Of a stretch of 64,000 nucleotides of DNA, positions 1 to 64,000 are shown piece by piece. How positions within the stretch are numbered: position 1 is the stretch's first letter; each line of letters opens with the position of its first letter. The translations under genes and the position numbers were made by a program. The DNA comes from Chloroflexota bacterium (GTDB lineage: Bacteria; Chloroflexota; UBA11872; VXOZ01), in NCBI GenBank assembly GCA_963663275.1, contig OY760183.1, forward strand, positions 128,001 to 192,000, read 5' to 3'. Under the pieces are notes generated by a model, which saw nothing but the letters and a program-made list of their open reading frames with translations, had not been told where the DNA came from and ran no database searches.

Positions 1-340
1 GCACGTGGGCCAGCAGCCGGCCGCCAATGCCCCGGCCGCGAAACGCCGGCAGCACGGCATTGTCGCTCACGGTCCCGATGCGCGTCGCTTCATCCAGTTC
101 ATAGGTCGCGAAGCCAACCGCTTTGCCCGCCGCTTCGGCGATGACGACCGTGGATAGGTCAAGTGTGCGCATGAGGTCGGCTTCCCACTCACGCCAGGGG
201 CGTCCGCCAATAACGCCGAGCCGCTCTTCCCGCCAGCGCAGCACGGTCACGTCCGCAAACGCGCGCACGCTGAGTTCGATGAGGGTCTCCCGATCCGCCG
301 CGGACGCCCTGCGGATTCTGACGTGGGTCTCTCTCTTCAT
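1..340 (-). CDS. GNAT family N-acetyltransferase (3' end runs off window)
   Basis: Manual translation from ATG at 340: MKRETHVRIRRASAADRETL...VGFATYELD...DNAVLPAFRGRGIGGRLL, containing the GNAT acetyl-CoA motif A (V.P.FRGRGIG). Confidence 0.8.
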   Translation of the reverse strand, partial: MKRETHVRIRRASAADRETLIELSVRAFADVTVLRWREERLGVIGGRPWREWEADLMRTLDLSTVVIAEAAGKAVGFATYELDEATRIGTVSDNAVLPAFRGRGIGGRLLAHV

Positions 341-589
341 CACGCTGTTCCCTAATCTTACCACGCATGGCAAGGCCCCCTGCGGCAACCGCTTTGCCCC
401 CGGATGAGACCCGTGCGCAACCTCATCCGGCGCTACCTGAGTCCCCCTCTCCACTGGGGAGAGGGCCGGGGTGAGGGGGAGATGCGGCGCAGTTTCGGCA
501 GAGTCTCGCCTACGCGGCAGAGCGTTGCATAGGTCTCTCGGCTGGAATGCGCATACCCCGCTGGCGGCGGCCCCTGCGCGCGCTCTGAT

Positions 590-2605
590 TCACTGGTGCG
601 GCGCCTTAACCCACACCGGACTCGACCAGGCCGCGTGGCCGTCGCTCTGCGTCACGCGCAGGTAGACGTAGGAGGTCTGTTCTCCCGCCAGTGGGAGCGT
701 CTCGGCAATCTCAGCGACGCGATCGCCGCCGGGCTGCGTGTGGACAACCCTGCCGTCGCAGACCAGTTCCAGACTGGCAATCGGGGCCGTGCCGAGCACA
801 CGCGCCGTCACCGCGACCGCCGCCGCGCTTGCCGTGAATTCTTCACCCATGCCGCGGCCGTCCACGCGAAAATCGAGCACGATGCGCGCGCCGGTGGTGG
901 CGTAGCAGCGGCGTTCTTTGAGCGCCTGGATAATCGCCGCGCGCGTCAGTTCCGGCGCGATAACGGCGGTCAGGCCGCCCGTCTTATGGTCGTGGAAATC
1001 CACGCCGGCCATGGCGCACGTGTTGCGGCCCGGCTGGGCGTGGTGGCTGTCGGTGCCGCCCACGAAGCCGAGGCGGTGTCCCATTGCCAGCGCGTCCTGG
1101 GCCGACGCGCCGCCGCCGCCAATCACGGTCGCGCCGCCGGGTTCGTCGGTCTCGAACGCGCCCCGGTTTTGCGCAATCTCCAAGACGGTCTGATACTCCG
1201 CATTATGCCGTTGCCAGTCCTGCACCCGCCAGTTCTGATACCCGCCTTCAGACGTGACGTTGATGTGATGCGGCACGACCACCGCGCCGGTGCCCGCCAG
1301 TGCCGGCCAGATTTCCTCGATTTTACTGGTGGTCACGCGCTTGCCCTCGTCGGGATAGAGGATGACGCGGTGTCCGGCGGTGGGATCGCTGAGTTCTATA
1401 GCGACAAGCGGCGCGAACGCTCCGGCCTCATAGAAGCCCGCGATGACTTCCTGATACTCCGCCCAATCGTCAGCGCGTGGTACAGACCACAGGGATTCGA
1501 TGTTCTTGGGCGGCGGAAACCACGCCACACCCACACAGTCGAGGCCGGACACGTCGCGGGCGTAGCGGAACGCCTCCGCGTACGTGCCCACGCCGTGCGC
1601 CATGAACGGCCCGTGGGGGCGGTGGCTGGGATCGAGCGCGCCGGGGGCGTGGGTGTGCAGGTCGCCAAAGAAGATGCGGTCGCCGCCGGCCTCCACTACG
1701 TCGATCGGATTGCTGACGCCGGATACACCGGCTTCCCAGGCCGCCGCCGTTACCGTGACCGGCCCGGCCGCGTTCCGGGAGACGATGAATGGCCCCAGCC
1801 GCGCCGCGCCGCCGTCGCTGGCCGTGATGCCGCAGTTTTCAGGCGCGCTGATGCCGCCCGGCCGCGTAGCAAGTGCGATTTCGCCCGCAAAGTCCGTACA
1901 GACGTTACCAAACGCATCCTCGACGCGCACGAGCACGGAGAATTCCTCACCGGCAGTCACCCTGGCGGGCGCAACCACGCCCAACCGCGCCGGTGGCCCG
2001 GCGACGACGTCAACCGTTGGCAAATCCGGCAGGAGCCGGTACCCCTTGGGGTCGCCGCCGGGATAGCGCGGATTGCTGTAACTGGCGTTGCCAAGCGGGT
2101 CCACCAGCACCTGAAAGTGCATCTCGTTCATGGCGACTTCCTGCGCCCGCGCCCGCTCGTAGAAGCCGGGTATAAACGAGCCGGCGTCACCAAGCGTGAC
2201 CGCGATTTCCTCGCCGGCCCGCAGCGCGGCGCCCTCTACCGTGACGAAAACGCAGGGAAACTGCGCGTGGTGGTACTTGAGCGGATAGTCGTTGCGCACG
2301 CGCACGGAAACGCCGCCGCGGCCAGTGGTAGTCGCGGTAACGTGGCCGAGCCGCCAGCGCACGCTGTGGACGCACGGCGGCACGACGGCAATGCCGCCGC
2401 CGGGCGCGATTCCTTGGCTGCCCGCCGTATAGGTAATCGTCCACGTGCCGAACGCGCCCGCCGCGACCGGGCCGGACGGGTCCAGCGCGCAGTGGCCCAG
2501 CTCCGCCCCCAAAGCCGCGCCGCCCGCCGCCGCCGTGACCTGCACGCCGTGGGTAACACCCTGATCCCGCGAACCCGAATGTGCGGACCCGTTGCCGTCG
2601 CTCAT
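590..2605 (-). CDS. DUF3604-like / PHP-fold metal-dependent hydrolase with N-terminal beta-rich domains
   Basis: FGDLHTH, VPHH, GFVGGTDSH, RRCYATTG and C-terminal AWSSPVW motifs; ATG at 2605 preceded by GAGGGAAGG. Confidence 0.7.
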   Translation of the reverse strand: MSDGNGSAHSGSRDQGVTHGVQVTAAAGGAALGAELGHCALDPSGPVAAGAFGTWTITYTAGSQGIAPGGGIAVVPPCVHSVRWRLGHVTATTTGRGGVSVRVRNDYPLKYHHAQFPCVFVTVEGAALRAGEEIAVTLGDAGSFIPGFYERARAQEVAMNEMHFQVLVDPLGNASYSNPRYPGGDPKGYRLLPDLPTVDVVAGPPARLGVVAPARVTAGEEFSVLVRVEDAFGNVCTDFAGEIALATRPGGISAPENCGITASDGGAARLGPFIVSRNAAGPVTVTAAAWEAGVSGVSNPIDVVEAGGDRIFFGDLHTHAPGALDPSHRPHGPFMAHGVGTYAEAFRYARDVSGLDCVGVAWFPPPKNIESLWSVPRADDWAEYQEVIAGFYEAGAFAPLVAIELSDPTAGHRVILYPDEGKRVTTSKIEEIWPALAGTGAVVVPHHINVTSEGGYQNWRVQDWQRHNAEYQTVLEIAQNRGAFETDEPGGATVIGGGGASAQDALAMGHRLGFVGGTDSHHAQPGRNTCAMAGVDFHDHKTGGLTAVIAPELTRAAIIQALKERRCYATTGARIVLDFRVDGRGMGEEFTASAAAVAVTARVLGTAPIASLELVCDGRVVHTQPGGDRVAEIAETLPLAGEQTSYVYLRVTQSDGHAAWSSPVWVKAPHQ

Positions 2606-2630
2606 CGACGTCCTTCCCTCAATCACCCTC

Positions 2631-2822
2631 GTAGCGCGGGGGTTCATCCCCCGCCTCTTGGCTGATCACCCTCGTAGCGCGGAGGCTCGTCCCCCGCCTC
2701 TTGGTTCAACATCACCGTAGCGCGGGGGCTCGTCCCCCGCCTCTTGGTTCAACATCACCGTAGCGCGGGGGCTCGTCCCCCGCCTCCTCGCCCCGACGCA
2801 GGTTACAAACCTGCGCTACCGG
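2631..2822. repeat. Tandem array of 4 GTAG-type REPs (43-bp period) followed by a CGCAGGTTACAAACCTGCGCTAC REP
   Basis: GTAGCGCGGRGGYTCRTCCCCCGC at 2631, 2674, 2717, 2760 with near-identical linkers. Confidence 0.9.
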
Positions 2823-2871
2823 AAATCCGCAATTGCAAACCTGTTTGCGGCCTCATGCCAACGCGGCGGCG

Positions 2872-3642
2872 TTACACGTCGAACAGGCGCGCCGCGTTCT
2901 CCTTGAACAGCATTCGCTTGACCGAATCCGCAATCCCCGTCTCGGTCTCGATGCTCAGCTTGGCGGATTCATGATAGTGCAGCGGCGAGTTGGAGCCAAA
3001 GAGCAGGTGCTCCGGCCCGATGCTCGCGCAGAGTTTCGCCACGTCGTGGATCGGCCCCTGCACGCGGCTGTTCTCCACGTAGAGGTTAGCGCGCTCGTCC
3101 ACGCTCCGCCAGATGCCGGTCACCTCGCCAAACCGCCCGGCGGTCACCAGAAAGCGCACCTCAGGAAAGGCATTGACCGTCTGCGCGATTTCGCCGGCCG
3201 CCACGTCGGGCACCCGCACCAAGCGGTGGTGATGCCGCACGTCTTCCAGGCCGACGGCGATGAGGACGATCAGGTCATGCTCCCGCGCGATTTCCAGCAA
3301 ACGCAAGCACTCCCGACCCAAAAGCTCGTACTGGTGGTAGTTGGGATGCAGCCGCAGGTTCTTCACGCCCAGTTCGTCTATGCAGATATGCAGGTCTTCG
3401 TCCCAGCCCGGATACGCCGGATTGATGGTGTAAGCCGGAATGAAGCGGGCCGGATGCGCCCGCGCGATGCCGTGCAATTCGCGGTTGCCGACCAGCAGGT
3501 CCTTGAAGAAGACGTTCTCCAGGCGCGAGACTACGGCCCGCTCGATGCCAAGCGCGTCCATCTTGCGCAGCAGGTTCTCCGGCTGGGCATACGGCAACCG
3601 GCGGAAGGGCCACTCGCCCACGTAGGCATTGCTATCGATCAT
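2872..3642 (-). CDS. Amidohydrolase_2 family metallohydrolase
   Basis: MIDSNAY start, LRLHPNY, LLFGSNSP, LFKENAARLF; metal ligands partly non-canonical. Confidence 0.8.
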   Translation of the reverse strand: MIDSNAYVGEWPFRRLPYAQPENLLRKMDALGIERAVVSRLENVFFKDLLVGNRELHGIARAHPARFIPAYTINPAYPGWDEDLHICIDELGVKNLRLHPNYHQYELLGRECLRLLEIAREHDLIVLIAVGLEDVRHHHRLVRVPDVAAGEIAQTVNAFPEVRFLVTAGRFGEVTGIWRSVDERANLYVENSRVQGPIHDVAKLCASIGPEHLLFGSNSPLHYHESAKLSIETETGIADSVKRMLFKENAARLFDV

Positions 3643-3745
3643 GTCGTGCAGTCTCTCGCTTCACGTGCCTTACCCCCTCACCCTAACCCTCTCCCAGGAG
3701 AGAGAACCGGATGCGCCCGGCGCCACTCTCTTCTCTCTCTCCCTG

Positions 3746-3906
3746 GCTGATAGGGGTATGTACTTCAAAATAGACTTTACCTGTCATTCCGAACGGAGCG
3801 GAGCGAAGAGTCGCTAAGAGCGCGGAATCTAAGGCATGGCCCTGCGGGATCAACACTTCTAGATTCCTCGCTCCGCTCGGAATGACATTTATGTACCCTT
3901 GTCAGC
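3746..3906. mobile_element. MITE-B copy (TIR GCTGACAGGGGTA) carrying a TGTCATTCCG-type REP pair
   Basis: GCTGATAGGGGTA...TACCCTTGTCAGC enclosing TGTCATTCCGAACGGAG...CTCCGCTCGGAATGACA. Confidence 0.75.
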
Positions 3907-3919
3907 CCAAGAAAGGGAA

Positions 3920-4711
3920 CTACCGCCAGGCTCCCTGCCGCGCCGTCTCGCACTCGGCCAGCACGCGGGCCATGTTGCCGTAGAGAATCTTCTCCTTATC
4001 CGCGGTGGAGAGGTCCGCGCCCAGCACCTTGGCAAGCTGGGAGGGAAAGGAGCGCCCGGGCATGTCGGTGCCAAAGATCACGCGCTCCGCGCCGGCGTGA
4101 TCCACGAGAATCTGCACGCCGCCGGCGTTGCACTCGTTGCCGGCGATGTCCAGCAGGACGTTTGGCGTGCTCCGGAAGACTTTCGCGCCGTATTCGTAGT
4201 CGCCGCCGGCGTGGGCGGCGATGATGGTGGCGTCCGGGTGGCGGCGCGCCAGGTCGGCCACCATCTCCGGGGGCGACTCGCCGTAGCCGAGGCCGTCCGC
4301 CTTCAACCACGTATGCTGCAGGGCCGGCGCCCGGTAGCGCGCGCAGATGTCCACCAGCCGGTCCACCCGCGCGTCGTCGCAGGGCAGCGCGTGCCACAGC
4401 TTGAGGCCCACAAAGCCTTGCGTTGTCAAGCGCCGTTCCAGTTCCGCCGCCGCAGCGTCCCCATGATAAGGATTCACGTAGCAGAAGCCGCGCACCCGCG
4501 CCGGGTAGCGTTGCATCAGCGCGTAGGTCTCGTCGTTGCACCGGGCGCAGAACTCCGGCGTGGGAAAGGCGTCGCGCGAGGCGGCCGCCACCGGACGAAT
4601 GGCGTACGTCACCAGCACGGCGTCGAACTGCTCCGCAATCTCGATCTGCTGCGCGAAGTCGTCCAGCGACCTGCCAACGTCGGTATGAACGTGAACGTCG
4701 ATGATGGGCAT
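3920..4711 (-). CDS. Amidohydrolase_2 family metallohydrolase
   Basis: IIDVHVH, GLKLWH, IIAAHAGG, VIFGTDMP, ILYGNMAR; the longer ORF-track start reads through repeat DNA. Confidence 0.85.
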   Translation of the reverse strand: MPIIDVHVHTDVGRSLDDFAQQIEIAEQFDAVLVTYAIRPVAAASRDAFPTPEFCARCNDETYALMQRYPARVRGFCYVNPYHGDAAAAELERRLTTQGFVGLKLWHALPCDDARVDRLVDICARYRAPALQHTWLKADGLGYGESPPEMVADLARRHPDATIIAAHAGGDYEYGAKVFRSTPNVLLDIAGNECNAGGVQILVDHAGAERVIFGTDMPGRSFPSQLAKVLGADLSTADKEKILYGNMARVLAECETARQGAWR

Positions 4712-4782
4712 TGCCTTGCCATACACTATCAAGAAAGCCTGTATACGATCTTCTTCGAGCATACGTGCAATATACAATAGAG

Positions 4783-4951
4783 GCCGTTCGTGTCGAGCCT
4801 GCCTGGCCTTGGCCTCCTGCCGTTTGCGCTGAGCCTGTCTGGCCTTAGCCTCCTGCCGTTCGTGCTGAGCCTGTCGAAGCATGAGCGGCAGGGGGCGTGT
4901 ACCGCCGTTCCCGCCACGTTCACCCTTCGACAAGCTCAGGGCGAACGTGGC
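4783..4951. repeat. CCGTTCGTGCTGAGCCTGTCGAAG-type REP pair with two upstream 36-bp partial tandem copies
   Basis: Three CCGTTYGYG..GAGCCTG starts at 36-bp spacing, then inverted CTTCGACAAGCTCAGGGCGAACG. Confidence 0.8.
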
Positions 4952-4997
4952 TCTTTCAAGAAATCACCATCTACAATTGGCGCTCACGCTGAGGCGC

Positions 4998-5960
4998 TTA
5001 CCCGGAGGCGCTCACGCGCTCCCGCCAGTAGTCCAGCGTATTTTGCAGGGTCTGTTCCAGGGGTATCGCGGCGCGCCAGCCGGTTTGCCGTTGGAACGCG
5101 CGTGGATCCGCCCGCAGCGCCGGGGCGTCGCCGGGCCGGAAGAGCGCCGGATCCGTCTCCACGCGCACCTCCACCCGCGTCAGGCGCAGCATCATCCCCA
5201 GCATCTCGTCAATCGAGCGCGCCGCGCCGGAGCCGATCGTGTACACCGCGCCGGGCGTCCCTTTCTCCAGCGCCAGCCAGTAGGCGACGGCCACGTCGCG
5301 CACGTCGGTAAAGTCGCGCCGGGCGCTCATGTTGCCCACTTTCAGCGTGGGCGGCTGCAAACCCGCCTCCATCCGCGCCAGTTCCCGCGCGAAGCGGGCG
5401 ATGACGAAGTCCGGCGCCTGGCGCGGGCCGATGTGGTTGAACGGCCGCGCGCGCACGCTGGACAACCCGTGGCTCTGGCCATACTGCACCGCCAGCATCT
5501 CCTGTCCCACCTTGCTCACCGCGTAGGGGTCGGCGGGGCGCAGCGGCACGTCCTCGCTCACCGGCAGGTCTGCCTCCTCCACCATACCGTAGACGCTGCT
5601 GGAACTCACCACCAGCAGGCGGGCCGCCGGCGCGTGGGCGCGCATGGCCAGGATGACGTGCAGTTGGCCCAGGATGTTGGCGCTGAGGGTGGCGGCCGGG
5701 TCGCGCCACGCGGTCGGCACGTGCGCCTGGGCCGCCAGATGGAAGACTCTCTCCGGCTTGATTGCCGCCAGCGCGGCGTTCACGGCGGCCTCGTCGGTCA
5801 TGTCCGCCGCGTAGAGGTGCACGCGCTCGCCCAGGTGCGCCAGGCGCCGATGCGGCCCCGGCGTGTGCGCCAACCCCCACACCTCAACCCCCCGCGCCAG
5901 GCAGGCATCCGCCAAATGGCTGCCCGCAAAGCCGGTAATGCCGGTAATCAGTACGCGCAT
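4998..5960 (-). CDS. GDP-mannose 4,6-dehydratase/Rmd-like NAD-dependent epimerase (extended SDR)
   Basis: ITGITGFAGSHL, HLAAQ, YAVSK, RPFNHIGP, RDFTDVRD. Confidence 0.85.
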   Translation of the reverse strand: MRVLITGITGFAGSHLADACLARGVEVWGLAHTPGPHRRLAHLGERVHLYAADMTDEAAVNAALAAIKPERVFHLAAQAHVPTAWRDPAATLSANILGQLHVILAMRAHAPAARLLVVSSSSVYGMVEEADLPVSEDVPLRPADPYAVSKVGQEMLAVQYGQSHGLSSVRARPFNHIGPRQAPDFVIARFARELARMEAGLQPPTLKVGNMSARRDFTDVRDVAVAYWLALEKGTPGAVYTIGSGAARSIDEMLGMMLRLTRVEVRVETDPALFRPGDAPALRADPRAFQRQTGWRAAIPLEQTLQNTLDYWRERVSASG

Positions 5961-6006
5961 GGGGAGCGGCTCTTCGCAAAATACGCGGCGGTGAATTCCT
6001 GCGGCG

Positions 6007-6036
6007 ATTATACGCGCCCGCCAGTGCACGCGGCAA
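6007..6036 (-). promoter_or_regulatory. Sigma70-type promoter candidate for the epimerase gene
   Basis: Minus strand TTGCCG-N18-TATAAT, about 47 nt upstream of ATG 5960. Confidence 0.5.
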
Positions 6037-6159
6037 CCGCATAAGGCGCTAGCGTCCAGGCTGCGCGCATCTGAAGGCGCGGCCCCTGCGCGGCGTCCAT
6101 TCCGGTAGCGCAGGTTTGCAACCTGCGCTCTTCGTCAAGCCGCTCTACACGATTAGCAT

Positions 6160-7521
6160 CTAACCGCGAGTCTGATCGAAGTACAGCGCCTTGACCGCGA
6201 ACAGTGTGGTCAGTATCGAGTCGACGAGGATGCCGAGGCCAAAGAGCAACATTACGCTCAGGTAGTCCGGCTCCCACAACCCTGCCACATAGAGCAGGAA
6301 AGCGGCGGCGTAGACCGTTCCGTTTGTGATTATCGACTGATAGGCCATGTAGCGGGTCTTGCCGAGTCCGTAGAACAGGCTGTCCGTCACGGTGTTGAAC
6401 GAGAACAAGACGTACGGAACGAAGAGCACCGCAAACGCCGTTGTGGCGAATGCTACTGTAGCCTCATCCGGATTCAGCGCTGTGGCGACAGTTTCCCAGA
6501 ATGGCACGAGAGCTACCCACACGAGCATCATCACCGCGACCACGATCATCGACGTATGCCAAAGTTGGCGCACCCTTTCGATCTGGCCGCTGTTATTTGC
6601 GAACAGCGCCTTTGCCGAATCCGCGAATGCCAGCACCGGCACCAGCATGAAACTCCAAAATACCTGAATGAACAGATAGTAGCCGCCGATCTCCTCCGTG
6701 CCGATCGAGTTGACGATGCGAATAATCATCACGAAGTAGGCCACGTTCCGAACCAGACTGTCCAAACCACTGCCCGCGCCTACGCCGAAGTAGGTGCGTA
6801 TGTCCTGAAACGTCGGCTTGGCCAGCAGCGCCGACGCAGGGACCCTCATGGTAGCCAGCAACGCGTACATCGCCACCGCAAACAGCAGCACACTGGCTAC
6901 GATCGACGACCAAGCCACGCCGATTACCCCAGCATCCAAGGAAAAGCCGTACCCACCGAAGAACAGGCTATCTAAGGCGAATCTGACCAAGACGTTGAGC
7001 AAGGCCATGCCCAGAATCAAGGCTCTCTTGTTCAGGGCTTGCAGAATGACGATCGACGCAGCGTAGAGTAGGACGAACGGCGTACCGAGCACGGTAATGC
7101 CCAGGAAGTCTCTCGTCTCCGCTTGAATTGCCTCAGGCGTGGCGACAATCTCGACGAAACTGCCGCGGAAGGCAAACGCGGCCACGGCAAAGACGGCGGA
7201 GACGACGAATATAAAGACAAGGACGCTCTTCAAGCGGTCCAATTGCACCAAGGCGCTGCTCGCGATGCGGCTGCCGACGAAGAAGTAGACCGCCAGCACC
7301 GTCGCTTCCTGGAAGACCTCGATGACAAGGTTGACGAATTGCCACTGAGCCACAATCGCGAGCGCGCCGGGGTCGGGAATAGCATTGCCAACCAGGTGGA
7401 CACGATAGAGTTGATAGACACCCGGCAGCGCGAGAAAGAGAAGAATGAAAGAGAAGAGTCGCCAGTCCCAAAGCGCCAAGTGCGCCCGTAGTTGGCGAAA
7501 CATGCTGATTTGCGTTGACAT
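6160..7521 (-). CDS. MATE-family multidrug efflux transporter
   Basis: About 12 hydrophobic segments in two halves; NVLVRFALDSLF..GVIGVAWSS and DSLFYGLGKT MATE-like motifs; visibly lower GC than neighbours. Confidence 0.7.
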   Translation of the reverse strand: MSTQISMFRQLRAHLALWDWRLFSFILLFLALPGVYQLYRVHLVGNAIPDPGALAIVAQWQFVNLVIEVFQEATVLAVYFFVGSRIASSALVQLDRLKSVLVFIFVVSAVFAVAAFAFRGSFVEIVATPEAIQAETRDFLGITVLGTPFVLLYAASIVILQALNKRALILGMALLNVLVRFALDSLFFGGYGFSLDAGVIGVAWSSIVASVLLFAVAMYALLATMRVPASALLAKPTFQDIRTYFGVGAGSGLDSLVRNVAYFVMIIRIVNSIGTEEIGGYYLFIQVFWSFMLVPVLAFADSAKALFANNSGQIERVRQLWHTSMIVVAVMMLVWVALVPFWETVATALNPDEATVAFATTAFAVLFVPYVLFSFNTVTDSLFYGLGKTRYMAYQSIITNGTVYAAAFLLYVAGLWEPDYLSVMLLFGLGILVDSILTTLFAVKALYFDQTRG

Positions 7522-7623
7522 GTGTCTAGTATAGTGGAAGCGCGGATGTTGTCCACTGAAAGAGACAGTCGAAGCGAGTAATCGCATGGCAGAATTGCGC
7601 GGTAATCCGCCGATGCGCGCCTA

Positions 7624-9561
7624 TCACAGCCTCTGCGCCTGGTAGAGGTCTTGGAAGAGGCCCGGCTGTGCCAGCAGCGCCTGGGGGCTGCCCTCTTGGA
7701 CCAATCTGCCTTCATCGATCACCAGGATCGTATCGGCGCGCATCACGCCGACCAGCCGGTGCGCCACCACGACGGCGGTGCGCCCGCGCCGGGCCGTCTC
7801 CAGCGCGGCGCGCACCTTCTGGTCGGTCAGCGCGTCCAGGGCGGACGTGGCCTCGTCCAGCAGGAGGATGCGCGGCTGCGCGAGCATAGCCCGGCAGAGG
7901 GCCAGGCGCTGGCGTTCGCCGCCGGAAAGCGCCAGGCCGCGTTCGCCCACCAGCGTCTCGTAGCCGTCCGGCAGCGACGCTACGAAGTCGTGCAGTTGCG
8001 CCGCCTGGGCCGCCGCGACCACCCGCGCGCGTGGGATGTCGCGGGCCGGGTAGACGAGGTTCGCGGAGATCGTGTCGTTCCAGAGGAAGACGTCCTGCGG
8101 CACGAGGCCGATCATGCCGCGCAGGCTCGCCAACGGCAGCGCCGCTATGTCCTGGCCGTCAACGCGAATAACGCCGGAGTGAGGTTCGTAGAAGCGCAGC
8201 AGCAGGTCGATGATGGTGCTCTTGCCGCCGCCGCTGGGACCGACGACGCCAATGAACGCGCCGGGCTCGGCCCGAAATGAGACGCCCTCCAGGCCGAAGC
8301 CGTCGCGGCCGTAATCGAACGAGACATCCGCGAATTCTATGGCGGCGCCGCCGCTCGCTAGATTCGCGCGCTTGGCTGCCGCCGGGCCCGCATCCGCTCG
8401 TACTTCGACAGGCTCAGCACGAACGGATGCTGCCGGGCCTGCCTCCGGGACGGACGCTTCTGCCTTCGTATGCAAGTGAGGCTCCGCGCGGCCTGCGCCT
8501 CTCGCCCCGTCAGCGGTAGCCCGCCCCGCCAGGGCCGCGGCTTGCGGCCAGGCGCGCGTGGTATCCGGCGCTGCTGGCGGCGCCTCCTCTTGCGGCAGGG
8601 CGAGCAGCGCGTCGATGCGCTCGGCCGCGGCTTTGGCCTGGCCGGCGCCCACGTGGCCTTCCAGGATAGCTTCCATCGCAACGTACGCGCGTTGCGTATA
8701 CAGGATGAAGGCCACCAGACCGCCAATGCTGAGCCGTCCGTTGATGACCTCATACGCGCCGTAGCCGTACACCAGACCGAGCCCGACCTGCTCCGTCAGC
8801 TTCAGCGGCAGTTTCAACACCAGGTTGTGGAACGTAATGCTCTTGGCTTTGATGCGCCACTGGACTTTCAGCCATTCCAGCCAGCGGGCCGCTTCATAGG
8901 GCGCGGCGACGTGGGCGCGCACGGCACGCATACCGGGAATCACATCCTGCAGGTAGTTCATACCGTCTTCTCGAATGCGAATGAACTCCCGGTCCAGACG
9001 TTCCGCATACCGCCGCATCCATTCGGCAATGAGATAGCAGACCGGCACGGCAACCAAGCTCACCAACAGCAGGCGGCCGTTGAGATAGAACATGACGCCC
9101 ACCGTGCCCAACAAGAGCACGGCGTTGGTGAACATAGGCAGCAGTTCATTGCTCACGTACACCTCGCCAATCTCGCCGCACACCTTGGTGAGCGTGCGGA
9201 TGATGCGGCCGCTGGCGATGCGCTCCAGATCCTTCATGCGCACGTACAGCAGGTGATTGAAGAGCGCCTGCCGGAGCGATTGCGAGACCGCCTCGCCAAT
9301 GCTGGCGCGCAGATAGTTCTGCGCCGCGCCGAGCGCCATGGTCAAGAGCGGAAAGCCGATGATGCCGACCAGCAGCAGCACGATGAGCCAAATGTCCTTG
9401 GCGGGAATGGCCTGGTCGATGAGGCGCTTGACCAGCAGCGGCGAGACCAGGCTGACGCCGGCGCCCAAGACGACCAGCGCGATGATGCCCGCCAGCAGGC
9501 TGAGGCGCGCCCGCAGTTGCCGCTTGACGACATGGTAGGTCCGGTTGATGCCTGCGCTCAT
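7624..9561 (-). CDS. ABC exporter, fused permease/ATP-binding protein
   Basis: N-terminal TM domain; GPSGGGKS, LSGGERQ, LLLDEATS, VAHR; unusually long linker contains a REP. Confidence 0.9.
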   Translation of the reverse strand: MSAGINRTYHVVKRQLRARLSLLAGIIALVVLGAGVSLVSPLLVKRLIDQAIPAKDIWLIVLLLVGIIGFPLLTMALGAAQNYLRASIGEAVSQSLRQALFNHLLYVRMKDLERIASGRIIRTLTKVCGEIGEVYVSNELLPMFTNAVLLLGTVGVMFYLNGRLLLVSLVAVPVCYLIAEWMRRYAERLDREFIRIREDGMNYLQDVIPGMRAVRAHVAAPYEAARWLEWLKVQWRIKAKSITFHNLVLKLPLKLTEQVGLGLVYGYGAYEVINGRLSIGGLVAFILYTQRAYVAMEAILEGHVGAGQAKAAAERIDALLALPQEEAPPAAPDTTRAWPQAAALAGRATADGARGAGRAEPHLHTKAEASVPEAGPAASVRAEPVEVRADAGPAAAKRANLASGGAAIEFADVSFDYGRDGFGLEGVSFRAEPGAFIGVVGPSGGGKSTIIDLLLRFYEPHSGVIRVDGQDIAALPLASLRGMIGLVPQDVFLWNDTISANLVYPARDIPRARVVAAAQAAQLHDFVASLPDGYETLVGERGLALSGGERQRLALCRAMLAQPRILLLDEATSALDALTDQKVRAALETARRGRTAVVVAHRLVGVMRADTILVIDEGRLVQEGSPQALLAQPGLFQDLYQAQRL

Positions 9562-9914
9562 GCTTCCTCCTGTGTGTGGATGCGATGCTGCGCCCGCCTG
9601 CTTGCCCTAGGGCGCGCGCCGCCGCCGGGGGTCGTTGTTGATACGGCCGGTGGCGAGATTGGCGTAGGTTGGACGGCGCGGCCAAGGCGTGCAGACGAGT
9701 GCGCGTTTTACCGAACGGCCAGTATACCCGCTTGGCAAGCGCCGCCGGGATTTTCGCCAAAAACACGCCGTTTGCGGGGCGATAGAGTCGGTTTCCCGTC
9801 AAGGTGGTATACTGTTAACACGAAAAAACGGGCGGCCCGTTGGCACTCTCGTGCTGGTGGGTTGCCCGTTCGTGTTGCCCGGCGCGGCGGAGGCCGGGCC
9901 GGTTTGCGCATCGA

Positions 9915-10577
9915 AGACGCAGGTTACAAACCTGCGCTACCGGACGCCGGCGGTTGGACGCAGGTTGCAAACCTGCGCTACCCAGATATGGGGATGCTCC
10001 CCACCGTAGCGCGGGAGCTTGTCCCCCGCCTCTTCGCACACAGAGGGCTAACTCACGCTACCGGACGCAGGTTTCAAACCTGCGCTACCCGGAAATGGGA
10101 ACGCTTTCCCATCGTTGCCCGGGGGCTTGTCCCCCGCCGGTTCGTGTCATTCCGAGCGCAGCGAGGAATCTGGAGTTCATACTGTAACGAACCCTGGATT
10201 CCTCACTGCGCTCCGCTCCGTTCGGAATGACAGGTGTTCAAGGCGCGCGGGTGTGTCCCCACCGATGCCGCGCAAACGTAGCGCGGGGGCTTGTCCCCCG
10301 CCTCTTCGCACCCAGGGGCCTAACTCACGCTACCGGACGCAGGTTACAAACCTGCGCTACCCAGAAATGGGAACGCTTTCCCATCGTTGCCCGGGGGCTT
10401 GTCCCCCGCCGGTTCGTGTCATTCCGAGCGCAGCGAGGAATCTGGAGTTCATACTGTAACGAACCCTGGATTCCTCACTGCGCTCCGCTCCGTTCGGAAT
10501 GACAGGTGTTCAAGGCGCGCGGGTGTGTCCCCCAACGTTGCCGCGCAAACGTAGCGCGGGGGCTTGTCCCCCGCCTC
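9915..10577. repeat. REP mosaic including a ~272-bp tandem duplication
   Basis: Units start at GTAGCGCGGG 10006, 10278, 10551; each contains three REP families. Confidence 0.9.
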
Positions 10578-10758
10578 TCGTCCCGTAGGCAAGACCGCAT
10601 CGCACCTCGTAGGTAAACCGCTCAATGGGCGCAATTCCCTGTGGTACAATAGGGGCGCGCGCGGGCGGCATGAGTCTCGTTCGGCCTTGTGAGGCGCGCG
10701 GGCGGCATGAGTCCGGCTTGACTCCACGAGGCGCGTGCGCGCGCGGAGGACTTGTCAA

Positions 10759-12048
10759 TTGCTCGATTTCAAACAACACGGCATTGACGCGCAGCGCGGG
10801 ACGGAGCGCGCCGTGCTGGTCTGCGTCGCGCTGGGCGGCGCCGCCGAGCAGTGGCCGGTGCAAGAGTCGTTGGCGGAACTTGCCAGCCTGGCGCGCACGG
10901 CCGGCGCGGTCGTGGTGGAGACGCGCTCCCAGCGGCGGCGCAAGCCGGACACGGCAACCTTCATCGGCAAAGGCAAGGTGGAGGAGTTGCAGGCGCTGCG
11001 GCGGGAGCGGGCGTACGACCTGGTCATCTTCGATAACGACCTCACGCCCAGCCAGCAGCGCAACCTGGAAGAGCAACTGGACGTCAAGGTGCTCGACCGC
11101 ACGGCGCTCATCTTGGACATCTTCGCCACCCGCGCGCAGACCACCGAGGGCAAGTTGCAGGTGGAAATGGCGCAACTCACGTATCTGCTGCCGCGCCTCT
11201 CCACGCTTTGGGTCAAGTTCTCGCGCCTGGGCGGGGGCATCGGCACACGCGGGCCGGGCGAAACGCAGATCGAGGCCGACCGGCGGCTCATCCGCCAGCG
11301 GCTCGCCCACCTGGGGGAGCGGCTGGATACGGTGCGCGCCCGCCGCGCCCGCCAACGCGCCCGGCGCACCGGCAACGACGTGCCCGTGGCCTCGCTGGTG
11401 GGTTACACCAACTCCGGCAAGAGCACGCTGCTCAACGCCCTGACCCAGGCCGGCGTGCTGGCGGAGGACAAGCTCTTCGCCACGCTGGATCCCACCACCC
11501 GCCGGGTCAAGCTGCCCAACGGCCTGGAGGCGGTGTTCAGCGACACGGTGGGTTTCATCCGCCACCTGCCGCCCACGCTCATCGCGGCCTTCCGCGCCAC
11601 GCTGGAGGAAATCCACGCCGCCGACGTGCTGCTGCACGTGGTGGACGTCAGCCATCCGCAGTGCGAACGCCAGGCGGCGGCGGTCTACGCCACCCTGGCC
11701 GACCTGGGCATCGACGACAAACCGATCGTCACCGCCCTCAACAAGATCGACCGGCTGGAGGGTCTCGCGCCGAACCCGGCGGACTATCCCAATCCCGTGT
11801 TCATCTCCGCCCGCGACGGCGACGGCCTGGAAACGCTGTTGGCTACCGTTGCCGACACGCTGAGCGCGCACCTCTCGGTTGACGTGCGCGTGCGCATTCC
11901 GTATGCGGAGGGGCGTTTGGTCAGCCTCTTCCACCAGCGGGGCAGCATCCGGCGCGAGCGGCACGGCGCGGACGGCACCGAAATCGAAGGCACGCTGCCG
12001 CGCAAGTACTGGCCGGAACTGCGGCCGTACGCGCTCGGCTCACCCTAG
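10759..12048 (+). CDS. hflX: GTPase HflX
   Basis: [38 protein letters not shown]; TTG start after GGAGGA. Confidence 0.95.
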
Positions 12049-12060
12049 CCCGCGCGGAGA

Positions 12061-13056
12061 GTGACACCCATCATGCCGCCCGCCGCCCGCACGCTCCCCA
12101 TCGTCTACACGCCGCGCCACCAACCCCACGCGCCGCGCATTGAGATTTCGCGCAATTTCGTGGTGGACCATCCGGAGGTGCCGGAGCGCGTGGAAGTGAT
12201 GGCCGACGCCCTGCGGCGGGCCGGTCACGCGGAGAGTTTCGTGGAACCGCGGGAGTATTCGTTCGACGCTGCCGCCGCGGTGCACGACGCCAGTCTCATC
12301 GAATTTCTGGAGACCACCACGCGCCGCCTGGCGCAGACCGACGGCGAATCGGTGCTGGAAACGCCGTACACCATCAGTCCCGACACGCCGCTGGCGGCGA
12401 ATACACTGGCGCAGGCGTGGCTGGCGTCGTGCGTGGCGCTCACCGGCGCGGAGATGCTGCTTGGCGGGCAGTCCCGCGTCTACGCCCTGGAGCGGCCGCC
12501 GGGGCACCACGCGGGACGCTACAAGTACGGCGGCTACTGCTACATCAACCACGCCGCCGTGGCGACCCACACGCTCAAGGCCCATGGCCGCGTCGCCGTG
12601 CTGGACATCGACTTTCACCACGGCAACGGCACGCAGGAGATCTTCTACGAGACCGACGAGGCGCTCTACGTGAGCCTGCACGGCCATCCCGCCTGGGCCT
12701 ATCCGCGCTTCAGCGGCTGGCCGGAAGAGACCGGCGCGGACGCGGGCGAAAACTACACCCTGAACCTGCCCTTGCCCATGTTCACCGCCAACGAGGCGTA
12801 CCTGGCGGCGTTCGCCCAGGCCCTGGAAAAAATCGCCTGGTACGCGCCGGCCTATCTCATTCTTTCCGCCGGCTTCGATACCCGCGCCGGCGATCCGGTG
12901 GGCGCGTTCTCGCTGACGGACGAGTGCTACCAGGCCATGGGGGAAGCGTTGGCCGCGCTCGGCGTGCCGATCCTGGCGGTGCAGGAAGGCGGCTACGACC
13001 TGGAGGGCCTGGGCAAAGCGGTGCTGGCGCTGGTGGACGGCCTGGCCCAGCCCTGA
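12061..13056 (+). CDS. Histone deacetylase family / acetylpolyamine amidohydrolase-like
   Basis: HPEVPER, RPPGHHA, GGYCYIN, LDIDFHHGNGTQ, SAGFD, QEGGY. Confidence 0.9.
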   Translation: MTPIMPPAARTLPIVYTPRHQPHAPRIEISRNFVVDHPEVPERVEVMADALRRAGHAESFVEPREYSFDAAAAVHDASLIEFLETTTRRLAQTDGESVLETPYTISPDTPLAANTLAQAWLASCVALTGAEMLLGGQSRVYALERPPGHHAGRYKYGGYCYINHAAVATHTLKAHGRVAVLDIDFHHGNGTQEIFYETDEALYVSLHGHPAWAYPRFSGWPEETGADAGENYTLNLPLPMFTANEAYLAAFAQALEKIAWYAPAYLILSAGFDTRAGDPVGAFSLTDECYQAMGEALAALGVPILAVQEGGYDLEGLGKAVLALVDGLAQP

Positions 13057-13074
13057 CCGGCTGCCTCCTCACCT

Positions 13075-13233
13075 CAATGCTGCCGCATTAATCCCGTGCC
13101 CAAACCGTTCGCCCTGAGCCTGGTCGAAGGGTGAGCGGCTTGGGCACGGAGTCGTCCGTCTCAACAACGTAGGGGCACGGCATGCCGTGCCCCTACGTTG
13201 TTGCTCGCTAATGTGCGGTGCGGGGCGCCATCG
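13075..13233. mobile_element. MITE-C copy (TIR CAATGC...) with 11-bp target duplication
   Basis: CCTCCTCACCT|CAATGCTGCCGCA...GCGCCATCG|CCCCCTCACCC; cargo is two REP hairpins; right TIR degenerate. Confidence 0.6.
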
Positions 13234-13265
13234 CCCCCTCACCCCGGCCCTCTCCCCCAGGGAGA

Positions 13266-13414
13266 GTTGACAGGGGTAGGCAACTGTCATTCCGAGCGGA
13301 GCGAGGAATCTAGAGTTGCTGGAATTACGGGTCCCCCCTCTAGATTCCTCTCTCCGCTGCGCTCCGCTCGGAATGACATGCTAAGCCGGCTCAAGTTTGC
13401 CTACTCCTGTCGGC
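13266..13414. mobile_element. MITE-B copy with 9-bp target duplication in a CCCTCTCCC hairpin
   Basis: CCAGGGAGA|GTTGACAGGGGTAGGCAA...TTGCCTACTCCTGTCGGC|CCAGGGCGA. Confidence 0.8.
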
Positions 13415-13438
13415 CCAGGGCGAGGGGGGTAAGAACGC

Positions 13439-14311
13439 CTACCCGAAGCGTCCGGTGATGTAGGCCTCGGTGCGTTCGTCGGTGGGGTTGGTGAAGAGGT
13501 CCGTGGTGGGGCCGAACTCGATCAGCTTGCCCCGCGCCCTGTCGTCGGAGAGCATGAAAGCGGTGTAGTCCGAGACGCGGGCGGCCTGCTGCATGTTGTG
13601 GGTCACGATGATGATCGTGTAGTCCTTGGCCAGTTCCCGCATCAGGTCTTCGATCTTCAGGGTGGCGATCGGGTCCAGCGCCGAGCACGGCTCGTCCATC
13701 AGCAGCACTTCCGGCGAAACCGCGATGGCCCGGGCGATGCAGAGGCGCTGCTGCTGGCCGCCGGAAAGCGCCAGGCCGCTCTGCTTCAGGTCCTGCTTCA
13801 CCTCGTCCCACAGGGCCGCGCCGCGCAGGGCCGCTTCCACCAGCTCGTCCTCATCCGCCTGGTAGCCGTTGATGCGCGCGCCAAAGAGGATGTTGTCGCG
13901 GATGGAGCGCGGGAACGGGTTGGGTTTCTGGAAGACCATGCCGATGCGCCGCCGCACTTCCACCGGGTCGATCGTGTCCGCATAGATGTTGGCGCCTTCC
14001 AGCAGCACGTCGCCCGCGGTACGCACGCCGCCGATGAGTTCGTTCATGCGGTTTATGCCCCGCAGGAGCGTGCTCTTGCCGCAGCCGGAGGGGCCGATCA
14101 CGGCCGTAATCTTCTTGCGCGGGAACTTGATGGTAACGTCCGTCACCGCGCGGAAGTCGCCGTACCACAGGCTGAAGTCGTTCACTTCCACCGCGGGATC
14201 GGGAATCGCCGCGGGAGCGTCTTGGGGCAACTCAACGGGGATCGAATGCTCTATCACAGTTTCGACCGCACTCTCTTCTGTCCTGGTCTTGACGAAGGGT
14301 ACCTTTATCAT
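13439..14311 (-). CDS. pstB: Phosphate ABC transporter ATP-binding protein
   Basis: [47 protein letters not shown]. Confidence 0.95.
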
Positions 14312-14333
14312 ACTGTGCTTTCCCTCCCGCGGG

Positions 14334-15233
14334 CTAGTATCTGGTGCGTAGGCGTTGGCGGAGATAGATGGCGGCTGAGTTCAGCGCAATCAGGACGACG
14401 AGCAGCACGATGATACCGGCCGCCGCCAGATCATGGAACTCCGATTGCGCGCGCGAAACCCAGTTGAAGATCTGTATCGGCAGCACGGTGAAGCGGTCGA
14501 GCGGATGCTCCGGCAGGAACGGCACGAACGTGAGCGCGCCAATCGTGATGAGCGGCGCGGTCTCGCCAATGGCGCGCGCCGCCGCCAGAATCGCGCCGGT
14601 GAGCATACCGGGCAAGGCATAGGGCAAGACGTGGTGGCGCACGGTCTCCCACTTGGAAGCGCCCAGGGCGAAAGAAGCCTCCCTCATGCTCGGCGGCACG
14701 GCGCGAATGGCCTCGCGGGACGCGACGATGATGATGGGCAGGATGAGCAGCGCCATGGTGCACGAACCGGCCAGCACGCTGCGCCCCATCTCCATCCAGC
14801 GCACGAAGACTTGCAGTCCCAGCAAGCCGTAGACGATGGAAGGCACACCCGCCAGGTTGGCGATGTTCACCTGGATGAACTGGGTGAACCAGTTGTCGCC
14901 GGCGTATTCTTCCAGATAGATCGCCGACATGACCCCAATCGGCACGGCGAGCAGCATGGTAAAGGCCATCATGTAGAGCGTGCCGAAGAGCGCGGCCTTG
15001 ATGCCGGCCCGCTCCGGGAAGCGCGAGTCGAAGCTGGTGAAGAACTGCCAGTCCAGCCAGCCGGTGCTCTGCACGATAACGTCCACCAGGAGCACCAGCA
15101 GCGTGATGACTCCCAGCAGCACGCTCAGCAGTCCCAACACCACGAAGAAGTGGGACTTGGCGCGGCGCCACGCCATGCTGGCGCTAAAGGTCGGCCCGCC
15201 GGTCGTGCCCAGTGTTTCAGTTTCTTGCGCCAT
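14334..15233 (-). CDS. pstA: Phosphate ABC transporter permease PstA
   Basis: [38 protein letters not shown]; ATG overlaps the pstC TGA. Confidence 0.9.
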
Positions 15234-16175
15234 CAGTCGTACTCCTCCCGGAAGCGGCGGACGAACCAGTGAGCGAATATGTTCATGGCAAAGGTCAGGA
15301 AGAAGAGCATGGTGCCCACGGCGAAGATCGTGCGGTACTCGAGCGAAGCGAAGGGGGTGTCCCCAAGGCTCACCTGCACGATGTAGGCCGTCATGGTCTC
15401 GATCGGCACGCGCGGGATCAAGGGTGAAAGTGGGGTTCTGGCCCGCCGCGATGGAGACGATCATGGTCTCGCCCACGGCGCGGGAGAGTGCCAGCACCGC
15501 CGAGGCCACGATGCCGGAGAGCGCCGCCGGCACCACCACTTGCAGCGCCACCTCGAAGCGCGTGGCGCCCAGGCCGTACGCGCCCTCACGCAGAGCCTGG
15601 GGCACCGCGCCAATGGCGTCCTCGCTCAACGAGGCTACCATGGGAATAATCATGATGCCCATCACGATGCCGGCGCTCAAGGCGTTGAAGATGCGCATCC
15701 CCGGTATGAACTCTTGCAATATGGGCGTGACCAGCGTGAGCGCAAAGTAGCCGTACACCACCGTGGGCACACCGGCCAGCACTTCCAGCACGGGCTTGAC
15801 GACGTCGCGCACCCGGGGGCTGGCAAACTCGCTGAGGTAGATGGCGATGAGCAGCCCGGTGGGAATGGCCACCGCCAGCGCGATAAAGGCCACCAGCGCC
15901 GTGGCCGTCACCAGCGGCCAGATGCCGAATTTCTTTATGAGGAAGAGCGGGGTCCACTCGGTCTCGGTGAGAAATTCGACGATCGACACTTCGCGAAAGA
16001 AGAGCAGCGTTTCTCCGGTGAGCGAGAGGAGGATGCCGAACGTCGTGACAATCGAAAGCGTCGCCGTTGCCAGCAGCGCATAGCGTATCGCCTCCTCCTT
16101 CAGGTTGCGGCTCGCCCGTTTGCTCATGTCGTTGCGCGACGGGTAGTGTGAGAACGGGGATACGTCCTCGGCCAT
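15233..16175 (-). pseudogene. pstC: Phosphate ABC transporter permease PstC, frameshifted by one extra base at ~15414-15416
   Basis: [10 protein letters not shown] and RAVGETM in one frame; conserved C-terminus ([13 protein letters not shown]...FREEYD) in another frame; may be a sequencing error. Confidence 0.85.
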
Positions 16176-16422
16176 CGAAACTCCTCTCTTCACGGCTGCC
16201 AGCGTTGTGCCGCAACCGTGCTGCCTGTCAATTCAATCAGTAGACCGCTTATTTCACCGGCTCAGCGCGCCGGCAGAGTCGGCCCCGGCCTTCTCCCAGA
16301 AGGAGCGTTCCGGCAGCGCCTCTTCAATTATACCGGCAAGCGGCGCTGCGAAAATCTTCCGCCGCTTGCCTTGCGGGGCGCGGGGAGCGCGGCCTGGCGC
16401 TCCCCGCTGCCCGTTCCGAACG

Positions 16423-17451
16423 TTACTGTAGGTATCGGTCGAGCGATGCCCCAACCTCGGCGCCGTTGGGCCACAGCGTGCCCGTGACGCGGTCGGCGAA
16501 GCGCTTGGTCAGCGCCGCGTACACGTCGTCGCCAAGCTGCACGTAGCCGACTTCCGGGCTGGAAATCAGCGGCGTGAACTCCGGGCTCAGGTAGAACTTC
16601 ACGAAGGCGTCCACCTCGGGCCGTTCGGCCGCGTCGGTCCGCACGTAGATGAAGATCGGGCGGCTCAGCGGCTGGTAACTGCCGTCGGCGACCGTGGCGA
16701 ACGTGGACTCCACGCACACGCCGTTACCGGAGTCGATCGGCACGCCCCGCACCTTGTCGGTGTTTTCCACGTAGTAGGAGAGGCCGAAGTAGCCGATGGC
16801 GCTCCTGCTGCCGGAGACGCCGGTCACGAGCACGTTGTCGTCCTCGCTGGCCTGGAAGTCGCCGCGGCTGGATTGCGCCTCGCCCACAATCGCCTCTGTG
16901 AAGTAGTCGAACGTGCCGCTATCCACGCCGGGAGCGAAGAGGTCCAGCGGCAGGTCCGGAAAACCGTCGCGGATCTGGTTCCAGTTCGTGATTTCGCCCT
17001 GCGCCGCCGGTTCCCACATCTTCTTCAATTCGTCCACCGTCAGGCAGTCTACCCAATCGTTCTCCGGATGCACCACCACGGTCAGGCCGTCATAGGCCAC
17101 CGGCAGTTCGATGAAGTTATAGCCGGCCGCGGTAACCGCCTCAAGCTCCGAAGGCTTGATCGGCCGCGAGGCGTTCGAGATGTCGGTCTCTCCGGCGGAA
17201 AACTTCTTGAAACCGCCGCCCGTGCCGGAGACGCCCACGCTCACGCGCACGCCGGTGTGCTTCAGGCTGAACTCTTCGGCGGCGGCCATGGTGATGGGAA
17301 AGACCGTGCTGGAGCCGTCGACGATGATGTCGCCCTTCAGGCCGTCGTCAGAATCGTCGCCCCCGCCGCAGGCGGCAAGCATGGCGAAACCCGCCAGGCT
17401 CGCCGCGGCAAAGGTGAATTTCCGTCTGCTCATCCGAAGCGGTGCTGTCAT
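16423..17451 (-). CDS. pstS: Phosphate ABC transporter substrate-binding lipoprotein
   Basis: [30 protein letters not shown]; lipobox LAAC; RBS AAGGAGG. Confidence 0.92.
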
Positions 17452-17624
17452 CGCATTCCTCCTTGTGGTGTTCGCTGCGACAGCACTCTGTTCCTCGCGT
17501 CCGGCTGCCCGGCGCGGCGCGCTGCGGGCGGTTCCGCGCCGTGGGCCGCATAGAGGCCGGCCCCTGCAATCGTACGCCATTGCAGCCAGGCGGGGAACAG
17601 AGCAAATCCCTACAACAGTGAGGC

Positions 17625-17698
17625 AGATTAGCACGGGGTCCTCAGGCGCGGCAATGCGGCGGCGGCGCGCGTTAACAATGGGATAAAGAAGCGGGAAA
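17625..17698 (-). promoter_or_regulatory. Candidate pstS promoter with upstream 11-nt-spaced Pho-box-like units
   Basis: TTGCCG-N18-TAATCT with extended TG; upstream TTTCC/TTTAT/GTTAA at 11-nt period. Confidence 0.4.
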
Positions 17699-17936
17699 TT
17701 GGCGCTATGACTGGGATCGACGCTCCTCCGGCGGCGCGCCGCGAAACACCGCCAACCACCGCCGGACGGCGGCATATAAGGCGTTGCGCGGCCTGCCGGA
17801 CTCGCTCAGCCGCGCGGCGGACGTTCATCAGATGTTCACACAATGCTTATGGGGCGTACACATTGCGGCGGCGGGGCGCGGCAAGCGGGCGGCCGGGGCC
17901 GTGGGGAAGCCGGGGCGCGAGGGCGGCGTCTTGCCG

Positions 17937-18944
17937 CTAGCGCCAGTCGAAGAGCACGCCCAGGGAGTCTTCGCCGCCGTCCGCGAGCATGGCGTAGACG
18001 GCGCCCGCTTCCGCCGGAGGCGCGGCGTGGGTGATCAGGTGCTCCACGTTCAGTTCCCCGGCCGCGAGCATCGTCAGGTAGAGACAGCGGTGGCGCTGCT
18101 GTGTCCAGGGCGTTTGCGGTGTGGCCGCCGTGGGCGTGAGCGGCTGGTAGACCCCCATCAACGTGAGTTCGCGCCGCGCGAAGTCCGGGTAGAGGTTCAA
18201 CTCCACCCTGCCGAGCGGCGTGCCCAGCACGACGATGACGCCGCGCGTAGCGGCAACGCGCAGATTCGCCGGCAGCGCGTGGGGCGCGGGCACGGCGTCG
18301 TAGACGCGCTCCACGCCGTTGCCGCCGGTGGCGGCCATGACGGCGGCGCGCACGTCCTCGCGGGCGGCGTTTATCGTCAGGTCCGCGCCGCTGCGCCGCG
18401 ACCTCTCCAGGCGAAAGTCCAGCACGTCGGTGGCAATCACCGGAGCGCAGCCGGCCGCTTTCAGAAATTGCACGATGAGTTGTCCGATTACGCCCTGGCC
18501 GGCCGCCAGGGCGGCGTGGCCGATTTCGGGCGGCGCGCGGCGGACACCGGCCAACGCCACCTGCGCCAGCACGCCCAGCGCGGCCTGGTCGGACCGCACG
18601 CCGGCGGGAACGCGGTCGATGGCGTCGGAGTCCACCGCGCGCAAGTAGTGGCTGGCGTGGTTCGCCATGGTGAGGACGCGCTCCCCCGGCGCGAAGGCAT
18701 CGACGCCGGTGCCGCGCTCCAGTATCGTGCCGACGCTGGCGTAGCCCGGCCGGGCGGGAAACGGGCGCTGCGGCACGCCGGAATCGGCAAAGGTGTGCAT
18801 GTACCGCTTGCGTTCCGTGCCGGCGCTGATGCAACTGTATTCCGCCCGCACGAGCACCTGGCCGGGTCCCGGCGCGGGAATGGGAAACTCCTCCAGCACA
18901 GCCGCGTGCGCGCGGGGAAAGACCACAACCCTGCCGCGTTCCAT
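17937..18944 (-). CDS. MDR/zinc-binding dehydrogenase family oxidoreductase
   Basis: PGPGQVLVR, SCISAGTE, PGYASVG, GQGVIG, LITH; RBS AGGAGG. Confidence 0.85.
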   Translation of the reverse strand: MERGRVVVFPRAHAAVLEEFPIPAPGPGQVLVRAEYSCISAGTERKRYMHTFADSGVPQRPFPARPGYASVGTILERGTGVDAFAPGERVLTMANHASHYLRAVDSDAIDRVPAGVRSDQAALGVLAQVALAGVRRAPPEIGHAALAAGQGVIGQLIVQFLKAAGCAPVIATDVLDFRLERSRRSGADLTINAAREDVRAAVMAATGGNGVERVYDAVPAPHALPANLRVAATRGVIVVLGTPLGRVELNLYPDFARRELTLMGVYQPLTPTAATPQTPWTQQRHRCLYLTMLAAGELNVEHLITHAAPPAEAGAVYAMLADGGEDSLGVLFDWR

Positions 18945-19015
18945 GAACCCCTCCTGTCCGGCGGCAAATCTCGTTGGCCGCTCTCCTGTCAACGTAAAAT
19001 CAATCCCCGCCCCCG

Positions 19016-19390
19016 GTAGGGGCACGACATGTCGTGCCCCTACCGGGGGTTGGCGGATGTCGTGCCCCTACGGGCGCAATGTCCGCATCGTACCCCCACC
19101 GCCGCAAACCGCTCCACGTATCCCCATCAGCCCAATGCGCGCCCCGCACGCGGGGGCTTGTCCCCAATGCCTTCGCCAAGAACTAATGAGCATTGTACTA
19201 CCCGTTCGTGCTGAGCCTGTCGAAGTATGAACGGGTAGTACAATGCGCCAACACCAACCCGCCGTTCACCTTTCGACAGGCTCAAGGCGAACGGCTGCGC
19301 GGAGGCCTGTCCCCATCGGTTTCCCTACACCGTAGCGCGGGGGCTTGTCCCCCGCCTCCTGGCGCAGGTTACAAACCTACGCTACCGGAT
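19016..19390. repeat. REP cluster including a truncated MITE-C (from 19165) inserted in a REP loop
   Basis: GTAGGGGCACGACATGTCGTGCCCCTAC; GGGCTTGTCCC|CAATGCC followed by a CCGTTCGTGCTGAGC REP pair. Confidence 0.8.
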
Positions 19391-19424
19391 CCGCCTCGCA
19401 ACACGGCCGCTTGCCGCACCGTCC

Positions 19425-20537
19425 TTACAGGAAAACCATATTATTGCGGTGCACGGCCTCATCGCCGAAGGACTCCGGCAGCAGCGTAGCGATTTCGCTG
19501 GAATTCCTGCCCATGATCTTGCGCAGTTCATCGGACGGATAGTTCACCAGGCCGCAGGCGAAGGCGTCGCCGCCCGCGGCGCGGATTTCCACCGTATCGC
19601 CCCGCTTGAACGCGCCCTCCACCGCGATGATGCCGGCCGGCAGGAGGCTGCGCCCGTTCTTCAGGAGCGCGTTTGCCGCGCCGGCGTCGACGACGATGCG
19701 GTGGCCGCGCGCGAGGTCCGACGCCATCCAGGCTTCCCGCAGCCGCTTCGTGCGGCTGACCTTGCTGGCAAAGCGGGTGCCGACTTCCTCGCCCGCGGCC
19801 ACGGCCAGGATCACGTCGGGAATAGTGCCGCGGCAGATAACCACGTCGGTACCCGCGGCGGTGGCCATGCGGGCGGCCTTGATCTTGGTCGCCATGCCGC
19901 CCACGCTGCGGGCGGAACCGGCGCCGCCCGCCATCCGCTCGACTTCGCGGGTGATGCTCTGCACCACCGGCACGTGGGTCGCGGCGGCGTCGTTGCGTGG
20001 ATCGGCGGTGTAGAGGCCCTCGATATCGGTAAGCAACACGAGCAGGTCGGCGTCCACCAGATTTGCCGCGAGAGCCGACAGGGTATCGTTGTCGCCGATT
20101 TGCTGGAGTTCGGCCACGGCCACCACGTCGTTCTCGTTGCAGATCGGCAAGACCCCGGCTTCCAGCAGTCCCAGCAGGGTATTGCGCGCGTTCAGGTAGC
20201 CGTCGCGTTCCAGCGTCGTGTGCGTGAAGAGCGCCTGGGCCACCGCAATGCCGTGGGGCGCGCAGAGTTCGGCGTAGGTGCGCATGAGGAGCGGCTGGCC
20301 GATGGCGGCCAGTATCTGACGGGCCGGAATGCCCTTGCCGCGCGGCGTCGTGGCCCCGGCGCTGGCGCCGGCCGCCACCGCGCCGGAAGTAACCAGCACC
20401 ACCTGCTTGCCTTGTTCGCGCAAGGCGGCAATCTGGCGCACGTAGTCCGCCATGCGCGCGCGATTCAGGCGTGTACCGCTATCCGTGAGAAGATTCGTGC
20501 CGACCTTGATGACGATGCGCTGCAATGCTGGCGACAT
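19425..20537 (-). CDS. proB: Glutamate 5-kinase with PUA domain
   Basis: VIKVGT, SGAVAAG, NEND, GDNDTL, GGMATK, SLLPAG, HRNNM. Confidence 0.95.
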   Translation of the reverse strand: MSPALQRIVIKVGTNLLTDSGTRLNRARMADYVRQIAALREQGKQVVLVTSGAVAAGASAGATTPRGKGIPARQILAAIGQPLLMRTYAELCAPHGIAVAQALFTHTTLERDGYLNARNTLLGLLEAGVLPICNENDVVAVAELQQIGDNDTLSALAANLVDADLLVLLTDIEGLYTADPRNDAAATHVPVVQSITREVERMAGGAGSARSVGGMATKIKAARMATAAGTDVVICRGTIPDVILAVAAGEEVGTRFASKVSRTKRLREAWMASDLARGHRIVVDAGAANALLKNGRSLLPAGIIAVEGAFKRGDTVEIRAAGGDAFACGLVNYPSDELRKIMGRNSSEIATLLPESFGDEAVHRNNMVFL

Positions 20538-20709
20538 GTTCCGCTTGCCATAGACCTGATGGGAGAGACTCATCCATATTCGAACAGAATACCAAGCCCG
20601 CCATGTTGCACGAAAGCGGTGTGATTGGGCAAGATAATTCTAGCACGGCGGTTCTTGGCGCGCGCAGTGCGGAGCCGGGGCAAACGAACAGAGGCGAGAG
20701 AATGGAATT

Positions 20710-21402
20710 ATGGAAATTCAAGTCATCGGCCTGATACTTGCGGCGTACGTCTTGGGCGCGATTCCCTTCGTCTACCTGCTGGGACGGATTTCCGGGGTCG
20801 ATTTGCGGGACGAGGGCAGCCGCAACGTCGGCGGCACCAATCTCTTTCGCACGGTGGGGCCGCTCTCGGGCGTGCTGGGCGCGGTGCTGGACATTGGCAA
20901 GGGCGTGGCGCCGGTGCTGGCGGCGCGGGCGCTCGACTTCAACGACGGCGTGGCGGGTCTGGCGGCAATCGCGGCGGTCGTGGGCCAGTGCTGGCCGGTA
21001 TTCCTCCGCTTTCACGGCGGCCGCGGCATCTCGGTGGTGGGCGGCGCCGTCATCGCCTTCTCGCCCTTGACCTTCTTCTTGGCCGTCCTGCCCGCCCTGG
21101 GCGGCTTAGGGGCCTACTTCATCATGCTGCGCCGCCGGCCGCGGGACGCCGCAGCAGACGCGGCGCCAACCGGAGGCAACAGCCGCACCGTGCCCCTCTT
21201 CATGATGATCTCGATTGTGGCCCTGCCGGTCGTCGCTGCCGTCCTGGGCGAGCCGTTTTCGATTGTGCTCGCGGCGGCGGCGCTCTCGCTGCTCGTCATC
21301 TTGCGCCGGCTTACCGCCGGCCTGCGCCAGGACCGCGGCTCACCCATTCCGCTCCACACGCGCCTGCGCAACCGCTTCCTCTACGACCGCGCGCAAGTAT
21401 AG
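20710..21402 (+). CDS. plsY: Glycerol-3-phosphate acyltransferase PlsY
   Basis: GAIPF, GSRNVGGTN, DIGKG, F.RFHGGRG. Confidence 0.85.
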   Translation: MEIQVIGLILAAYVLGAIPFVYLLGRISGVDLRDEGSRNVGGTNLFRTVGPLSGVLGAVLDIGKGVAPVLAARALDFNDGVAGLAAIAAVVGQCWPVFLRFHGGRGISVVGGAVIAFSPLTFFLAVLPALGGLGAYFIMLRRRPRDAAADAAPTGGNSRTVPLFMMISIVALPVVAAVLGEPFSIVLAAAALSLLVILRRLTAGLRQDRGSPIPLHTRLRNRFLYDRAQV

Positions 21403-21464
21403 TCAACGCCGTGGGCAGCCGATAGACTCTCTCTCTGGGCAGCCGATAAACTCCCTCTCCCTGG

Positions 21465-21654
21465 GCTGACAGGAGTAGGCACTCTACATCCGCATTCTCG
21501 TGTCATTCCGAGCGGAGCGCAGCGGAGAGTCGAACCCTGTTCGCGGAATCCAGGGCAGAGAACCGCAAATCCAGCATCTCTAGATTCCTCGCTGCGCTCC
21601 GCTCCACTCGGAATGACACGTTAAGCCGATAATCAATTGTCTACCCTTGTCAAC
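21465..21654. mobile_element. MITE-B copy
   Basis: GCTGACAGGAGTAGGC...GTCTACCCTTGTCAAC inside a CTCCCTCTCC/GGAGAGGGG hairpin. Confidence 0.75.
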
Positions 21655-21745
21655 TCTCCTCGAGGAGAGGGGAAGCACGTAGCGCGGGGGCTTGTCCCCC
21701 GCCTGTGGCAGGGTGAGGCGCTACCGTAGCGCAGGGGCTTGTTGC

Positions 21746-21920
21746 CAATGCTTTCGCATTTAAGGGTGGATAGTCACGAGTATGAGCCTCTACACGGCAT
21801 GTCACGTGGTGTAGGGGCACGACATGTCGTGCCCCTACACCACGTTGACGACCGGTCAAGCGCATTAACAGCGCGGATTCGCCGTGGTTGCCTAAGTCAG
21901 AAGCTAATGCGACAGCATTG
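21746..21920. mobile_element. MITE-C copy inserted into a GTAG REP
   Basis: GGGCTTGTTGC|CAATGCTTTCGCA...TGCGACAGCATTG|GCGCTTGTCCC; alignable with copies at 45427 and 61488. Confidence 0.85.
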
Positions 21921-22034
21921 GCGCTTGTCCCCCGCCGGCGTCACTTACTGCGAATGGGCGCCGCACTGCCCGTTCGTGCTGAGCCCGTCGAAGCATGAAC
22001 GGGTAGTGCGGCGCTCATCAGGCTGCGGCTTGTC

Positions 22035-23756
22035 TCAATATCCCATTGCCGACGACGTCGGATAATACGGATCCGCCGCGCCGATCAGGGTTTCCCCCTG
22101 CCGCTGGATTGCCACCGGACTGGCAAAGTAGCGCGGCAGGAAGGCCTCCTCCGCCGCGACGACGGCGTGGCCGCGCCGGGCCAGTTCCTCCCGCACGGCG
22201 GGGTCGATGCGAACGCTCACAATCGGGCGCAGGGTGCTGCAATCGATGCGGGGCGCGTCGATCGCGGCTTGCGCGTCCATCTCGAAATCCACCACGTTCA
22301 TGGCGAGTTGGGTCACGGTGTTGATGATGCGCCGCCCGCCGGACGCGCCCAAGGCCGCCAGCGCCTTGCCGCCGCGTTCCAGCACGATTGGGCACATGTT
22401 GTTCAGCGGCTTCTTGCCGCCTTCCGTCGAGTTGCTCGTGCCCGGCTCCGGGTTGTACCACATCATGCCGTTGTTCAGCAGCACGCCGGTGCCCGGCGCG
22501 ACCACCCGCGAACCCCAAGCCGAGAGCAGCGTCTGGGTGAGCGCCACGGCGTTGCCCGCGCCGTCCATCACCGCCAGGTGCGTGGTGGACTCCGCGTTGG
22601 AGCCGGGCAGCGGGCGGGACTCCGGCGCGCCGTCGCCCGCCTGATACCGCCAGGGATCCCCCGGCCCGCGCTCCGCGCGCGCCTGCCGGGCATCGATCGT
22701 CCCCGCCAGCGACGCGGCATAGTCCTTGGCAAGCAAGCCGTCCAGCGGCACGTGCACGCGCGCGGGGTCGGCCATGTAGGCGAAGCGGTCGGCAAACGCC
22801 TGGCCGGAGGCCTCGATGAAGGTGTGCAGGTAGTCGGCCGCGTTGTGGCCCATCGCGCCTACGTCGAAGTTTTCCAGGATGTTCAGAGTCTCCATCAGGG
22901 TGGGCGCGCCGGTGCCGCCCTTCATGCCGATCACGTTCGCGCCCCGGTATGCGCCCAGGACGGAATCCGCGTGCACGGTCGCTTCATACTGCGCCAGGTC
23001 TTCGATAGAGAGGATGCCGCCGTTCTCCCGCACGTGGCGGGCGATGCGTTCGCCCAGCGCGCCGCCGTAGAGCGCCGCCGGGCCTTCCGCCGCCAGCGTG
23101 CGCAGCGTGGCGGCCAGTTCAGGCTGGCGCAGCCTGCCCGCCGCGCCCGGCTCCATGGCGAACGGCAGGCGATGGGGATAGCCGTTGCTGAGATAGGTGG
23201 CCGCCGTGGCGGGAAACCGGTTCAGCAAGGCCAAGTCTTGCGCCTGCCACATGGTCTCGAACCAGGAGAGCGCAAAGCCTTCCTCGGCCAGCCGCGCGGC
23301 GGGCGCGACGGCGCGATCCAGGCCAATCGTGCCAAGACTGTCCAGCGCCGCCGCCATGCCCGCCACCATGCCCGGTATGGCGATGGACCGGTAACCGTAG
23401 ATGTTGGCGTTGTCCTTGACCAAGCGCCAGCCGAAGAGTTCGCTGTCGTAGCCCTCCACCAGTTCCCACATGTCGGGCGTTGCCGCTTGCGGCGCTTGCA
23501 TGGGAAAAGCGACCACGACCTGCTGTTGGGTCTCCTGGAGGAAGACGGACATGTAGCCGCCGCCGCCCACGCCGCTCATGGGCGGTTCCACCACGCCGGC
23601 GGCAAAGGCGGTGGCCACCGCGGCGTCCACCGCGTTGCCGCCGGCCTGGAGGATTTCCAGGCCGGCCTGGGCGGCCAGGCGGTGCTTGGCCGCCACCATG
23701 CCCCCTGTCGCCGTGGCTGCGTGTACGCGCGCTTCCCATTGCGTTTCCGTGGCCAT
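22035..23756 (-). CDS. ggt: Gamma-glutamyltransferase family Ntn hydrolase
   Basis: GGNAVDAAVA, SGVGGGG, STTH autoprocessing Thr, GVLLNNGM, GASGG. Confidence 0.9.
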   Translation of the reverse strand: MATETQWEARVHAATATGGMVAAKHRLAAQAGLEILQAGGNAVDAAVATAFAAGVVEPPMSGVGGGGYMSVFLQETQQQVVVAFPMQAPQAATPDMWELVEGYDSELFGWRLVKDNANIYGYRSIAIPGMVAGMAAALDSLGTIGLDRAVAPAARLAEEGFALSWFETMWQAQDLALLNRFPATAATYLSNGYPHRLPFAMEPGAAGRLRQPELAATLRTLAAEGPAALYGGALGERIARHVRENGGILSIEDLAQYEATVHADSVLGAYRGANVIGMKGGTGAPTLMETLNILENFDVGAMGHNAADYLHTFIEASGQAFADRFAYMADPARVHVPLDGLLAKDYAASLAGTIDARQARAERGPGDPWRYQAGDGAPESRPLPGSNAESTTHLAVMDGAGNAVALTQTLLSAWGSRVVAPGTGVLLNNGMMWYNPEPGTSNSTEGGKKPLNNMCPIVLERGGKALAALGASGGRRIINTVTQLAMNVVDFEMDAQAAIDAPRIDCSTLRPIVSVRIDPAVREELARRGHAVVAAEEAFLPRYFASPVAIQRQGETLIGAADPYYPTSSAMGY

Positions 23757-23851
23757 GATCGCCTCCTCTCATCGGCGCGGATTGCGTATCGCGCGCCGCT
23801 CGCCGCGGTGCGCGCGTTCGTCGTTCTTGGGAGTATGGAAGTCAGTTTCGC

Positions 23852-24139
23852 TTAGCCGAGGCCGAAATTGACGTAGCCGAGTTCGCGCAGAATGTACAGC
23901 CCCGCGGCGGCGGCAATGGCGAGAAAGGCGAGGATTTGCACAATCCTCAGGATTGGCTTGAGCAGGGCGCTCACGACGTTCGAGATCAGCGAGAACACCA
24001 CGATGACGCCGATGCCGAGTGCGACCCATATTCCCCAATCGGGAATCTGCTCCAATTCTCTGGGGCCCACGCTCCGCAGCCAGGTTGTGGCGGCGTCCAG
24101 CGCCTCTTGCGCGGCGGCGAGCCAATCTTCCGTTTCCAT
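23852..24139 (-). CDS. Hypothetical membrane protein (2 TM)
   Basis: Two hydrophobic segments; RBS-like GAAAGG before ATG. Confidence 0.6.
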   Translation of the reverse strand: METEDWLAAAQEALDAATTWLRSVGPRELEQIPDWGIWVALGIGVIVVFSLISNVVSALLKPILRIVQILAFLAIAAAAGLYILRELGYVNFGLG

Positions 24140-24424
24140 GTGCCTTTCTTCTCCTGCCTGTGCCGTACCCTTATTGTCGAAGCGTCCGCGCGCCTCTGTC
24201 AACACCGCGCCGCGCGCAACCGGGCGCTGAAGCGCCGCACCCGTGCGGGGCGCCGCTTTGCGGTATCATTAAGCAAATCCCATCAAGTGACCGCAATTCA
24301 GCATTCTGCCCGGCGCCGCCGAAACGCGCTGGCCGCAATCGTCCGACAAGTCGCGGCTGTGCGTCTCCGCCGGGCACACTAATCGAGGAAGCGACGTCGC
24401 GTACGCAGTCTAAGGAGAAACCGG

Positions 24425-25204
24425 ATGTATACCATCGACTTGCACGGCAAGCACGCTCTTGTCATGGGCGTGGCCAACAAGGAGAGCGCGGCCTGGGCCA
24501 TCGTACAGGCGCTGGCCGGCGCCGGCGCGCGCATTGCCCTGAACTACCAGACCGAACGCCTGGCAAGCCGCGTGCAAGACCTGGCGGCCACGCTGAACGA
24601 TCCCCTGGTCGCCCCCTGCGACGTGACGCATCCCGACGAGGTGGAGGCGCTCTTCGGGCGCGTGGAGCAGGAATTCGGCGCGCTGGACATCCTGGTGCAT
24701 AGCCTCGCCTTTGCCAGCCGGGACGAGTTTGCCAAGGATTTCGTGGAAACCTCCCGCGACGGCTTTCTGCAAGCGATTGAAATCAGCGCGCACTCGCTGA
24801 TTACGCTCTCGCGGGCGGCGCTGCCCCTGATGCAAGCGGCCGGCGGCGGCAGCGTGATGGCGCTGACGTATCTGGGCGGCGAGCGGGTGGTGGCGGGCTA
24901 CAAACTGATGGGCCCGGCCAAGGCCACGCTGGAGGCTAACGTGCGCTACCTGGCCGAAAACCTGGGGCCCCACAACGTCCGCGTGAACGCCATTTCCGCC
25001 GGCGCGATGCGCACCCTCTCGTTGGCCGGCATTCCCGGCGGCCGCAACTTCCTGCTGGACCTGCCGGAACGCACGCCGCTGCGGCGCAACATCACCCAGG
25101 CCGAGGTGGGCGACACCGCGCTCTACCTGGCCTCGCCCCTCTCCTCCGGCGTGACCGGCGAGACCATCCACGTGGACGCGGGCTACCACATCATCGGCCT
25201 GTAA
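24425..25204 (+). CDS. fabI: Enoyl-ACP reductase FabI
   Basis: MGVAN, LVHSLAF, YKLMGPAK, VNAISAG, HVDAG; RBS AAGGAG. Confidence 0.92.
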   Translation: MYTIDLHGKHALVMGVANKESAAWAIVQALAGAGARIALNYQTERLASRVQDLAATLNDPLVAPCDVTHPDEVEALFGRVEQEFGALDILVHSLAFASRDEFAKDFVETSRDGFLQAIEISAHSLITLSRAALPLMQAAGGGSVMALTYLGGERVVAGYKLMGPAKATLEANVRYLAENLGPHNVRVNAISAGAMRTLSLAGIPGGRNFLLDLPERTPLRRNITQAEVGDTALYLASPLSSGVTGETIHVDAGYHIIGL

Positions 25205-25327
25205 CCGCCCAAGCGCGGGCGGAACGCGCTCGCTCAACCGGCCGCACTGCACTACGGCGCGTGATGAAGGAGCCTGGCCGCATCCGGCCGGCTACGATTC
25301 AATCGCCAGGGAGGCAGCGAGGATAGG

Positions 25328-25885
25328 TTAAGTTCCTGCGACCGAAAGGCCAATGCCAAACACTGCGGCGATAATTGCCACGACGATGGCCATTACAACC
25401 CAGCCGATAATCGTGGTCAGGACTGCCTTGCCGGTGCTCACGTCAAGCGCCTGGCGGATGGCGATGAGGCCGGCCAGGAGCACCCACACGAGCAGGGCGA
25501 ACCGCAGCAAGCCGCCAAACACCGGCACGCCGCCAAGCACGCCGGTAACGATAAGCAGCACGTTTGGCGATTGGGCAAAGCCGAGCGTGCGCAGCATTTC
25601 GCCGTATGTGGCGGTGCCGCCGAATACGTTGGCGCCGATGATGTACGTGACGAGCGCCCAGATAAGCCAACCAACGATTGCCACAAGGATACCGCCGATA
25701 AGACCGGTCACGGCGTCGATGGGGCTCAGGGTAAGGAGTTTCCACAAGGCGCCGCCAATGCCGCTGGACAAGGCTACGATGACGACGACCTGCAAGGCCT
25801 GGCTGGTGGCCGAGCGGTCGTGCTCCACCTCCTCGTAGAGACTGGAATCGAGCATGGCGGCGCGGATCATCCGATTGACGAGCAT
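25328..25885 (-). CDS. YIP1 family membrane protein
   Basis: RMIRAAMLD..YEEVE, LRTLGFAQSP, 5 TM; RBS AAAGGA. Confidence 0.75.
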   Translation of the reverse strand: MLVNRMIRAAMLDSSLYEEVEHDRSATSQALQVVVIVALSSGIGGALWKLLTLSPIDAVTGLIGGILVAIVGWLIWALVTYIIGANVFGGTATYGEMLRTLGFAQSPNVLLIVTGVLGGVPVFGGLLRFALLVWVLLAGLIAIRQALDVSTGKAVLTTIIGWVVMAIVVAIIAAVFGIGLSVAGT

Positions 25886-26184
25886 GGCGTCTTCCTTTCT
25901 GTGTGCGCCCGCGGCTTCCTTTGCGCGCTTATACCCAAAAGGGGGAAACTAATACTTGCATTTCTTACCCAAGAATACCAGATGGTGAAAGAAAGTGCAA
26001 GCTCATTCTTGAATTCATTGATAACCCTCGACGTTTGTCCGAATTGTGGGGCTTGCTGCGCGCGGCGGGGGACAAGCCCCCGCGCTACGTTCATGCGATA
26101 GCTTCTGGTTGGTAGGTTCGGTAGCCGCCGCGCGCAGCCGCCAACGCCGCGTTATCCGCCCGCGGCGCATCCGCGCCATGCGCA

Positions 26185-26757
26185 TCACGCGCTATCGAGC
26201 TGGAACGTCTCGGGGAAGAATGTGAGCGTCACGATTAAGCTCACCACGATCAACACGACAGCGGTAATGAGCGTGATGACGGTCGCTTTGCCCGTGGTGA
26301 TGCCCAGCGTTTGCCTGGTGGCGATGACGCTGACGATCAGCGTCCACAACGCCACCGCCAAGCCGAGCAGCCCAGCGATGGCCGTCCCGGCCGTCGGCAC
26401 GAAGGCCAGGGGCACGGAGAGTATGATGAGCACCGAGGGCGACTGAGCAAAGGCGAGATTGCGCAGCACCTCCATGAAACTGGCCGCGCCGCCAAAGACG
26501 CCGGTGCCAATCAGGTAGACCATCACGCACCAGAGCAGCCACGTGACCACGGCGGTGGCGGCGCTGGTCAGCACGTTGTTCGGGACGTCCGCCTCCTCCA
26601 GCGTGTTGAGCGCCTGCGCGCCGCTGGCCAGGGCGCTGGCGGCGGTGGTGATGACGATCACCTGCACCGCCTGGCCCAAAGCGCCCCGGTCTTCCTTGAT
26701 TTCGTCGAAGACCAGCGGATCGAGCATGGCGGCGCGGAACATGCGATCGAAGAGCAT
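26185..26757 (-). CDS. YIP1 family membrane protein (paralog of neighbour)
   Basis: RMFRAAMLD..FDEI, LRNLAFAQSP; RBS AAGGAG. Confidence 0.75.
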   Translation of the reverse strand: MLFDRMFRAAMLDPLVFDEIKEDRGALGQAVQVIVITTAASALASGAQALNTLEEADVPNNVLTSAATAVVTWLLWCVMVYLIGTGVFGGAASFMEVLRNLAFAQSPSVLIILSVPLAFVPTAGTAIAGLLGLAVALWTLIVSVIATRQTLGITTGKATVITLITAVVLIVVSLIVTLTFFPETFQLDSA

Positions 26758-26810
26758 GGCAACTCCTTGGTCTGTCTTCACCCAACTGAAATAACCACCG
26801 CCGCAACGGC

Positions 26811-27191
26811 TCACGCGCTGAGCGGTTCCAGCTTCTCCAGCAGCGCGCCTACCTGTTGGATGCCGTCTTGCACTGAGCCGTCCGTTTGCCAATTCTCATA
26901 GAAGTTCATGTGCAGCGAATTAGCAGACCGAAACAGACTGAAAAACGCGGGGTCTCCCGTCTCGCGGTAGATTCTATCGATAGCTTCGTAGAGGTGGCGA
27001 TGGCTGTCGTGCCGCCAGCCTCGGTGTTGGGCCACGGCTTTCACCGCGTGCGCCGCCGCGCCCCAGGCTTTTTCCGAGGCTTGCAGCCGGTCGCCGCTTG
27101 CGAACTCCGCTTGCGCCTGACGCAGGAATTGGCGGCTGATGCGCCGGTGTTCCGTTACCTTCGAGTCCCGGCCGCTGACTTGCGTAGCCAC
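26811..27191 (-). CDS. PaREP1 family (HEPN-related) protein
   Basis: QASEKAWGAA and LH.NFYE signature; GTG start after AGAGGG. Confidence 0.75.
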   Translation of the reverse strand: MATQVSGRDSKVTEHRRISRQFLRQAQAEFASGDRLQASEKAWGAAAHAVKAVAQHRGWRHDSHRHLYEAIDRIYRETGDPAFFSLFRSANSLHMNFYENWQTDGSVQDGIQQVGALLEKLEPLSA

Positions 27192-27305
27192 GCTGCGCCC
27201 TCTGTTTCCGTCTTGCCGCATTCGTCGTCGATGCGTAATCCAGTGTAGCACGTCTGCTAAGTCAGCGGCGGCGCGCCGTTGGTGTCCCCGCCACACCACT
27301 AACCC

Positions 27306-27431
27306 GTAGCGCGGGGGCTTGTCCCCCGCCAGGTGGGGCAAACGTCAAGCATCGACGTAGCACCGGGGCTTGTCCCCCGCCAGGTGGGGCAAACGTCAAC
27401 CATCCACGTAGCGCGGGGGCTTGTCCCCCGC
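27306..27431. repeat. Tandem array of 3 GTAG REPs (51-bp period)
   Basis: GTAGC..GGGGCTTGTCCCCCGC at 27306, 27357, 27408 with near-identical linkers. Confidence 0.9.
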
Positions 27432-27471
27432 ACCGTTGCCGCCATTCACCCGTAGCCCGGGGGCCTGTCCT

Positions 27472-27675
27472 CAATGCCGTGGCCTAGAACTGGTGAGCAC
27501 GGTACTATCCGTTCGTGCTGAGCCCGTCGAAGTACGAACGGATAGTACCGTGCGCCGTAACCGACCCGCCGTTCACCTTTCGACAAGCTCAAGGCGAACG
27601 GCTGTGTGCATGCTCATCCATTCCTCAATATTCGGAGGGCGGCGTCATGCAGACCAATGCAACGCGACACCTTTG
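27472..27675. mobile_element. MITE-C copy (CCGTTCG REP-pair cargo) inserted into a GTAG REP
   Basis: GGGCCTGTCCT|CAATGCCGTGGC...GCGACACCTTTG|GCGCTTGTCCC. Confidence 0.8.
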
Positions 27676-27907
27676 GCGCTTGTCCCCCGCATCCTCGCCG
27701 CGCCGGCATTCCTCCGGCAAACCGGCCCGCTTGCTGTATACTGAAATGAACCGCGCGCCTTGTCAATGTGCCGCGCGGCGGCGCGCGCCGCGTTGCGCGC
27801 CTTGACATCCGCATCGCCGCGCCGCAGCATAGCACCTAACGAACCGCAGCGCGCCCGTACCGACCGGGCGCGTACGAGAATCCCCCATCGAGAGGAGCCA
27901 GATCGCC

Positions 27908-28747
27908 ATGAGCATTGCCGTTTCAGCCCCCCAGCGACTGCCCGTAGACGACGTGGACTTCTTCAACGAGCACGGCTACCTGCGCCTGAAGCAGGTGTAC
28001 GACCCCCAAGAGGTCGCCGCCCTCAGCGAGGAACTCGACCACATCATCCAGCACTTCGCCACCCACGGCAAGGGCTGGACCGGCCCTTGGCGCAAGCAAC
28101 TGATGGAAAGCGACGTGGAGACCAAGAGCCTCCTGGTCACCATCCACGAACTCCAGAGCTACAGCGAGGCCTGGGCGCGGGCGTTGGTGAACGAGCGCCT
28201 GGTGCGGTCAATCGCCGACATCATCGGCCCGGACCTGGAGTTCCACCACAGCACCCTGCACGCCAAAGGCCCGGATACCGGCACGCCTTTTCCAATGCAC
28301 CAGGACTATCCCTTCTACCCCCACCAGGACGGGCGCTATATCGACGCGATCGTGCACGTGGACGGCGCCGACGAGACGAGCGGCTGCCTGAAGTTCCTGG
28401 ACGGCAGCCACACCCTGGGGCCGCTGGAACACAGCCGCGAGGGCTCGCCGCACCTCGATCAGAACGTCTACCGCCTGCAAGACGCCGTCTCCGTGCCGGC
28501 GGAGCCGGGCGACGTGGTGCTCTTCAGCATCTGGACCATCCACGGCTCGGCGCTCAACGAACAGCCCCGCTGGCGGCGCGTAGTCCGCTTCGGCTACCGC
28601 AATCCCCGCAATCTCCAGGTCAGCGGCCAGGCCATGGGCCGCCCCGGCATCATGGTCCAAAGCGTCCGCCCCAAGCTGGAAAACCAGACCATAGAGGTCT
28701 ACGGCAACTGGGGCCCGCAAGCGGTGGCGCCGAGAGATGACGACTAA
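27908..28747 (+). CDS. Phytanoyl-CoA dioxygenase family Fe(II)/2OG oxygenase
   Basis: FFNEHGYL, HQD, GCL.FLDGSH, GDVVLF, HGS..N, RR; RBS GAGGAG. Confidence 0.9.
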   Translation: MSIAVSAPQRLPVDDVDFFNEHGYLRLKQVYDPQEVAALSEELDHIIQHFATHGKGWTGPWRKQLMESDVETKSLLVTIHELQSYSEAWARALVNERLVRSIADIIGPDLEFHHSTLHAKGPDTGTPFPMHQDYPFYPHQDGRYIDAIVHVDGADETSGCLKFLDGSHTLGPLEHSREGSPHLDQNVYRLQDAVSVPAEPGDVVLFSIWTIHGSALNEQPRWRRVVRFGYRNPRNLQVSGQAMGRPGIMVQSVRPKLENQTIEVYGNWGPQAVAPRDDD

Positions 28748-28833
28748 GGAGCGTCTTCAATTCGGAAGCCTAACTCATTCTGTGGAGTGTTGAAGTAGCC
28801 GGCAACGTGTCGTCGCATACGTAGGAGGCTGCA

Positions 28834-31065
28834 ATGGGCCAGCACGCAATCCGAGTCGCGCAGTTGATTGCGCTCAGTCTTGCACTCTTGTTCGTAGGCG
28901 CTTGCGCGGGACCAAGGCCTGGCCTGGAGTGGCAACTGCTCTGGGACTACGAGATGGGAGCGCCGATTTACACTACCCCGATAGAAGATCGTGGCACGAT
29001 CTTCTTCGGCACTGATGACAAGCATGTCTACGCCGTGGACGCAGGTACAGGAGAAGTTCGTTGGCGCTATCGAACCGGAGACATAGTGCGGACTTCGCCA
29101 ACGGTATCCGACGGGGTGGCTTATGTCGGCTCACAAGACGGCAATCTCTATGCGCTGGATGCAGACACTGGAGAATTGCGCTGGCGTTACCAGACCAAAG
29201 TATACGTTTGGTCTACGCTCGCGGTGGCTGACGGTCTGGTTCTTGGCGCTTCACATCCTTCACTGCTGGACGGGCAGTTATTTGCGTTGAACGCTGAGAC
29301 CGGTTCGCTTCTCTGGCAATTAGGGATAAGGCGCGTAGGGACTTCCGCTCCAGCGGTAGTTGACGGTGTGATCTACATTGCCTCACGTAACAATCATCTG
29401 TATGCCTTGGACTCTAGTTCGGGAGAGGCGCGTTGGAGCTACAAGGCAGAAGGCCGTATTGGCTTTCCTCCAACTGTGAAAGAGGGAAACGTCTATCTTT
29501 CTTCCGATGAAGACGTGTCTGCGCTCGATGCTAGAACGGGAGAACTGCTTTGGAGCCACGAATCCTACTCAGGCTCACTCTTCCCTCCGGTGGTGAAAGG
29601 GGACTACATATACTTGACTTCACACAGGGACGTATCCGCGTTGAATGCCCGGACCGGCGAGTTGCATTGGAGTCGCGAAGTAGACAACATCAGATACTAC
29701 TCCCGGACGTTGGTAGAAGACCTCGTTTACCTTTCTACCGAAGAAGAGGTAGTTGCAATTGACCCTGGTACTGGCGAACTGCATTGGCGCTACCCGACTG
29801 GACAGGTGGAATACCTATCTGCAGCCGACGACGTGCTTTACGCACTGAAACGTTACGACGATGTCTTTGCGCTAGATGCCGGCACTGGGGAACTGCGGTG
29901 GGGATATGAGTCGGGACAGGTCCACAATTCCTCGCCTCTAGTAGCTGATGGCTGGCTGTACTTACCCACGAACAATGGCAGCCTCCAAGCGGTCAACGCA
30001 CGCATTGGCGAACGTGGCTGGACCTTTCAAGTCGGCGCAGGAGTTAAGCGCTCTCCCCATGAGGAAGACAGCGTCGTATACTTCAGATCGAATCACGGCT
30101 ATGTCTACGCGCTGGATGCCCGGACAGGAGAGTATTACTGGCGATTCGGCGAGGATGACTATGACTACTACTACTCAGATAACCCGGTAGAGTCAGATGG
30201 CGTTGTCTACGTCGGTGCACGTGGGCCCGAATCCAGTGATCGGATTTATGCGCTGGACGCTACAGCAGGAGAGGTCGTTTGGCGAGTAGATCTAGAGGAC
30301 GAAATCCGATCCGTGCCAATGGTGGTCGATAGCAGAGTCTACATTGCCACCGCGAATGTCGTTTACGCCCTGGATTCCGCGTCCGGCGATGCCCTATGGA
30401 TCTTTCACCAAACAGAAGGCGGCGACTTCAATTCGGCATTCATTGCGGGCGGCAGCGACGTATACGTCAGCAGTAGGCAAGGCCGCGTGTTTGCGCTGAA
30501 TGCGATCACCGGCGAGGTCAATTGGGAAGGCCTCATCGACCAGTACTCATCGGTTGCATTTGGTAATGGCGCCGTCTATGCCAATGCATACCCAGGTCTC
30601 GTCACGGCCCTCGATGCGGAAACTGGCGCATTGCTCTGGAAGATCCAATTGCCAGATCACTTGCGCATTGCTGATGCCGGAAGTGGATACGCGCGCGGTC
30701 TTTCCTCTCCACTTCTGAGTTCTGTAGCATCACGCGGGTCGCTGACCCGACCAGTCGTTGGGTACGGCCTGGTCTATGTAGGATCAGACTACGACATTGT
30801 CTACGCTCTCGATGCGGCTAGCGGAGAACCGCGTTGGCAATTTCAAACAGGAGATGAAATCCGATTTCCCCCTGCGCTTTCGGATGGAGTCTTATACGTG
30901 GCTTCCGGTGACGGTTATGTCTATGGCTTGGATGCTGTCACGGGAAGTCCCATCTGGCACTATCAAGTGGGAGCATGGGTTACCGCAATTGTGCCCAAAG
31001 ATGAAGTGGTCTTTGTGAACAGAGGCGGTGAACGACTGTTCGCGCTGATAGAGCCGGACAGCTAA
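28834..31065 (+). CDS. PQQ-like (BamB-type) beta-propeller repeat lipoprotein
   Basis: Lipobox VGAC; 16 ALDAxTGExxW repeats; RBS AGGAGG; visibly lower GC. Confidence 0.88.
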   Translation: MGQHAIRVAQLIALSLALLFVGACAGPRPGLEWQLLWDYEMGAPIYTTPIEDRGTIFFGTDDKHVYAVDAGTGEVRWRYRTGDIVRTSPTVSDGVAYVGSQDGNLYALDADTGELRWRYQTKVYVWSTLAVADGLVLGASHPSLLDGQLFALNAETGSLLWQLGIRRVGTSAPAVVDGVIYIASRNNHLYALDSSSGEARWSYKAEGRIGFPPTVKEGNVYLSSDEDVSALDARTGELLWSHESYSGSLFPPVVKGDYIYLTSHRDVSALNARTGELHWSREVDNIRYYSRTLVEDLVYLSTEEEVVAIDPGTGELHWRYPTGQVEYLSAADDVLYALKRYDDVFALDAGTGELRWGYESGQVHNSSPLVADGWLYLPTNNGSLQAVNARIGERGWTFQVGAGVKRSPHEEDSVVYFRSNHGYVYALDARTGEYYWRFGEDDYDYYYSDNPVESDGVVYVGARGPESSDRIYALDATAGEVVWRVDLEDEIRSVPMVVDSRVYIATANVVYALDSASGDALWIFHQTEGGDFNSAFIAGGSDVYVSSRQGRVFALNAITGEVNWEGLIDQYSSVAFGNGAVYANAYPGLVTALDAETGALLWKIQLPDHLRIADAGSGYARGLSSPLLSSVASRGSLTRPVVGYGLVYVGSDYDIVYALDAASGEPRWQFQTGDEIRFPPALSDGVLYVASGDGYVYGLDAVTGSPIWHYQVGAWVTAIVPKDEVVFVNRGGERLFALIEPDS

Positions 31066-31250
31066 CGAGAGAGCAAGGTCGCTGCTGGTCAGGCTTGGTC
31101 ATAAAACTCCCGTTCTGTAGCGGTCAGTGTTTTCCGGTGTGCTCAGTACGAAAGGGAAACCGCCCCGCCGCCGGATTTTGGGGGAACCGGAGCGGCGGCT
31201 TGGGGTTGTTCGGGGGCCGCGGCGGCGTGCGGGAGAAGTGGCACTTGCAA

Positions 31251-31925
31251 ATGACCGAGGCGTTGAAAGACGTTGACAACGCGCGGGCCGCGCCAGCAGA
31301 GACGCCGTATCCGGTACGGTTTTCGATAGAGTACAGCGCCTCCAGCAACCGGCTTACGGTGTTGTTGCGGCCGTTGCTGGTGATTCCGGTGCTGCTAATC
31401 ATGCAGTTGATTACCGGCGACCTCTGGAACACGCTGGACCCGTCGGCGGACGTGGTGAAAGCCATGCTGCCGTTCGTGGGCATGTTGTGGCTGGCGCCGC
31501 TGCTGATGATCGTCTTCCGCCGGAAGTACCCGCTGTGGTGCTTCGATTCGTACCTGGAACTCTATCGGTTCAGCGCCAGGGTGCTCGTCTACCTGCTGCT
31601 GTTGCGCGACGAGTATCCCTCGCTGGACGAAGAGCAGGCCGTGCGCCTCCGGATCGAGTACCCGGACGCCGCGGGCGAACTGCGGCGGTTTCTGCCCCTG
31701 GTCAAGTGGCTGTTGGCGCTGCCGCACCTGGCCGTGCTGACCGTTCTCGGCATCGCGGCAATGCTTGCGACCGTCATCGCCTGGTTCGCGATCATGGCCG
31801 TGGGACGGTATCCGAAGCGGCTCTTCACCTTCGTCGAAGGGTCGCTGCGCTGGGGCTTGCGGGTCTATTGCTACGCCTTCATGCTCACCACCGACCGGTA
31901 TCCGCCGTTTCGTTTCAGCCCGTAG
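31251..31925 (+). CDS. DUF4389 domain membrane protein
   Basis: Two internal repeats ending LLRDEYPS and LTTDRYPPF; WLLALPH. Confidence 0.8.
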   Translation: MTEALKDVDNARAAPAETPYPVRFSIEYSASSNRLTVLLRPLLVIPVLLIMQLITGDLWNTLDPSADVVKAMLPFVGMLWLAPLLMIVFRRKYPLWCFDSYLELYRFSARVLVYLLLLRDEYPSLDEEQAVRLRIEYPDAAGELRRFLPLVKWLLALPHLAVLTVLGIAAMLATVIAWFAIMAVGRYPKRLFTFVEGSLRWGLRVYCYAFMLTTDRYPPFRFSP

Positions 31926-32099
31926 GGGACTTTGCAAAACCCCTTGCACATCGAGGGCTGACAAGCGTATGAAAGTGTCATTCCGAGCGGAGCGAGGAAT
32001 CTAGAAGGGATGATGGTGCAGGGCAGCGCCTTAGATTCCGCGCTCTTAGCGACTCTCCGCTGCGCTCCGTTCGGAATGACGGAAGTGTGCACAGGTCGC
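31925..32099. mobile_element. Degenerate MITE-A containing a MITE-B left half
   Basis: GGGACTTTGCAAAACCCCTT...ATCGAG followed by GGCTGACAAGCGTA; ends GGAATGACGGAAGTGTGCACAGGTC. Confidence 0.6.
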
Positions 32100-32279
32100 G
32101 TGCGGGGTCTGGCCCGCGGCGGCGCCGGGTTGATAGCCCGCCGCTTCTCTGGCAAACGGTTAAACCTGCCGCCGGCGGCGCGAAGGCGGACGCGCCTCAC
32201 GTCAAAGAGAGTATACTGGGAGTGGCCCCGCGCAGCGGGGCGCGGCGGAGACTAGCGCGCGCACTGAGAGTTGACGCTT

Positions 32280-33662
32280 ATGCAAAAAGTAGACCTGGCA
32301 GTCATCGGCACCGGGCCGGCCGGGCATCGCGCCGCCATCCAGGCGGCCAAGCTGGGCAAGTCGGTGGTAGCAATCGAGGGCCGCCGCTTCGTGGGCGGCA
32401 ATCTGGTCAATGCCGGCTCGATTCCCAGCAAGACCTTGCGCCAGGCCGTGCTCTACCTCACCGGCTTCTTCGAGCGCAACATCTACGGCATTACCTACTC
32501 GGTTAAAGAGGACATTACCATCAGCGACCTGATGTTGCGCTGCGAGCACGTGATCAAGAATGAGACCGACGTGCTGGAGGTGCAGCTTTCCCGCAACGGC
32601 GTCGCGCCCATGTATGGCAGCGCCGAGTTCATCAGTCCCCACCAGGTGGCGGTCACGCTGGAAGGGGGGCGGGTGGAAGAGATCGAAGCGGAATACGTCA
32701 TCATCGCCACCGGCAGCCGTCCCGCGCGCACGGCCATGGTGCCGTTCAACGGCAAGACCATCATCGATACCGACGGCGTCTACATGCTCCAGGAATTGCC
32801 CAAGCGCCTGGCGATCGTCGGCGCCGGCGTGATTGGCGTGGAATACGCCTGCATCTTCGCCGCCCTGGGCATAGACGTCACGCTCATCGAGCAGCGGGAC
32901 GAGATGCTGGAGTTCATAGATGAAGAGATCCGCGAGGCGCTCTCCTACCACATGCGCGAGGCGGGCATCACGTTTCGCTTCCGCGAGGAGGTGGCCGAGG
33001 TGAGCGACGAAGGGCACCGCATCGTGGCCCGCACCCGCAGCCGCAAGACGATCATGGCGGACCACCTGCTCTACGCCGGCGGACGCCAGGGCAACACCGA
33101 TACGCTCAACCTGGCCGCGGCGGGACTGGAAGCCGACAAGCGCGGGCGGCTGCGGGTGAACGAGCGCTTCCAGACCGGCGTGCCCCACATCTACGCCTGC
33201 GGCGACGTGATCGGCTTTCCGGCGCTGGCGGCGTCCTCGATGGAACAAGGGCGGCTGGCCGCGCGCCACGCCTTTGGCGCCGGCGGCTCGTTCAATTCCC
33301 GCCTCTTCCCCTACGGCATCTACACCATTCCCGAAACGTCCATGGTGGGGCGCACGGAGAAGGAACTGAGCGAGGACGGAGTTCCCTACGAAATCGGCGT
33401 GGCCCGCTACCGCGAAATCGCGCGCGGCCAGATCATCGGCGATTCGAACGGCCTGGTGAAACTCCTCATACACGCCGACGAACGCACTATCCTGGGCGTG
33501 CACCTGCTGGGCACCGGCGCGTCGGAATTGGTGCACATCGGCCAGACCGCCATGGCCCTGGGCGGCACGCTGGATTTCTTCGTGGATAACGTCTTCAACT
33601 ACCCCACCCTGGCCGAGTGCTACAAGGTGGCGGCGCTGGACGCCTACAATAAACTCTCGTAA
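32280..33662 (+). CDS. sthA: Soluble (Si-specific) pyridine nucleotide transhydrogenase
   Basis: GTGPAG, IPSKTLR, GAGVIG.EY, GDVIGFP.LA, GIYTIPE, FNYPTLAE.YK.AALD. Confidence 0.9.
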   Translation: MQKVDLAVIGTGPAGHRAAIQAAKLGKSVVAIEGRRFVGGNLVNAGSIPSKTLRQAVLYLTGFFERNIYGITYSVKEDITISDLMLRCEHVIKNETDVLEVQLSRNGVAPMYGSAEFISPHQVAVTLEGGRVEEIEAEYVIIATGSRPARTAMVPFNGKTIIDTDGVYMLQELPKRLAIVGAGVIGVEYACIFAALGIDVTLIEQRDEMLEFIDEEIREALSYHMREAGITFRFREEVAEVSDEGHRIVARTRSRKTIMADHLLYAGGRQGNTDTLNLAAAGLEADKRGRLRVNERFQTGVPHIYACGDVIGFPALAASSMEQGRLAARHAFGAGGSFNSRLFPYGIYTIPETSMVGRTEKELSEDGVPYEIGVARYREIARGQIIGDSNGLVKLLIHADERTILGVHLLGTGASELVHIGQTAMALGGTLDFFVDNVFNYPTLAECYKVAALDAYNKLS

Positions 33663-33810
33663 GGTTTTCCTGCGCTGGCTTTGGTTGGTTGTGTGAGCCG
33701 GGATCCCGGTCGGCAGCGATGAAGTTTCCTCAGATTCTGCCTGGGTAAAGGGGGCGCCAGCCTCCCTGCGGCATGCTAGCCCCTCACCCTAAACCTTTCC
33801 CCCAAGAGAG

Positions 33811-33981
33811 GCTGACAGGGGTATGCATTCAATATCCGACTTCACGTGTCATTTGTATGCCACGTGGACTGTCATTCCGAGCGGAGCGAGGAATCTAGAG
33901 TGCTAATCGTTCGGGACAGCGCCCTAGATTCCTCTCTCCGCTGCGCTCCGCTCGGAATGACAGATTTTCGCCCTTGTAAGT
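33811..33981. mobile_element. MITE-B copy (right TIR degenerate)
   Basis: GCTGACAGGGGTATGC...CCCTTGTAAGT inside a CCCTCACCC..TTTCCC/GGAGAGGG hairpin. Confidence 0.7.
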
Positions 33982-34075
33982 CGAGGAGAGGGAACCGGAG
34001 CGTATTAGCTAGTCTGCTGTCCTCCGGGAGTGGGAAGCGAAGCGGTGGTGGGGGGAAGCTGACGCTGGGGGGCGT

Positions 34076-34375
34076 TCAACGGGAAGTAAACGGGGTGTTG
34101 CGCGCCAGGCTGCGGCCAAAGGCGCGGGCGCCGGCCAGGGCGGCGTGGACGCGGGCGGTGGGTTGCACCACGCGCCGGCGGGAAATGGCGTCGGTCTGCG
34201 CCGCGATGACCGCGGCGTGGGCTTGCCCCGCGCGCAGCGCGTCGCGGAGCCCGGCGTTCGCCCGGCGCACCACGCTCGCCAGCAGCAGCGTCAGCACCAG
34301 GATGAGCACGCTGCCCAGCAGCGCCTCCAGGATGAGAATGAGCAGCGCAATGTCGCGCCAGTGGGCCAGGGTCAT
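34076..34375 (-). CDS. Small membrane-anchored protein (YtxG/DUF948-like)
   Basis: WRDIALLIL TM followed by amphipathic helix; similar to 34909-35208. Confidence 0.55.
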   Translation of the reverse strand: MTLAHWRDIALLILILEALLGSVLILVLTLLLASVVRRANAGLRDALRAGQAHAAVIAAQTDAISRRRVVQPTARVHAALAGARAFGRSLARNTPFTSR

Positions 34376-34382
34376 GGCAGCC

Positions 34383-34580
34383 TCACTGCTTTGCTTCCTC
34401 GTAGCGGGCCAGCAACTCCTCTTCGGTGGCCTGGGCCGCTTGTTCCGCCTCCTGCTTGGCAACCTCGATCTGGCGGCGAATGTTCTCCCGGAACGCCTCG
34501 CCGCTGCTGGGGGCGAGCAGGCCGCCCAGCAACATGCCCAGCGACATCCCTACGGCAAAGCCGACGGTGAACCCTAACAT
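34383..34580 (-). CDS. YtxH domain-containing protein
   Basis: GF.VG..LG.LLAPSSGE.FR signature; RBS AAGGAG. Confidence 0.8.
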   Translation of the reverse strand: MLGFTVGFAVGMSLGMLLGGLLAPSSGEAFRENIRRQIEVAKQEAEQAAQATEEELLARYEEAKQ

Positions 34581-34631
34581 GCGCGTATTCTCCTTTGCGG
34601 TAAGCGTGCGGTCGTCGATGATGGACGGTGT

Positions 34632-34890
34632 GTGCACCGGTCGGCGGGGGACTAGCCCCCGCGCTACGTTTTCAATGTCAGCTGCACCGGTCGGCGGGGG
34701 ACGAGCCCCCGCGCTACGTTAGTAACGTCAGTTGCGCCAATCGGCGGGAGACTAGCCCCCGCGCTACAGTTAACCGGTAGGGGCAGGCCTTGTGCCTGCC
34801 CGACCTGAGAGGCGCGGCACTAGCCCCCACGCTACGTTGTTGGTTGCCGTTTGTTCCACCCGGCGGGGGACAAGCCCCCGCGCTACATTG
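34632..34890. repeat. Array of ~5 reverse-oriented GTAG REPs plus a GTAGGGGCAGGCC REP
   Basis: GCGGGGGAC(T/A/G)AGCCCCCGCGCTAC, first three at ~50-bp period. Confidence 0.88.
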
Positions 34891-34908
34891 TTGGCTGGGT
34901 GCGCGCGG

Positions 34909-35208
34909 CTAGCGTTTCTGTATGCGCGCCACCGTGCCGGCCAGCGCGCGGGCGAAGCGGATGACGCCAACGGTCTTGCCCGCGGCCTTGGCGGTGGGGC
35001 GCACCACGGCCTCGCTGACGAACTGCGTGGTGCCCTTCACCGTATTGCTCGTCTCGACCAGCGAGCGCAGCAGCGGCTGAATCTCCTGCTGGAGCGTGCC
35101 GGTGAGGCGCAGCACCGCCAGGACCAGCATGAGGAGCGAAAAGCCCATGAGCAGGGAGATGATCGCCAGTACGATGACCGCTATGTCGCGTATCTCACTC
35201 AGTCCCAA
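34909..35208 (-). CDS. Small membrane-anchored protein (YtxG/DUF948-like)
   Basis: IRDIAVIVL TM, then TVKGTTQFVSEAVVRP; TTG start after GAAAGGA. Confidence 0.65.
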   Translation of the reverse strand: MGLSEIRDIAVIVLAIISLLMGFSLLMLVLAVLRLTGTLQQEIQPLLRSLVETSNTVKGTTQFVSEAVVRPTAKAAGKTVGVIRFARALAGTVARIQKR

Positions 35209-35450
35209 TGCCGCAATCCTTTCGTGTCTTGGCGGAATCCGCTTGAGCCGGCGGAGCACTTTTCTGCCCGCTCCGCCCTCAGTCTAACCCTCACCCTAAC
35301 CCTCTCCCTCAGGGAGAGGGGACAAGAGCCGGCGCCGTGCCGCGCTGTCTGCCGCGTTGCCTGCCATGTTGTCCGTCGTGTTGCCTCTCGTATTCATCCG
35401 GCAACGGTATGGTTCATCCAGCGACGGTACTGTTGATCCACGTTGCGCAT

Positions 35451-37898
35451 TCACTCCGGTTGTGCGCGGGCGGGGCTTTTGCGGCGCAGGAAGGGGATGA
35501 GCCGCCGGCCGCCCAGGCGCGCGCCCCGGCGGTAGAGCCGCCAGCGCACCCGGCCCCACGCCTTCAGCACCGCGTCCTTCTGCTGGGGCGAAATCCCTTC
35601 CGCGCTATAGAGCGATTCCGCGTAGGTGGCGCAGATCGCCTGCACCGCGATAGTGGGAAAGCGCGCGTCGCCGGCCGTGCGCAGGCCGTGCAGCAGGCGG
35701 TCGGCGTACTCGTCCGGCGTAATGGCCGTGGTGGCCGGCACGCCGGCGATCCGGCCGGCGCGCACCAGCTTGCGGTAGACGTGCCGCACCATCTGATGCG
35801 GGGTCATGCGCTTCTCCTGGATGAAATTATACGCGAACCAGCCGACGCCAATCACGAGCAGCACCGCCAGCAGCGGGCGCAGGTCGGGTATCTCCGGCAC
35901 GTCCACGCCGAGGATGTTCGTGCCCGGCACCGTGCCGCCCACAACGCCCGCAACGCCGGCGGACAGGAGTTCGTCCTCGCCAAGCTCATCGTAGAACTCA
36001 TCGAGTTCCGGGTTGGACGAGCCGCTGATCTCGGCGGCCAGAATGCCCCGGTCGATGGGCGTCTGGTTGGGACTGGGCTCGAACGGAATCCAGCCCAGGC
36101 CCGCAAAGTAGACCTCCGGCCAGGTGTGCGCCTGCTTCTCGGTCACCACGAAGCGGCGCTGCGCCACGTCGTAGCGGCCCGTGGCAAAACCCACGGCCAG
36201 GCGCGCCGGCACGCCCACCGTGCGCAGCATCACCACCATGGTGCTGGCGTAGTAGTCCGCGTAGCCGCGCTTGGCCTCGAAGAGGAAGTAGTCCACCGCG
36301 TCTTTGTCGGCGGGCGGCGGCGGGATGGAAATCGAGTAGGGGATGCGCCGCAGGAAGAGTTCGATCGCCAACGTCTTCTCATACTGCGTCTCTTTGCCCC
36401 GCACCACGGTCTTCGTCAGGTCCACCACGCGCTGCGGCAGCTTGGGCGCTTGCAGGTAGCGCCGGATTTCCGCGGGCACGTCGCCCTGGGCGTTCAGCAG
36501 TTGGTCCTCGGTAGCAGTGGTGACCAGGCTCTCCAGCGTGTATTCCAGATCCGGCACCGCCACGCGCCGGGCGCGCAAGAGGTCGTAGTCCAGCGGCGCG
36601 TCCGCGGACGCCACCTGCACGCGGTAGGGGATGCTGATGCTGGTGGGGAAGTCCGGCGCGAACACGATGTCGCTGGGGCTGTCCACGATGCGGAAGGTGA
36701 ACGTGGCCGGACGGCGGTAGCTCACCGGCGGCGGCGGAATCGGCTCCTCGTCGGCGCGGCGGTCCAGCAGCGTGCCGCTGGTGTTGTACCAGGTGTAGCC
36801 GGTATAGGCGTCGAAGGTGGCCCCGCGCCAGTAGCCGTTGAAGTTGCGCTCGTCGGTCGTCACGTACATGCGGTACGGTTGGCTGAAGCGCCGGGGCCCG
36901 CTGAAGAGGCGGTTGTCGGAGCCGAGAATCAGGCCCACGCCGCTGGGATTCTGGATGCCGGAGAAGAGTCGCTTCGTGGTGTTGTCGATTTCGGCCCACT
37001 CGCCGCCGAAGACGGTCCAGAACGTCTCCGAAATCGGATTGCTGCCCACCCGGGGCGCCATGGTTGCCGTGAACGTGAGCGCCGTAGTCAGGAGCACACT
37101 GGCAATCAACACGTCCAGGCCCACCTCGGTGGCGTAGTCCAGCTTGCGCGATTCCCAGCGCTTGTGCAGCGCGTGCAGATTGAGGCGCACCATCAGCAGG
37201 AGCGTGGCGGCCAGGAAGAGCACGAACGGCCAGCGCCCCTGGCCGGAGTAGGCCAGGTTGATCACCATGGCTACGCCGGGCACCAGCGCGGCGATGAGCA
37301 CGTCGTTGTGGCGGAAGAAGCCCCACGTGGCCACGTAGCCGATGGCCCAGCCCACCAGCGTGATCCAGAAGACGAACACGCCGTTGTCTTCGGAGTAGGT
37401 GCCGCGCAGGCCGGCGCGGGTCCAATCGCCCAAGCGGACGCCAAAGTCGCTGGCGTTCGTGACGAAGGTCGCGATCGCGTCGGCCGGCGGTATCGGCTGC
37501 GGCAGACCGCTGCCGCCGAGCAGGCCGGCCACGGCGCCCAGAATCCAGGTGAGCGTATTCAGGATCAGCGCCAGGGCGTCCTGGAAGATGCGGTCTACCG
37601 GCGGCAGGGCTTCGCTCACCAGCAGGAAGCAGTAGACGATGCCGATGGCGGCCCCAAGCAGCCAGCCCTTGCGCGTGCCCCAACGGGTGTGCGCCGCCAG
37701 AAAGCCCACGGCCAGGCCGAGCATCGACGTGGAAAAGATGGCGTCGGTGCCGGTGGCCCAGCCCGATTGATGGATTGCCCACGAGCTTACCAGCGTCATC
37801 GCGGCCAGCAGAAGCAGGGTGACCCAGTGCCGGAGCAGCGTTTCCAGCAAATTCGGCTGGTCCTCAGCGGCGGCATCGGTGTAGATCGAGTTCGCCAT
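35451..37898 (-). CDS. Membrane transglutaminase-like protein (TgpA/DUF4129 architecture), catalytic Cys replaced by Ala
   Basis: Multi-TM N-terminus, YWRG..FD.YTG..W, GYADYYAS, AHTWPEVY, GWIPFEP, TPDEY. Confidence 0.88.
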   Translation of the reverse strand: MANSIYTDAAAEDQPNLLETLLRHWVTLLLLAAMTLVSSWAIHQSGWATGTDAIFSTSMLGLAVGFLAAHTRWGTRKGWLLGAAIGIVYCFLLVSEALPPVDRIFQDALALILNTLTWILGAVAGLLGGSGLPQPIPPADAIATFVTNASDFGVRLGDWTRAGLRGTYSEDNGVFVFWITLVGWAIGYVATWGFFRHNDVLIAALVPGVAMVINLAYSGQGRWPFVLFLAATLLLMVRLNLHALHKRWESRKLDYATEVGLDVLIASVLLTTALTFTATMAPRVGSNPISETFWTVFGGEWAEIDNTTKRLFSGIQNPSGVGLILGSDNRLFSGPRRFSQPYRMYVTTDERNFNGYWRGATFDAYTGYTWYNTSGTLLDRRADEEPIPPPPVSYRRPATFTFRIVDSPSDIVFAPDFPTSISIPYRVQVASADAPLDYDLLRARRVAVPDLEYTLESLVTTATEDQLLNAQGDVPAEIRRYLQAPKLPQRVVDLTKTVVRGKETQYEKTLAIELFLRRIPYSISIPPPPADKDAVDYFLFEAKRGYADYYASTMVVMLRTVGVPARLAVGFATGRYDVAQRRFVVTEKQAHTWPEVYFAGLGWIPFEPSPNQTPIDRGILAAEISGSSNPELDEFYDELGEDELLSAGVAGVVGGTVPGTNILGVDVPEIPDLRPLLAVLLVIGVGWFAYNFIQEKRMTPHQMVRHVYRKLVRAGRIAGVPATTAITPDEYADRLLHGLRTAGDARFPTIAVQAICATYAESLYSAEGISPQQKDAVLKAWGRVRWRLYRRGARLGGRRLIPFLRRKSPARAQPE

Positions 37899-37902
37899 GG
37901 CT

Positions 37903-39213
37903 CTAGCCCACGCCTATTTCATGGATGCGGCTCGTTGCCGTGGTCTCCACGGTCTGCGCGCGCCGCCGGACGTCTTCATCGCCCTTCTCCAGGATGATGG
38001 TGCGGAACTCCTGGCCGCGCTCGATTTCGATGTAGGAGATGCCGGCTGCGCCCAGCGCCTGCTGCAAGGGCGCGCTGTTGCGGTCGGCCCCAAACGTCTG
38101 CGGCGCCAGGTGAAGCACCGTGGGCCGGATGCCCCGGCGCGAGACGTTGACCAGGATCGGCGCCCAGGCCGGGTCGGTGTTCGGCGTGATTACGATCAGG
38201 CTCATGCTGCCGCGAATCTGCGGCGCGACCTCGGACAGCACGTCGCCCAGGCGCGCCGCGCCTTGGGCGCGCACCACCGCCAGTATCTCCATGATGCGCC
38301 ACATGTGCTGGCTGCCGCGATTGGCGCGCAAGAGGCGGCGCTCCTCGCCATAGGTGATCAGCCCGATCGACTTCTGCTCGCGGATCAGGCGGTAGACCAA
38401 CGCCGCCGCCAGCTTGACGCCGTATTCCTCCGTGGACTCTTCCTCGGCGCCGGCCTGGGCGGCCTGGTCCAGGTCCAGCAAGATCCAGGTGCTGCCGCCG
38501 GGCTCCATGTCGAACTCTTTGGTTTGCAAGCGGCCGCGCCGGGCGGTGGTGGGCCAGTGGATGATGTGCAGCGCGTCGCCGGGCACGAACTCGCGCACGC
38601 TGGCCGCGTCGGTTGTCAGGTGCAAGGCCCGCCGCGAGGAGCGCGATTCGCCGCTCTGGCGGCCGGTGGGCAGGGCCAGCCCCGGCACTTCCGTGATGGG
38701 CGGGTAGACCAGAAAAGTGGCTTGGTCGGGCAGTTCCTTGGTGGCGCGGAAGATGCCGAACGGGTCGCCGGTGTAGACGCGCAAGGGGCCCAGGCGATAG
38801 AGGCCGCGCCGGCTGCACACGGCCCGCGACTTCCATTCGCGGTGCTCCCGCGGCCCCAGCCCGGTGACCATGCCGGCCTGGTAGCCGGGCACGTCCGAGT
38901 GGTCGTTCACTTCCACCCACAGCACCGGCAGCGCGCCGGCGTTGCTCACCCGAAAGTTCTCCACGATCTCATCGCCCAGCGTCGCCCACTTGGAGAGCAG
39001 ATGCCGTTCCACCGAGAGATTGCGGATGTTGCGGGTGGTCCAGAAATAGCTGATGGCAATGAGCCCCAGCATGGCATAGAGGAACGAATAGAGCACGTTG
39101 ATGCCGGAGATGAGCGCCAGCACCAGGATGCCGGCGGCAAGCACGATGATGAACGGCCGCTCCAGTTGGACCTGAACGTTGCCGCGCTCCGCTTGACGAT
39201 CGGTTTCCTGCAT
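37903..39213 (-). CDS. DUF58 domain-containing protein
   Basis: RRGLY.LGP, DPFG.F, VYP, VREFVPGD..HIIHWPTTAR, KEF. Confidence 0.9.
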   Translation of the reverse strand: MQETDRQAERGNVQVQLERPFIIVLAAGILVLALISGINVLYSFLYAMLGLIAISYFWTTRNIRNLSVERHLLSKWATLGDEIVENFRVSNAGALPVLWVEVNDHSDVPGYQAGMVTGLGPREHREWKSRAVCSRRGLYRLGPLRVYTGDPFGIFRATKELPDQATFLVYPPITEVPGLALPTGRQSGESRSSRRALHLTTDAASVREFVPGDALHIIHWPTTARRGRLQTKEFDMEPGGSTWILLDLDQAAQAGAEEESTEEYGVKLAAALVYRLIREQKSIGLITYGEERRLLRANRGSQHMWRIMEILAVVRAQGAARLGDVLSEVAPQIRGSMSLIVITPNTDPAWAPILVNVSRRGIRPTVLHLAPQTFGADRNSAPLQQALGAAGISYIEIERGQEFRTIILEKGDEDVRRRAQTVETTATSRIHEIGVG

Positions 39214-39656
39214 CCGTCGCCCGCCTTTCGTGCCAGGTGTGGCCGCGTGTCGCGCCACGCGCAGCCGCCTCTCGCGCCTGGTGTGGCCGCCCCTTGTGCC
39301 AGGTGCGTCCGTGTCCCGTGCCAGGTGTCGCCGCGTCCCGCGCCCTTCACCCCACTATACCGCAAGTACCGGCGGGTCGCATGGCCTTGCGGCCAATTGC
39401 CGGAAGCGCGCTCAGGCTCCCTCTCCCAGGGGGCGACCGTCCGGTGTAGGGGCACGACATGTCGTGCCCCTACACCGGACGGCGCCAATGGCCGGCCGCT
39501 CCCGCGCGTTCGATACGGGCGGCGTCCCTGTGCTACCATTTAGACATCAGGCGCGCCCGGCCGCGGGGGCGCGGCCTACCGGCAGGTAAGGAATCATGCG
39601 GGTACTTTTGGCGCGCCGGCGCGCGGCGCGAACGGCGTCAGAAAGGACGTGGAGAG

Positions 39657-40937
39657 GTGGCCGACCTGGTCTCGGACAACGCGGACGACGTGCCGACCGG
39701 ACTCGAATCTATCGCCCGGCAAGACCCGGCGGTCTACGGCTGGATTCGCAAGGAACATCAGCGGCAGGAAGACCACCTGGAGTTGATCGCATCCGAAAAC
39801 TACACCAGCGCGGCGGTGCGCGCGGCGTGCGGCTCGATTCTCACCAACAAATACGCCGAGGGCTACCCGGGGCGGCGCTACTACGGCGGCTGCGAATACG
39901 TGGATGAGATCGAGCAACTGGCAATCGACCGGGCCAAGGCGCTTTTCGGCGCGGAACACGCCAACGTGCAGCCCTATTCCGGCTCCAACCCCAACGCGGC
40001 GGTCTACCTGGCCATGCTCCAGCCGGGCGCGACGGTGATGGGCATGTCGCTGGCCCAGGGCGGGCACCTGACCCACGGACACCCCAAGAATTTTTCCGGC
40101 CTCGTCTACAACTTCGTGCCCTACGGCGTGAATCTGGATACGGAACGCATCGACTACGACGAGGTGGAGCGCATCGCCCACGAGTGCAAGCCGCGCCTGA
40201 TCGTCGGCGGCGCCACGGCCTACGCGCGCACCATCGACTTCGCCCGCTTGCGCCGGATTGCCGACGCCGTGGACGCGCTCTTCCTGGTGGACATGGCGCA
40301 CATCGCGGGACTGGTGGCCGCGGGCCTGCATCCCAGCCCCGTGCCCCACGCGCACTTCGTGACCTCATCCACCCACAAGACCCTGCGCGGGCCGCGCGGC
40401 GGGCTGATCCTGTGCAAGGAAGAATTCGCCAAGCAGGTGGACGGCGCCGTCTTTCCCGGCCTCCAGGGCGGCCCGTTCATGCACATCATGGCCGGCAAGG
40501 CGGTGGCGTTCGCGGAGGCGATGACGCCGGATTTCAGGGCCTATAGCCAGGCGGTGGTGCACAACGCCCACGCGCTGGCGGAGACCCTGATGGAGCACGG
40601 CCTGCGCGTGGTCTCCGGCGGCACGGATAACCACCTGATGCTGGTGGACTTCGGCAAGGAAGGGCCTTCCGGCAAGGTGGTGGAAGCGGCGCTGGCCAAG
40701 GCGAACATCACCGTGAACAAGAACACGGTGCCCCGGGAGACCCGCTCGCCGTTCGTCACCAGCGGCATTCGCGTTGGCTCGCCGGCGGTCACTACGCGGG
40801 GCATGGGCGCGCCGGAGATGCGACGCATCGGCGCCGGCATCGCCGAGGCCGTGCGCAACCGCAAGGACAAGGCCGCCCTGCAACGGGTGCGGCAGGACGT
40901 GCTCGACCTCTGCGCCGCCTTCCCGGCGCCGGACTAG
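39657..40937 (+). CDS. glyA: Serine hydroxymethyltransferase
   Basis: [41 protein letters not shown]; start codon approximate. Confidence 0.97.
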
Positions 40938-40949
40938 GGCGCGCGGCGC

Positions 40950-41705
40950 TTACTCCGCAGGCGGTTCGCCGTCTTTCAGGCGGGCGTCCCGCGCGCGGCG
41001 GACGTGGAAGAGCAGCAGCGAACCGGCCACGGCGGCGTTGAGGGAGGCCACCTTGCCGGCCATGGGGATGCGCACGCGGTAGTCGCACGCCCGCCGCACC
41101 ACCGGCCGCAGGCCCTTCTCCTCGCTGCCCACCACCACCGCCAGCGGCCAATCGTAGTCCGGCGCGTCATAGGGCGTCTCGCCCTCCGGGTCGAGGCCCA
41201 CCACCCACACGCCGCGTTCCTTGTACCAGGCAAGGGTGCGCGCCAGGTTCGTCACGCCGCAGAGCGCCAGATGCTCCACCGCGCCGCTGGACGCCCGGGC
41301 GACGGCGGCGGTCACGCCCGCGCTGCGGTCTTTGGGCAGCGCCACGCCGTGCACGCCCACGGCTTCCGCCGTGCGCAGCAGCGCGCCGAGATTCTGCGGG
41401 TCTTGCAGGTGGTCCAGCGCCAACAGGAATGGGAGTTGCCCCCGCCGCTCCGCCAGCGACAGGGGATAGTCCAGCGGGCGCAGCGCGCGCTCGGGAAAGC
41501 GCGCGGCGACGTTCTGGTGGCGGCCGCTGCGGCAGAGCGCGCCCAACTCCTGCCGCGTGACCGTTTGCGCCGTCGTTCCGCCCGCCCGCGCCAGCCGGAC
41601 GATTTCACCCATGCCTTTCGCGCCCGCCGCGACCCACAGGGCCTCCGGCACGCGCCCGGCGCGCAACGCCTCCCGTACGGGATGGAAACCGAAGAGCAAT
41701 TCCAC
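40950..41705 (-). CDS. rlmB: 23S rRNA Gm2251 2'-O-methyltransferase (TrmH/SpoU family)
   Basis: G.HPV.EAL, DPQNLGA.LRTA, GSEEKG, IPM.G...SLN. Confidence 0.9.
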   Translation of the reverse strand: MELLFGFHPVREALRAGRVPEALWVAAGAKGMGEIVRLARAGGTTAQTVTRQELGALCRSGRHQNVAARFPERALRPLDYPLSLAERRGQLPFLLALDHLQDPQNLGALLRTAEAVGVHGVALPKDRSAGVTAAVARASSGAVEHLALCGVTNLARTLAWYKERGVWVVGLDPEGETPYDAPDYDWPLAVVVGSEEKGLRPVVRRACDYRVRIPMAGKVASLNAAVAGSLLLFHVRRARDARLKDGEPPAE

Positions 41706-41995
41706 ACGAAAGTCCTTAGGCGTTTCTCATGCTTGCGTCACGGCATAGTATAGAATGAGAGAACGAGCCCGGCTACGCAGGCGCTGTGCCGGGCCTCTTG
41801 CTTGTCACTCTGAACGGAGTGAAGAGTCTCGGCCAGTTACCGGTAGGCCACGTTGTTGCCGGGCGAGAAACCTGGATTCCTCGCTGCGCTCGGAATGACA
41901 GCCGTGCGCGACATAGTGACAGTCGCGCGCGGCATAGTGACGGTCGCGCGCAACACACTAGTGGCATCCGGCCGGGCCGCGCGGAGAGAGACCCG

Positions 41996-42793
41996 ATGAT
42001 CATCGACGTCCACGTGCACATCCGCTCGGAAGCGATGCTCGCCCGCGCGCTGCGCCAGGCGGCGCAACTGGACATGATACTCTGCCTGAACAGCATCAAT
42101 CTGGAGGGCAGCAGTTCGCCCAACTTTCCGTCGCGGCGGTTCGTCTCACGCTGCAACAACCGCACGGCGGCGGTGGCCGCCGCCCACCCGGAGCGCGTCA
42201 TTCCCATGTGGTACCTCAATCCCGCCCACGGCCAATTTGCGGTGGATGAGTTGGAACGGCGGGTTGAGGAACATCGCGGCCCGCAGGGGGTCAAGCTCTG
42301 GACGGCGGTCAAGGCCAACGACCCGCGCGCGGACGGCATCTTCGCGGTCTGCGCCGACCGCCGGCTGCCGGTGCTCCAACACACGTGGCTGGAGGTGACC
42401 GGCAACCTCCCCGGCGAGACCGATCCGTGGGACATGCGCGCCGCCGCCCTACGGCATCCCAACGTGCCCTTCTTCTGGGGGCACGCCAGCGGCGACGTGG
42501 AATACACGGTCAAGCTGGCGGGCGGCCTGCCGAACGTGTATCTGGACATCGGCGGCTGCGAGGCGACCAACGGCTACACGGAGATGCTGGTGAAATACGT
42601 CGGCGCGGAGCACATCGTGCAAGGCAGCGACGGCACCGGCCGCTCTTTCACCTCGCAGTTGGCCAAAGTGTACGCGGCGGACATAGCGCCGGCGGAAAAA
42701 GAGCGGATTCTCTACAAGAACGCCCAGGCCCTCTTCGCGCGGCAGACCTACGGCGATGAGGCTTCCCCTCACCCCCAGGAGACCTTTGCATAA
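41996..42793 (+). CDS. Amidohydrolase_2 family metallohydrolase (paralog of 3920-4711)
   Basis: IIDVHVH, GVKLW, LQHTWL, GSDG.GRSF.SQLAKV; stop codon lies inside the MITE-A TIR. Confidence 0.85.
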   Translation: MIIDVHVHIRSEAMLARALRQAAQLDMILCLNSINLEGSSSPNFPSRRFVSRCNNRTAAVAAAHPERVIPMWYLNPAHGQFAVDELERRVEEHRGPQGVKLWTAVKANDPRADGIFAVCADRRLPVLQHTWLEVTGNLPGETDPWDMRAAALRHPNVPFFWGHASGDVEYTVKLAGGLPNVYLDIGGCEATNGYTEMLVKYVGAEHIVQGSDGTGRSFTSQLAKVYAADIAPAEKERILYKNAQALFARQTYGDEASPHPQETFA

Positions 42794-42918
42794 CCCCTTC
42801 CCCATCGAGGGGGAAGGTTGGGATGGGGGTGCAAAGGATTGAAAACAGGCTATTTTTAGTTGTAAATGCGGTCTGGATTCCGGCTTTCGCCGGAATGACA
42901 GAGTTATGCAAAGGTCTC
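42779..42918. mobile_element. MITE-A (TIR GAGACCTTTGCATAAC), empty at the MITE-B target
   Basis: Perfect 16-bp inverted repeats GAGACCTTTGCATAAC/GTTATGCAAAGGTCTC, flanked by CCCAG on both sides. Confidence 0.8.
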
Positions 42919-42928
42919 CCCAGGGAGA

Positions 42929-43072
42929 AGGGGGCATTTGAATGTCATTCCGAACGAAGCGCAGCGGAGAGAGGAATCTAGGGCGTTGCCTTGCAAGATC
43001 CTCATTCCTAGATTCCTCGCTCCGCTCGGAATGACACGTGAAGTCGGATGTAGTGTGAATACCCTTGTCAGC
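42929..43072. mobile_element. MITE-B copy (left TIR partly deleted)
   Basis: CAGGGAGA|AGGGGGCAT...TACCCTTGTCAGC|CAGCGAGA. Confidence 0.7.
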
Positions 43073-43158
43073 CAGCGAGAGAAGGGTCTGCCCGCTTGAC
43101 GGCGTAGGTGACTAAGACGTAGGGAATTCAATGGTAATTTTGGGCAAGATCGTATTGC

Positions 43159-43218
43159 GCAAGGCATAGTCGTCACATATAACACATAGTCCTCACACGC
43201 AAGGCAGAATCGTCACGC
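43159..43218. repeat. Three 20-bp direct repeats immediately upstream of the ABC ATPase start
   Basis: GCAAGGCATAGTCGTCACAT / ATAACACATAGTCCTCACAC / GCAAGGCAGAATCGTCACGC. Confidence 0.7.
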
Positions 43219-43223
43219 ATTCC

Positions 43224-44138
43224 ATGGCTGAACTCGCGGTTACAACCCACCAATTGCGCAAGGTCTACGGCGGCGCGCCGGCCGTGGCGAGCCTGGATCT
43301 AGCCGTGCCCACCGGCGAGGTCTTCGGCTTCCTGGGCCCGAACGGCGCGGGCAAGAGCACCTGCGTCAAGATGCTGCTGGGCCTGGTCTTCCCCACCAGC
43401 GGCGGCGGCACGCTGCTGGGCGCGCCATTGGGCGAGCGCCGCGTCAAGGCCAGGATCGGTTTCTTGCCGGAGCAGTTCCGCTTCCACGAGTGGTTCACCG
43501 CCCGCGAGTTCCTGGATTTTCACGGCCAACTCTACGGCATGAACGCCCAGCGGCGCGCCCGGCGCATCGGCGACGCACTCGCGCTTGTCAATCTCGAACG
43601 CGCCGCCGGTCAGCAACTGCGCACCTTTTCCAAAGGCATGTTGCAGCGCATCGGCATCGCGCAGGCCGTGCTGCACGATCCGGAGTTGATCTTCCTGGAC
43701 GAACCCACCAGCGCCCTGGATCCCATCGGCCGCCGCCTGGTGCGGGACATCATCCGCCAGCTCAAGGCTGAAAAGAAGACGGTCTTTCTCAATTCGCACC
43801 TGCTCTCCGAGGTGGAGGCGGTGTGCGACCGGGTGGCGATCATCGAGCGAGGCGAGGTGGTGCGCGAGGGCACACTGGACGACCTGCTGGCCGCGCGCCG
43901 CCTGCTGGACGTGCGCGCCCGGGGCGTCGGCGAAGCGCTCCTGGAGCGCGTGAAAGCGCGGTGGTCGCTTGCCGAACACGAGGACGAGCGGCTGACCTTG
44001 GCGCTGTCCGACCCTGCCGAAGTGCCGGAGGTAGTGTCGCTCCTGGCCGCCGGCGGAGCCGCCGTGCACCACGTCGCGCTGCGCCACGAAAGCCTGGAAG
44101 ACCTCTTCGTGCGCACCGTAGACGACACCGGCGCATGA
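43224..44138 (+). CDS. ABC-2 type transporter ATP-binding protein
   Basis: GPNGAGKS, FSKGMLQR, FLDEPTSALDP, NSHLLSE. Confidence 0.92.
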   Translation: MAELAVTTHQLRKVYGGAPAVASLDLAVPTGEVFGFLGPNGAGKSTCVKMLLGLVFPTSGGGTLLGAPLGERRVKARIGFLPEQFRFHEWFTAREFLDFHGQLYGMNAQRRARRIGDALALVNLERAAGQQLRTFSKGMLQRIGIAQAVLHDPELIFLDEPTSALDPIGRRLVRDIIRQLKAEKKTVFLNSHLLSEVEAVCDRVAIIERGEVVREGTLDDLLAARRLLDVRARGVGEALLERVKARWSLAEHEDERLTLALSDPAEVPEVVSLLAAGGAAVHHVALRHESLEDLFVRTVDDTGA

Positions 44139-44168
44139 TTGCAGACAATAGGATATCCCTCTCCTGGG

Positions 44169-44315
44169 GAGACAGGGGTTTGTATTCTATAATCGACTTC
44201 ACGTGTCATTCCGAACGGAGCGCAGCGGAGAGAGGAATCTAGAGATGCTGGCTTTGAAGGGCTGTGCTCTAGATTCCTCTCTCCGCTCGGAATGACACTT
44301 ACATACCCCTGTCAC
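44169..44315. mobile_element. MITE-B copy between the ABC ATPase and permease genes
   Basis: GAGACAGGGGT...TACCCCTGTCAC with TGTCATTCCG REP pair, between CCCTCTCC half-sites. Confidence 0.65.
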
Positions 44316-44585
44316 CCTCTCCCGTGGGAGAGGGCCGGGGTGAGGGGATTCCCATGCTGCCCATTTTCGTCATAGCCAAACTTCACGGCCCACGATAGCT
44401 CGCAGATTGAACTCCCTCTCCCGCGGGAGAGGGCCGGGGTGAGGGGAAACCGATGCTGCCCACATTCGTCACAGCCAAACTTCACGGCCCACGATAGCTC
44501 GCAGATTAAGCTCCCTCTCCCGCGGGAGAGGGCCGGGGTGAGGGGAAACCGATGCTGCCCATATTCGTCATAGCCAAGCTCACGT
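44315..44585. repeat. 99-bp tandem triplication of hairpin + RBS + first codons of the permease gene
   Basis: ATGCTGCCC at 44354, 44453, 44552. Confidence 0.9.
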
Positions 44586-45394
44586 TGCAGGAAGGCGCGC
44601 GCAAGAAAGCGGTGCTGGGCGGCTTGCTGCTCGCCGCCGCGTTCCTCACGCTCTACGGCCTGGGCATGTACTTCGTGATGCGCGACCTGTCGGCGCCGGA
44701 GAACTTCATCAATCCGCGGGTCTTCCGCGACGCCGTATCCGGCCAACTGCTCGCCTCGGCGCTCAACGTGGCCGGCATGTTGACCGCGCTGGTGGCGATC
44801 TTCACCTCGGCCGGCGCCATCGCCACCGAGGTTGAGCAGAACACGCTGCACGCCATCATCCCCAAGCCGCTGGCGCGCTGGCAGGTGCTGGCGGGCAAGT
44901 GCTGCGGCCTGGGCGCGATGTCCGCCGCATTCGCCGTCGGCACCACCCTGGCTTTGCTGGCGCTCACCTGGCTCTTTGCCGGATTCTTCTCGTGGTCCAG
45001 TTGGCAGTCGGCGCTGCTGCTGGGACTGCTGGGGGTGTTGCTTACCTGCGTCACCGTGTGCGCCAGCACCATGCTCTCCACGCTCACCGCGGGCGTGACC
45101 GTCATCATGCTCTACGGCCTGGCGCTGGTGGGCGGCATGGTGGAACAACTGGGCGTGCTGCTGCAGAACCAGGTGATGCAGAACATCGGCATCATCTCCA
45201 GCCTGCTGCTGCCCTCGGACGCGCTGTGGCGCATGGCCGCGCAACGGCTGGGCGTGCAGGAGTTCGCCGGACTGGCCGGCGGCCCGTTCGAGGGCTTCAG
45301 CCAACCCTCGGTGTTCATGCTCGCCTGGGTGCTCCTGTACATCGCCGCGGCCGTGCTGTTGGGCATGGGAGTCTTCGGGCGTAAAGACCTCTAG
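44552..45394 (+). CDS. ABC-2 type transporter permease
   Basis: IA.LTLQE..R, IATEVEQ.TL.....KPL.R...LAGK, 6 TM, F.RKDL end. Confidence 0.9.
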   Translation: MLPIFVIAKLTLQEGARKKAVLGGLLLAAAFLTLYGLGMYFVMRDLSAPENFINPRVFRDAVSGQLLASALNVAGMLTALVAIFTSAGAIATEVEQNTLHAIIPKPLARWQVLAGKCCGLGAMSAAFAVGTTLALLALTWLFAGFFSWSSWQSALLLGLLGVLLTCVTVCASTMLSTLTAGVTVIMLYGLALVGGMVEQLGVLLQNQVMQNIGIISSLLLPSDALWRMAAQRLGVQEFAGLAGGPFEGFSQPSVFMLAWVLLYIAAAVLLGMGVFGRKDL

Positions 45395-45426
45395 GCGCGC
45401 TGCCAGACGCGCGTTCCTTGTTACCC

Positions 45427-45601
45427 CAATGCTGTCGCATTTGGGAGTGGAGAGTAACGAATGTGAGCCTCTGCTCGGCTTGTCACAAGGTGTAGGGGCA
45501 CGACATGTCGTGCCCCTACACCTTGTTGCAGACAGGCCAAGCGCATTAGCAGCGCGGATTCGCCATACTTGCCTGAGTCGGAAGCTAAAGCGGCAGCATT
45601 G
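45427..45601. mobile_element. MITE-C copy
   Basis: CAATGCTGTCGCA...GCGGCAGCATTG, alignable over its length with 21746-21920. Confidence 0.85.
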
Positions 45602-45707
45602 TCCCCCTCACCCCGGCCCTCTCCCCAGGGAGAGGGAGTCACGCAGCCCGGCCCTCTCCCCGGGGAGAGGGAGTTTCTTCGCCCGGCGGCAGTGAAAATC
45701 GCGGCGC

Positions 45708-47042
45708 CTACGCCGGGGAATAGAACCGCCAACTGCCGATTTCGCCCTGGTTGCCCACGTCGTCTTCCAGCAATTCCGCGTAGTTCTCGGCGGCCTTGCG
45801 ATAAGCGGCGGCGTACTCTTCGATAATCTGCGGCCGGAACTTCTTGAACCACGGGATGCTGAACGCCCGGCCGCCGATGCTCTCGCTGGCCGGCAGGCTG
45901 CCGCGCGGCTGGCGCACGTCCCGGTTGCTATTGGCGATCACGGTCGGCTTGCCGTGGCCGTAGACGTCGGCCTCGTGGAAGAGCGGGTGCAGGTGCAGGG
46001 GATTATTGGTGCCCGGCCCGCAGCGCGCGCCCTCGGCGGAAACGGCCTGGGCAAAGCGCGAAATCGAGAGACCGCCGACTTCCTCCGGTCGATACAGGCC
46101 GCGCGCCGCGTACCAGCCGCCCATGGTGCTGCCGGAGTCTTTGGCCGGTCGATGCGCCGCGATGCCCGGCGCGCCTTCCAGCAGATCCCAGAAGTAGTTC
46201 ATGGCCTGCTGGATTTCCGCCACGTAGCCGTCGTAGTACTTCAGCGTCACTCGTCCCATGGCGGAACTCAACTGGTTCACGCGGAACTTGTAGCCGCCCA
46301 GGGGCAGTCCCGCCCAGGGCTTGAGGTACTCGGTCTCGATGTTTTCCGCGGAATACATGTCGTAGTGTCCAAAGGCGATGGCGCGGTCGTAGATTTCGCG
46401 GTCGTTGGTGGTCAGGATACCCGCCTCGCCGGTGGCGAAGGACTTGCCGCTCATGAGCGACATTGCGCCCACGTCGCCAATCGCGCCCACCGTGCGGCCC
46501 TTGTAGCGCCCGCCGTGGGCGTGGGAAACGTCCTCGATCACCTTGACGTTGTGCCTGGCGGCGATCTCCAGGATGGGGTCCATGTCGGCGGGATGGCCGC
46601 AGTAGTGCACGGGCACGATGGCCTTGGTGCGCTCGGTGATGCGGTGCTCGATGTCGTTGGGATCGATGCAGAGCGTATCCGGGTCGATGTCGGCAAAGAC
46701 GACGGTCGCGCCCAAAGACAAGGCCGGCAGGCAGGAGGCCCAATAGGTCACGCTGGGAGAGATGATTTCGTCGCCCACGCCCACGCCGCAGCCGTACATG
46801 GCGGCGCGCAGGGCCTCGGTGCCCGTGTTCGCGCCCAAGGCGTAGGTCGTGCCGACCCAATCGGCGTACTCTTTCTCGAACTGCCGGGTCACGTCCGTGC
46901 CGGACATGCCGCCCCGGCGCAGCACTTCCAGCACGGCTTCTTCGTGCTCGGGCGTGACGATGGGCCAGTTGAAGATGTCGCCGGGCGCGCTCCGCACCGA
47001 CTTGGGGCCGCCCAGCAACGCCAGCTTCGACTTGACTTGCAT
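45708..47042 (-). CDS. DegT/DnrJ/EryC1/StrS PLP-dependent aminotransferase
   Basis: TGTEAL, VHYCG, IEDVSHAHG, SLMSGKSFATGEAG. Confidence 0.9.
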   Translation of the reverse strand: MQVKSKLALLGGPKSVRSAPGDIFNWPIVTPEHEEAVLEVLRRGGMSGTDVTRQFEKEYADWVGTTYALGANTGTEALRAAMYGCGVGVGDEIISPSVTYWASCLPALSLGATVVFADIDPDTLCIDPNDIEHRITERTKAIVPVHYCGHPADMDPILEIAARHNVKVIEDVSHAHGGRYKGRTVGAIGDVGAMSLMSGKSFATGEAGILTTNDREIYDRAIAFGHYDMYSAENIETEYLKPWAGLPLGGYKFRVNQLSSAMGRVTLKYYDGYVAEIQQAMNYFWDLLEGAPGIAAHRPAKDSGSTMGGWYAARGLYRPEEVGGLSISRFAQAVSAEGARCGPGTNNPLHLHPLFHEADVYGHGKPTVIANSNRDVRQPRGSLPASESIGGRAFSIPWFKKFRPQIIEEYAAAYRKAAENYAELLEDDVGNQGEIGSWRFYSPA

Positions 47043-47238
47043 ACCGTCGTTTCCTTTCCTCATTTCCGACAGACGGGGTGAAATTGGGATGCGCTTACAC
47101 GGTAGGATAGCACGAAACCCTGGGGGCTGGCATTCCTGGCCGCGCGCCAGCGCGCCCGGCGCGACTGCACTATACTGGCATTGGAGCCTTACGATTTTTT
47201 TCAGTCCGGCCTTGCCAGGAGCGACGCATGTCAGCGGC

Positions 47239-47471
47239 GTAGGGGCACGATATATCGTGCCCCTACGCTAACGGAGAATAACCCAGGGCGCCGCGCTAGA
47301 GTGAAGCGTGTTCGCCAGAATGCTTCTGGGTGAATTGTCGCGCCGGTGTAGGGGCACGACTAACGGAGAATAGACCCAGGGCGCCGGGTAAGAGTGAAGC
47401 GTGTTCGCCGGAGTGCCTTTGGGTGAATTGTCGCGCCGGTGTAGGGGCACGACATGTCGTGCCCCTACACC
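47239..47471. repeat. GTAGGGGCACGAC REPs separated by a duplicated ~80-bp linker
   Basis: REP starts at 47239, 47348 (half copy), 47441; CTAACGGAGAATA...GGGTGAATTGTCGCGCCGGT occurs twice. Confidence 0.85.
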
Positions 47472-47535
47472 GGCGGGCAGAGCGGTCTATGCTGTTGGCG
47501 GCGCCCGCCTGCCGTCATCGAGGAGAGGCGAATCC

Positions 47536-48117
47536 ATGCCGGTCTTGAGCGACCGCACGATTTCCGCGTACATCGCGGACGGACGCCTGCGCATCGAGCC
47601 GTTCGATCCAGCGCACGTGCAGCCCTCCAGCGTGGATCTGCGTCTGGGCCGGCACTTCCGCGTCTTCGAGCACAGCCGCTACACGCACATCGACGTGCGC
47701 GCGCCGCAGCCGGACCTGACGCAGGAAATCGCGGTGGCGGAAGATGAGCCGTTCGTGCTCCATCCGGGCGAGTTTGCCCTGGGCACGACCCTGGAGCGGG
47801 TGGGCCTGCCCGACAACCTGGTGGGACGGCTGGAGGGCAAGAGTTCGCTGGGACGCCTGGGTCTGATCATCCACTCGACGGCGGGCTACGTCGACCCCGG
47901 CTTCAGCGGCACGATTACGCTGGAGCTTTCCAACGTGGCCAAACTGCCGATACCGCTCTACCCGGGCATGTTCATCGGCCAGATTTCCTTTCTCACGCTC
48001 ACGACGCCGGTAGACCGCCCCTACGGCTTCCCCGGCCTGGGCAGCCGCTACCAGGGCCAGGAGAAGCCCACTGAGAGCAAGGTGCACCTGGACTTCGACC
48101 GGCGCGCGGGTGGATGA
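47536..48117 (+). CDS. dcd: dCTP deaminase
   Basis: QPSSVDLRL, LHPGEF, EGKSSLGRLG, AGYVDPGF, YQGQ. Confidence 0.95.
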   Translation: MPVLSDRTISAYIADGRLRIEPFDPAHVQPSSVDLRLGRHFRVFEHSRYTHIDVRAPQPDLTQEIAVAEDEPFVLHPGEFALGTTLERVGLPDNLVGRLEGKSSLGRLGLIIHSTAGYVDPGFSGTITLELSNVAKLPIPLYPGMFIGQISFLTLTTPVDRPYGFPGLGSRYQGQEKPTESKVHLDFDRRAGG

Positions 48118-48231
48118 GGCGGCGGGTAGTGTACGGCGGCGCGCGGCGGGGCACTTGTCAGCGCGGCGTACGGTGTACTACATTAGATGCGTGTGTGTCA
48201 CGCGGCGCGTTCGGTAGCGGGGAGGCTGTAC

Positions 48232-48636
48232 ATGAAGCGAGGTCGCGGTTCGAGAGCCCACGCGCTGCTGCTGTGTCTGGCGGCGGCCGCGCTGCTGGGC
48301 GCGTGCATACCCTTCCTGGGCGATGAAAACGGCGCGGATACGCCGCCCACGCCCACGCCAACCATCATGATCATCCGGCCCAGCCCCACCGCGGTGGTGG
48401 AGCCGACGGCGCCGCCGGCTGAAGGGACAACGTACGTGGTGAAATCGGGGGACACCCTGAGCGGAATCGCGAGCCAGTTTCCCGGCGTGACGTATCTGGA
48501 CATCGCCAACGCCAACAACCTCGAGGACCCCTATCCCCTGCAAGTCGGCCAAGAACTAATCATCCCGCCGCCGCCAAGCCAGGAAGCCCCGCCAACCCCG
48601 GCGGGCACCTCCGTGGTGAACACGCCTGCGCCGTAG
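48232..48636 (+). CDS. LysM domain lipoprotein
   Basis: Lipobox LGAC, Pro/Thr linker, YVVKSGDTLSGIA...IANANNL...LQVGQELIIP; RBS GGAGG. Confidence 0.88.
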   Translation: MKRGRGSRAHALLLCLAAAALLGACIPFLGDENGADTPPTPTPTIMIIRPSPTAVVEPTAPPAEGTTYVVKSGDTLSGIASQFPGVTYLDIANANNLEDPYPLQVGQELIIPPPPSQEAPPTPAGTSVVNTPAP

Positions 48637-48724
48637 GGCCGGGCAGTATTGCCGGTCTCGTTTGGCTGATAGGCGACATCTCCGCAGCGCAGACGCCTTC
48701 CCCCAAGGTGGCGCGGCATCAGTC

Positions 48725-49250
48725 CCACGCGGACAGGCCCGCGCGCTACGGTTTACCGGTAGGGGCAGGCCTCGTGCCTGCCCTAATCGCGAGACGGCAG
48801 TCATACCCACGCTCGCGCAGGTTACAAACCTGCGCTACCGGAGGGGGGCAAGCCCCAATGTTGAGCCATAGAGCGTACGAGCACTGTACTACCCGTTCGT
48901 GCTGAGCCTGTCGAAGTATGAACGGGTAGTACAGCGCGCCGCAACCGACCCGCCGTTCACCTTTCGACAGGCTCAAGGCGAACGGCGGGTTGGAGGATCA
49001 TCCTCTTTTGAAGAATTGAAGAGACAGCGGTCTGCGCTACCGGAAGGGGCGTTGCGCTACGGGAGACGACATCGCGCCGCCGGAGGCGGGGGACAAGCCC
49101 CCGCGCTACGGCTTACCGGTAGGGGCAGGCCTTGTGCCTGCCCTAGTCGCGAGACGGCAGTCATGCCCTCGCTCGCGCAGGTTGCAAACCTACGCTACCG
49201 GAGGGGGCGTCGCGCCGCCGGAGGCGGGGGACAAGCCCCCGCGCTACGTC
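48725..49250. repeat. REP mosaic: two ~120-bp direct repeats flanking a truncated MITE-C (from 48856)
   Basis: GCTACGG.TTACCGGTAGGGGCAGGCC...AAACCT.CGCTACCGGAGGGGG occurs twice; GGGGCAAGCCC|CAATGTTG. Confidence 0.8.
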
Positions 49251-49299
49251 AAGGGGACGTGAATAGGGGCGGTCCTAAGCCGCCGGGTCCGAGGGCGGA

Positions 49300-50571
49300 T
49301 TAGAGGGGCCGCGTCGCGCCGTCGCCGTAGACGATCCACTTGTAGGTGGTCATCTCGTGCAGGGCCATGGGGCCGCGGGCGTGGAGTTTCTGGGTGCTGA
49401 TGCCCACCTCCGCGCCGAGACCGAACTGCGCGCCGTCGGTGAACTGGGTCGAAGCGTTCCAGTAGACCGCGGCCGCGTCCACCTCGCGCATGAAGCGTTG
49501 TCCGGTGGTGTAGTCCTGGGTCACGATCGCTTCCGAGTGGCCGGACGTGTAGGTATGCAGGTGTTCCATGGCGGCGTCGAAGTCGTCCACCACCTTCACC
49601 GCCATGGTCAGCGCCAGGAACTCCGTGCCCCAGTCGTCGTCCGTGGCCGGCAGCACGTGGAGCGACTCGCCCAGGATGGCCTGGGTGCGCGGGCAGCCGT
49701 GAATCTCCACCCCGGCCGCCGCCATGTCCGCAAAGACGGCCGGCAGGAAATCCGGCGCGGCGTCCGCGTGCACCAGCAGCGTATCCAGGGCGTTGCAGAT
49801 CGAATAGCGCCGTGTCTTGGCGTTCACCACGATGCGCTGGGCTTTTTCCAGGTCGGCGAGGGCGTCCACGTAGGTATGGCAGACGCCGGCCCCGGTCTCG
49901 ATCACCGGCACGGTGGCGTTTTCCACCACGAAGTTGATCAGGCCGGCGCCGCCGCGTGGAATCACCAGGTCGATCTCGCCTTTGGCCCGCAACATGCGGT
50001 GCACCAGTTCGCGGTCGGTATCCTCGATCAGTTGCACCCAGTGGGGCGGCGCGCCGGCTTCCACCCCGGCGTCGTGGATCACCCGCGCCAGGGCGATGTT
50101 GGAGTGAATCGCCTCGGAACCGCCGCGCAGCACCACGGCGTTGCCGGACTTGAAGCAGAGGCAGGCGATGTCCGCCGTCACGTTGGGCCGCGACTCGTAG
50201 ATCGCGCCCACCACGCCAAAGGGCACGCGGATGCGCCCCACCGTAATGCCGCTTTCCACCGTGCGCATCTCGCTCACCGCGCCCACCGGGTCTTCCAGCA
50301 AAGCCACCTTGCGCACGTCGCCGGCGATACCGGCCAGGACCTTTGGCGTAAGCGTCAGCCGGTCGATCGTATAGGGATCGAGCCCGTTCTGAGTGGCGGC
50401 GTTAACGTCTTTGGCGTTTTCCGCCACCAGGTACTCGGCCTCCGCTTCCAGGGCGGCGGCCACCGCCTGGAGCACGGTATTCTTGGCTTTGGTGGAAAGC
50501 TGGGCCACGGCGCGCGCGCCGACGCGCGCCTGGGGCAGCTTTTCCGTCAACACGTCAAGGGCAACACTCAT
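49300..50571 (-). CDS. proA: Gamma-glutamyl phosphate reductase
   Basis: IYESRPNVT, PRGG, SICNALDT, SGHSEAI, GAEVGISTQKLHARGP. Confidence 0.96.
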   Translation of the reverse strand: MSVALDVLTEKLPQARVGARAVAQLSTKAKNTVLQAVAAALEAEAEYLVAENAKDVNAATQNGLDPYTIDRLTLTPKVLAGIAGDVRKVALLEDPVGAVSEMRTVESGITVGRIRVPFGVVGAIYESRPNVTADIACLCFKSGNAVVLRGGSEAIHSNIALARVIHDAGVEAGAPPHWVQLIEDTDRELVHRMLRAKGEIDLVIPRGGAGLINFVVENATVPVIETGAGVCHTYVDALADLEKAQRIVVNAKTRRYSICNALDTLLVHADAAPDFLPAVFADMAAAGVEIHGCPRTQAILGESLHVLPATDDDWGTEFLALTMAVKVVDDFDAAMEHLHTYTSGHSEAIVTQDYTTGQRFMREVDAAAVYWNASTQFTDGAQFGLGAEVGISTQKLHARGPMALHEMTTYKWIVYGDGATRPL

Positions 50572-50710
50572 CTTCGCATACTCCACCATGCTGGCTGGGA
50601 AACGTGGTATGCTCGTACCACGTTTGGGCAGTTTTCGCGGGCCGGCTCGCGCGGCTGCTCGAGCCTATAGTCTTAGTATAGTTTCCTGAACCGAATATCT
50701 GCAAAGCGCC

Positions 50711-51211
50711 ATGAATCGCGATCGCAAGCAGCCGCGCTCCCGCCGGCCGCCTCCCCCGCGGGGCGCCCGCAAGCGGCGCCTGCACCGGGAGGTTTCCGCC
50801 GGCGGCATCGTCTACCGCGAGGAGAACGGCGGTTTGGGCGTGCTGGTGACGCAAAGCAGCGCCCACGACGGCTGGATCTTCCCCAAAGGCCACCTGGAAC
50901 ACGGCGAAACGGCCACCGACGCCGCGCTGCGGGAAGTGAAGGAGGAAACCGGCGTGGACGCCCGCATCGTGGAGCGCGTGGGCGCGATCCGCTACGTCTT
51001 CCGCGCCCGGGGCCGGCAGGTAGCGAAAACCGCCCAGTTCTACCTGATGGAGTACGCCGGCGGCAGGACCAACGACGCCAGTCCCGAGGTGAACGCCGTG
51101 CTGTGGGTGCCGGAAGAGCGGGTGACGAGCACGCTCAGCTTCGCCAACGAGGCCGCGCTCTGGGCTAAGGCGCGAGGTCTGCTACAACAGCGGCGAGCGC
51201 GCTCCGCGTGA
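50711..51211 (+). CDS. NUDIX hydrolase
   Basis: FPKGHLEHGET..DAALREVKEETG Nudix box; 3' end overlaps the convergent tsaC gene. Confidence 0.88.
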   Translation: MNRDRKQPRSRRPPPPRGARKRRLHREVSAGGIVYREENGGLGVLVTQSSAHDGWIFPKGHLEHGETATDAALREVKEETGVDARIVERVGAIRYVFRARGRQVAKTAQFYLMEYAGGRTNDASPEVNAVLWVPEERVTSTLSFANEAALWAKARGLLQQRRARSA

Positions 51212-51794
51212 GCGCCCCTTCACGCAGAATGCGCGCCGGCCGCACTGTGCAGTCTATCACGGTGGAAGGCGCGCTGCCGGCCGCCGGGCCGCCGTCCAGG
51301 ATCAGGTCTACCGCCGCGCCCAATTGCTCCCACACTTCTTGCGCCGTGGTGGCGGACGGCTGGCCGCTGCGGTTGGCGCTGGTGCCGGTGATGGGCACGC
51401 CGGCCGCCGCCAGCAAGGCGCGGCTGGCCGCATGGTCCGGCTGGCGCGCGCCCAGCGTGGTATCGCCGAGCAGCGGCGAGAGTCGCGGCCGCTTGGGCAG
51501 GACGATCGTGAGCGCGCCGGGCCAGAAGGCCGCCATCAGCCGCTCCGCGTCCGGCGAAATGCTTGTGACGAGTTCAGCCAGTTGCGACCGCTCGCCAATG
51601 AGCGCCGGCATGTGCTTCTCTTCCGGCCGCCGCTTGGCCGCCGCCACCTTCTCCGGCGCCCCCGGCAGAAAGACGTTCGCCCCCAACCCGTACACCGTGT
51701 CGGTGGGATAAGCGACGATGCCGCCGCCAAGAATCACGTCCGCCGCGCGCCGGATGGCGGCGGGATCGGATGTGCTGAGAATGCGCTCTTTCAT
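51165..51794 (-). CDS. tsaC: L-threonylcarbamoyladenylate synthase (YrdC/Sua5 family)
   Basis: YPTDTVYGL, K.R, FWPG.LT, TSAN.SG, STVID, ILREG. Confidence 0.9.
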   Translation of the reverse strand: MKERILSTSDPAAIRRAADVILGGGIVAYPTDTVYGLGANVFLPGAPEKVAAAKRRPEEKHMPALIGERSQLAELVTSISPDAERLMAAFWPGALTIVLPKRPRLSPLLGDTTLGARQPDHAASRALLAAAGVPITGTSANRSGQPSATTAQEVWEQLGAAVDLILDGGPAAGSAPSTVIDCTVRPARILREGALTRSALAAVVADLAP

Positions 51795-51933
51795 TGCTCT
51801 TGCGCGAGTGCTTACGCGCCCTTTCAAGCGCCGGCTAAACGCTCACTAAACGCCTTGCAAACGCCCTCGCTTCACAGCCCTCCCTAATTTGTGCCGTTGA
51901 TGGATATTCAAGATTGCCTTTGCCACACCGGTA

Positions 51934-52247
51934 GAGATCTTTGCATAACTCCGTCATACAGGTGAAAGCCCCCCCGGTGTGGGGGCGCAGAATCCAGGGA
52001 GTTCTTACAACTAAAGACAGCATGAAGTCAAGCCATTCCACCGCCATCCCAACCTTCCCTCTCGAGGGCTGACAGGGGTAGGCATTCTACATCCGACTTC
52101 ACGTGTCATTCCGAGCGGAGCGCAGCGGAGAGAGGAATCTAAGGCTTTCGCTGCAAAAACGTCGGTTCTAGATTCCTCGCTCCGCTCGGAATGACACTTG
52201 CCTACCCCTGTCAGCCCTCGAGGGGGAAGGGGCTATGCAAGGGTCTC
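51934..52247. mobile_element. MITE-A with nested MITE-B (52068-52215)
   Basis: GAGATCTTTGCATAAC...GCTATGCAAGGGTCTC; inner CCTCGAGG|GCTGACAGGGGTAGGCA...TGCCTACCCCTGTCAGC|CCTCGAGG. Confidence 0.88.
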
Positions 52248-52265
52248 AGCAAACGCGGGCATCCC

Positions 52266-53126
52266 TCACACCGGCTCGCTCGTCCGGTTGATGCGCGCCA
52301 TGATCTCCGAGAGGCGCGACCAGTTTTGCAGCGTCATGGGAAGCACCAACGCGGATTCAACGAACTCCCACGAATAGCTGATGATAGAGAAGATCCTGCC
52401 GACCGTCACGGCCACGTACGCTGCCGCGAACCAGAGATTGAACACGATCAGTCCCAGCAGCACCGTATAGATCGCGCCGTAGACGTAGGCCTCCGTATCT
52501 GACAGCCTGATCTGGATCCGGCGCAGTCTCTGCAAATAGGAGAGAATGCCCACGGGCGACTGTGATTCCAGAAAGCGGACCTGCTGCTCCGTCTGCTGGT
52601 TATAGGCGGCGTTCAGCCGGTAGAAGCGCTTATGGGAAAGTGCGTAGAATCCGATCATCAGCACGGCGGCCGCGAGCGTTGCCAGGAACAAGACGGGATG
52701 AAAGGCGTACAGCACAATCAGCGCAATAATCAACTGCACCACGGACGCCATCACCGCCGGGGCCTCTTCCTCCAGGAAGTCGACCAGCTCGCGGCTCATC
52801 TCCAGTCTGGCGTTCAGCGTGGAAACCGGTATTCCCGCCGAGCGTCCGGTCAAGGCTTCACCGAGTTTGACCCCGATTGTGCCGTAGACGCGCGTATCGT
52901 ATAAGCGGCGCACGACGCTCACGCCAATCAGCGCGGCCAAGACCCCGGCCAGCCGCAGGAGCGCCGTCGGGTCGTCGGCCAGGAGGCCGTCAATGGCGAG
53001 TCCGATGAGCAACGGCGTAAACGCCGTCAGCGCCGTCTCGCAGAGCATGAGGAACCAGGTCAAGCTGATCGGGCGCAAGAACGTCCGCAGCAGCACGCCA
53101 ATGGTGAGCGGCTGATCCTGCAGCAT
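52266..53126 (-). CDS. Stand-alone ABC six-transmembrane domain protein
   Basis: PLLIG.AID.L, RR.YDTRVY, SRELVDFLE, RLSD.EA; no ATPase domain. Confidence 0.65.
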   Translation of the reverse strand: MLQDQPLTIGVLLRTFLRPISLTWFLMLCETALTAFTPLLIGLAIDGLLADDPTALLRLAGVLAALIGVSVVRRLYDTRVYGTIGVKLGEALTGRSAGIPVSTLNARLEMSRELVDFLEEEAPAVMASVVQLIIALIVLYAFHPVLFLATLAAAVLMIGFYALSHKRFYRLNAAYNQQTEQQVRFLESQSPVGILSYLQRLRRIQIRLSDTEAYVYGAIYTVLLGLIVFNLWFAAAYVAVTVGRIFSIISYSWEFVESALVLPMTLQNWSRLSEIMARINRTSEPV

Positions 53127-53138
53127 GGCGCGCGTTCC

Positions 53139-53957
53139 CTAGGCGTTCAGCACGTGCTTCTCGATAGCCACCGCCACGCCGTCTTCCTCGAACGCGGCGG
53201 TGACGAAGTCCGCCGCCGCCTTCACGCGCGGGGCGCCGTTGCCCATCGCCACGCCGAAGCCGGCGGTGCGCACCAGGCTCAGGTCGTTCAGGTTGTCGCC
53301 AATGCCCATCACCTGCGCCAGCGGCACGTCCAGCGCCTCGGCGAGTTGCGTCAGGGCGCGTCCCTTGTTCACGTCCGGATGAATCGCCTCGGTGTAGTAG
53401 GGGTGGGACTTGGTGATGCCCAGGCGGCCGCCAAAGTGGGCGCTGAGTTCCTCGACCAGGCGGTCGGTCTTGTCTTCATCGAGATTCACCAGCACCAGCT
53501 TGCTGGAGGGATTGTCCGCCAGGAAGTCCGCCAGGTCCGGCACCACGGTGGCCTCCACGTTGGCAATGCGCATGTAGACCTCCGCTTCCGGCGTCAGGGA
53601 TTCCACGTGCAGGCGGTCGTCCACGAAAGCGTTTACCTGGATGCGCCGCGCCCGCGCCAGTTCCACCACCTCCCGCGCCAGCGCCGTGGGCACGGCCAAA
53701 TGGAAAGTCGTCTCGCCGCTCACCGGATGGCGCACCAGCCCGCCCTGGTAGCAAATGAGCGGGGCGGTGATGTTAAGCTCCTGGGCAAAGGGGACCATGG
53801 CCGCGAACATGCGCCCGCTGGCCAGGGTGACCGTCACGCCTTGCGCCTGGGCCGCGGCGATGGCCCGCTTGACGCGCGGCGCGATGGTGAGCCGCTCGTC
53901 GATGAGCGTGCCGTCCAGGTCGATGGCGATCAGCCGGATTTCGCGAGCGGCGCTCAT
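53139..53957 (-). CDS. Cof-type HAD-IIB hydrolase
   Basis: DLDGTL, ASGR, NKG, GDNLND, AMGN. Confidence 0.92.
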   Translation of the reverse strand: MSAAREIRLIAIDLDGTLIDERLTIAPRVKRAIAAAQAQGVTVTLASGRMFAAMVPFAQELNITAPLICYQGGLVRHPVSGETTFHLAVPTALAREVVELARARRIQVNAFVDDRLHVESLTPEAEVYMRIANVEATVVPDLADFLADNPSSKLVLVNLDEDKTDRLVEELSAHFGGRLGITKSHPYYTEAIHPDVNKGRALTQLAEALDVPLAQVMGIGDNLNDLSLVRTAGFGVAMGNGAPRVKAAADFVTAAFEEDGVAVAIEKHVLNA

Positions 53958-54790
53958 GCGTACAGCCCCCGCACGATGTCCATGTTGGCTTGGTCGGGAC
54001 CCTTGTCGTCGAACCCGGGCACTTCCAGCACGGCGCAGGTGTCGCTCAGCGCCTCATGGTTGACGATGTAACGGAACGCTTCCAGCCCGATGTGGCCTTC
54101 GCCGATGTTCTCGTGGCGGTCCCTCTGGGCGTTGAACGGGACTTTGGAGTCGTTGAGGTGGAAGGCGGCCAGACGCTCCAGCCCGAATTCCGCGTCGATT
54201 TCCGCCAGCATGGCGTCGAAGCCCTCCGCCGTCTCCACGTGATAGCCGGAGGCGAAGGCGTGGGCGGTGTCCACGCAGAGCTTGATGCGCTCGTGGTTGC
54301 CGCACGCGCGCAGGATCGTGCCCAGGTCGGCGAAGTTCGAGCCGATGTTGCCGCCGGAACCGGCGCTATTCTCCAGCAGGAGCGGCACGCTGTCCGAGGC
54401 GTCCAGCGCCGCGCCGATGGCGGCCTCGATCCGCGGCAAGGCCTGGTCGAGACCGTCGCCCATGTGGCTGCCGACGTGGGTAATGACGCCGGCGGCGCCA
54501 AGCAAGTCGCCCGTTTGCAGTTGGAACGTGAGCGTCATCACCGACTTTTCGTAGTTTTCCGGCTTGGGCGAGCCGGTGTTGATGAGATACTGGGTGTGGA
54601 AATAGGCGGGCATGGGGGTTTCGGCGTTGGCGGCCTTGTAGGCGGCCACGTGCTCGTCCTTGGGCAGCGCGCGCTGCCAGCCGCGCGGGTTGGCGCTGAA
54701 GATCTGCATGCATTCGCACCCCAGGTCCGCGGCCCGGGCAAACGCGGTGGCAATGCCGCCGGTGGTGCGCACGTGGGCGCCAAGTCGCAT
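53954..54790 (-). CDS. nfo: Endonuclease IV
   Basis: GAHV, H..YLIN, ENSAG, DTAHAF, HLNDSK, DRHENIG. Confidence 0.93.
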   Translation of the reverse strand: MRLGAHVRTTGGIATAFARAADLGCECMQIFSANPRGWQRALPKDEHVAAYKAANAETPMPAYFHTQYLINTGSPKPENYEKSVMTLTFQLQTGDLLGAAGVITHVGSHMGDGLDQALPRIEAAIGAALDASDSVPLLLENSAGSGGNIGSNFADLGTILRACGNHERIKLCVDTAHAFASGYHVETAEGFDAMLAEIDAEFGLERLAAFHLNDSKVPFNAQRDRHENIGEGHIGLEAFRYIVNHEALSDTCAVLEVPGFDDKGPDQANMDIVRGLYA

Positions 54791-54851
54791 AGATGTATCC
54801 CTTCGTGAACGTTACTGGAGGGGAAAGACGGTCGGGCGGTTGACTGTGACC

Positions 54852-54887
54852 ATTATAGCAAAGCCGGAGTTGCGGTGACGCTATAAT
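54852..54887. promoter_or_regulatory. Back-to-back TATAAT -10 boxes for nfo (-) and the AAA/VWA genes (+)
   Basis: Minus strand TGCTATAAT (54852-54860) and plus strand TATAAT (54882-54887) in a GC-rich background. Confidence 0.5.
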
Positions 54888-54949
54888 GTGGAGTGAGGGT
54901 TTGGCCGCCGGCGCCACGGTGGCATTTGCCGGTGGCGGCAAGAGGCGGG

Positions 54950-55240
54950 GATGGCAACCGGTCACGTAGGGGCGGTTCGCGAACCGCCCCTACCGCACGG
55001 CACGATGCGGAGGACGAGCACCCGCCCAACGGGAGCGGCCCGGCCCTCGGGTAGCCCGGCCCTCCGGTAGCGCAGGTTTGTAACCTGCGTCCGTTGCGCT
55101 GGCGGGGGACAAGCACCCGCGCTACGTGTCGTGTTGGAGAATCATAAGGGCGGGAGAGGCAACCGGTCCCCGTAGGGGCGGTTCGCGAACCGCCCCTACC
55201 GCACGGCGCAATGCGGGGGACAAGCCCCCGCGCTACGAAA
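54950..55240. repeat. REP cluster (GTAGGGGCGGTTCGCGAACCGCCCCTAC twice, plus two other families)
   Basis: Perfect palindromes within a duplicated ~55-bp context. Confidence 0.85.
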
Positions 55241-55307
55241 TCTATGCTGAACGGGAAACCATGATGCGATTCCGGGCCTTGAAGGCGCGAAGGAGAGATG
55301 CGGCTAC

Positions 55308-57761
55308 ATGCGGAACATCTTGAGCGGTCTCCTGGGCGGTCGTGACGAGGATGACGTTACGCTAGCGGAACGTCCGGCGCAGCGCGACCCCGCCGACGCC
55401 GGCGGGCTGTTGCGCGACCTGGGCGGCGGCGTACTGCTCTACGAGCATGCGTTCGTCCTCGGCGCCGGCGCCTACCGCCGCCGCCAGCCGCCGCTCTCCC
55501 TGGAACTGGAGCGCGGCGAGGACACGGCCTACGGCGACGTTCCCAGCCAGTTCGACGGCTGGGACGGCGCGCGCAGCTTTGCCGGCGCCGTGCCCCGGGA
55601 GCGCGAGGTCTTTCGCCACTGCACGCCCCGCATGACCGCGACCCTGCGGCAGATGGCGCACGTGTTGCGCGGCGCGTCCGCCAACCCTTCCCTGTTGCTC
55701 ACCGGGCCCACCGGCTGCGGCAAGACGACCCTGGCCAAGACCTTCTGCTACCTGGCAAACGAGCCGTGCGTCGAAATCACGTTCAGCGGCGATACCGCGC
55801 TCAGCGATTTCTACCAGTCGGTGGAGGTCGTCACCCAGGCCGGCAGCCAGGCGCACAGCACGGCCACCGTGCTCGGCCCGGCGGTGGACGCCATGCTCAC
55901 CGGCAAGAAACTGCTGCTCAACGAGGTGAACATCATTCCCCAGGACCTGCTGAGCGTCTTCACCCAGGCGCTGGACGCGCGCCAGGTGACGCTCTCCGGC
56001 AGCGAGTGGGGCAACGTGACCGTGCCGGTGCATCCGCAATTCGGCGTCATCGCCACCGCCAACCCCAACTATACCGGCACGCTGGAAATCGGCGTCACGT
56101 GGGAACGGCGCTTTGGTCACGGCACCGGCAACGTGGCCATGGACTTCCTGCCGCCGGAGGAAGAGGCCGAGGCCGTGGGGCATGAACTGCGGCGCGTGGC
56201 GGCGGTGGCGCAAGTGGGCGCTATGCCGCCAAGCGAGGCGTGCGCGGCGGTGGCCGCGGCGGCCGCGGCACTGCGCAGCCACCCGGAACTCGGCGGCATC
56301 ATGCGCGACCGGGTTTCCACCCGTTCATTGGTGCACTGGCTCAGCGTGTGCGCGCTGACGGGGTTTGCGCTGGCGGCGGTGGCGCGGGACGCCGTCCTCA
56401 CTCTGGCGCCGCCGGAAGCGCGGCAGGAGGCCGCCGACCTCATCGAGAAGACGCTGCGCGGCGTTACCTGGCCGGCCCGCGCCCAGCGCCGGGTGAGCGG
56501 CGTGCTGCTGCCGGAGATCACGGTACCGGAGGAGAGCGTGGTCCCGCTGGCAGGCGTGGCCGAGGCGCGCCTGCCCTTCGCGCCGCCCGCCGACGAAACA
56601 GGCCGGGACGGCGGCCTGGAGCACGAGGTCTACCAGCCGCTGGAAAGCGATGCGCCCGGCGGACAACCGGCGCTGGCGCGTTACCGTTGCACGCTGCCCG
56701 ACGGCGCCCGCCTGGAACTGCGCGAACCGCTCTACACCTGGGACGGCAACCCCATGGCCCTGGGCCTGCGCCTGCGGGCGTGGGATCCAAACGGGTTCGA
56801 GATTACGGAACCGGCGCGGCTGGAGGCGCTGGAGGCGGAGTTGGGCGACACCTACGGCGTCACGGTGCCCCGGCCGATCGGCAACATACCCTCCGGCGGC
56901 GCGGCGCTGCCATGCCTGACCCGCTCCGGTTGGACCGCGCTGCGCCTGCTGGAGGCGGCCCTGGCGCTGGACCGTCCGGTCTATATCAAAGGCCCGCCCG
57001 GCAGCGGCAAGTCGGCGCTGGCGCGCACCCTGGCCCGGCTGCGGCAGACGCCGCTGGTGGAACTCTCGTTTACGGGCGAGACCTCCAAGCACGACCTGCT
57101 CGTCAGCCGCCGCCTGCGCACGGGTGAGACCCAGTGGACGGTGCAGGCCTTCCTGGAAGCGGTGCTGAAGGGCTACCTGGTGCTGGTGAACGACTACAAC
57201 CTGGCCTACTCGGACGTGCACTCGCTCCTGAACAGTCTCTTCGACAAAGGGCGGCGCGTTACGCTGCCGGACGGGCGCACGGTGACGGCGCACCCGGGCT
57301 TTCGTCTGGTTGCCACCGGGCAGCCGGAAGGCCCGGGCGTGAAGCCGCTCAACGAGGGGGTGGAGAATCGCTTCGGCGCGATTCTGGAACTGGCGTACCC
57401 CTCGGCCGGCGAGGAACTGGCAATCCTGGGCAACGTGGGACGCGGCCTGCCCGCGCCCACGCTGCGCGCGGTGGTGGATTTCGTGGGTCAATGCCGCCGC
57501 TGGGCCGCCGGCATGGCGCCCGCGGACGTGGAACAGGAGGCGATCTGGCAGGACGCGGTCTCGCCTGAGTTGATCGCGTCTGTGGCGGCGGCCGGCAACT
57601 GGAGCACGGCGGAACTGGTGGCCCTGGCGCGGGACGCGGACGACGGCGCGGCCCTGGTGGCACGGTTCCAGGAGGGCGTGCTCTCGGCGGCCGCCCCCGC
57701 CACCCGCCGCATCCTGGAGGCGCTGCTGCTGCAATATAACGTGACCACGGAAGCGCCGTAG
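55308..57761 (+). CDS. Tandem double AAA+ (AAA_5/MoxR-CbbQ-like) ATPase
   Basis: Two Walker A motifs (GPTGCGKT, GPPGSGKS), VHPQF..IATANP and AHPGFRLVATGQP, RRF/NRF; RBS AAGGAG. Confidence 0.85.
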   Translation: MRNILSGLLGGRDEDDVTLAERPAQRDPADAGGLLRDLGGGVLLYEHAFVLGAGAYRRRQPPLSLELERGEDTAYGDVPSQFDGWDGARSFAGAVPREREVFRHCTPRMTATLRQMAHVLRGASANPSLLLTGPTGCGKTTLAKTFCYLANEPCVEITFSGDTALSDFYQSVEVVTQAGSQAHSTATVLGPAVDAMLTGKKLLLNEVNIIPQDLLSVFTQALDARQVTLSGSEWGNVTVPVHPQFGVIATANPNYTGTLEIGVTWERRFGHGTGNVAMDFLPPEEEAEAVGHELRRVAAVAQVGAMPPSEACAAVAAAAAALRSHPELGGIMRDRVSTRSLVHWLSVCALTGFALAAVARDAVLTLAPPEARQEAADLIEKTLRGVTWPARAQRRVSGVLLPEITVPEESVVPLAGVAEARLPFAPPADETGRDGGLEHEVYQPLESDAPGGQPALARYRCTLPDGARLELREPLYTWDGNPMALGLRLRAWDPNGFEITEPARLEALEAELGDTYGVTVPRPIGNIPSGGAALPCLTRSGWTALRLLEAALALDRPVYIKGPPGSGKSALARTLARLRQTPLVELSFTGETSKHDLLVSRRLRTGETQWTVQAFLEAVLKGYLVLVNDYNLAYSDVHSLLNSLFDKGRRVTLPDGRTVTAHPGFRLVATGQPEGPGVKPLNEGVENRFGAILELAYPSAGEELAILGNVGRGLPAPTLRAVVDFVGQCRRWAAGMAPADVEQEAIWQDAVSPELIASVAAAGNWSTAELVALARDADDGAALVARFQEGVLSAAAPATRRILEALLLQYNVTTEAP

Positions 57762-57902
57762 CGCGGGGGCTTGTCCCCCGCCTGCATTGCGAACGCAGGT
57801 TACAAACCTGCGCTACCGGACAACCGAACCATCATCGTAGCGCGGGGGCTTGTCCCCCGCATCAGAACGTGCGGTAGGGGCGGTTCGCGAACCGCCCCTA
57901 CG
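57758..57902. repeat. REP cluster between the AAA and VWA genes; first REP overlaps the AAA stop codon
   Basis: CC-GTAG-CGCGGGGGCTTGTCCCCCGC, then three more REPs. Confidence 0.88.
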
Positions 57903-57951
57903 TGGGGCAGTTGCCTCCCACAGTAGTGAGAACGCGATAGTTAGGGGAACC

Positions 57952-59949
57952 ATGGCATCCACCGGAACGGCGAACGCGGCGGCGCGGGCGGAGGCCCGCG
58001 TGCGCGAAACGCGCTACACCCACGGCGAGGTGGTGGCGCTGGCGCGCCTGATCCTGCGCGACGCGCGCCTGAACGTCGTCTCCGGCAGCGAGTGGGCCTA
58101 CATTGCCCGGGGGCGCACCCTGACCTATCCGGCGCGGGTGCTGCACACCTGGCCCGGCACCAGCGTCGTCGGCGCGATCTGCCAGCAGATGGCGGAAGCC
58201 CAGCACACCGGCGAGATGGGCGCGCGGGCGCTCCAGAGCTTTGCCCGCATCGCGCCGCTGGCGTTCGCCGACGTCATGCCGTTCGCCCGCTTCGTGAACG
58301 AACTGCGCGTGAACCGCATGCACCTGGAACGCCGCCCCGGCTCGGCGCGCTTCCTGCGTGCGCTCTATGCCGACAATCCGCAATGGTCGTCGGTCCGGCG
58401 GCGCAGCACCCCCCTGCGGGAGCAGGTGCAGCAGGGCCTGCTGGACCGCTGGCGCGGCGAAGTGTGGCCGGAGAGCGCGGGCGCGCCGGAGATTGGCGGC
58501 ACGGCGCGCCGCTACGTGGACGTGCTCTGGCCCGGCGTGCGCGACGCGCTGCTGCGTGATTCCCTGCCGCAGATGCTGGACGTGCTCTCCCGCCGCATGC
58601 TGCCGCTGCTGGACGACCTGGTGGCGGAAGACGCCCGGCGCGCCCGGGACCGGCCGGAAACCGAACGGCCCACGCCTGAAGAAGACCCCGACGCGGAGGA
58701 TGCGGCCGAGGTTCTGGGAGAACTGCGCATCGAGGCGGGTAACGCCGCCGACGCCGGCTCGTCCGCCAAGCGGGAAGAGACTGGGATGCAGGATCCTGAG
58801 GCCCCCACGGCGGACGCCGACCCGGTGCCGGCTTCCCCGGAAGAAGACGGCGGCCCGGCCAAAGTGGAGGGCGGCCCCAACGAGCAGTCCGAGTTGCGCC
58901 AGGACGACGACCCGGCCGCGCGGCGGCGCGACCGCCCGCAAGGCCCGCCGCGCCTGATCGACCCGCGCATGTTCAAGGCGCGGCCCGGCGCGCTCAATCC
59001 CATGCCGCGCACCATCGTGCAGGGCCTCGGCGCGCGGCCGGCCGCGCCCAAGACGGACTACGAAAACTTCGACTACCGCGCGGCCGCGCGGCGGCTGGAA
59101 CCGGCGATCCGCCGCTCGCTGGACGGCGAGGCCGGCCGGCGGGGTCTCAAGGAGATCATGATGCGCCGCCGCTTTGGCACGGTGGAACCGGGGCGGCGCC
59201 CCCGCCGCCGGCGCGGCGGCGACAGCGGCGAAATCGATACCGACCACGTGGAACGCCTGGTGGTCGCGCCGGAACAGGCCTTTCTCAAGGGCGTGCGCGC
59301 GCCCCGGGCGGACCACCAGAAGGACTTTGCCGCAATCATCCTGATGGACGTCAGCGGCAGCATGGTGGCGAAAGGCTACTCCACGCGCAAGTTCGACCAC
59401 ACCGTGGACGCCGCCATCATCTTCTCCGAAATCCACGAGCGGCTGCGCATCCCCTACCAGATGATGGCGTTCTCCGAGGAGGTCTGGAACCTGCGCGCGT
59501 TCGACGAATGCCGGTTCGCGACCCAGGTGGTGGCCAACGAGCGCACCTACACGCCGCCGGACCTGAGCGGCGTCTTCCGCGCGATGTACGAGCAGCCCCA
59601 CAAGAAGACGGACGACGCCGGCGCTCTGCGCCAGGCGGTGGCGGACGTGCAGCAGCAGAAGGGATTCAAGACTATACTGGTCTTAACCGACGGCATCTCG
59701 TCCAACCGGCGCAAACTGCAAGAGGTGCTGCTGGGCGTGGAACGGCGCAACGGCATGATGAGCGCCGGCGACGGCCTGGGTATCATCGTGTTTGGCATCG
59801 GCGTGCCCGGCGACGCGCTGCATGAGTCCTACGTGGGACAGGCCGGCGGCAAATTCCTGCGCTGCCTGCAAACGGTGGTGGTTCCCGACGTGGCGCGGCT
59901 GCCGCGCATGATACAGACGACGATCGAGCGCCGCATTCGCGGCGTATGA
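57952..59949 (+). CDS. VWA (MIDAS) domain protein, CobT/NorD/CbbO-like architecture
   Basis: Helical N-domain, acidic low-complexity linker, DVSGSM, T, LTDG, IVFGIG. Confidence 0.82.
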   Translation: MASTGTANAAARAEARVRETRYTHGEVVALARLILRDARLNVVSGSEWAYIARGRTLTYPARVLHTWPGTSVVGAICQQMAEAQHTGEMGARALQSFARIAPLAFADVMPFARFVNELRVNRMHLERRPGSARFLRALYADNPQWSSVRRRSTPLREQVQQGLLDRWRGEVWPESAGAPEIGGTARRYVDVLWPGVRDALLRDSLPQMLDVLSRRMLPLLDDLVAEDARRARDRPETERPTPEEDPDAEDAAEVLGELRIEAGNAADAGSSAKREETGMQDPEAPTADADPVPASPEEDGGPAKVEGGPNEQSELRQDDDPAARRRDRPQGPPRLIDPRMFKARPGALNPMPRTIVQGLGARPAAPKTDYENFDYRAAARRLEPAIRRSLDGEAGRRGLKEIMMRRRFGTVEPGRRPRRRRGGDSGEIDTDHVERLVVAPEQAFLKGVRAPRADHQKDFAAIILMDVSGSMVAKGYSTRKFDHTVDAAIIFSEIHERLRIPYQMMAFSEEVWNLRAFDECRFATQVVANERTYTPPDLSGVFRAMYEQPHKKTDDAGALRQAVADVQQQKGFKTILVLTDGISSNRRKLQEVLLGVERRNGMMSAGDGLGIIVFGIGVPGDALHESYVGQAGGKFLRCLQTVVVPDVARLPRMIQTTIERRIRGV

Positions 59950-60134
59950 ATGAGAAATCATTCGGTCCGGTAGCCGTTCGCGGTGAGCACGTCGAACCGT
60001 GAACGACCCTTCGACAGGCTCAGGGCGGACGGGGAAGTAGGTTTGGGGCGAACGGAGGAGCAGGTCTGGGGCGAACGGATGACACTACGTGGCAGAATCT
60101 TTGCAAACATCCTCTGGGTGAAAAGGAGTGTGCG

Positions 60135-60905
60135 GTGAGGCCCGGTATCCAGCGCAATGATAGCGACCAACTGCCGTGGGGTATGCGCGCGGTGTTGCTG
60201 GTGTGGTTGCTCTGGCTCGTGTTAGCGTTCATTGGCCGGACGCTGCTCGACCTGTACGTAGCGTTCGCGCCGCTGCGCTACCTGGGCGGCGCCAGCCCAC
60301 TGACGTTGCGCGGCACCAGCCTTGCTCCCGGCTACATGGTCGCCGGTGTGTTGCTCGTCCCCATACTCGTCGCGGCCGCCATTGCCTTGCGCCTGGTGGC
60401 GCGCCGCTACGCCGGCGCTCCCCTGGAGGCGCTGGCGTTTACGCGGCTGAATCCCGTGTGGATGTTGGCGGCGGTGGTGCTGGTGGGCGTGCTGCTGGCG
60501 TTTCTGCTGCGGTTCGCCCTGGGCTGGTCGAACTACCCGCTGCCGCTGCTGGAGCCGCCCGCCGGCTTCTTCTCCGCGCTCGACGTGGCGCTGTACTGCG
60601 TGAGCGTGCCGCTCACGGCGCTGCTGGCGGGGGCGCTGGTATTTGGATTCTGCTATCCGGCGCTGGTGGGGCGCTTGGGCGTCTGGCCAGGCGGGTTCGC
60701 CTGCGCCGTAGGCTTCGCGCTGCCGCAACTTGCCGCCCAGGGCGTCTACTGGCAACCGGCGGCGGCGCTGCTGGCGATGGGAGCTTACCTGACCGCGGTG
60801 CGCTGGCGCGCGGATTCGGCCTACACCGCTACGCTGGGCTATACCGGCGTTGCCGTCTATCTCGCGCTCTCGGCGGCCGTGTCGGAAATGGCCGCGGCGG
60901 CATAA
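60135..60905 (+). CDS. CPBP/Abi-like membrane protein, catalytic motifs absent
   Basis: 7-8 TM; layout resembles CPBP (F.L.Q, Y..R.R.DS) but no EExxxR or His motifs. Confidence 0.5.
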   Translation: MRPGIQRNDSDQLPWGMRAVLLVWLLWLVLAFIGRTLLDLYVAFAPLRYLGGASPLTLRGTSLAPGYMVAGVLLVPILVAAAIALRLVARRYAGAPLEALAFTRLNPVWMLAAVVLVGVLLAFLLRFALGWSNYPLPLLEPPAGFFSALDVALYCVSVPLTALLAGALVFGFCYPALVGRLGVWPGGFACAVGFALPQLAAQGVYWQPAAALLAMGAYLTAVRWRADSAYTATLGYTGVAVYLALSAAVSEMAAAA

Positions 60906-60917
60906 ACTCGAACCGTT

Positions 60918-61022
60918 TTGCCGACGACCCCGGCCACTTGGCCGAAGGCCCTGGCCGCCTGGCCGACGACCCCGACCGCTTGGCCGAAGGCCCTGGAACC
61001 TGGCCGAAGACCCCCGGCCGCC
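60918..61022. repeat. Five ~21-bp tandem repeats (TGGCCGA.G.CCC.GGCC) with a 42-bp higher-order period
   Basis: Units at 60918, 60939, 60960, 60981, 61001. Confidence 0.85.
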
Positions 61023-61432
61023 TAGCCGTCGGCGTGCTGCCAGAGATAGCGGCCGGTAGCGCAGGCCACCACCACAAAGAGCGGATCGATAATCGCCCAG
61101 ATGGTCTGGCTGACGACGCTCTGCGCGTCAGTCTCCAGGTTCAGGAAGTCGAACCAGTTCCAGAAGAACCACAGGGCCAACAAGAGGGTTATCCACAAGG
61201 CCGCGTTGGCCGCCAGGCGCGCGGATCCGCTGGCTTCATCAGCGGCGCGCACGCGCCGCGCGTGCACCCCCAACGCCGCCACGATGCCCACGGCCATGAA
61301 CCAGTCCAGCACACCCCACACCGCGATGGGATCGACGACCTCCCGATAGAATGACGAAAACATGAAGTGCGCCGCCACCACCAGGGCTGCGGCCATGAGA
61401 TACACCGCAAGCGCCTTCTTTGCCACGTCCAT
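61022..61432 (-). CDS. Hypothetical 4-TM membrane protein
   Basis: Four hydrophobic segments; RBS GAAAGGA. Confidence 0.65.
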   Translation of the reverse strand: MDVAKKALAVYLMAAALVVAAHFMFSSFYREVVDPIAVWGVLDWFMAVGIVAALGVHARRVRAADEASGSARLAANAALWITLLLALWFFWNWFDFLNLETDAQSVVSQTIWAIIDPLFVVVACATGRYLWQHADG

Positions 61433-61487
61433 GCGCGCCGTTCCTTTCTATAGTCGAAACCCACTTCGTAGCGCGGAGGCTTATGCT

Positions 61488-61657
61488 CAAAGCCGTCGCA
61501 TTAACTTCTGACTCAGGTAACCACGGCGAATCCGCGCTCTTAATGCGCTTCACCTGGGGTCAACGCGGTGTAGGGGCACGACATGTCGTGCCCCTACACC
61601 GCGTGCCAAGCCGTGTAGAGGCTCTTAGTCGTGACCTCCACTTTTGCGACAGCATTG
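61488..61657. mobile_element. MITE-C copy (reverse orientation) in a degenerate GTAG REP
   Basis: GTAGCGCGG-AGGCTTATGCT|CAAAGCCGTCGCA...TGCGACAGCATTG|AAACTCGTACC. Confidence 0.8.
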
Positions 61658-61710
61658 AAACTCGTACCCGACCTCCCGGCCCCGTATCCACGCGCTCTTG
61701 AGCCAAACGT

Positions 61711-64000
61711 TTAGCAACGCGAGTACCCGCACACGAGGCACTTCTCGCAGCCTTCCTCGTAGACCACGCCGGCCGCGCCGCAATCCGGGCAGATTTCGCC
61801 GTGCCGCGCTTCATGAGCCGGGGCCGCGGCTTGCGCCCCGGCCAAGCCGAGTTGCACCACCGACGCCTCTTCGGCGGCGGACGCGCCGTTGCCGTTGATC
61901 CCCGTGGGAATATCGTAGATTTCGGCGATGACCTGCGCGATGGCGTCGGGCACCGAGAGCACCCGGTTCGGGCCGATGCCCGTCACGTCCAGCGAGCCGA
62001 TGCCGCGTAGGTGCTTGTAGTGCTCCCTGATGGGCACGCCGCTGCGCAGGCCGAGCGTAATCGAGCGCGCCAGCGCCTCCAGATACGCCTGATCCGCCGT
62101 GCCGGCCTTGCCCAGAGTCAGGAAAATCTCGATCGGCCGGCTGTCCTGACCTTCGCCGACGGAGTTGATGGTGACGTAGAGGTCGCCGCGCGCCGTGACT
62201 TTCTTTACGGTCACGCCGGCAACCACCGCCGGGCGTTTGCGCGGATGCATGGCTACCGGCACCGCCGGACTGTGCGGCTGCTCCGCGACTGCGTCTTTCG
62301 CCGCCTCTTTCTCAACGGTCTCTTCCTTCGGCTTCGCCGCCTTCTCATCCTCCACGCGGGAGAGCACCGGCGTGCGCGAGCCGTCGCGGAAGAAGGTGAT
62401 GCCCTTGCAGCCCAGGTCGTAGGCCAGGGTGTAGAGCTTCTCCACGTCGGCTACCTCATAGGAATTCGGCGCGTTCACGGTTTTGGAAATGCTGGAGTCG
62501 GTGAATTCCTGCACAACAGCCTGCACGCGCACGTGGTCCTCCGGCCGCAGGTCGTTGCTGGAGGCGAAATAGTCCGGCACGGGCGCGCCGTCGTGGGCGT
62601 CCTTCCACGCTTTGAAGAGCGGGTGGTAGAGAATGTGCTCGCCAGTGCGGTCCACGCGCTTCATGGCAAAGTCGAACACCGGCTCGATGCCGCTGGAAAC
62701 GCCGGAGAGCAGCGAGGTGGTGCCGGTGGGCGCTTGGGTGAGCAACACACCGTTGCGGATGCCGTGGGCGGCAATCTGCTCTTGCAGCGCCGCAGGCAAC
62801 TGCCGGATGAAATCGCCCCGCATGTATTTCTCCGCGTCGAAGTGCGGAAACGGCCCTTTCTCCTTGGCAATCTCCATCGAGGCGCTGTAGGAAGCGTCGC
62901 GGATAGTGCGGTAGATGCGCTCCACCACCGGCATCGACTCCTCGCTGCCGTAGCGCACTTTCAGCTTGATGAGCGCGTCGGCAAGCCCCATGGTGCCCAG
63001 GCCCGTGCGGCGCGTGCCGTGGCGTTGCTGCCGCTCGTTGTCGTCGATGAAGTAGGGCGTGGCGTCGATGACGTTATCCAGGAAGCGGATGGCGATTTTG
63101 GACGTCTCGGCCAGCAGGTCGTAGTCCATCGCGCCGTCTTCTACGAACGCGGAAAGATTGATCGCGCCCAGATTGCACACGCCCCAGGCGGGCAAGCCCT
63201 GCTCGCCGCAGGGGTTCACGCAGCGGATTTGCTCGAAGTACCAGGTGTTGGAGCGTTTCTGATAGCGCTCCATGAAGACCAGCCCCGGCTCCGCCGAACG
63301 CCAGGCGGCTTCGCAAATCTTCTGCCAGATCTCCCGCGCCTTGACCGTGCGCTGGACGGTGACGCCCTTGCCCAAGGCGCGCCACGCGGCCAAGTCGCCG
63401 TTCCAGACGTCGTCGTACTCCGGGTCGGTGGTGTCCGGGAAGACCAGGTCCCAATCGTCGTCGGCTTTCACGGCCTCCATGAACGAGTCGGAAGCGCAGA
63501 TGGAAAGGTTGGCGTGGTTGATGCGGGAGAGGTCGGTCTTGACCGTGATGAACTCCTCGATGTCCGGATGCCAATCGTCCAGCATGAGCATGAGCGCGCC
63601 GCGCCGGGAGCCGCCCTGCTGGATGACGTCGCCGGTGGCCACCGAGTACAACTCGCCCCAGGAGCACGGCCCGCTGGCGGTGCCGTTCACCGAGCGAATA
63701 TACGACCCGCGCGGCCTGAGGCTGGAAAGATTGATGCCCACGCCGCCGCCGCGCGCCATGATCTCCGTCATGGTGCTCAGGTTCTCCAGGATGCCGCCGC
63801 GGCTATCCTGCGGCGAGGGAATGACGTAGCAGTTGTAGAAGGTGACCTCGTGTCCCGTGCCCGCGCCGGCCAGGATGCGGCCGCCGGGGACGAACTTGAA
63901 GTCCCGCAGCGCGTGGTAGAATTGTTCTTCCCAGGCGGTGCGGACTTCCTCCTCTTCCACGGCGGCGATGCCGCGCGCCACCCGCCGCCACATCTGCTCC
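61711..64000 (-). CDS. nrdJ: Adenosylcobalamin-dependent (class II) ribonucleotide reductase, 5' end outside window
   Basis: PGGR, NCY, GG.RRGA, NPCGEQ, CNLG, APTGT, SISKT; C-terminal SVPDA domain and CPDC..CLVCGYSRC. Confidence 0.93.
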   Translation of the reverse strand, partial: EQMWRRVARGIAAVEEEEVRTAWEEQFYHALRDFKFVPGGRILAGAGTGHEVTFYNCYVIPSPQDSRGGILENLSTMTEIMARGGGVGINLSSLRPRGSYIRSVNGTASGPCSWGELYSVATGDVIQQGGSRRGALMLMLDDWHPDIEEFITVKTDLSRINHANLSICASDSFMEAVKADDDWDLVFPDTTDPEYDDVWNGDLAAWRALGKGVTVQRTVKAREIWQKICEAAWRSAEPGLVFMERYQKRSNTWYFEQIRCVNPCGEQGLPAWGVCNLGAINLSAFVEDGAMDYDLLAETSKIAIRFLDNVIDATPYFIDDNERQQRHGTRRTGLGTMGLADALIKLKVRYGSEESMPVVERIYRTIRDASYSASMEIAKEKGPFPHFDAEKYMRGDFIRQLPAALQEQIAAHGIRNGVLLTQAPTGTTSLLSGVSSGIEPVFDFAMKRVDRTGEHILYHPLFKAWKDAHDGAPVPDYFASSNDLRPEDHVRVQAVVQEFTDSSISKTVNAPNSYEVADVEKLYTLAYDLGCKGITFFRDGSRTPVLSRVEDEKAAKPKEETVEKEAAKDAVAEQPHSPAVPVAMHPRKRPAVVAGVTVKKVTARGDLYVTINSVGEGQDSRPIEIFLTLGKAGTADQAYLEALARSITLGLRSGVPIREHYKHLRGIGSLDVTGIGPNRVLSVPDAIAQVIAEIYDIPTGINGNGASAAEEASVVQLGLAGAQAAAPAHEARHGEICPDCGAAGVVYEEGCEKCLVCGYSRC

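Follow-up and report, generated by a model that had tools for sequence, protein, structure and literature searches.

Short repeats in this 64,000-nucleotide stretch of a Chloroflexota genome (the window) lie inside one another's hairpins, raising the question of what moves them and what sets their landing sites. A sequence-only reading had sorted them into three families (A, B and C) with distinct terminal inverted repeats, had taken them for DDE-type MITEs that insert into hairpins and carry REPs as cargo, and had proposed that REPs spread by hitch-hiking inside them. We examined the families in the window and across the genome (3.53 Mb on one contig, on which all genome-wide counts were made).

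Families A, B and C are MITEs

All three terminal motifs were found where they had been placed, far above chance. With up to 2 mismatches allowed, the A motif GAGACCTTTGCATAAC was matched 4 times in the window (0.02 expected), forming two pairs; the B motif GCTGACAGGGGTA, with up to 1 mismatch, was matched 9 times (0.06 expected). Family B is represented in the window by four complete copies and four one-ended or degenerate ones, and family C by three complete copies and by variants (Table 1).

Table 1. Elements and repeats located in the window (a dot marks a feature given no strand)
Position	Strand	Feature	Details
406..537	.	Variant A-type MITE	Ends GAGACCCGTGCGCAAC / GCGTTGCATAGGTCTC; cargo E hairpin 446-464
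2679..2816	+	REP cluster	Three REP1 (GTAGCGCGGGGGCTCGTCCCCCGC type), then one REP2
3673..3705	.	Unoccupied E element	CCCTCACCC-TAA-CCCTCTCCC, loop GAGAGAG
3746..3906	.	B MITE, 161 bp	Both ends, F hairpin within; between degenerate E-like arms
9917..10574	+	Large REP1/REP2 cluster	Two free-standing F hairpins (10144-10236, 10416-10508)
13075		C variant	
13266..13414	.	B MITE, 149 bp	In E hairpin; 9-bp duplication CCAGGGAGA / CCAGGGCGA, one mismatch
19165..19300	+	One-ended C-type variant	End CAATGCCTTCGCC adjoins split REP1, then G hairpin
21465..21654	.	B MITE, 190 bp	Within E hairpin
21746..21920	.	C-175 MITE	Cargo REP3 (21811-21838); inside split REP1
27472..27675	.	C variant, degenerate ends	Cargo G hairpin; inside split REP1
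31925..32080	.	Truncated A (left end only)	First hairpin holds a truncated B (31957-32080)
33811..33974	+	B copy	Right end missing, left end and F hairpin present; entering E hairpin
42779..42918	.	A MITE, 140 bp	In degenerate E hairpin with 5-bp duplication CCCAG; 16-bp ends perfect; cargo hairpins CCTTCCCC-N6-GGGGAAGG and TTCCGGC-N4-GCCGGAA
42940..43072	.	B copy	Right end (43060) and F hairpin only
44168..44316	.	B copy, degenerate left end	E elements nearby at 44316-44333, 44415-44432, 44514-44531
45427..45601	.	C-175 MITE	Cargo REP3 (45492-45519), then two E elements
51934..52247	.	A MITE, 314 bp, with nested B	Three layers (F hairpin in B in A); outer junctions without hairpin and without duplication
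52068..52215	.	B MITE, 148 bp	In loop of first A hairpin; 100% identical to three other genomic copies
61488..61657	.	C-175 MITE (170 bp)	Cargo REP3 (61570-61597); left junction in REP1 half

Genome-wide, the end motifs matched 309 times for A, 309 for B and 286 for C at the thresholds used, compared with 14, 62 and 82 matches for a control in which each pattern was read backwards. The pairing of ends implied by the sequence-only reading holds for 99 A copies (about 50 of the 140-bp MITE, plus longer forms), 114 B copies (MITEs of 148-175 bp around the palindrome F) and 58 C copies (MITEs of 162-177 bp), but many motifs lay outside any detected pair (111/309, 81/309 and 170/286, respectively). 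After subtraction of the chance level, about 97 of these for A, 19 for B and 88 for C are truncated, one-ended or diverged copies.

Target duplications peaked sharply at 5 bp for A (exact in 45/99), at 9 bp for B (exact in 34/114, with 10 more at 8 bp and 8 more at 10 bp, together 52/114) and at 11 bp for C (exact in 35/58). When the flanks of different copies were paired as a control, exact duplications appeared in 1/99, 1/114 and 7/58 cases. Exact duplications are present in only 30-60% of copies, the remainder having decayed. The elements, at 140-177 bp, are too short for a transposase and occur in many copies at unrelated sites; both 300-bp outer flanks were common to two copies in none of the 99 A, 114 B or 58 C cases genome-wide. 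With paired inverted ends, target duplications, many copies and no copy having both outer flanks in common, A, B and C are true MITEs, and the nesting first noticed in the window is confirmed and extends genome-wide.

The landing sites are hairpin loops

Paired copies of all three families sit mostly in hairpin loops across the genome; no recognisable hairpin was present at the site of 32/99 A, 8/114 B and 11/58 C copies. For A, the site in 64/99 copies is the E hairpin, which is formed by CCCTCTCCC and GGGAGAGGG and was counted 487 times in the genome, and insertion is mostly into the loop of CCCTCTCCC N4-5 GGGAGAGGG. The reconstructed empty A target is dyad-symmetric, CCCTCTCC/CtcaG/GGAGAGGG. 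Family B occupies E (64 of its 114 paired copies), an A hairpin (37) or REP1 (5), and the midpoint of its duplication falls on the loop of E or on that of the first A hairpin. The GTAG-type REP1 is the site of 44/58 C copies. Here the duplication, GGGCTTGTCCC, is centred on the REP1 loop, one of two mirror-image 11-mers constitutes it in 35/58 copies, and the reconstructed empty target is likewise dyad-symmetric, GCGG/GGGCTTGTCCC/CCGC. Because the target is symmetric, the duplications of B and C can be read as either 9 or 11 bp. Both a target bias and a consistent duplication length, on which the sequence-only reading depended, are thus seen in the genome-wide flanks.

A and C share their ends with full-length insertion sequences

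The 16-18 bp ends of A are also the ends of a single-copy 1239-bp element that encodes an IS5-family transposase (NF033581, 297.6 bits against a cut-off of 140, 8.7e-89) and lies inside an E hairpin with a CTGAAG duplication. The 17-18 bp ends of C recur on a 1194-bp element with an IS4-family transposase (NF033592, 156.9 bits against 115, 6.7e-46), all four copies of which (4/4) are in REP1, each with an 11-bp duplication; duplications of 9-12 bp are typical for the IS4 family. In other Chloroflexota assemblies, relatives of this IS4-family element have retained the end CAATGNTGTCGCAT and occupy GTAG-type palindromes. The assignment of the MITEs to the DDE type is borne out by these shared ends for A and C, but not for B: neither this genome nor seven sites examined in its closest relative, G011, yielded an autonomous parent of B. 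At least 98% identity to one reference was seen for 18 B copies, and B may be moved in trans by a transposase absent from this assembly.

Two further families exploit the same kinds of site. An IS30-family element of 1037 bp (NF033563, 237.5 bits against 80, 2.1e-70) is found inside A in all of its copies (9/9), always next to the second A hairpin and at an identical nucleotide position, its own inverted ends lying within A sequence. Since the nine cores are 100% identical and sit at the same point while the surrounding A copies differ, they indicate nine separate insertions. A 1177-bp repeat was at first taken for an IS30 element with A-type ends; those ends belong to the host A MITE. An IS481-family element (NF033577, 290.2 bits against 224, 1.8e-86) occupies E in 7/7 copies, where GGGAG is duplicated. 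Altogether, five element families of this genome use three kinds of hairpin as sites, and two of these hairpins reside on other mobile elements.

Cargo hairpins supply landing sites and permit nesting

A sub-family of A, A2, carries two inverted E elements, that is, a doublet of its own landing site. A2-like copies occur at 23 loci, and E hairpins are present in 9/10 A-type pairs measuring 200-239 bp. The first hairpin of A itself, used by B, has 63/69 of its occurrences inside A, and the second, used by the IS30 element, 89/154; as both are confined mainly to A, they are not captured free-living REPs. Among the C MITEs, C-162 carries REP1 plus an inverted REP2, an inverted doublet that includes its own landing site, C-177 carries REP1 and REP2, and C-175 carries REP3, the palindromic extension around which differs from copy to copy and co-varies on its two sides. 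Because C-162 and A2 carry doublets of their own target, each jump replaces or adds landing sites. In addition, many one-ended copies combine a C end with REP1. The F hairpin (GTCATTCCGAGCG...) is mostly borne by MITEs, 279/411 arms being inside B; F hairpins without B ends occur in most genomes of the genus, and the F palindrome is older than the B built around it.

By bringing hairpins along, the MITEs provide landing sites for the next element, and nesting results. B lies inside A pairs in 27/114 cases, two A copies are occupied by the IS30 element as well as by a B, and, on a strict count, a C sits within the REP1 belonging to another C in four cases. Hairpin cargo and nesting of several layers, such as an F hairpin in B in A, had been described from the sequence and are upheld.

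In G011, three orthologous spacers are repeat-free and only 23-66 bp long, whole stacks being absent. The counterpart of the B copy at 3746-3906 is a 34-bp spacer, the entire repeat cluster at 21408-22038 corresponds to about 23 bp, and the A copy at 42779-42918 is absent from a 66-bp spacer. As these empty sites also lack the target hairpins, they provide no precise cross-species pair of filled and empty sites (public contigs break at repeats); a precise comparison with an empty site could be drawn only among paralogous A copies, some of which hold a B while others do not. The B copies of G011 use the same two hairpin targets.

A conventional RAYT accompanies the GTAG REPs

GTAG-headed palindromes are abundant in the genome (REP1, 535 copies; REP2, 367; REP3, 134; REP4, 60). 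The search for a RAYT flanked by the cargo REPs was successful: the single Y1 gene of the genome (one PF01797 match) is of the RAYT type (NF047646, 95.9 bits against a cut-off of 80, 1.9e-27). Three REP1 lie upstream of it, and downstream there are four in inverted orientation. Its translation shows the HAH and RYVLNNP motifs expected of a RAYT. The E hairpin does not qualify as a member of a REP/RAYT system, as it has no GTAG head, no RAYT with E flanks was found in the genome, and the only Y1 gene is flanked by REP1.

Discussion

These observations are, in our judgement, probably best explained as a whole if the intergenic DNA of this genome is a layered community of cut-and-paste (DDE) elements, each integrating into the loop of a particular hairpin repeat. 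The transposases themselves would then choose the hairpins, rather than selection merely leaving such insertions in place. Were insertion random, with purifying selection sparing the copies in harmless hairpins, one could account for the intergenic position of every element and for the third of A copies outside hairpins, but hardly for insertions that strike 4-6 nt loops exactly in the middle and leave symmetric duplications when far more non-hairpin intergenic DNA is available, for nine identical IS30 cores that share one insertion nucleotide although the nine A copies around them have diverged, or for the recurrence of one of two mirror-image 11-mers at most C sites; we give this reading very little weight. 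Still harder to credit is movement of the units by the Y1 (RAYT) transposase or by REP-REP recombination, with inverted ends and duplications as incidental features. REPs are indeed abundant and clustered and one RAYT is present, but A and C end in exactly the sequences that bound the IS5- and IS4-family elements, which have the same targets and make the same duplications, no flanks are common to the copies, and Y1 transposases produce no such duplications, according to the available text of Nunvar 2010 (PMC2817692).

A different matter is how far the REPs themselves travel by this means. The proposal of hitch-hiking stands insofar as MITEs do carry REPs, including their own target in C-162 and A2, and its strong form would have REP-type hairpins spread mainly as passengers of DDE-MITEs and free REPs be the decayed remnants of MITEs. 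The cargo of C-162, C-177, C-175 and A2, the prevalence of F within B and the one-ended C copies with REP1 speak for this form. However, C MITEs contain only 69/535 REP1, 44/367 REP2 and 12/134 REP3 copies, A-type pairs contain 24/487 E hairpins, and REP4 is within MITEs in 0/60 cases; with only 5-13% of E, REP1, REP2 and REP3 inside MITEs, hitch-hiking occurs but does not emerge as the main route. A RAYT with textbook inverted REP1 flanks and the F hairpins that lack B ends in most genomes of the genus also argue against the strong form, which we consider improbable. Within the layered community of DDE elements, the single RAYT, with its inverted REP1 arrays, may still be the main mover of free GTAG REPs.

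The preference of insertion sequences for REPs is not new. Tobes and Pareja 2006 (PMC1525189) described IS1397/ISKpn1 (IS3), IS621/ISPpu9/ISPpu10 (IS110), ISRm22 (IS4) and cases in the IS256 and IS5 families, full-length elements with all or most copies inside REP palindromes, including an IS4-family case with 10/10 copies in REPs. The IS4-family element here resembles them with 4/4 copies in REP1, whereas most insertions in this genome are MITEs that themselves carry REPs; no mention of MITEs was found in the available text of that paper. The sequence-only reading, which noted that some IS elements target REPs, had not recognised the combination as described. REP targeting was already on record for five IS families; what is new, as a variant, is the target-carrying MITEs and the depth of nesting.

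As in the REPIN-RAYT system (Nunvar 2010, PMC2817692; Bertels and Rainey 2011, PMC3116915), as far as the available text of these papers describes it, there are GTAG-headed palindromes, a single RAYT flanked by inverted REPs, and inverted REP doublets. In contrast, the inverted REP1/REP2 doublet here lies between inverted ends of IS4 type that are flanked by an 11-bp duplication, and is therefore a structure fit for a DDE transposase that is absent from the REPIN model. Like the bacterial MITEs Nezha, Chunjie, Correia and RUP, in what is available of Delihas 2011 (PMC3184786), the elements are short, have inverted ends (shared with insertion sequences in A and C), have flanking direct repeats and strong predicted folding, and lack a transposase gene, but their targets are structured repeats instead of short simple sites, their cargo includes their own target, and stacking is routine. 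In another member of the Chloroflexota, Thermomicrobium roseum, GTAG repeats lie within small palindromes for which the accessible part of Di Nocera 2013 (PMC3733652) gives a consensus target palindrome. GTAG palindromes are similarly embedded in further palindromic sequence here, whereas the extension around REP3 varies between copies, with both sides co-varying.

We put forward more tentatively, as a proposal somewhat more apt to fail than to hold, that A2 and C-162, which belong to unrelated DDE lineages (IS5-type and IS4-type, respectively), each captured an inverted doublet of their own landing hairpin, so that each jump would renew or multiply landing pads and DDE transposases would, in addition to the RAYT, spread REP/REPIN-like repeats. 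Along with B and the IS30 and IS481 elements, which land only in hairpins supplied by others, they might form a self-sustaining web that persists across the whole genus. MITE sub-families that carry their own landing site are unusual, although their component parts are of known kinds, and they could be a concrete route for the copying of REP-type repeats by some enzyme that is not their RAYT.

For annotators, the 1177-bp repeat is a caution: what look like the ends of an insertion sequence may, in genomes of this kind, be those of the MITE hosting it. The pairs of transposase and structured target found here (IS4 family with REP1, IS5 family with E, and IS30 family with a hairpin in a MITE) are natural ones, usable for studying how DDE transposases read hairpin or palindromic DNA. 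For the organism, they illustrate how a compact bacterial genome may tolerate hundreds of active mobile elements, each being confined to repeat hairpins away from genes.

Three MITE families with fixed-length target duplications

The genome is one contig of 3,531,182 bp with a G+C content of about 66%, and the window spans its bases 128001-192000. Comparison of the two revealed 40 window segments, nearly all intergenic, that have five or more further occurrences in the genome. Within the window, G+C is 0.588 at 28001-32000 as against 0.64-0.71 in the rest, and no Rfam family scored above threshold. The end motifs of the MITE families A, B and C were found where the sequence-only reading had placed them and lie far above chance, with 309 (A), 309 (B) and 286 (C) matches genome-wide compared with 14, 62 and 82 for a control in which the same end patterns were read backwards. 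Counting adjacent plus and minus matches as a pair, we obtained 99 A, 114 B and 58 C pairs in the genome. The unpaired motifs left after subtraction of the chance level (about 97 A, 19 B and 88 C) are truncated, one-ended or diverged copies.

The same reading had predicted consistent target duplications, and these showed sharp length peaks at 5 bp for A, 9 bp for B and 11 bp for C. An exact 5-bp direct repeat abuts the ends of 45 of the 99 A pairs (4 bp in 4, 6 bp in 4); an exact 9-bp repeat is found at 34 of the 114 B pairs (8 bp in 10, 10 bp in 8), and an exact 11-bp repeat at 35 of the 58 C pairs (12 bp in 1). When the left flank of one copy was compared with the right flank of another, exact repeats numbered 1 for A, 1 for B and 7 for C, the last value arising because the target sequence is common to the C copies. 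Segmental duplication, which would leave shared long flanks, is excluded since no copy has both 300-bp outer flanks in common with another.

Transposase partners of A and C

A search for transposase genes bounded by the same terminal inverted repeats identified partners for A (IS5 family) and C (IS4 family) and none for B. Self-comparison of the genome yielded four multi-copy long repeats. The partner of C is a four-copy, 1194-bp element that encodes an IS4-family transposase (NF033592, 6.7e-46) and carries the C ends, CAATG(T/C)TGTCGCATTAA, at its two termini; every copy lies in the GTAG-type REP1 with an 11-bp duplication, and only the terminal 17-18 bp are in common with the C MITEs. The partner of A is a single-copy, 1239-bp element encoding an IS5-family transposase (NF033581, 8.7e-89), with A ends and the duplication CTGAAG, sited in the landing hairpin E. 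An IS481-family element of 1.28 kb (NF033577, 1.8e-86) occurs seven times, always in an E hairpin with the duplication GGGAG. Pfam searches of the genome gave 16 matches to rve and 5 to DDE_Tnp_1, all from these elements and the IS30-family element described below, and the IS256 and ISL3 models had no match in the genome.

A nine-copy, 1177-bp repeat that carries the A motif at its ends and encodes an IS30-family transposase (NF033563, 2.1e-70) was rejected as the autonomous partner of A, being a 1037-bp IS30-family element inside A copies. In this composite the first 41 and last 103 bases make up the 140-bp A MITE, and the inner 1037 bp has inverted ends of its own. The nine cores are 100% identical and the surrounding A sequences vary from copy to copy; therefore, nine different A copies were entered, each at one and the same nucleotide next to the hairpin TTCCGGCGAAAGCCGGAA. 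A sequence surrounds all nine, of which seven lie in an A pair when end pairs are scored strictly.

Listing all B end motifs revealed no autonomous B in the genome. The one genome-wide match with B ends 600-4000 bp apart and a duplication proved to be two separate A+B units rather than an autonomous B. Seven B sites inspected in G011, the closest relative, were all MITE-sized, and a B-type end was absent from ten IS4 relatives of other assemblies.

Hairpins as landing sites

The E unit, about 40 bp long, has the arms CCCTCTCCC and GGGAGAGGG around a 4-5 nt loop, followed by (TTA or CCG)GGGTGAGGGG, and 487 unoccupied copies are present genome-wide; REP1 (GTAGCGCGGGGGCTTGTCCCCCGC) has 535. A sits in E at 64 of 99 sites and in no recognised hairpin at 32. 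B occupies E at 64 of 114 sites, the CCTTCCCC-N6-GGGGAAGG hairpin of A at 37, REP1 at 5 and other places at 8, and the B copies of G011 are in the same two hairpins as here. For C, 44 of 58 sites are in REP1, 3 in E and 11 elsewhere. Reconstructed empty sites have a symmetry centred on the loop; owing to this target symmetry, either 9 or 11 bp is a valid reading of the B and C duplications.

In a single-strand fold of the E element at window 44405-44445 (z-score only -1.5), pairing of the CCCTCTCCC arm is about equally good with the downstream GGGGTGAGGG tail and with the adjacent GGGAGAGGG arm. Given this near-equal pairing, E may have two alternative hairpins; a purine/pyrimidine-tract structure may be formed instead.

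Cargo, nesting and the spread of REPs

In B, the F palindrome (GTCATTCCGAGCG...CGCTCGGAATGAC) is enclosed by an outer pair of ends. F arms lie inside B in 279 of 411 cases, 40 of 191 F pairs lack a B end within 60 bp, and most genus genomes contain F without B ends; B is therefore a newer shell round an older repeat. The 31 paired copies of the sub-family C-162 are laid out as end, REP1, spacer, inverted REP2, end; C-177 has the same layout with a longer REP2, and C-175, the sub-family present in the window, carries REP3. A2, with 23 loci that include 9 of the 10 A-type pairs of 200-239 bp, reads end, E, spacer, inverted E, end, and its sites are mostly E hairpins. Thus, in two unrelated transposon lineages the cargo is an inverted doublet of the site in which the element itself lands. 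Nesting is frequent: A pairs enclose 27 of the 114 B copies, and in two A copies a B is present together with the IS30 element. In four strict cases the REP1 carried by a C copy is split by an IS4 end or by the end of another C. Stacking reaches its greatest depth where F lies in B, B in A, and A in E.

It had been proposed that REPs spread by hitch-hiking inside DDE-type MITEs that use other REPs as safe landing sites. Its premises hold, in that the MITEs are of DDE type, hairpins are their landing sites and REPs are carried, but most REP copies are outside MITEs: those inside number 69 of 535 for REP1, 44 of 367 for REP2, 12 of 134 for REP3 and 0 of 60 for REP4, with E inside A-type pairs in 24 of 487 cases. 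Moreover, a RAYT is present. REP/RAYT systems are defined, in PMC2817692, by RAYT genes with inverted REPs on their flanks, and the single Y1 transposase gene of the genome exceeds the curated RAYT model NF047646 (95.9 bits, cut-off 80) and has REP1 on both sides, three upstream and four inverted downstream. The genome thus offers GTAG REPs their conventional route. A REP1 adjoining this gene is occupied by a copy of the IS4 element.

Other repeats

REP3 (GTAGGGGCACGACATGTCGTGCCCCTAC; 134 copies genome-wide) has flanks with extra perfect inverted complementarity that varies between copies, reaching at least 4 bp in 88 of 134 and 17 bp at most, compared with 2 bp or less in 59 of 60 REP4 copies. 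Among 12 aligned C-175 copies, three positions adjoining REP3 co-vary across the two sides (ACAAGG/CCTTGT, ACGTGG/CCACGT, ACGCGG/CCGCGT and others), with one mismatched copy. Such a pattern would follow from arm-to-arm copying (template switching) or from selection for the hairpin. Hairpins of a further family, G (CCGTTCGTGCTGAGCCTGTCGAAG...), number 206 genome-wide and often adjoin C-type ends. The two-copy L004 repeat contains no open frame of at least 150 aa, and one copy begins directly after a long REP3-centred palindrome. The long internal repeats are probably repetitive genes and have no relation to the A, B and C MITEs.

Coordinates of repeats and elements
Feature	Window	Genome	Identity
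REP3	13169-13196, 19016-19043, 39446-39473, 47239-47266, 47441-47468		
REP3 inside C copies	21811, 45492, 61570		
G hairpins	4849-4950, 8386-8432, 13100-13160, 19200-19330, 21960-22014, 27520-27628, 48890-48990		
IS5-family element		1441994-1443232	
L004, two-copy 1.8-kb repeat		2362897-2364712, 2905128-2906937	98.8%
Long internal tandem/dispersed repeats		779421-795678, 401639-404663, 941288-942708, 3201292-3202635	73-84%

Age and distribution

Identity to one reference is at least 98% for 18 B and 5 A copies, and few C copies reach at least 95%. Full-length A occurs in all 17 genus genomes and C-162 in 8 of 17, chiefly G000 and G011; the B 18-mer end is present in 5 of 17 (147 in G000, 24 in G011, 5 in G009 and 1 each in G010 and G014). 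The genes of G011 are 73-91% identical in nucleotides to those of the window, and at three sites where the window has stacked repeats of 299, 632 and 471 bp, the orthologous spacers of G011 have lengths of 34, 23 and 66 bp. This reflects gain in one lineage or loss in the other; the G011 spacers lack the target hairpins as well and so do not qualify as precise empty sites. No genus genome conserves the gene order round window 51934-52247.

Contigs of public runs end at repeats. The genes of window 40001-60000 are covered by contigs of several sponge-metagenome runs at about 95-98% identity (one 2302-base contig has 99 differing letters), and another run has near-identical contigs over them; close relatives are therefore present in such samples.

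Relation to known REP-targeting elements

Targeting of REPs by IS elements of the IS3, IS110, IS4, IS256 and IS5 families is described in PMC1525189, where the IS4-family ISRm22 has 10 of 10 copies in REPs, and is also reviewed in PMC3184786; GTAG repeats within palindromes are noted for Thermomicrobium roseum in PMC3733652. In the main text of open-access articles we found no account of MITEs carrying the REP they target, of an IS confined to a MITE-borne hairpin or of nested bacterial MITEs of this sort.

Relatives of one of the genome's transposases occur in Chloroflexota, Chloroflexia and Thermomicrobiales assemblies. Ten loci (L037-L046) in other Chloroflexota and one Rubrobacteraceae assembly encode relatives of the IS4-family transposase at 37-80% identity; the end motif (C)AATGNTGTCGCAT or AACGCTGTCGCAT is kept, and several lie within palindromes of the respective genome, of GTAG type or otherwise. 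The ends and sites of these relatives suggest a hairpin-targeting clade of IS4 elements.

Follow-up and report, generated by a model that had tools for sequence, protein, structure and literature searches.

A 175-bp type-II MITE at the apex of a REP hairpin in a Chloroflexota bacterium, probably mobilized by an IS4-family transposase encoded elsewhere in the genome

The element at positions 21746-21920 of the 64-kb stretch of Chloroflexota DNA analyzed here (the window; G000:C1:128001-192000, from a single-contig genome of 3.53 Mb with 64% G+C) is, with a probability that we put at about 0.88, an old type-II MITE copy of an IS4-family insertion sequence (IS), inserted at the apex of a REP hairpin and moved by a transposase that is encoded elsewhere in the genome. 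The element and its immediate setting are as follows (window coordinates):

21679..21702, plus strand: intact, empty REP1 hairpin (GTAGCGCGGGGGCTTGTCCCCCGC), an example of an unoccupied target, 40 bp upstream
21728..21745, plus strand: left part of the occupied REP1, whose last 11 bp, 21735-21745 (GGGCTTGTTGC), form the left-hand copy of the target duplication
21746..21920, plus strand: 175-bp non-autonomous MITE of the hairpin type, with its left end at 21746-21763 and its right end at 21903-21920
21811..21838, no strand assigned: REP2 perfect palindrome GTAGGGGCACGACATGTCGTGCCCCTAC, at the centre of the MITE
21921..21937, plus strand: remainder of the REP1 hairpin, with the right-hand duplicate (21921-21931, GCGCTTGTCCC) followed by the rest of the stem, starting with CCGCC

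The 175-bp MITE is bounded by CAATGCTKTCGCATT inverted ends, with CAATGCTTTCGCATT as its first and AATGCGACAGCATTG as its last letters, and excision of 21746-21920 together with one of the flanking 11-mers, which are identical at 8 of 11 positions, rebuilds the REP1 hairpin. When compared to a 15-nt end consensus derived from the right end of the IS described below, the right end of the MITE matches at 15/15 and the left end at 14/15 positions, and the match to the IS ends extends across approximately 17 nt. With IS-matching inverted ends, small size, no transposase gene, multiple copies in the genome and target duplications, the element shows the features by which a MITE is recognized. As single-stranded DNA it is predicted to fold into one long hairpin (z = -6.4), and, when scanned against Rfam, neither the MITE nor the DNA around it nor the IS gave a match that reached the gathering score. 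With regard to the two genes that flank the MITE (window positions 20700-23000), their spacing is 13 to 47 bp in 12/12 listed congeners, as compared to approximately 630 bp here; the extra DNA is composed of repeats only (a T2 hairpin, REP1, the MITE, and a REP3 hairpin), and the whole repeat block of approximately 600 bp is absent between the same two genes in these 12 congeners. Repeat insertion explains why intergenic regions in this genome are swollen, the region described here being one example.

A candidate autonomous partner for the MITE was found by a genome scan with the end motif, which identified four end pairs that are exactly 1194 bp apart, all located outside the window and each inserted in REP1 between perfect 11-bp repeats (contig coordinates):

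381634-382827: IS copy 1
1063162-1064355: IS copy 2
1098012-1099205: IS copy 3
3018017-3019210: IS copy 4

In pairwise comparisons, these copies are 99.3-99.7% alike (0-8 differing positions), and each comprises one 367-aa ORF, which is free of frameshifts and preceded by an AAGGAG site. The encoded transposase matches Pfam DDE_Tnp_1 (PF01609) and, at 156.9 bits, passes the IS4 equivalog model of NCBIfam (NF033592, transpos_IS4_1; cut-off 115). Its DDE triad (D122/D190/E298) has spacers of 67 and 107 residues, which fall within the IS4-family criterion D(60-110)D(100-150)E given in PMC2266710, and the YREK motif, Y(2)R(3)E(6)K, is present as YRKRWQIELFFRWLK (residues 291-305, i.e., Y291, R294, E298, and K305). 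No variation at any of these six residues (D122, D190, E298, Y291, R294, and K305) was seen among about 26 aligned homologues that show 47-55% identity. When an AlphaFold model of the transposase (pLDDT 84) was used in a Foldseek search, the best five matches were Tn5 transposase entries (top match 1MUH, E = 1.9e-8, TM 0.52); a PDB sequence search with the transposase returned nothing useful.

The ends of the IS, CAATGTTGTCGCATTAAAGT and CAATGCTGTCGCATTAACCG, carry AATG at positions 2-5 and TTA at positions 14-16, and hence show the signature -AATR--------WTW. According to Table 1 of De Palmenaer, Siguier & Mahillon (2008, PMC2266710), the IS4 subgroup is characterized by ends of this type, by duplications of 10-13 bp and by a length of 1400-1650 bp. 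The IS described here resembles this subgroup in its single-ORF DDE transposase with YREK motif, its -AATR--------WTW ends (with a relaxed first base) and its 11-bp duplication, whereas it differs in its length of 1194 bp, which lies below the size range of the subgroup, in its 367-aa transposase and in its Chloroflexota host. An original prediction, made from the letters of the window, had proposed IS4-subgroup ends with a target duplication of 10-13 bp and had suggested a search for a transposase with matching ends; the IS4-family IS found here in four copies bears out this family assignment. The only other DDE_Tnp_1 gene found in the genome is part of a single-copy IS at G000:C1:1441991-1443235, which has a 333-aa frame and GGAGACCTTTGCGTAAC-type ends and is unrelated to the CAATG family; it was considered as a mobilizer of the MITEs and rejected because its ends differ.

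What the original prediction had called 'MITE-C' represents one end family, which we split by interior into a hairpin type (approximately 175 bp, with the REP2 palindrome inside; this type includes 21746-21920), a pair type (approximately 204 bp), which encloses a CCGTTCG... hairpin pair, and a doublet type (162 or 177 bp), which encloses REP1 and REP5. In the whole genome, the 15-nt end motif was found 278 times at a threshold of at most 3 mismatches, as compared to 40 times in a reversed-genome control, and 87 of the 110 ends with at most 1 mismatch adjoin a recognized target 11-mer; in the window, GGGCTTGTCCC with at most 1 mismatch is present 27 times versus 2.1 expected. Using mutually nearest end pairs as the census unit, we obtained 68 pairs genome-wide, among which a few long ones are probably chance pairings. 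When these pairs were clustered by interior, as had been proposed along with the original prediction, ends and interiors recurred together as families:

Doublet type: 46 pairs, 30 with perfect 11/11 duplications
Hairpin type: 7 pairs, 2 with perfect 11/11 duplications
IS: 4 pairs, 4 with perfect 11/11 duplications
Pair type: 3 pairs, 0 with perfect 11/11 duplications
Small groups: 8 pairs, 0 with perfect 11/11 duplications

Most pairs thus retain the 11-bp duplication, which is perfect in 36 of the 68 (the four IS copies and 32 MITE pairs) and matches at at least 9/11 positions in 45. Exact copying was also seen for rare variant 11-mers at single sites (GGGCTCATCCC, GGGGACGGCCC, CCCACAAGGGG, GGGACGAGCCC, and CCCCCTCACCC), which indicates that these are true target duplications, and the duplication length is 11, given that there is no extension where the terminal base is T rather than C or where the flank is not REP1; this length corresponds to about one helical turn, in line with the IS4 family. 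Because the 21746 copy lies in a dense REP cluster and tandem REP arrays exist in the genome, the flanking 11-mers could alternatively be viewed as remnants of recombination or slippage between neighbouring REP1 copies; this explanation is made extremely improbable by the exact duplication of the rare variants, by the asymmetric loop, which has the same orientation on both flanks, and by the reconstruction of a single canonical hairpin in most sites from which the element and one copy of the duplication were removed, as detailed below.

REP1, the target of most insertions, is represented by 567 intact copies (at most 3 mismatches) in the genome, including 25 in the window, versus 0 in the control, and about 80 occupied copies exist beyond the 567 intact ones. 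The four IS copies all break REP1 at one same point, and the elements insert in both orientations relative to REP1. Among 45 well-preserved sites that were rebuilt by removal of the element and one repeat, 41 form, in our own reading of the table, a hairpin centred on the duplication, which extends to the whole genome the original claim of insertion into the central 11 bp of a REP. Positions at distances 3-9 from the centre of the rebuilt sites pair at a frequency of 0.87-0.93 and those at distances 1-2 at approximately 0; the duplicated 11 bp hence comprise a 5-nt loop flanked on either side by the three uppermost stem pairs. The remaining 4 of the 45 sites lie in the non-palindromic T2 repeat (GGGTGAGGGGG), beside a GGGAGAGGG hairpin; T2 is a minor second target, and its use as a target indicates that a hairpin is not strictly required. 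One 162-bp MITE, at G000:C1:2729029-2729190, occupies the apex of a different hairpin, GGGCGCCC-ACAAG-GGGCGCCC, where the 11-mer CCCACAAGGGG is duplicated without mismatch; this hairpin begins at the stop codon (TAG) of the gene upstream and combines the REP1 loop with an inverted stem polarity. As to whether the transposase reads the sequence of its target or a cruciform or hairpin shape, the data are split, with this CCC-ACAAG-GGG hairpin hit and the palindromic targets of related ISs favouring shape and the non-palindromic T2 favouring sequence.

Given the observed 11-bp duplications, the shared ends and the centring on the REP1 apex, the Tn5/Tn10-type IS4 transposases provide a model for how 21746-21920 would have moved. 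By analogy with these enzymes, a transposase dimer would bind the two ends of 17-18 bp, the element would be excised via hairpin intermediates, and both 3' ends would be joined to the target at points 11 bp apart on its two strands, placed symmetrically around the apex of REP1, such that subsequent gap repair would yield the 11-bp duplication. A two-fold symmetric complex of this kind fits a two-fold symmetric target, i.e., GGG-N5-CCC inside GCGG...CCGC. On the same analogy, any DNA between two such ends may be moved in trans, and mobility in trans would account for the coexistence of unrelated interiors (the host REP2, the REP3 pair, and the REP1+REP5 doublet).

REP1 itself is associated with a second type of transposase. 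The genome's sole Y1 (RAYT-type) transposase gene, located at 383050-383358 (PF01797, 43.7 bits versus a cut-off of 23), is flanked by 3 REP1 copies upstream and 4 inverted REP1 copies downstream (G000:C1:382828-383900). GTAG, the tag of RAYT-associated REPs, has been reported in repeats of Chloroflexi, specifically Thermomicrobium roseum (Di Nocera et al. 2013, PMC3733652). As in these GTAG REP/RAYT systems, REP1, REP2, and REP5 share a GTAG start and REP1 is arranged in inverted fashion around the Y1 gene; the sections of PMC3733652 considered treat the REPs themselves and cover IS targeting by citation only, and neither the IS nor the MITEs found here are described in them. REP1 is thus a RAYT-associated REP by its inverted flanking of the Y1 gene, its high copy number, and its GTAG tag. 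The four inverted REP1 copies downstream of the RAYT gene lie in tandem units of approximately 115 bp, and IS copy 1 occupies the first of the REP1 copies upstream of this gene.

To our knowledge, HUH/Y1 single-strand transposases make no target duplications of the type described above. The presence of REP1 around the RAYT gene, the GTAG-tagged hairpins in the MITE interiors and the folding of the element as one long hairpin would all be compatible with REP/BIME-type composites that were spread by the RAYT (Y1/HUH) transposase, with the CAATG ends as a mere REP-associated motif. We nevertheless regard this explanation as very unlikely, as 11-bp target duplications are exact, also at sites other than REPs, a DDE transposase gene lies between these same ends in four copies, and approximately 480 REP1 copies are without such ends beside them. 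The other copies in the window are listed below (window coordinates):

45427..45601, plus strand: second hairpin-type MITE, in a CCCCCTCACCC repeat (T2)
61488..61657, minus strand: third hairpin-type MITE, in opposite orientation, in a decayed REP1
27472..27675, plus strand: complete 204-bp pair-type MITE in REP1, with flanks GGGCCTGTCCT / GCGCTTGTCCC
19165..19303, plus strand: right-truncated pair-type MITE whose left end abuts GGGCTTGTCCC, without a right inverted end
48856..49030, plus strand: right-truncated pair-type MITE that follows the reverse-complement target GGGGCAAGCCC, without a right inverted end
13075..13233, plus strand: 159-bp singleton that contains both kinds of hairpin; its left end is good and its right end has decayed, with flanks CCTCCTCACCT / CCCCCTCACCC

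In all seven window copies, including 21746-21920, a CAATG-type end is found directly behind the target, as had been stated in the original prediction. The target just before the ends at 19165 and 27472 is GGGCTTGTCCC or GGGCCTGTCCT, and a decayed form precedes the end at 61488; the copies at 13075 and 45427, for which use of another repeat family had been claimed, both do lie in the CCCCCTCACCC repeat. A recurrence of the 11-mer at the right end of complete copies held up in part; it is evident at 21746 and weak at 45427 (4/11 in register, or 7/11 with a 1-nt shift by hand count) and at 61488 (5/11). With regard to interiors, the GTAGGGGCACGAC hairpin is present in the 21746, 45427, and 61488 copies, the CCGTTCGTGCTGAGC pair in the 19165, 27472, and 48856 copies, and both in the 13075 copy, a hybrid for which no second full-length copy was found in the genome. 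No doublet-type MITE was found within the 64-kb window.

These interiors are as originally listed; their description as interchangeable cargo between the same ends fared less well, since the MITEs fall into separate families and no sign of cargo exchange inside one lineage was found among the MITE families of the genome. When the MITE types were compared to the IS and to each other, only the terminal 17-18 bp (CAATGYTGTCGCATTAA) were found to be common, with nothing shared beyond. Type-II MITEs, as described by Minnick (2024, PMC10969869), have only inverted ends in common with an IS, and the elements analyzed here appear to be better described as at least three separate type-II MITE families than as one family with interchangeable cargo. 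Since the similarity stops at 17-18 bp, an origin of the MITEs by internal deletion of the IS was rejected, and the MITEs need not descend from this particular IS. The interiors consist of host REP units that belong to far larger and mostly free repeat families, each of which gave 0-1 matches in the reversed-genome control; copy numbers in the genome are 567 for REP1, 374 for REP5, 277 for T2, 179 for REP3a, and 134 for REP2, most of the latter being outside MITEs. A repeated, independent origin of end-bounded units from REP-rich DNA would fit these sequence comparisons. The doublet-type interior was matched 88 times, with both ends present in 44 cases, one end in 26 and no end in 18; the doublets without ends are MITEs in decay or, alternatively, the stock from which the cargo was taken.

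The doublet type, which is the largest family, has an intact REP1 immediately inside one end, so that each copy of the 162-bp family brings a new landing site and receives nested insertions. An intact REP1 directly behind a MITE end accounts for 83 of the 567 intact copies (approximately 15%), and 9 of 80 occupied REP1 copies are themselves MITE-borne in this way; the two proportions do not differ (Fisher p = 0.5), which indicates that MITE-borne REP1 is targeted about as often as free REP1. A nested case is provided by IS copy 4, which sits in a MITE-borne REP1. In addition, tandem arrays with a 38-bp period, in which the unit is composed of an 18-bp IS end and the left part of REP1, were observed, for example, at 1042714-1042807, 2045918, 2349873, 968740-968960, and 673340-673520; we read the 38-bp units as the result of nested same-orientation insertions into MITE-borne REP1. 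All 9/9 nested junctions are on the minus strand, a bias that may reflect chance or a threshold effect, as decayed plus-strand arrays are present at 968762-968940. A further tandem array, with a 101-bp period, is located at 2896484-2896798 and consists of hairpin-type right halves, each of them right after a REP2 left half (..GGGGCACGACATGTCG followed directly by CAATG); it looks as if the REP2 centre had also been hit here and the unit then amplified. Use of a MITE-borne REP as a landing site has a precedent that involves IS1111, a member of the IS110 family. QMITE2 of Coxiella burnetii is a MITE containing a GTAG REP that is used as an IS landing site (PMC10969869); the 162-bp MITE likewise contains a REP that serves as an IS landing site but, unlike in QMITE2, where the landing IS is IS1111, this REP is the target of the transposase family that matches the MITE's own ends, which leads to self-nesting.

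Pairwise identity, at 99.3-99.7% among IS copies, has a median of 92.6% (up to 100%) in the 162-bp doublet type and of 82% in the hairpin type (range 74-91%; 7 paired full copies), and is 66-88% in the pair type. Because identity falls from the IS and the doublet type to the hairpin and pair types, the window appears to contain only older families of end-bounded MITEs, and the IS copies present today may not be the actual mover of the 21746-21920 copy, whose duplication matches at 8/11 positions and whose family is considerably less uniform than the IS. An alternative is that the mover of this MITE, which would still belong to the same end family, was not today's 1194-bp IS but an earlier or since lost relative, in which case the window copies would be fossils that the present transposase may no longer recognize. 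In addition to the lower identities, this explanation is favoured by the decayed duplications of the hairpin and pair types, by pair-type ends that depart from the IS ends at several positions, and by the distribution in the genus, in which 16/17 genomes yielded the doublet-type MITE or its end+REP1 unit (abundant only in the genome studied here and in a second genome, G011) and only 2/17 the transposase, with degraded pieces only in G011. The near-complete match of both ends of the window copy to the consensus and the two hairpin-type copies that still have perfect 11/11 duplications (2092928 and 1297267) argue against it, and since IS lineages last by turnover, young IS copies do not date their lineage; we thus consider movement by a lost relative unlikely and retain movement of the MITE by a transposase encoded in this genome as the preferred reading.

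Relatives of the IS, with transposases that are 37-80% identical (37-57% in the more distant ones), were found in other Chloroflexota and in one Rubrobacteraceae MAG. These relatives are 1202-1458 bp long and have kept CAATGNTGTCGCAT-type ends; 7/9 show anchored 9-12-bp duplications, and about 5/9, as judged by eye, lie in palindromes, one of which is a perfect 28-bp GTAG palindrome. In an empty-site comparison with the closest genome, G011, flanking genes were 73-88% alike and the intergenic DNA had diverged beyond alignment; at one locus, only the MITE itself matched. Two public runs labelled sponge metagenome (X1 and X2) contain contigs that are 95-99% alike to parts of G000:C1:380001-399500, and one 1209-nt contig of run X1 represents the IS alone, with 7 differences. 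Contigs in the four public runs used are short and end at repeats, and among the joints listed none spans the IS or the MITE of this region (positions 1634-2827 and 13987-14148, respectively, of L055, which is G000:C1:380001-399500); neither G011 nor these runs yielded an exact pair of filled and empty sites.

ISs that target REPs are known from five families, including IS4 (Tobes & Pareja 2006, PMC1525189), and 'spectacular apparent insertion specificity' is noted in PMC2266710 for target arms of some IS4-subgroup members. The IS described here fits the REP-targeting ISs and is an instance of the type 1 association of Tobes & Pareja. As reported for ISRm22, an IS4-family element of Sinorhizobium meliloti, every IS copy is found at one fixed point of the REP, on the axis of the palindrome, and, as with ISRm22, REP halves had to be distinguished from the ends of the IS (PMC1525189); by contrast, ISRm22 makes 6-bp repeats, as compared to the 11-bp repeats made by the IS here. 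In addition, the word 'MITE' is absent from the text of PMC1525189, whereas in the genome studied here MITEs are far more numerous than the IS and one of their families contains the target itself. A full-text literature search with REP1 and the end motifs had an unrelated Pseudomonas REP paper as its only match, and neither this IS, nor its ends, nor any MITE in Thermomicrobia turned up in our search of the literature.

The system described here belongs to a known kind of selfish DNA, of which it is a clean new example, and does not amount to a novel type of mobile element; the self-carried target is a modest twist on known REP-targeting ISs. A more far-reaching, and in our view doubtful, possibility is a parasitic network of three layers, in which RAYT would maintain REP1, the IS4-type transposase would use the REP1 apex as a safe landing pad, perhaps by reading its shape, and the 162-bp MITE would have captured a REP1+REP5 doublet; if this were true, a DDE transposase would spread RAYT's own repeats and make its own new landing pads. 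More generally, the genome provides a complete and countable case of a REP-seeking IS4-family element, including the transposase, its ends, the exact geometry of the hairpin cut, three dependent MITE families and the RAYT of the target, from a Chloroflexota lineage for which the literature searched contained no MITE or IS of this kind. As a simple system, it also lends itself to the question of whether the sequence or the shape of a hairpin is what a Tn5-like transposase reads.

Follow-up and report, generated by a model that had tools for sequence, protein, structure and literature searches.

The question raised by this locus is what the short sequence that splits the hairpin of a longer repeat represents, which transposase could have moved it and what directs its insertion. 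The window analysed here is the whole stretch of 64,000 nucleotides from a Chloroflexota bacterium, corresponding to positions 128001-192000 of the one 3.53-Mb contig (G+C content 64.3%). The inserted sequence, designated MITE-B, is very probably a non-autonomous element of an approximately 1.33-kb Chloroflexota insertion sequence (IS) of the IS4 family, with which it has only its ends of roughly 17-19 bp in common; about 200 copies of it are present in this genome, where it is an orphan. The repeat in which the copy under study is found was designated MITE-A.

MITE-B, its host repeat and the copies in the window

The ends of the element, located at 52068-52084 and 52199-52215, are represented by GCTGACAGGGGTAGGCA and its exact reverse complement, and there is no space for a transposase gene between them. 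The whole sequence forms a single long hairpin (DNA fold -50.6 kcal/mol, z -9.3) and is shared, without any difference, by six further copies in the genome. When up to three mismatches were tolerated, the window had 10 occurrences of the 17-mer end, compared to 0.24 expected, and none of 100 shuffles reached 10. The sole Rfam match in the region 51800-52400 was to a miRNA model, scored below the threshold (25 vs 70 bits), and was dismissed as a chance match to the hairpin.

The flanks of the element share seven exact bases, or eight with one mismatch, and the duplication grows to 10 bp with one mismatch when the terminal G and C are counted with the flank rather than with the element. The target-site duplication (TSD) claimed in the original prediction for 52060..52223 is indeed present, apart from a small misreading of its left copy, which was given as CCTCGAGG and is actually TCTCGAGG.

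MITE-A, the ends of which can also be written as GAGACCTTTGCATAAC, has the native hairpin CCTTCCCC-CTCGATG-GGGAAGG. It had been predicted that the window contains both an empty and a filled version of the same target, and this was borne out by alignment: the reverse complement of 42779-42918 matches 51934-52247 on both sides of the insert, with a single CCTCGATGG in the former and the insert plus its duplication in the latter. The empty site is paralogous, being another copy of the same repeat family, and not orthologous. An orthologous empty site was sought in 16 congeners and none was readable because synteny is lost at the 52068 locus, the two flanking genes not being adjacent in other species. 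Genome-wide, MITE-B splits the hairpin in 31 out of 135 MITE-A loci, and 81 MITE-A copies are uninterrupted.

Table 1 Coordinates of MITE-B, its target-site duplications and the MITE-A copies in the window
Feature	Position	Strand	Remarks
MITE-A host repeat	51934..52247	+	Ends GAGA(T/C)CTTTGCATAAC ... GCTATGCAAGGGTCTC; MITE-B splits its CCTTCCC..GGGAAGG hairpin loop
Left target-site duplication TCTCGAGG	52060..52067	.	7/8 bases identical to 52216-52223
MITE-B copy, 148 bp	52068..52215	+	Perfect 17-bp terminal inverted repeats
Right target-site duplication CCTCGAGG	52216..52223	.	
Uninterrupted MITE-A, paralogous empty site	42779..42918	-	Target 9-mer CCTCGATGG at 42802-42810
MITE-B, 161-bp variant	3746..3906	+	Duplication not readable
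MITE-B	13266..13414	-	9-bp duplication (8/9) in CCCTCTCCCCC..GGG palindrome
MITE-B, 190-bp variant	21465..21654	+	In CCCTCTCCC..GGAGAGGGG palindrome; duplication decayed
MITE-B, single end	31957..32080	- (profile orientation)	Junction in degenerate MITE-A hairpin, position as at 52068
MITE-B, far end decayed	33811..33987	- (profile orientation)	Between CCTTTCCCCC and GGAGAGGGAA
MITE-B, one end decayed	42929..43072	+ (profile orientation)	Adjoins empty MITE-A copy
MITE-B	44167..44316	+	In CCCTCTCC..GGAGAGGG palindrome

All eight copies in the window that possess at least one end are located in or beside C-run/G-run palindromes, just as had been noticed before, with the CCCTCTCC..GGAGAGGG type in six cases and the CCTTCCC..GGGAAGG type in two. 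The copy at 44167..44316 is followed by three 99-bp tandem units, each of which starts with the CCCTCTCC..GGAGAGGG palindrome. The copy at 31957 does occupy the equivalent position claimed for it, with the left junction ...CACATCGAGG/GCTGAC in a degenerate MITE-A end; no duplication is readable there because the right end is missing. Two further duplications listed in the original prediction exist in a less exact form than stated: the 9-bp one at 13257-13265 and 13415-13423 is CCAGGGAGA vs CCAGGGCGA (8/9), and the 8-bp one at 42921-42928 and 43073-43080 matches in 7/8 positions and lies beside a decayed end.

Genome-wide copies and the insertion target

The nhmmer profile search of the whole genome resulted in 234 MITE-B loci occupying 29.7 kb, or 0.84% of the 3.53 Mb, of which 140 possess both ends, 27 possess one end and 67 consist of the inner part alone. 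The size of the element varies from 146 to 239 bp with a mode of 148 bp, and the ends are conserved among the copies according to the profile consensus. Seven copies, including the one at 52068, are identical; half of the 148-bp copies (22/44) have no more than five differences from the master sequence, and the remainder range up to heavy divergence. Such a pattern of identity would fit a recent burst superimposed on older copies.

Both termini could be located, with no more than two mismatches in 11, in 115 copies, and these were used for the study of TSDs. Exact flanking direct repeats were found in 50 of them (8 bp in 9, 9 bp in 33 and 10 bp in 8), and repeats of 8-11 bp with up to one mismatch in 83, including 57 of 9 bp and 16 of 8 bp, leaving 32 copies without a readable duplication. 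In the control, where left flanks were paired with the right flanks of other copies, exact repeats numbered only about 3, rising to about 8 when one mismatch was allowed. Co-variation of the terminal G/C of the element with the flank was seen in 1/5 informative cases here and in 10/13 in other genomes, so the duplication would be either 9 bp with the ends as drawn or 11 bp with an element reading CTGAC...GTCAG.

The 57 reconstructed 9-bp sites are highly uniform: there is a C just before the duplication in 55 and a G just after it in 54, with T at position -3 in 46 and A at position +13 in 48. The target is two-fold symmetric and can be written as TCCC/CCnnnnnGG/GGGA, i.e. a pyrimidine/C-run, about 9 bp and a purine/G-run. 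The YYYYC-N9-GRRRR pattern fits 49/57 sites vs 1.1% of random non-coding positions.

The sites were further assigned to three classes of hairpin, namely C-type (CCTCTCC..GGAGAGG), A-type (MITE-A, CCTTCCC..GGGAAGG) and G-type (GGGGGACAAGCCCCC). These classes, together with a family-independent site rule, replaced a generic hairpin test (a stem of at least 6 pairs, one mismatch permitted), which could not discriminate, 30% of random positions passing it. At least 76 of the 115 sites belong to the three families (40 C-type, 26 A-type and 10 G-type), and a large part of the 39 "other" sites consists of MITE-A hairpins with an unrecognised duplication. Random genome windows fall in C-, A- and G-type hairpins in 0.66%, 0.17% and 0.9% of cases, and non-coding windows in 2.2%, 0.6% and 3.7%, about 6.5% in sum, the non-coding baseline being derived from crude GC3-based gene calls with 78% coding. 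The genome-wide share of copies in hairpins, the comparison proposed in the original prediction, is therefore at least 66% vs about 6.5% of non-coding windows. Copies elsewhere in the genome thus carry TSDs and are placed non-randomly, and the predicted insertion, strongly directed to palindromes, is supported. The G-type hairpins, which host 10 copies, carry a GTAG tag; GTAG is described as a tag of REP elements (PMC3733652).

This preference for hairpins is not explained by the simple motif. Among the 8249 non-coding sites that fit it, as many as 6273 are outside the three families, and since only 24% are inside them, something more than the simple motif favours palindromes: the true motif may be a stricter, palindromic one, or else the structure of the DNA plays a part.

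When the flank motifs are considered, MITE-A is found on both sides of MITE-B in 33 copies and on one side in 11. The 33 insertions are all at the same nine bases. Since the symmetric target is found for the most part in loops and stems belonging to three palindromic families, MITE-B nests in other repeats, including MITE-A.

An insertion sequence with the same ends in other Chloroflexota

The end sequence GCTGACAGGGGTAKG was scanned in one genome per species, 185,579 species in total, giving at least 127 stretches. The autonomous IS with these ends, the existence of which had been anticipated, was found in other Chloroflexota genomes and not in that of the window: inverted end pairs located 1317-1381 bp apart are present in Chloroflexota/Dehalococcoidia metagenome-assembled genomes (MAGs), with at least 12 elements among the matches listed. 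The element at 2001-3332 of locus L077 (1332 bp) contains a single ORF of 400 aa and is flanked by the 9-bp repeat CCACGGGGA inside CCCCTCTCC..GGAGAGGGG. In each of seven uninterrupted cases one frame fills the element, coding for 400 aa in six loci and 416 aa in the seventh. The end of another such IS, in locus L060, has 19 nt in common with MITE-B, and a sister IS from another genus, with a protein 44% identical, has the end CTCACAGGGGTA.

The L077 transposase matches Pfam DDE_Tnp_1 (PF01609) with 39.2 bits vs a cut-off of 23, a domain common to several IS families, and its best NCBIfam model is that of the IS4 family, transpos_IS4_2 (E 4.9e-27), with 94.9 bits, which is below the cut-off of 152. 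In seven out of seven uninterrupted transposases, each from a different record, the residues D109, D172 and E275 are invariant with spacings of 62 and 102, as are Y268-x2-R271-x3-E275-x6-K282, which correspond to Y(2)R(3)E(6)K. According to De Palmenaer 2008 (PMC2266710), members of the IS4 family have a D(60-110)D(100-150)E arrangement, the Y(2)R(3)E(6)K signature and one ORF, and their duplications span approximately a helical turn. The partner IS shows the DDE spacing, the Y(2)R(3)E(6)K signature and the single ORF without a programmed frameshift, and 9/12 of the IS-sized elements among the matches listed have repeats of 8-10 bp, within the 8-13 bp of the IS4 family and in contrast to the 4-6 bp duplications of the families IS701, ISH3 and IS1634. 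Among the two-ended elements outside the genome of the window, exact 9-bp repeats were found in 19/47, with C before the duplication in 17/23 sites and G after it in 18/23 (all among the matches listed).

Relatives of the transposase are numerous, with at least 3532 at E<=1e-5 among 8000 metagenomic candidates scored. Among the 120 relatives listed, PF01609 is present in all those with a Pfam entry, and "transposase" is the sole name given to them by any source. The transposase profile had no match at E<=1 to PDB sequences, including that of the Tn5 transposase.

MITE-B and the IS have nothing in common past approximately 19 nt per end, and MITE-B is therefore not a simple deletion derivative of the IS. 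Its inner part of about 100 bp is a separate palindromic repeat, which occurs without these ends at 67 loci here and also in many congeners, and the same ends surround different inner sequences in other genomes. Judging by its composition, MITE-B can be considered an "ends-only" MITE, and its putative link to the transposase rests on the shared ends, the duplication length and the type of target. It combines inverted ends, small size, the lack of a transposase gene, many copies, a TSD, an autonomous IS with the same ends and empty sites, all of which are features of a MITE.

None of the inverted end pairs located 500-4000 bp apart in the genome of the window (up to three mismatches in 17, or one in 11-12) encloses a transposase; the sole such pairs are formed by neighbouring MITEs or enclose ABC-transporter genes at genome positions 44526-47012. 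The L077 transposase has no matches in this genome (G000), and the five DDE_Tnp_1 genes of this genome are those of two other IS, the ends of which are unrelated. With neither a matching transposase nor a long element with these ends, MITE-B is an orphan in this genome, although a plasmid carrying the IS could be missing, the assembly being one contig. The end 13-mer occurs 131 times in the genome of the window, 31 times in one congener and 1-7 times in four others, and is absent from 10/16 congeners; a genus belonging to another family also has a few occurrences. Within the genus, pieces of a broken transposase homologue are present in one fragmented assembly only. The likeliest history is a burst driven by the IS, which was lost afterwards. 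A literature search on miniature inverted-repeat transposable elements and Chloroflexi, which covered titles and abstracts and had ISfinder outside its scope, returned nothing on MITE-B.

By analogy with the chemistry of the family, a dimeric DDE transposase of the IS would bind the two inverted ends, MITE-B would be excised by cut-and-paste and joined to a target in which the two cuts are staggered by roughly one helical turn, and the repair of the stagger would produce the flanking duplication. The burst may have been driven by a transposase copy which has since been lost or is absent from the assembly.

Alternative explanations and related systems

The original prediction assigned the element to the IS1595 family (IS1016 group), with an IS1595-type transposase as the enzyme that moves it. 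The duplications of 8-9 bp and the GCTG-containing end do resemble those of the IS1016 group, and IS1595 transposases are common in relatives (27/41 genomes, 14/16 congeners), yet this assignment had to be abandoned as extremely improbable. The PF12762 domain was searched in the 41 genomes and had no matches in G000, the genome richest in copies, and only broken ones in G011, the second richest; the 10 best IS1595 loci in relatives have no GCTGACAGGGGTA-like end in the right place, and the partner IS gave no PF12762 match in the Pfam scan. All the long elements with these ends that were inspected code for a PF01609/IS4-type protein, with the full IS4 signature in the partner IS, and the modal duplication of MITE-B is 9 bp, not the 8 bp of the IS1595 family in the ISfinder tables. 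A different route of spread, in which MITE-B was inserted into MITE-A once and the composite was then copied by the IS5-type transposase of MITE-A, is given little credence. In the genome of the window there is indeed a resident parent of MITE-A, an IS5-family element sharing its ends, and the composites at 426558 and 3004789 have flanks identical over 26 nt on both sides. Against this, MITE-B lies in MITE-A in both orientations (18 one way and 15 the other), identical MITE-B copies are found in MITE-A copies differing in loop sequence, the four identical A-hosted copies have at least three distinct flank contexts and at least 71 of the 115 copies have no A-type flank. Both orientations and the presence of identical MITE-B in differing MITE-A copies point to repeated insertions rather than to one composite multiplied.

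As for the choice of sites, it is unlikely that DNA structure, i.e. an extruded hairpin or cruciform or a single-strand hairpin at the replication fork, is what is recognised, with the C-run/G-run logo being a by-product of the palindromes present. The concentration of at least 76/115 insertions in three palindromic families, despite only 24% of the motif-fitting sites being there, speaks for a role of structure, as does the presence of three further families of IS (IS5, IS481 and a second lineage of IS4) in the same palindromes here. However, there are insertions in homopolymer C or G runs and in non-palindromic sites that keep C at position 0 and G at position +10 (genome positions 431765, 2710944 and 3125557, loci L059, L081, L088 and L102), the duplication in the C-type (CCCTCTCC) hairpins is found at several registers off the dyad axis, and the characterised IS4-family transposases, those of Tn5 and Tn10, are established to act on duplex target DNA. 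That there is no real targeting, and that randomly inserted copies survived only inside harmless repeats, is very improbable. A compact genome would tolerate few other sites, and each of the 115 two-ended copies is flanked by non-coding DNA on at least one side, but the hairpin families make up too small a part of the non-coding windows to host at least 66% of the copies. Moreover, the seven identical copies, presumably the youngest, all occupy A- or C-type hairpins, the 33 A-hosted copies share one 9-bp position in either orientation, and the IS and its MITEs show the same site bias in unrelated genomes.

The preferred reading, a non-autonomous relative of an IS4-family element with its own symmetric target, can be compared with several known systems. 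The partner IS resembles the IS4-family subgroups IS10 and IS50 (of Tn10 and Tn5) in having a DDE transposase encoded by one ORF, with the Y(2)R(3)E(6)K signature and a D-D-E spacing within the family range, and in its length of 1317-1381 bp and its 9-bp duplication. It further resembles IS10 in that its ends read CT... when the outermost G is counted as flank, and a two-fold symmetric target preference is also known for Tn10. It differs from both in that its transposase is below the NCBIfam IS4 cut-offs and has no PDB sequence match to the Tn5 transposase, its target is a C-run/G-run palindrome and its hosts are Chloroflexota; the likeness is one of tabulated features. The values listed are 1200-1350 bp, CT ends and 9-bp repeats for IS10 and 1350-1550 bp and 8-9-bp repeats for IS50 (PMC2266710, Table 1).

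IS231 and MIC231 from the Bacillus cereus group, also of the IS4 family, likewise include short non-coding derivatives sharing only the ends and have a marked insertion specificity. The IS231 target is GGG(N)5CCC, a G-run followed by a C-run and so of opposite polarity to that of MITE-B, and the copy numbers are far lower. Insertion specificity, together with CAT ends and 10-12-bp duplications, is described for IS231 (PMC2266710).

Landing in abundant extragenic palindromes, which leads to nested repeats, makes MITE-B similar to the IS that target REP palindromes (Tobes and Pareja 2006, as cited in PMC3733652), such as ISPpu9 of the IS110 family (PMC12288879). Those are, in contrast, autonomous, belong to other families such as IS110, produce short or no duplications and use partly other chemistry, whereas the guest here is an IS4-type MITE and the main hosts are another MITE and the CCCTCTCC palindrome. 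The IS3 family is also represented among the REP-targeting IS. With the REP/REPIN elements of the RAYT tyrosine transposases MITE-B shares short length, abundance, hairpin formation and extragenic location. REPINs have a GTAG or CGTC tag and lack both TSDs and DDE-type terminal inverted repeats. The assignment of MITE-B to REP/REPIN was rejected, as it makes duplications and has DDE-type inverted ends which are without the GTAG tag.

A broader idea, which we regard as improbable, is that the C-run/G-run palindromes serve as shared landing pads, extruded hairpins rather than plain sequence being read by the IS4-type transposase and by at least three other families (IS5, IS481 and the second IS4 lineage). 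The palindromes would then act as evolved safe havens or decoys sparing the genes, and MITE-B might perhaps still be moving without a cognate transposase.

The general principles are unchanged by this work, as REP-targeting IS, IS4-derived MITEs and orphan MITEs were already known. The family assignment of the element is moved from IS1595 to IS4, and a widespread, apparently unnamed Chloroflexota IS4-type element is described together with MITEs sharing its ends. With regard to annotation, MITE-B explains approximately 0.84% of the genome and interrupts about a quarter of the MITE-A copies. The approximately 115 reconstructable sites, the sharp symmetric target, the MITE-in-MITE nesting and the clean orphan case make the system useful for studying the selection of palindromic targets by DDE transposases and the way in which bursts of MITEs come to an end.

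Insertion sequences in palindromic hairpins

The genome contains 135 loci of MITE-A together with the autonomous parent of this repeat, which resides outside the window and is represented by a single-copy IS5-family element (L166), which scores 297.6 bits with the NCBIfam model transpos_IS5_4, whose cut-off is 140. The element has the GGAGACCTTTGCATAAC ends in common with MITE-A and is flanked by TTCA within a CCCTCTCCC..GGGAGAGGG palindrome.

A 1.3-kb IS481-family element (score 290 bits, cut-off 224; ends TGTACAGTCC...) is present in seven near-identical copies, all seven of which are inserted in a CCCTCTCC..GGAGAGGG palindrome belonging to a hairpin family also used by MITE-B. There are also four copies of a second IS4-family element with a length of 1.23 kb and AATGTTGTCGCATTAA ends (156.9 bits with transpos_IS4_1, where the cut-off is 115). 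They are located within GTAG-tagged GGGGGCTTGTCCCCC hairpins and carry an apparent duplication of about 13 bp that would span the entire hairpin.

Positions of the repeats and insertion sequences
Feature	Sequence	Positions
MITE-A copies	window	42779-42918, 51934-52247
IS5-family parent of MITE-A (L166)	genome	1441790-1443215
IS481-family copies (L167)	genome	75956-77276, 385685-386987, 547855-549161, 1204517-1205833, 1599271-1600578, 2199215-2200524, 3082362-3083670
IS4-family copies (L168)	genome	381613-382844, 1063159-1064376, 1097913-1099226, 3018000-3019231
Lone MITE-B inner module	window	10143-10236, 10415-10508, 41800-41901
MITE-B copies with mismatched flanks	genome	938159-938332, 1342727-1342874, 441858-442005
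43-bp mini derivative of MITE-B	genome	44526-44568, 44700-44742
GTAG-tagged REP-like arrays	window	2624-2792, 9999-10583, 27299-27440, 34633-34901, 49075-49262 and others
Three tandem 99-bp units (family D14)	window	44315-44611
Lone GTAGGGGCACGGCATGCCGTGCCCCTAC palindrome (family D8), example	window	45489-45522
MITE-B-type ends with other interiors	other genera	loci L001-L014 (genomes G038, G026), L025-L151

Inner module and altered copies of MITE-B

The palindromic module in the interior of MITE-B (GTCATTCCGAGCGGAGCG...CGCTCCGCTCGGAATGAC) also stands alone, without the MITE-B ends, at 67 loci genome-wide, and is present in many congeners that have no MITE-B. A related motif, GTCATTCC...GGAATGAC, lies inside MITE-A and likewise adjoins elements in other genera.

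Some MITE-B copies show no duplication and have left and right flanks from different hairpin families, as expected if the chromosome had been rearranged by recombination between MITE-B copies. The mini derivative is apparently an internal deletion of MITE-B between two TGTCA motifs; it has the 9-bp repeat CCCTTTGAG on both sides and was duplicated together with some 174 bp of the sequence around it.

Local palindromic repeats and MITE-B-type ends

GTAG-tagged REP-like hairpins (CGTAGCGCGGGGGCTTGTCCCCCGC) form dense arrays in the window, often in tandem with a spacing of 43-51 bp, and are consistent with the GTAG REP superfamily, which has been described for Chloroflexi (PMC3733652). One MITE-B copy is followed immediately by the 99-bp tandem units, each of which opens with a CCCTCTCCCGYGGGAGAGGG palindrome.

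In other genera, MITE-B-type ends surround quite different inner sequences of 95-700 bp, including a GTAGGGGCACGGCATGCCGTGCCCCTAC palindrome that is found alone in the window. The MITE-B-type ends seem to acquire, or to be invaded by, local palindromic repeats.
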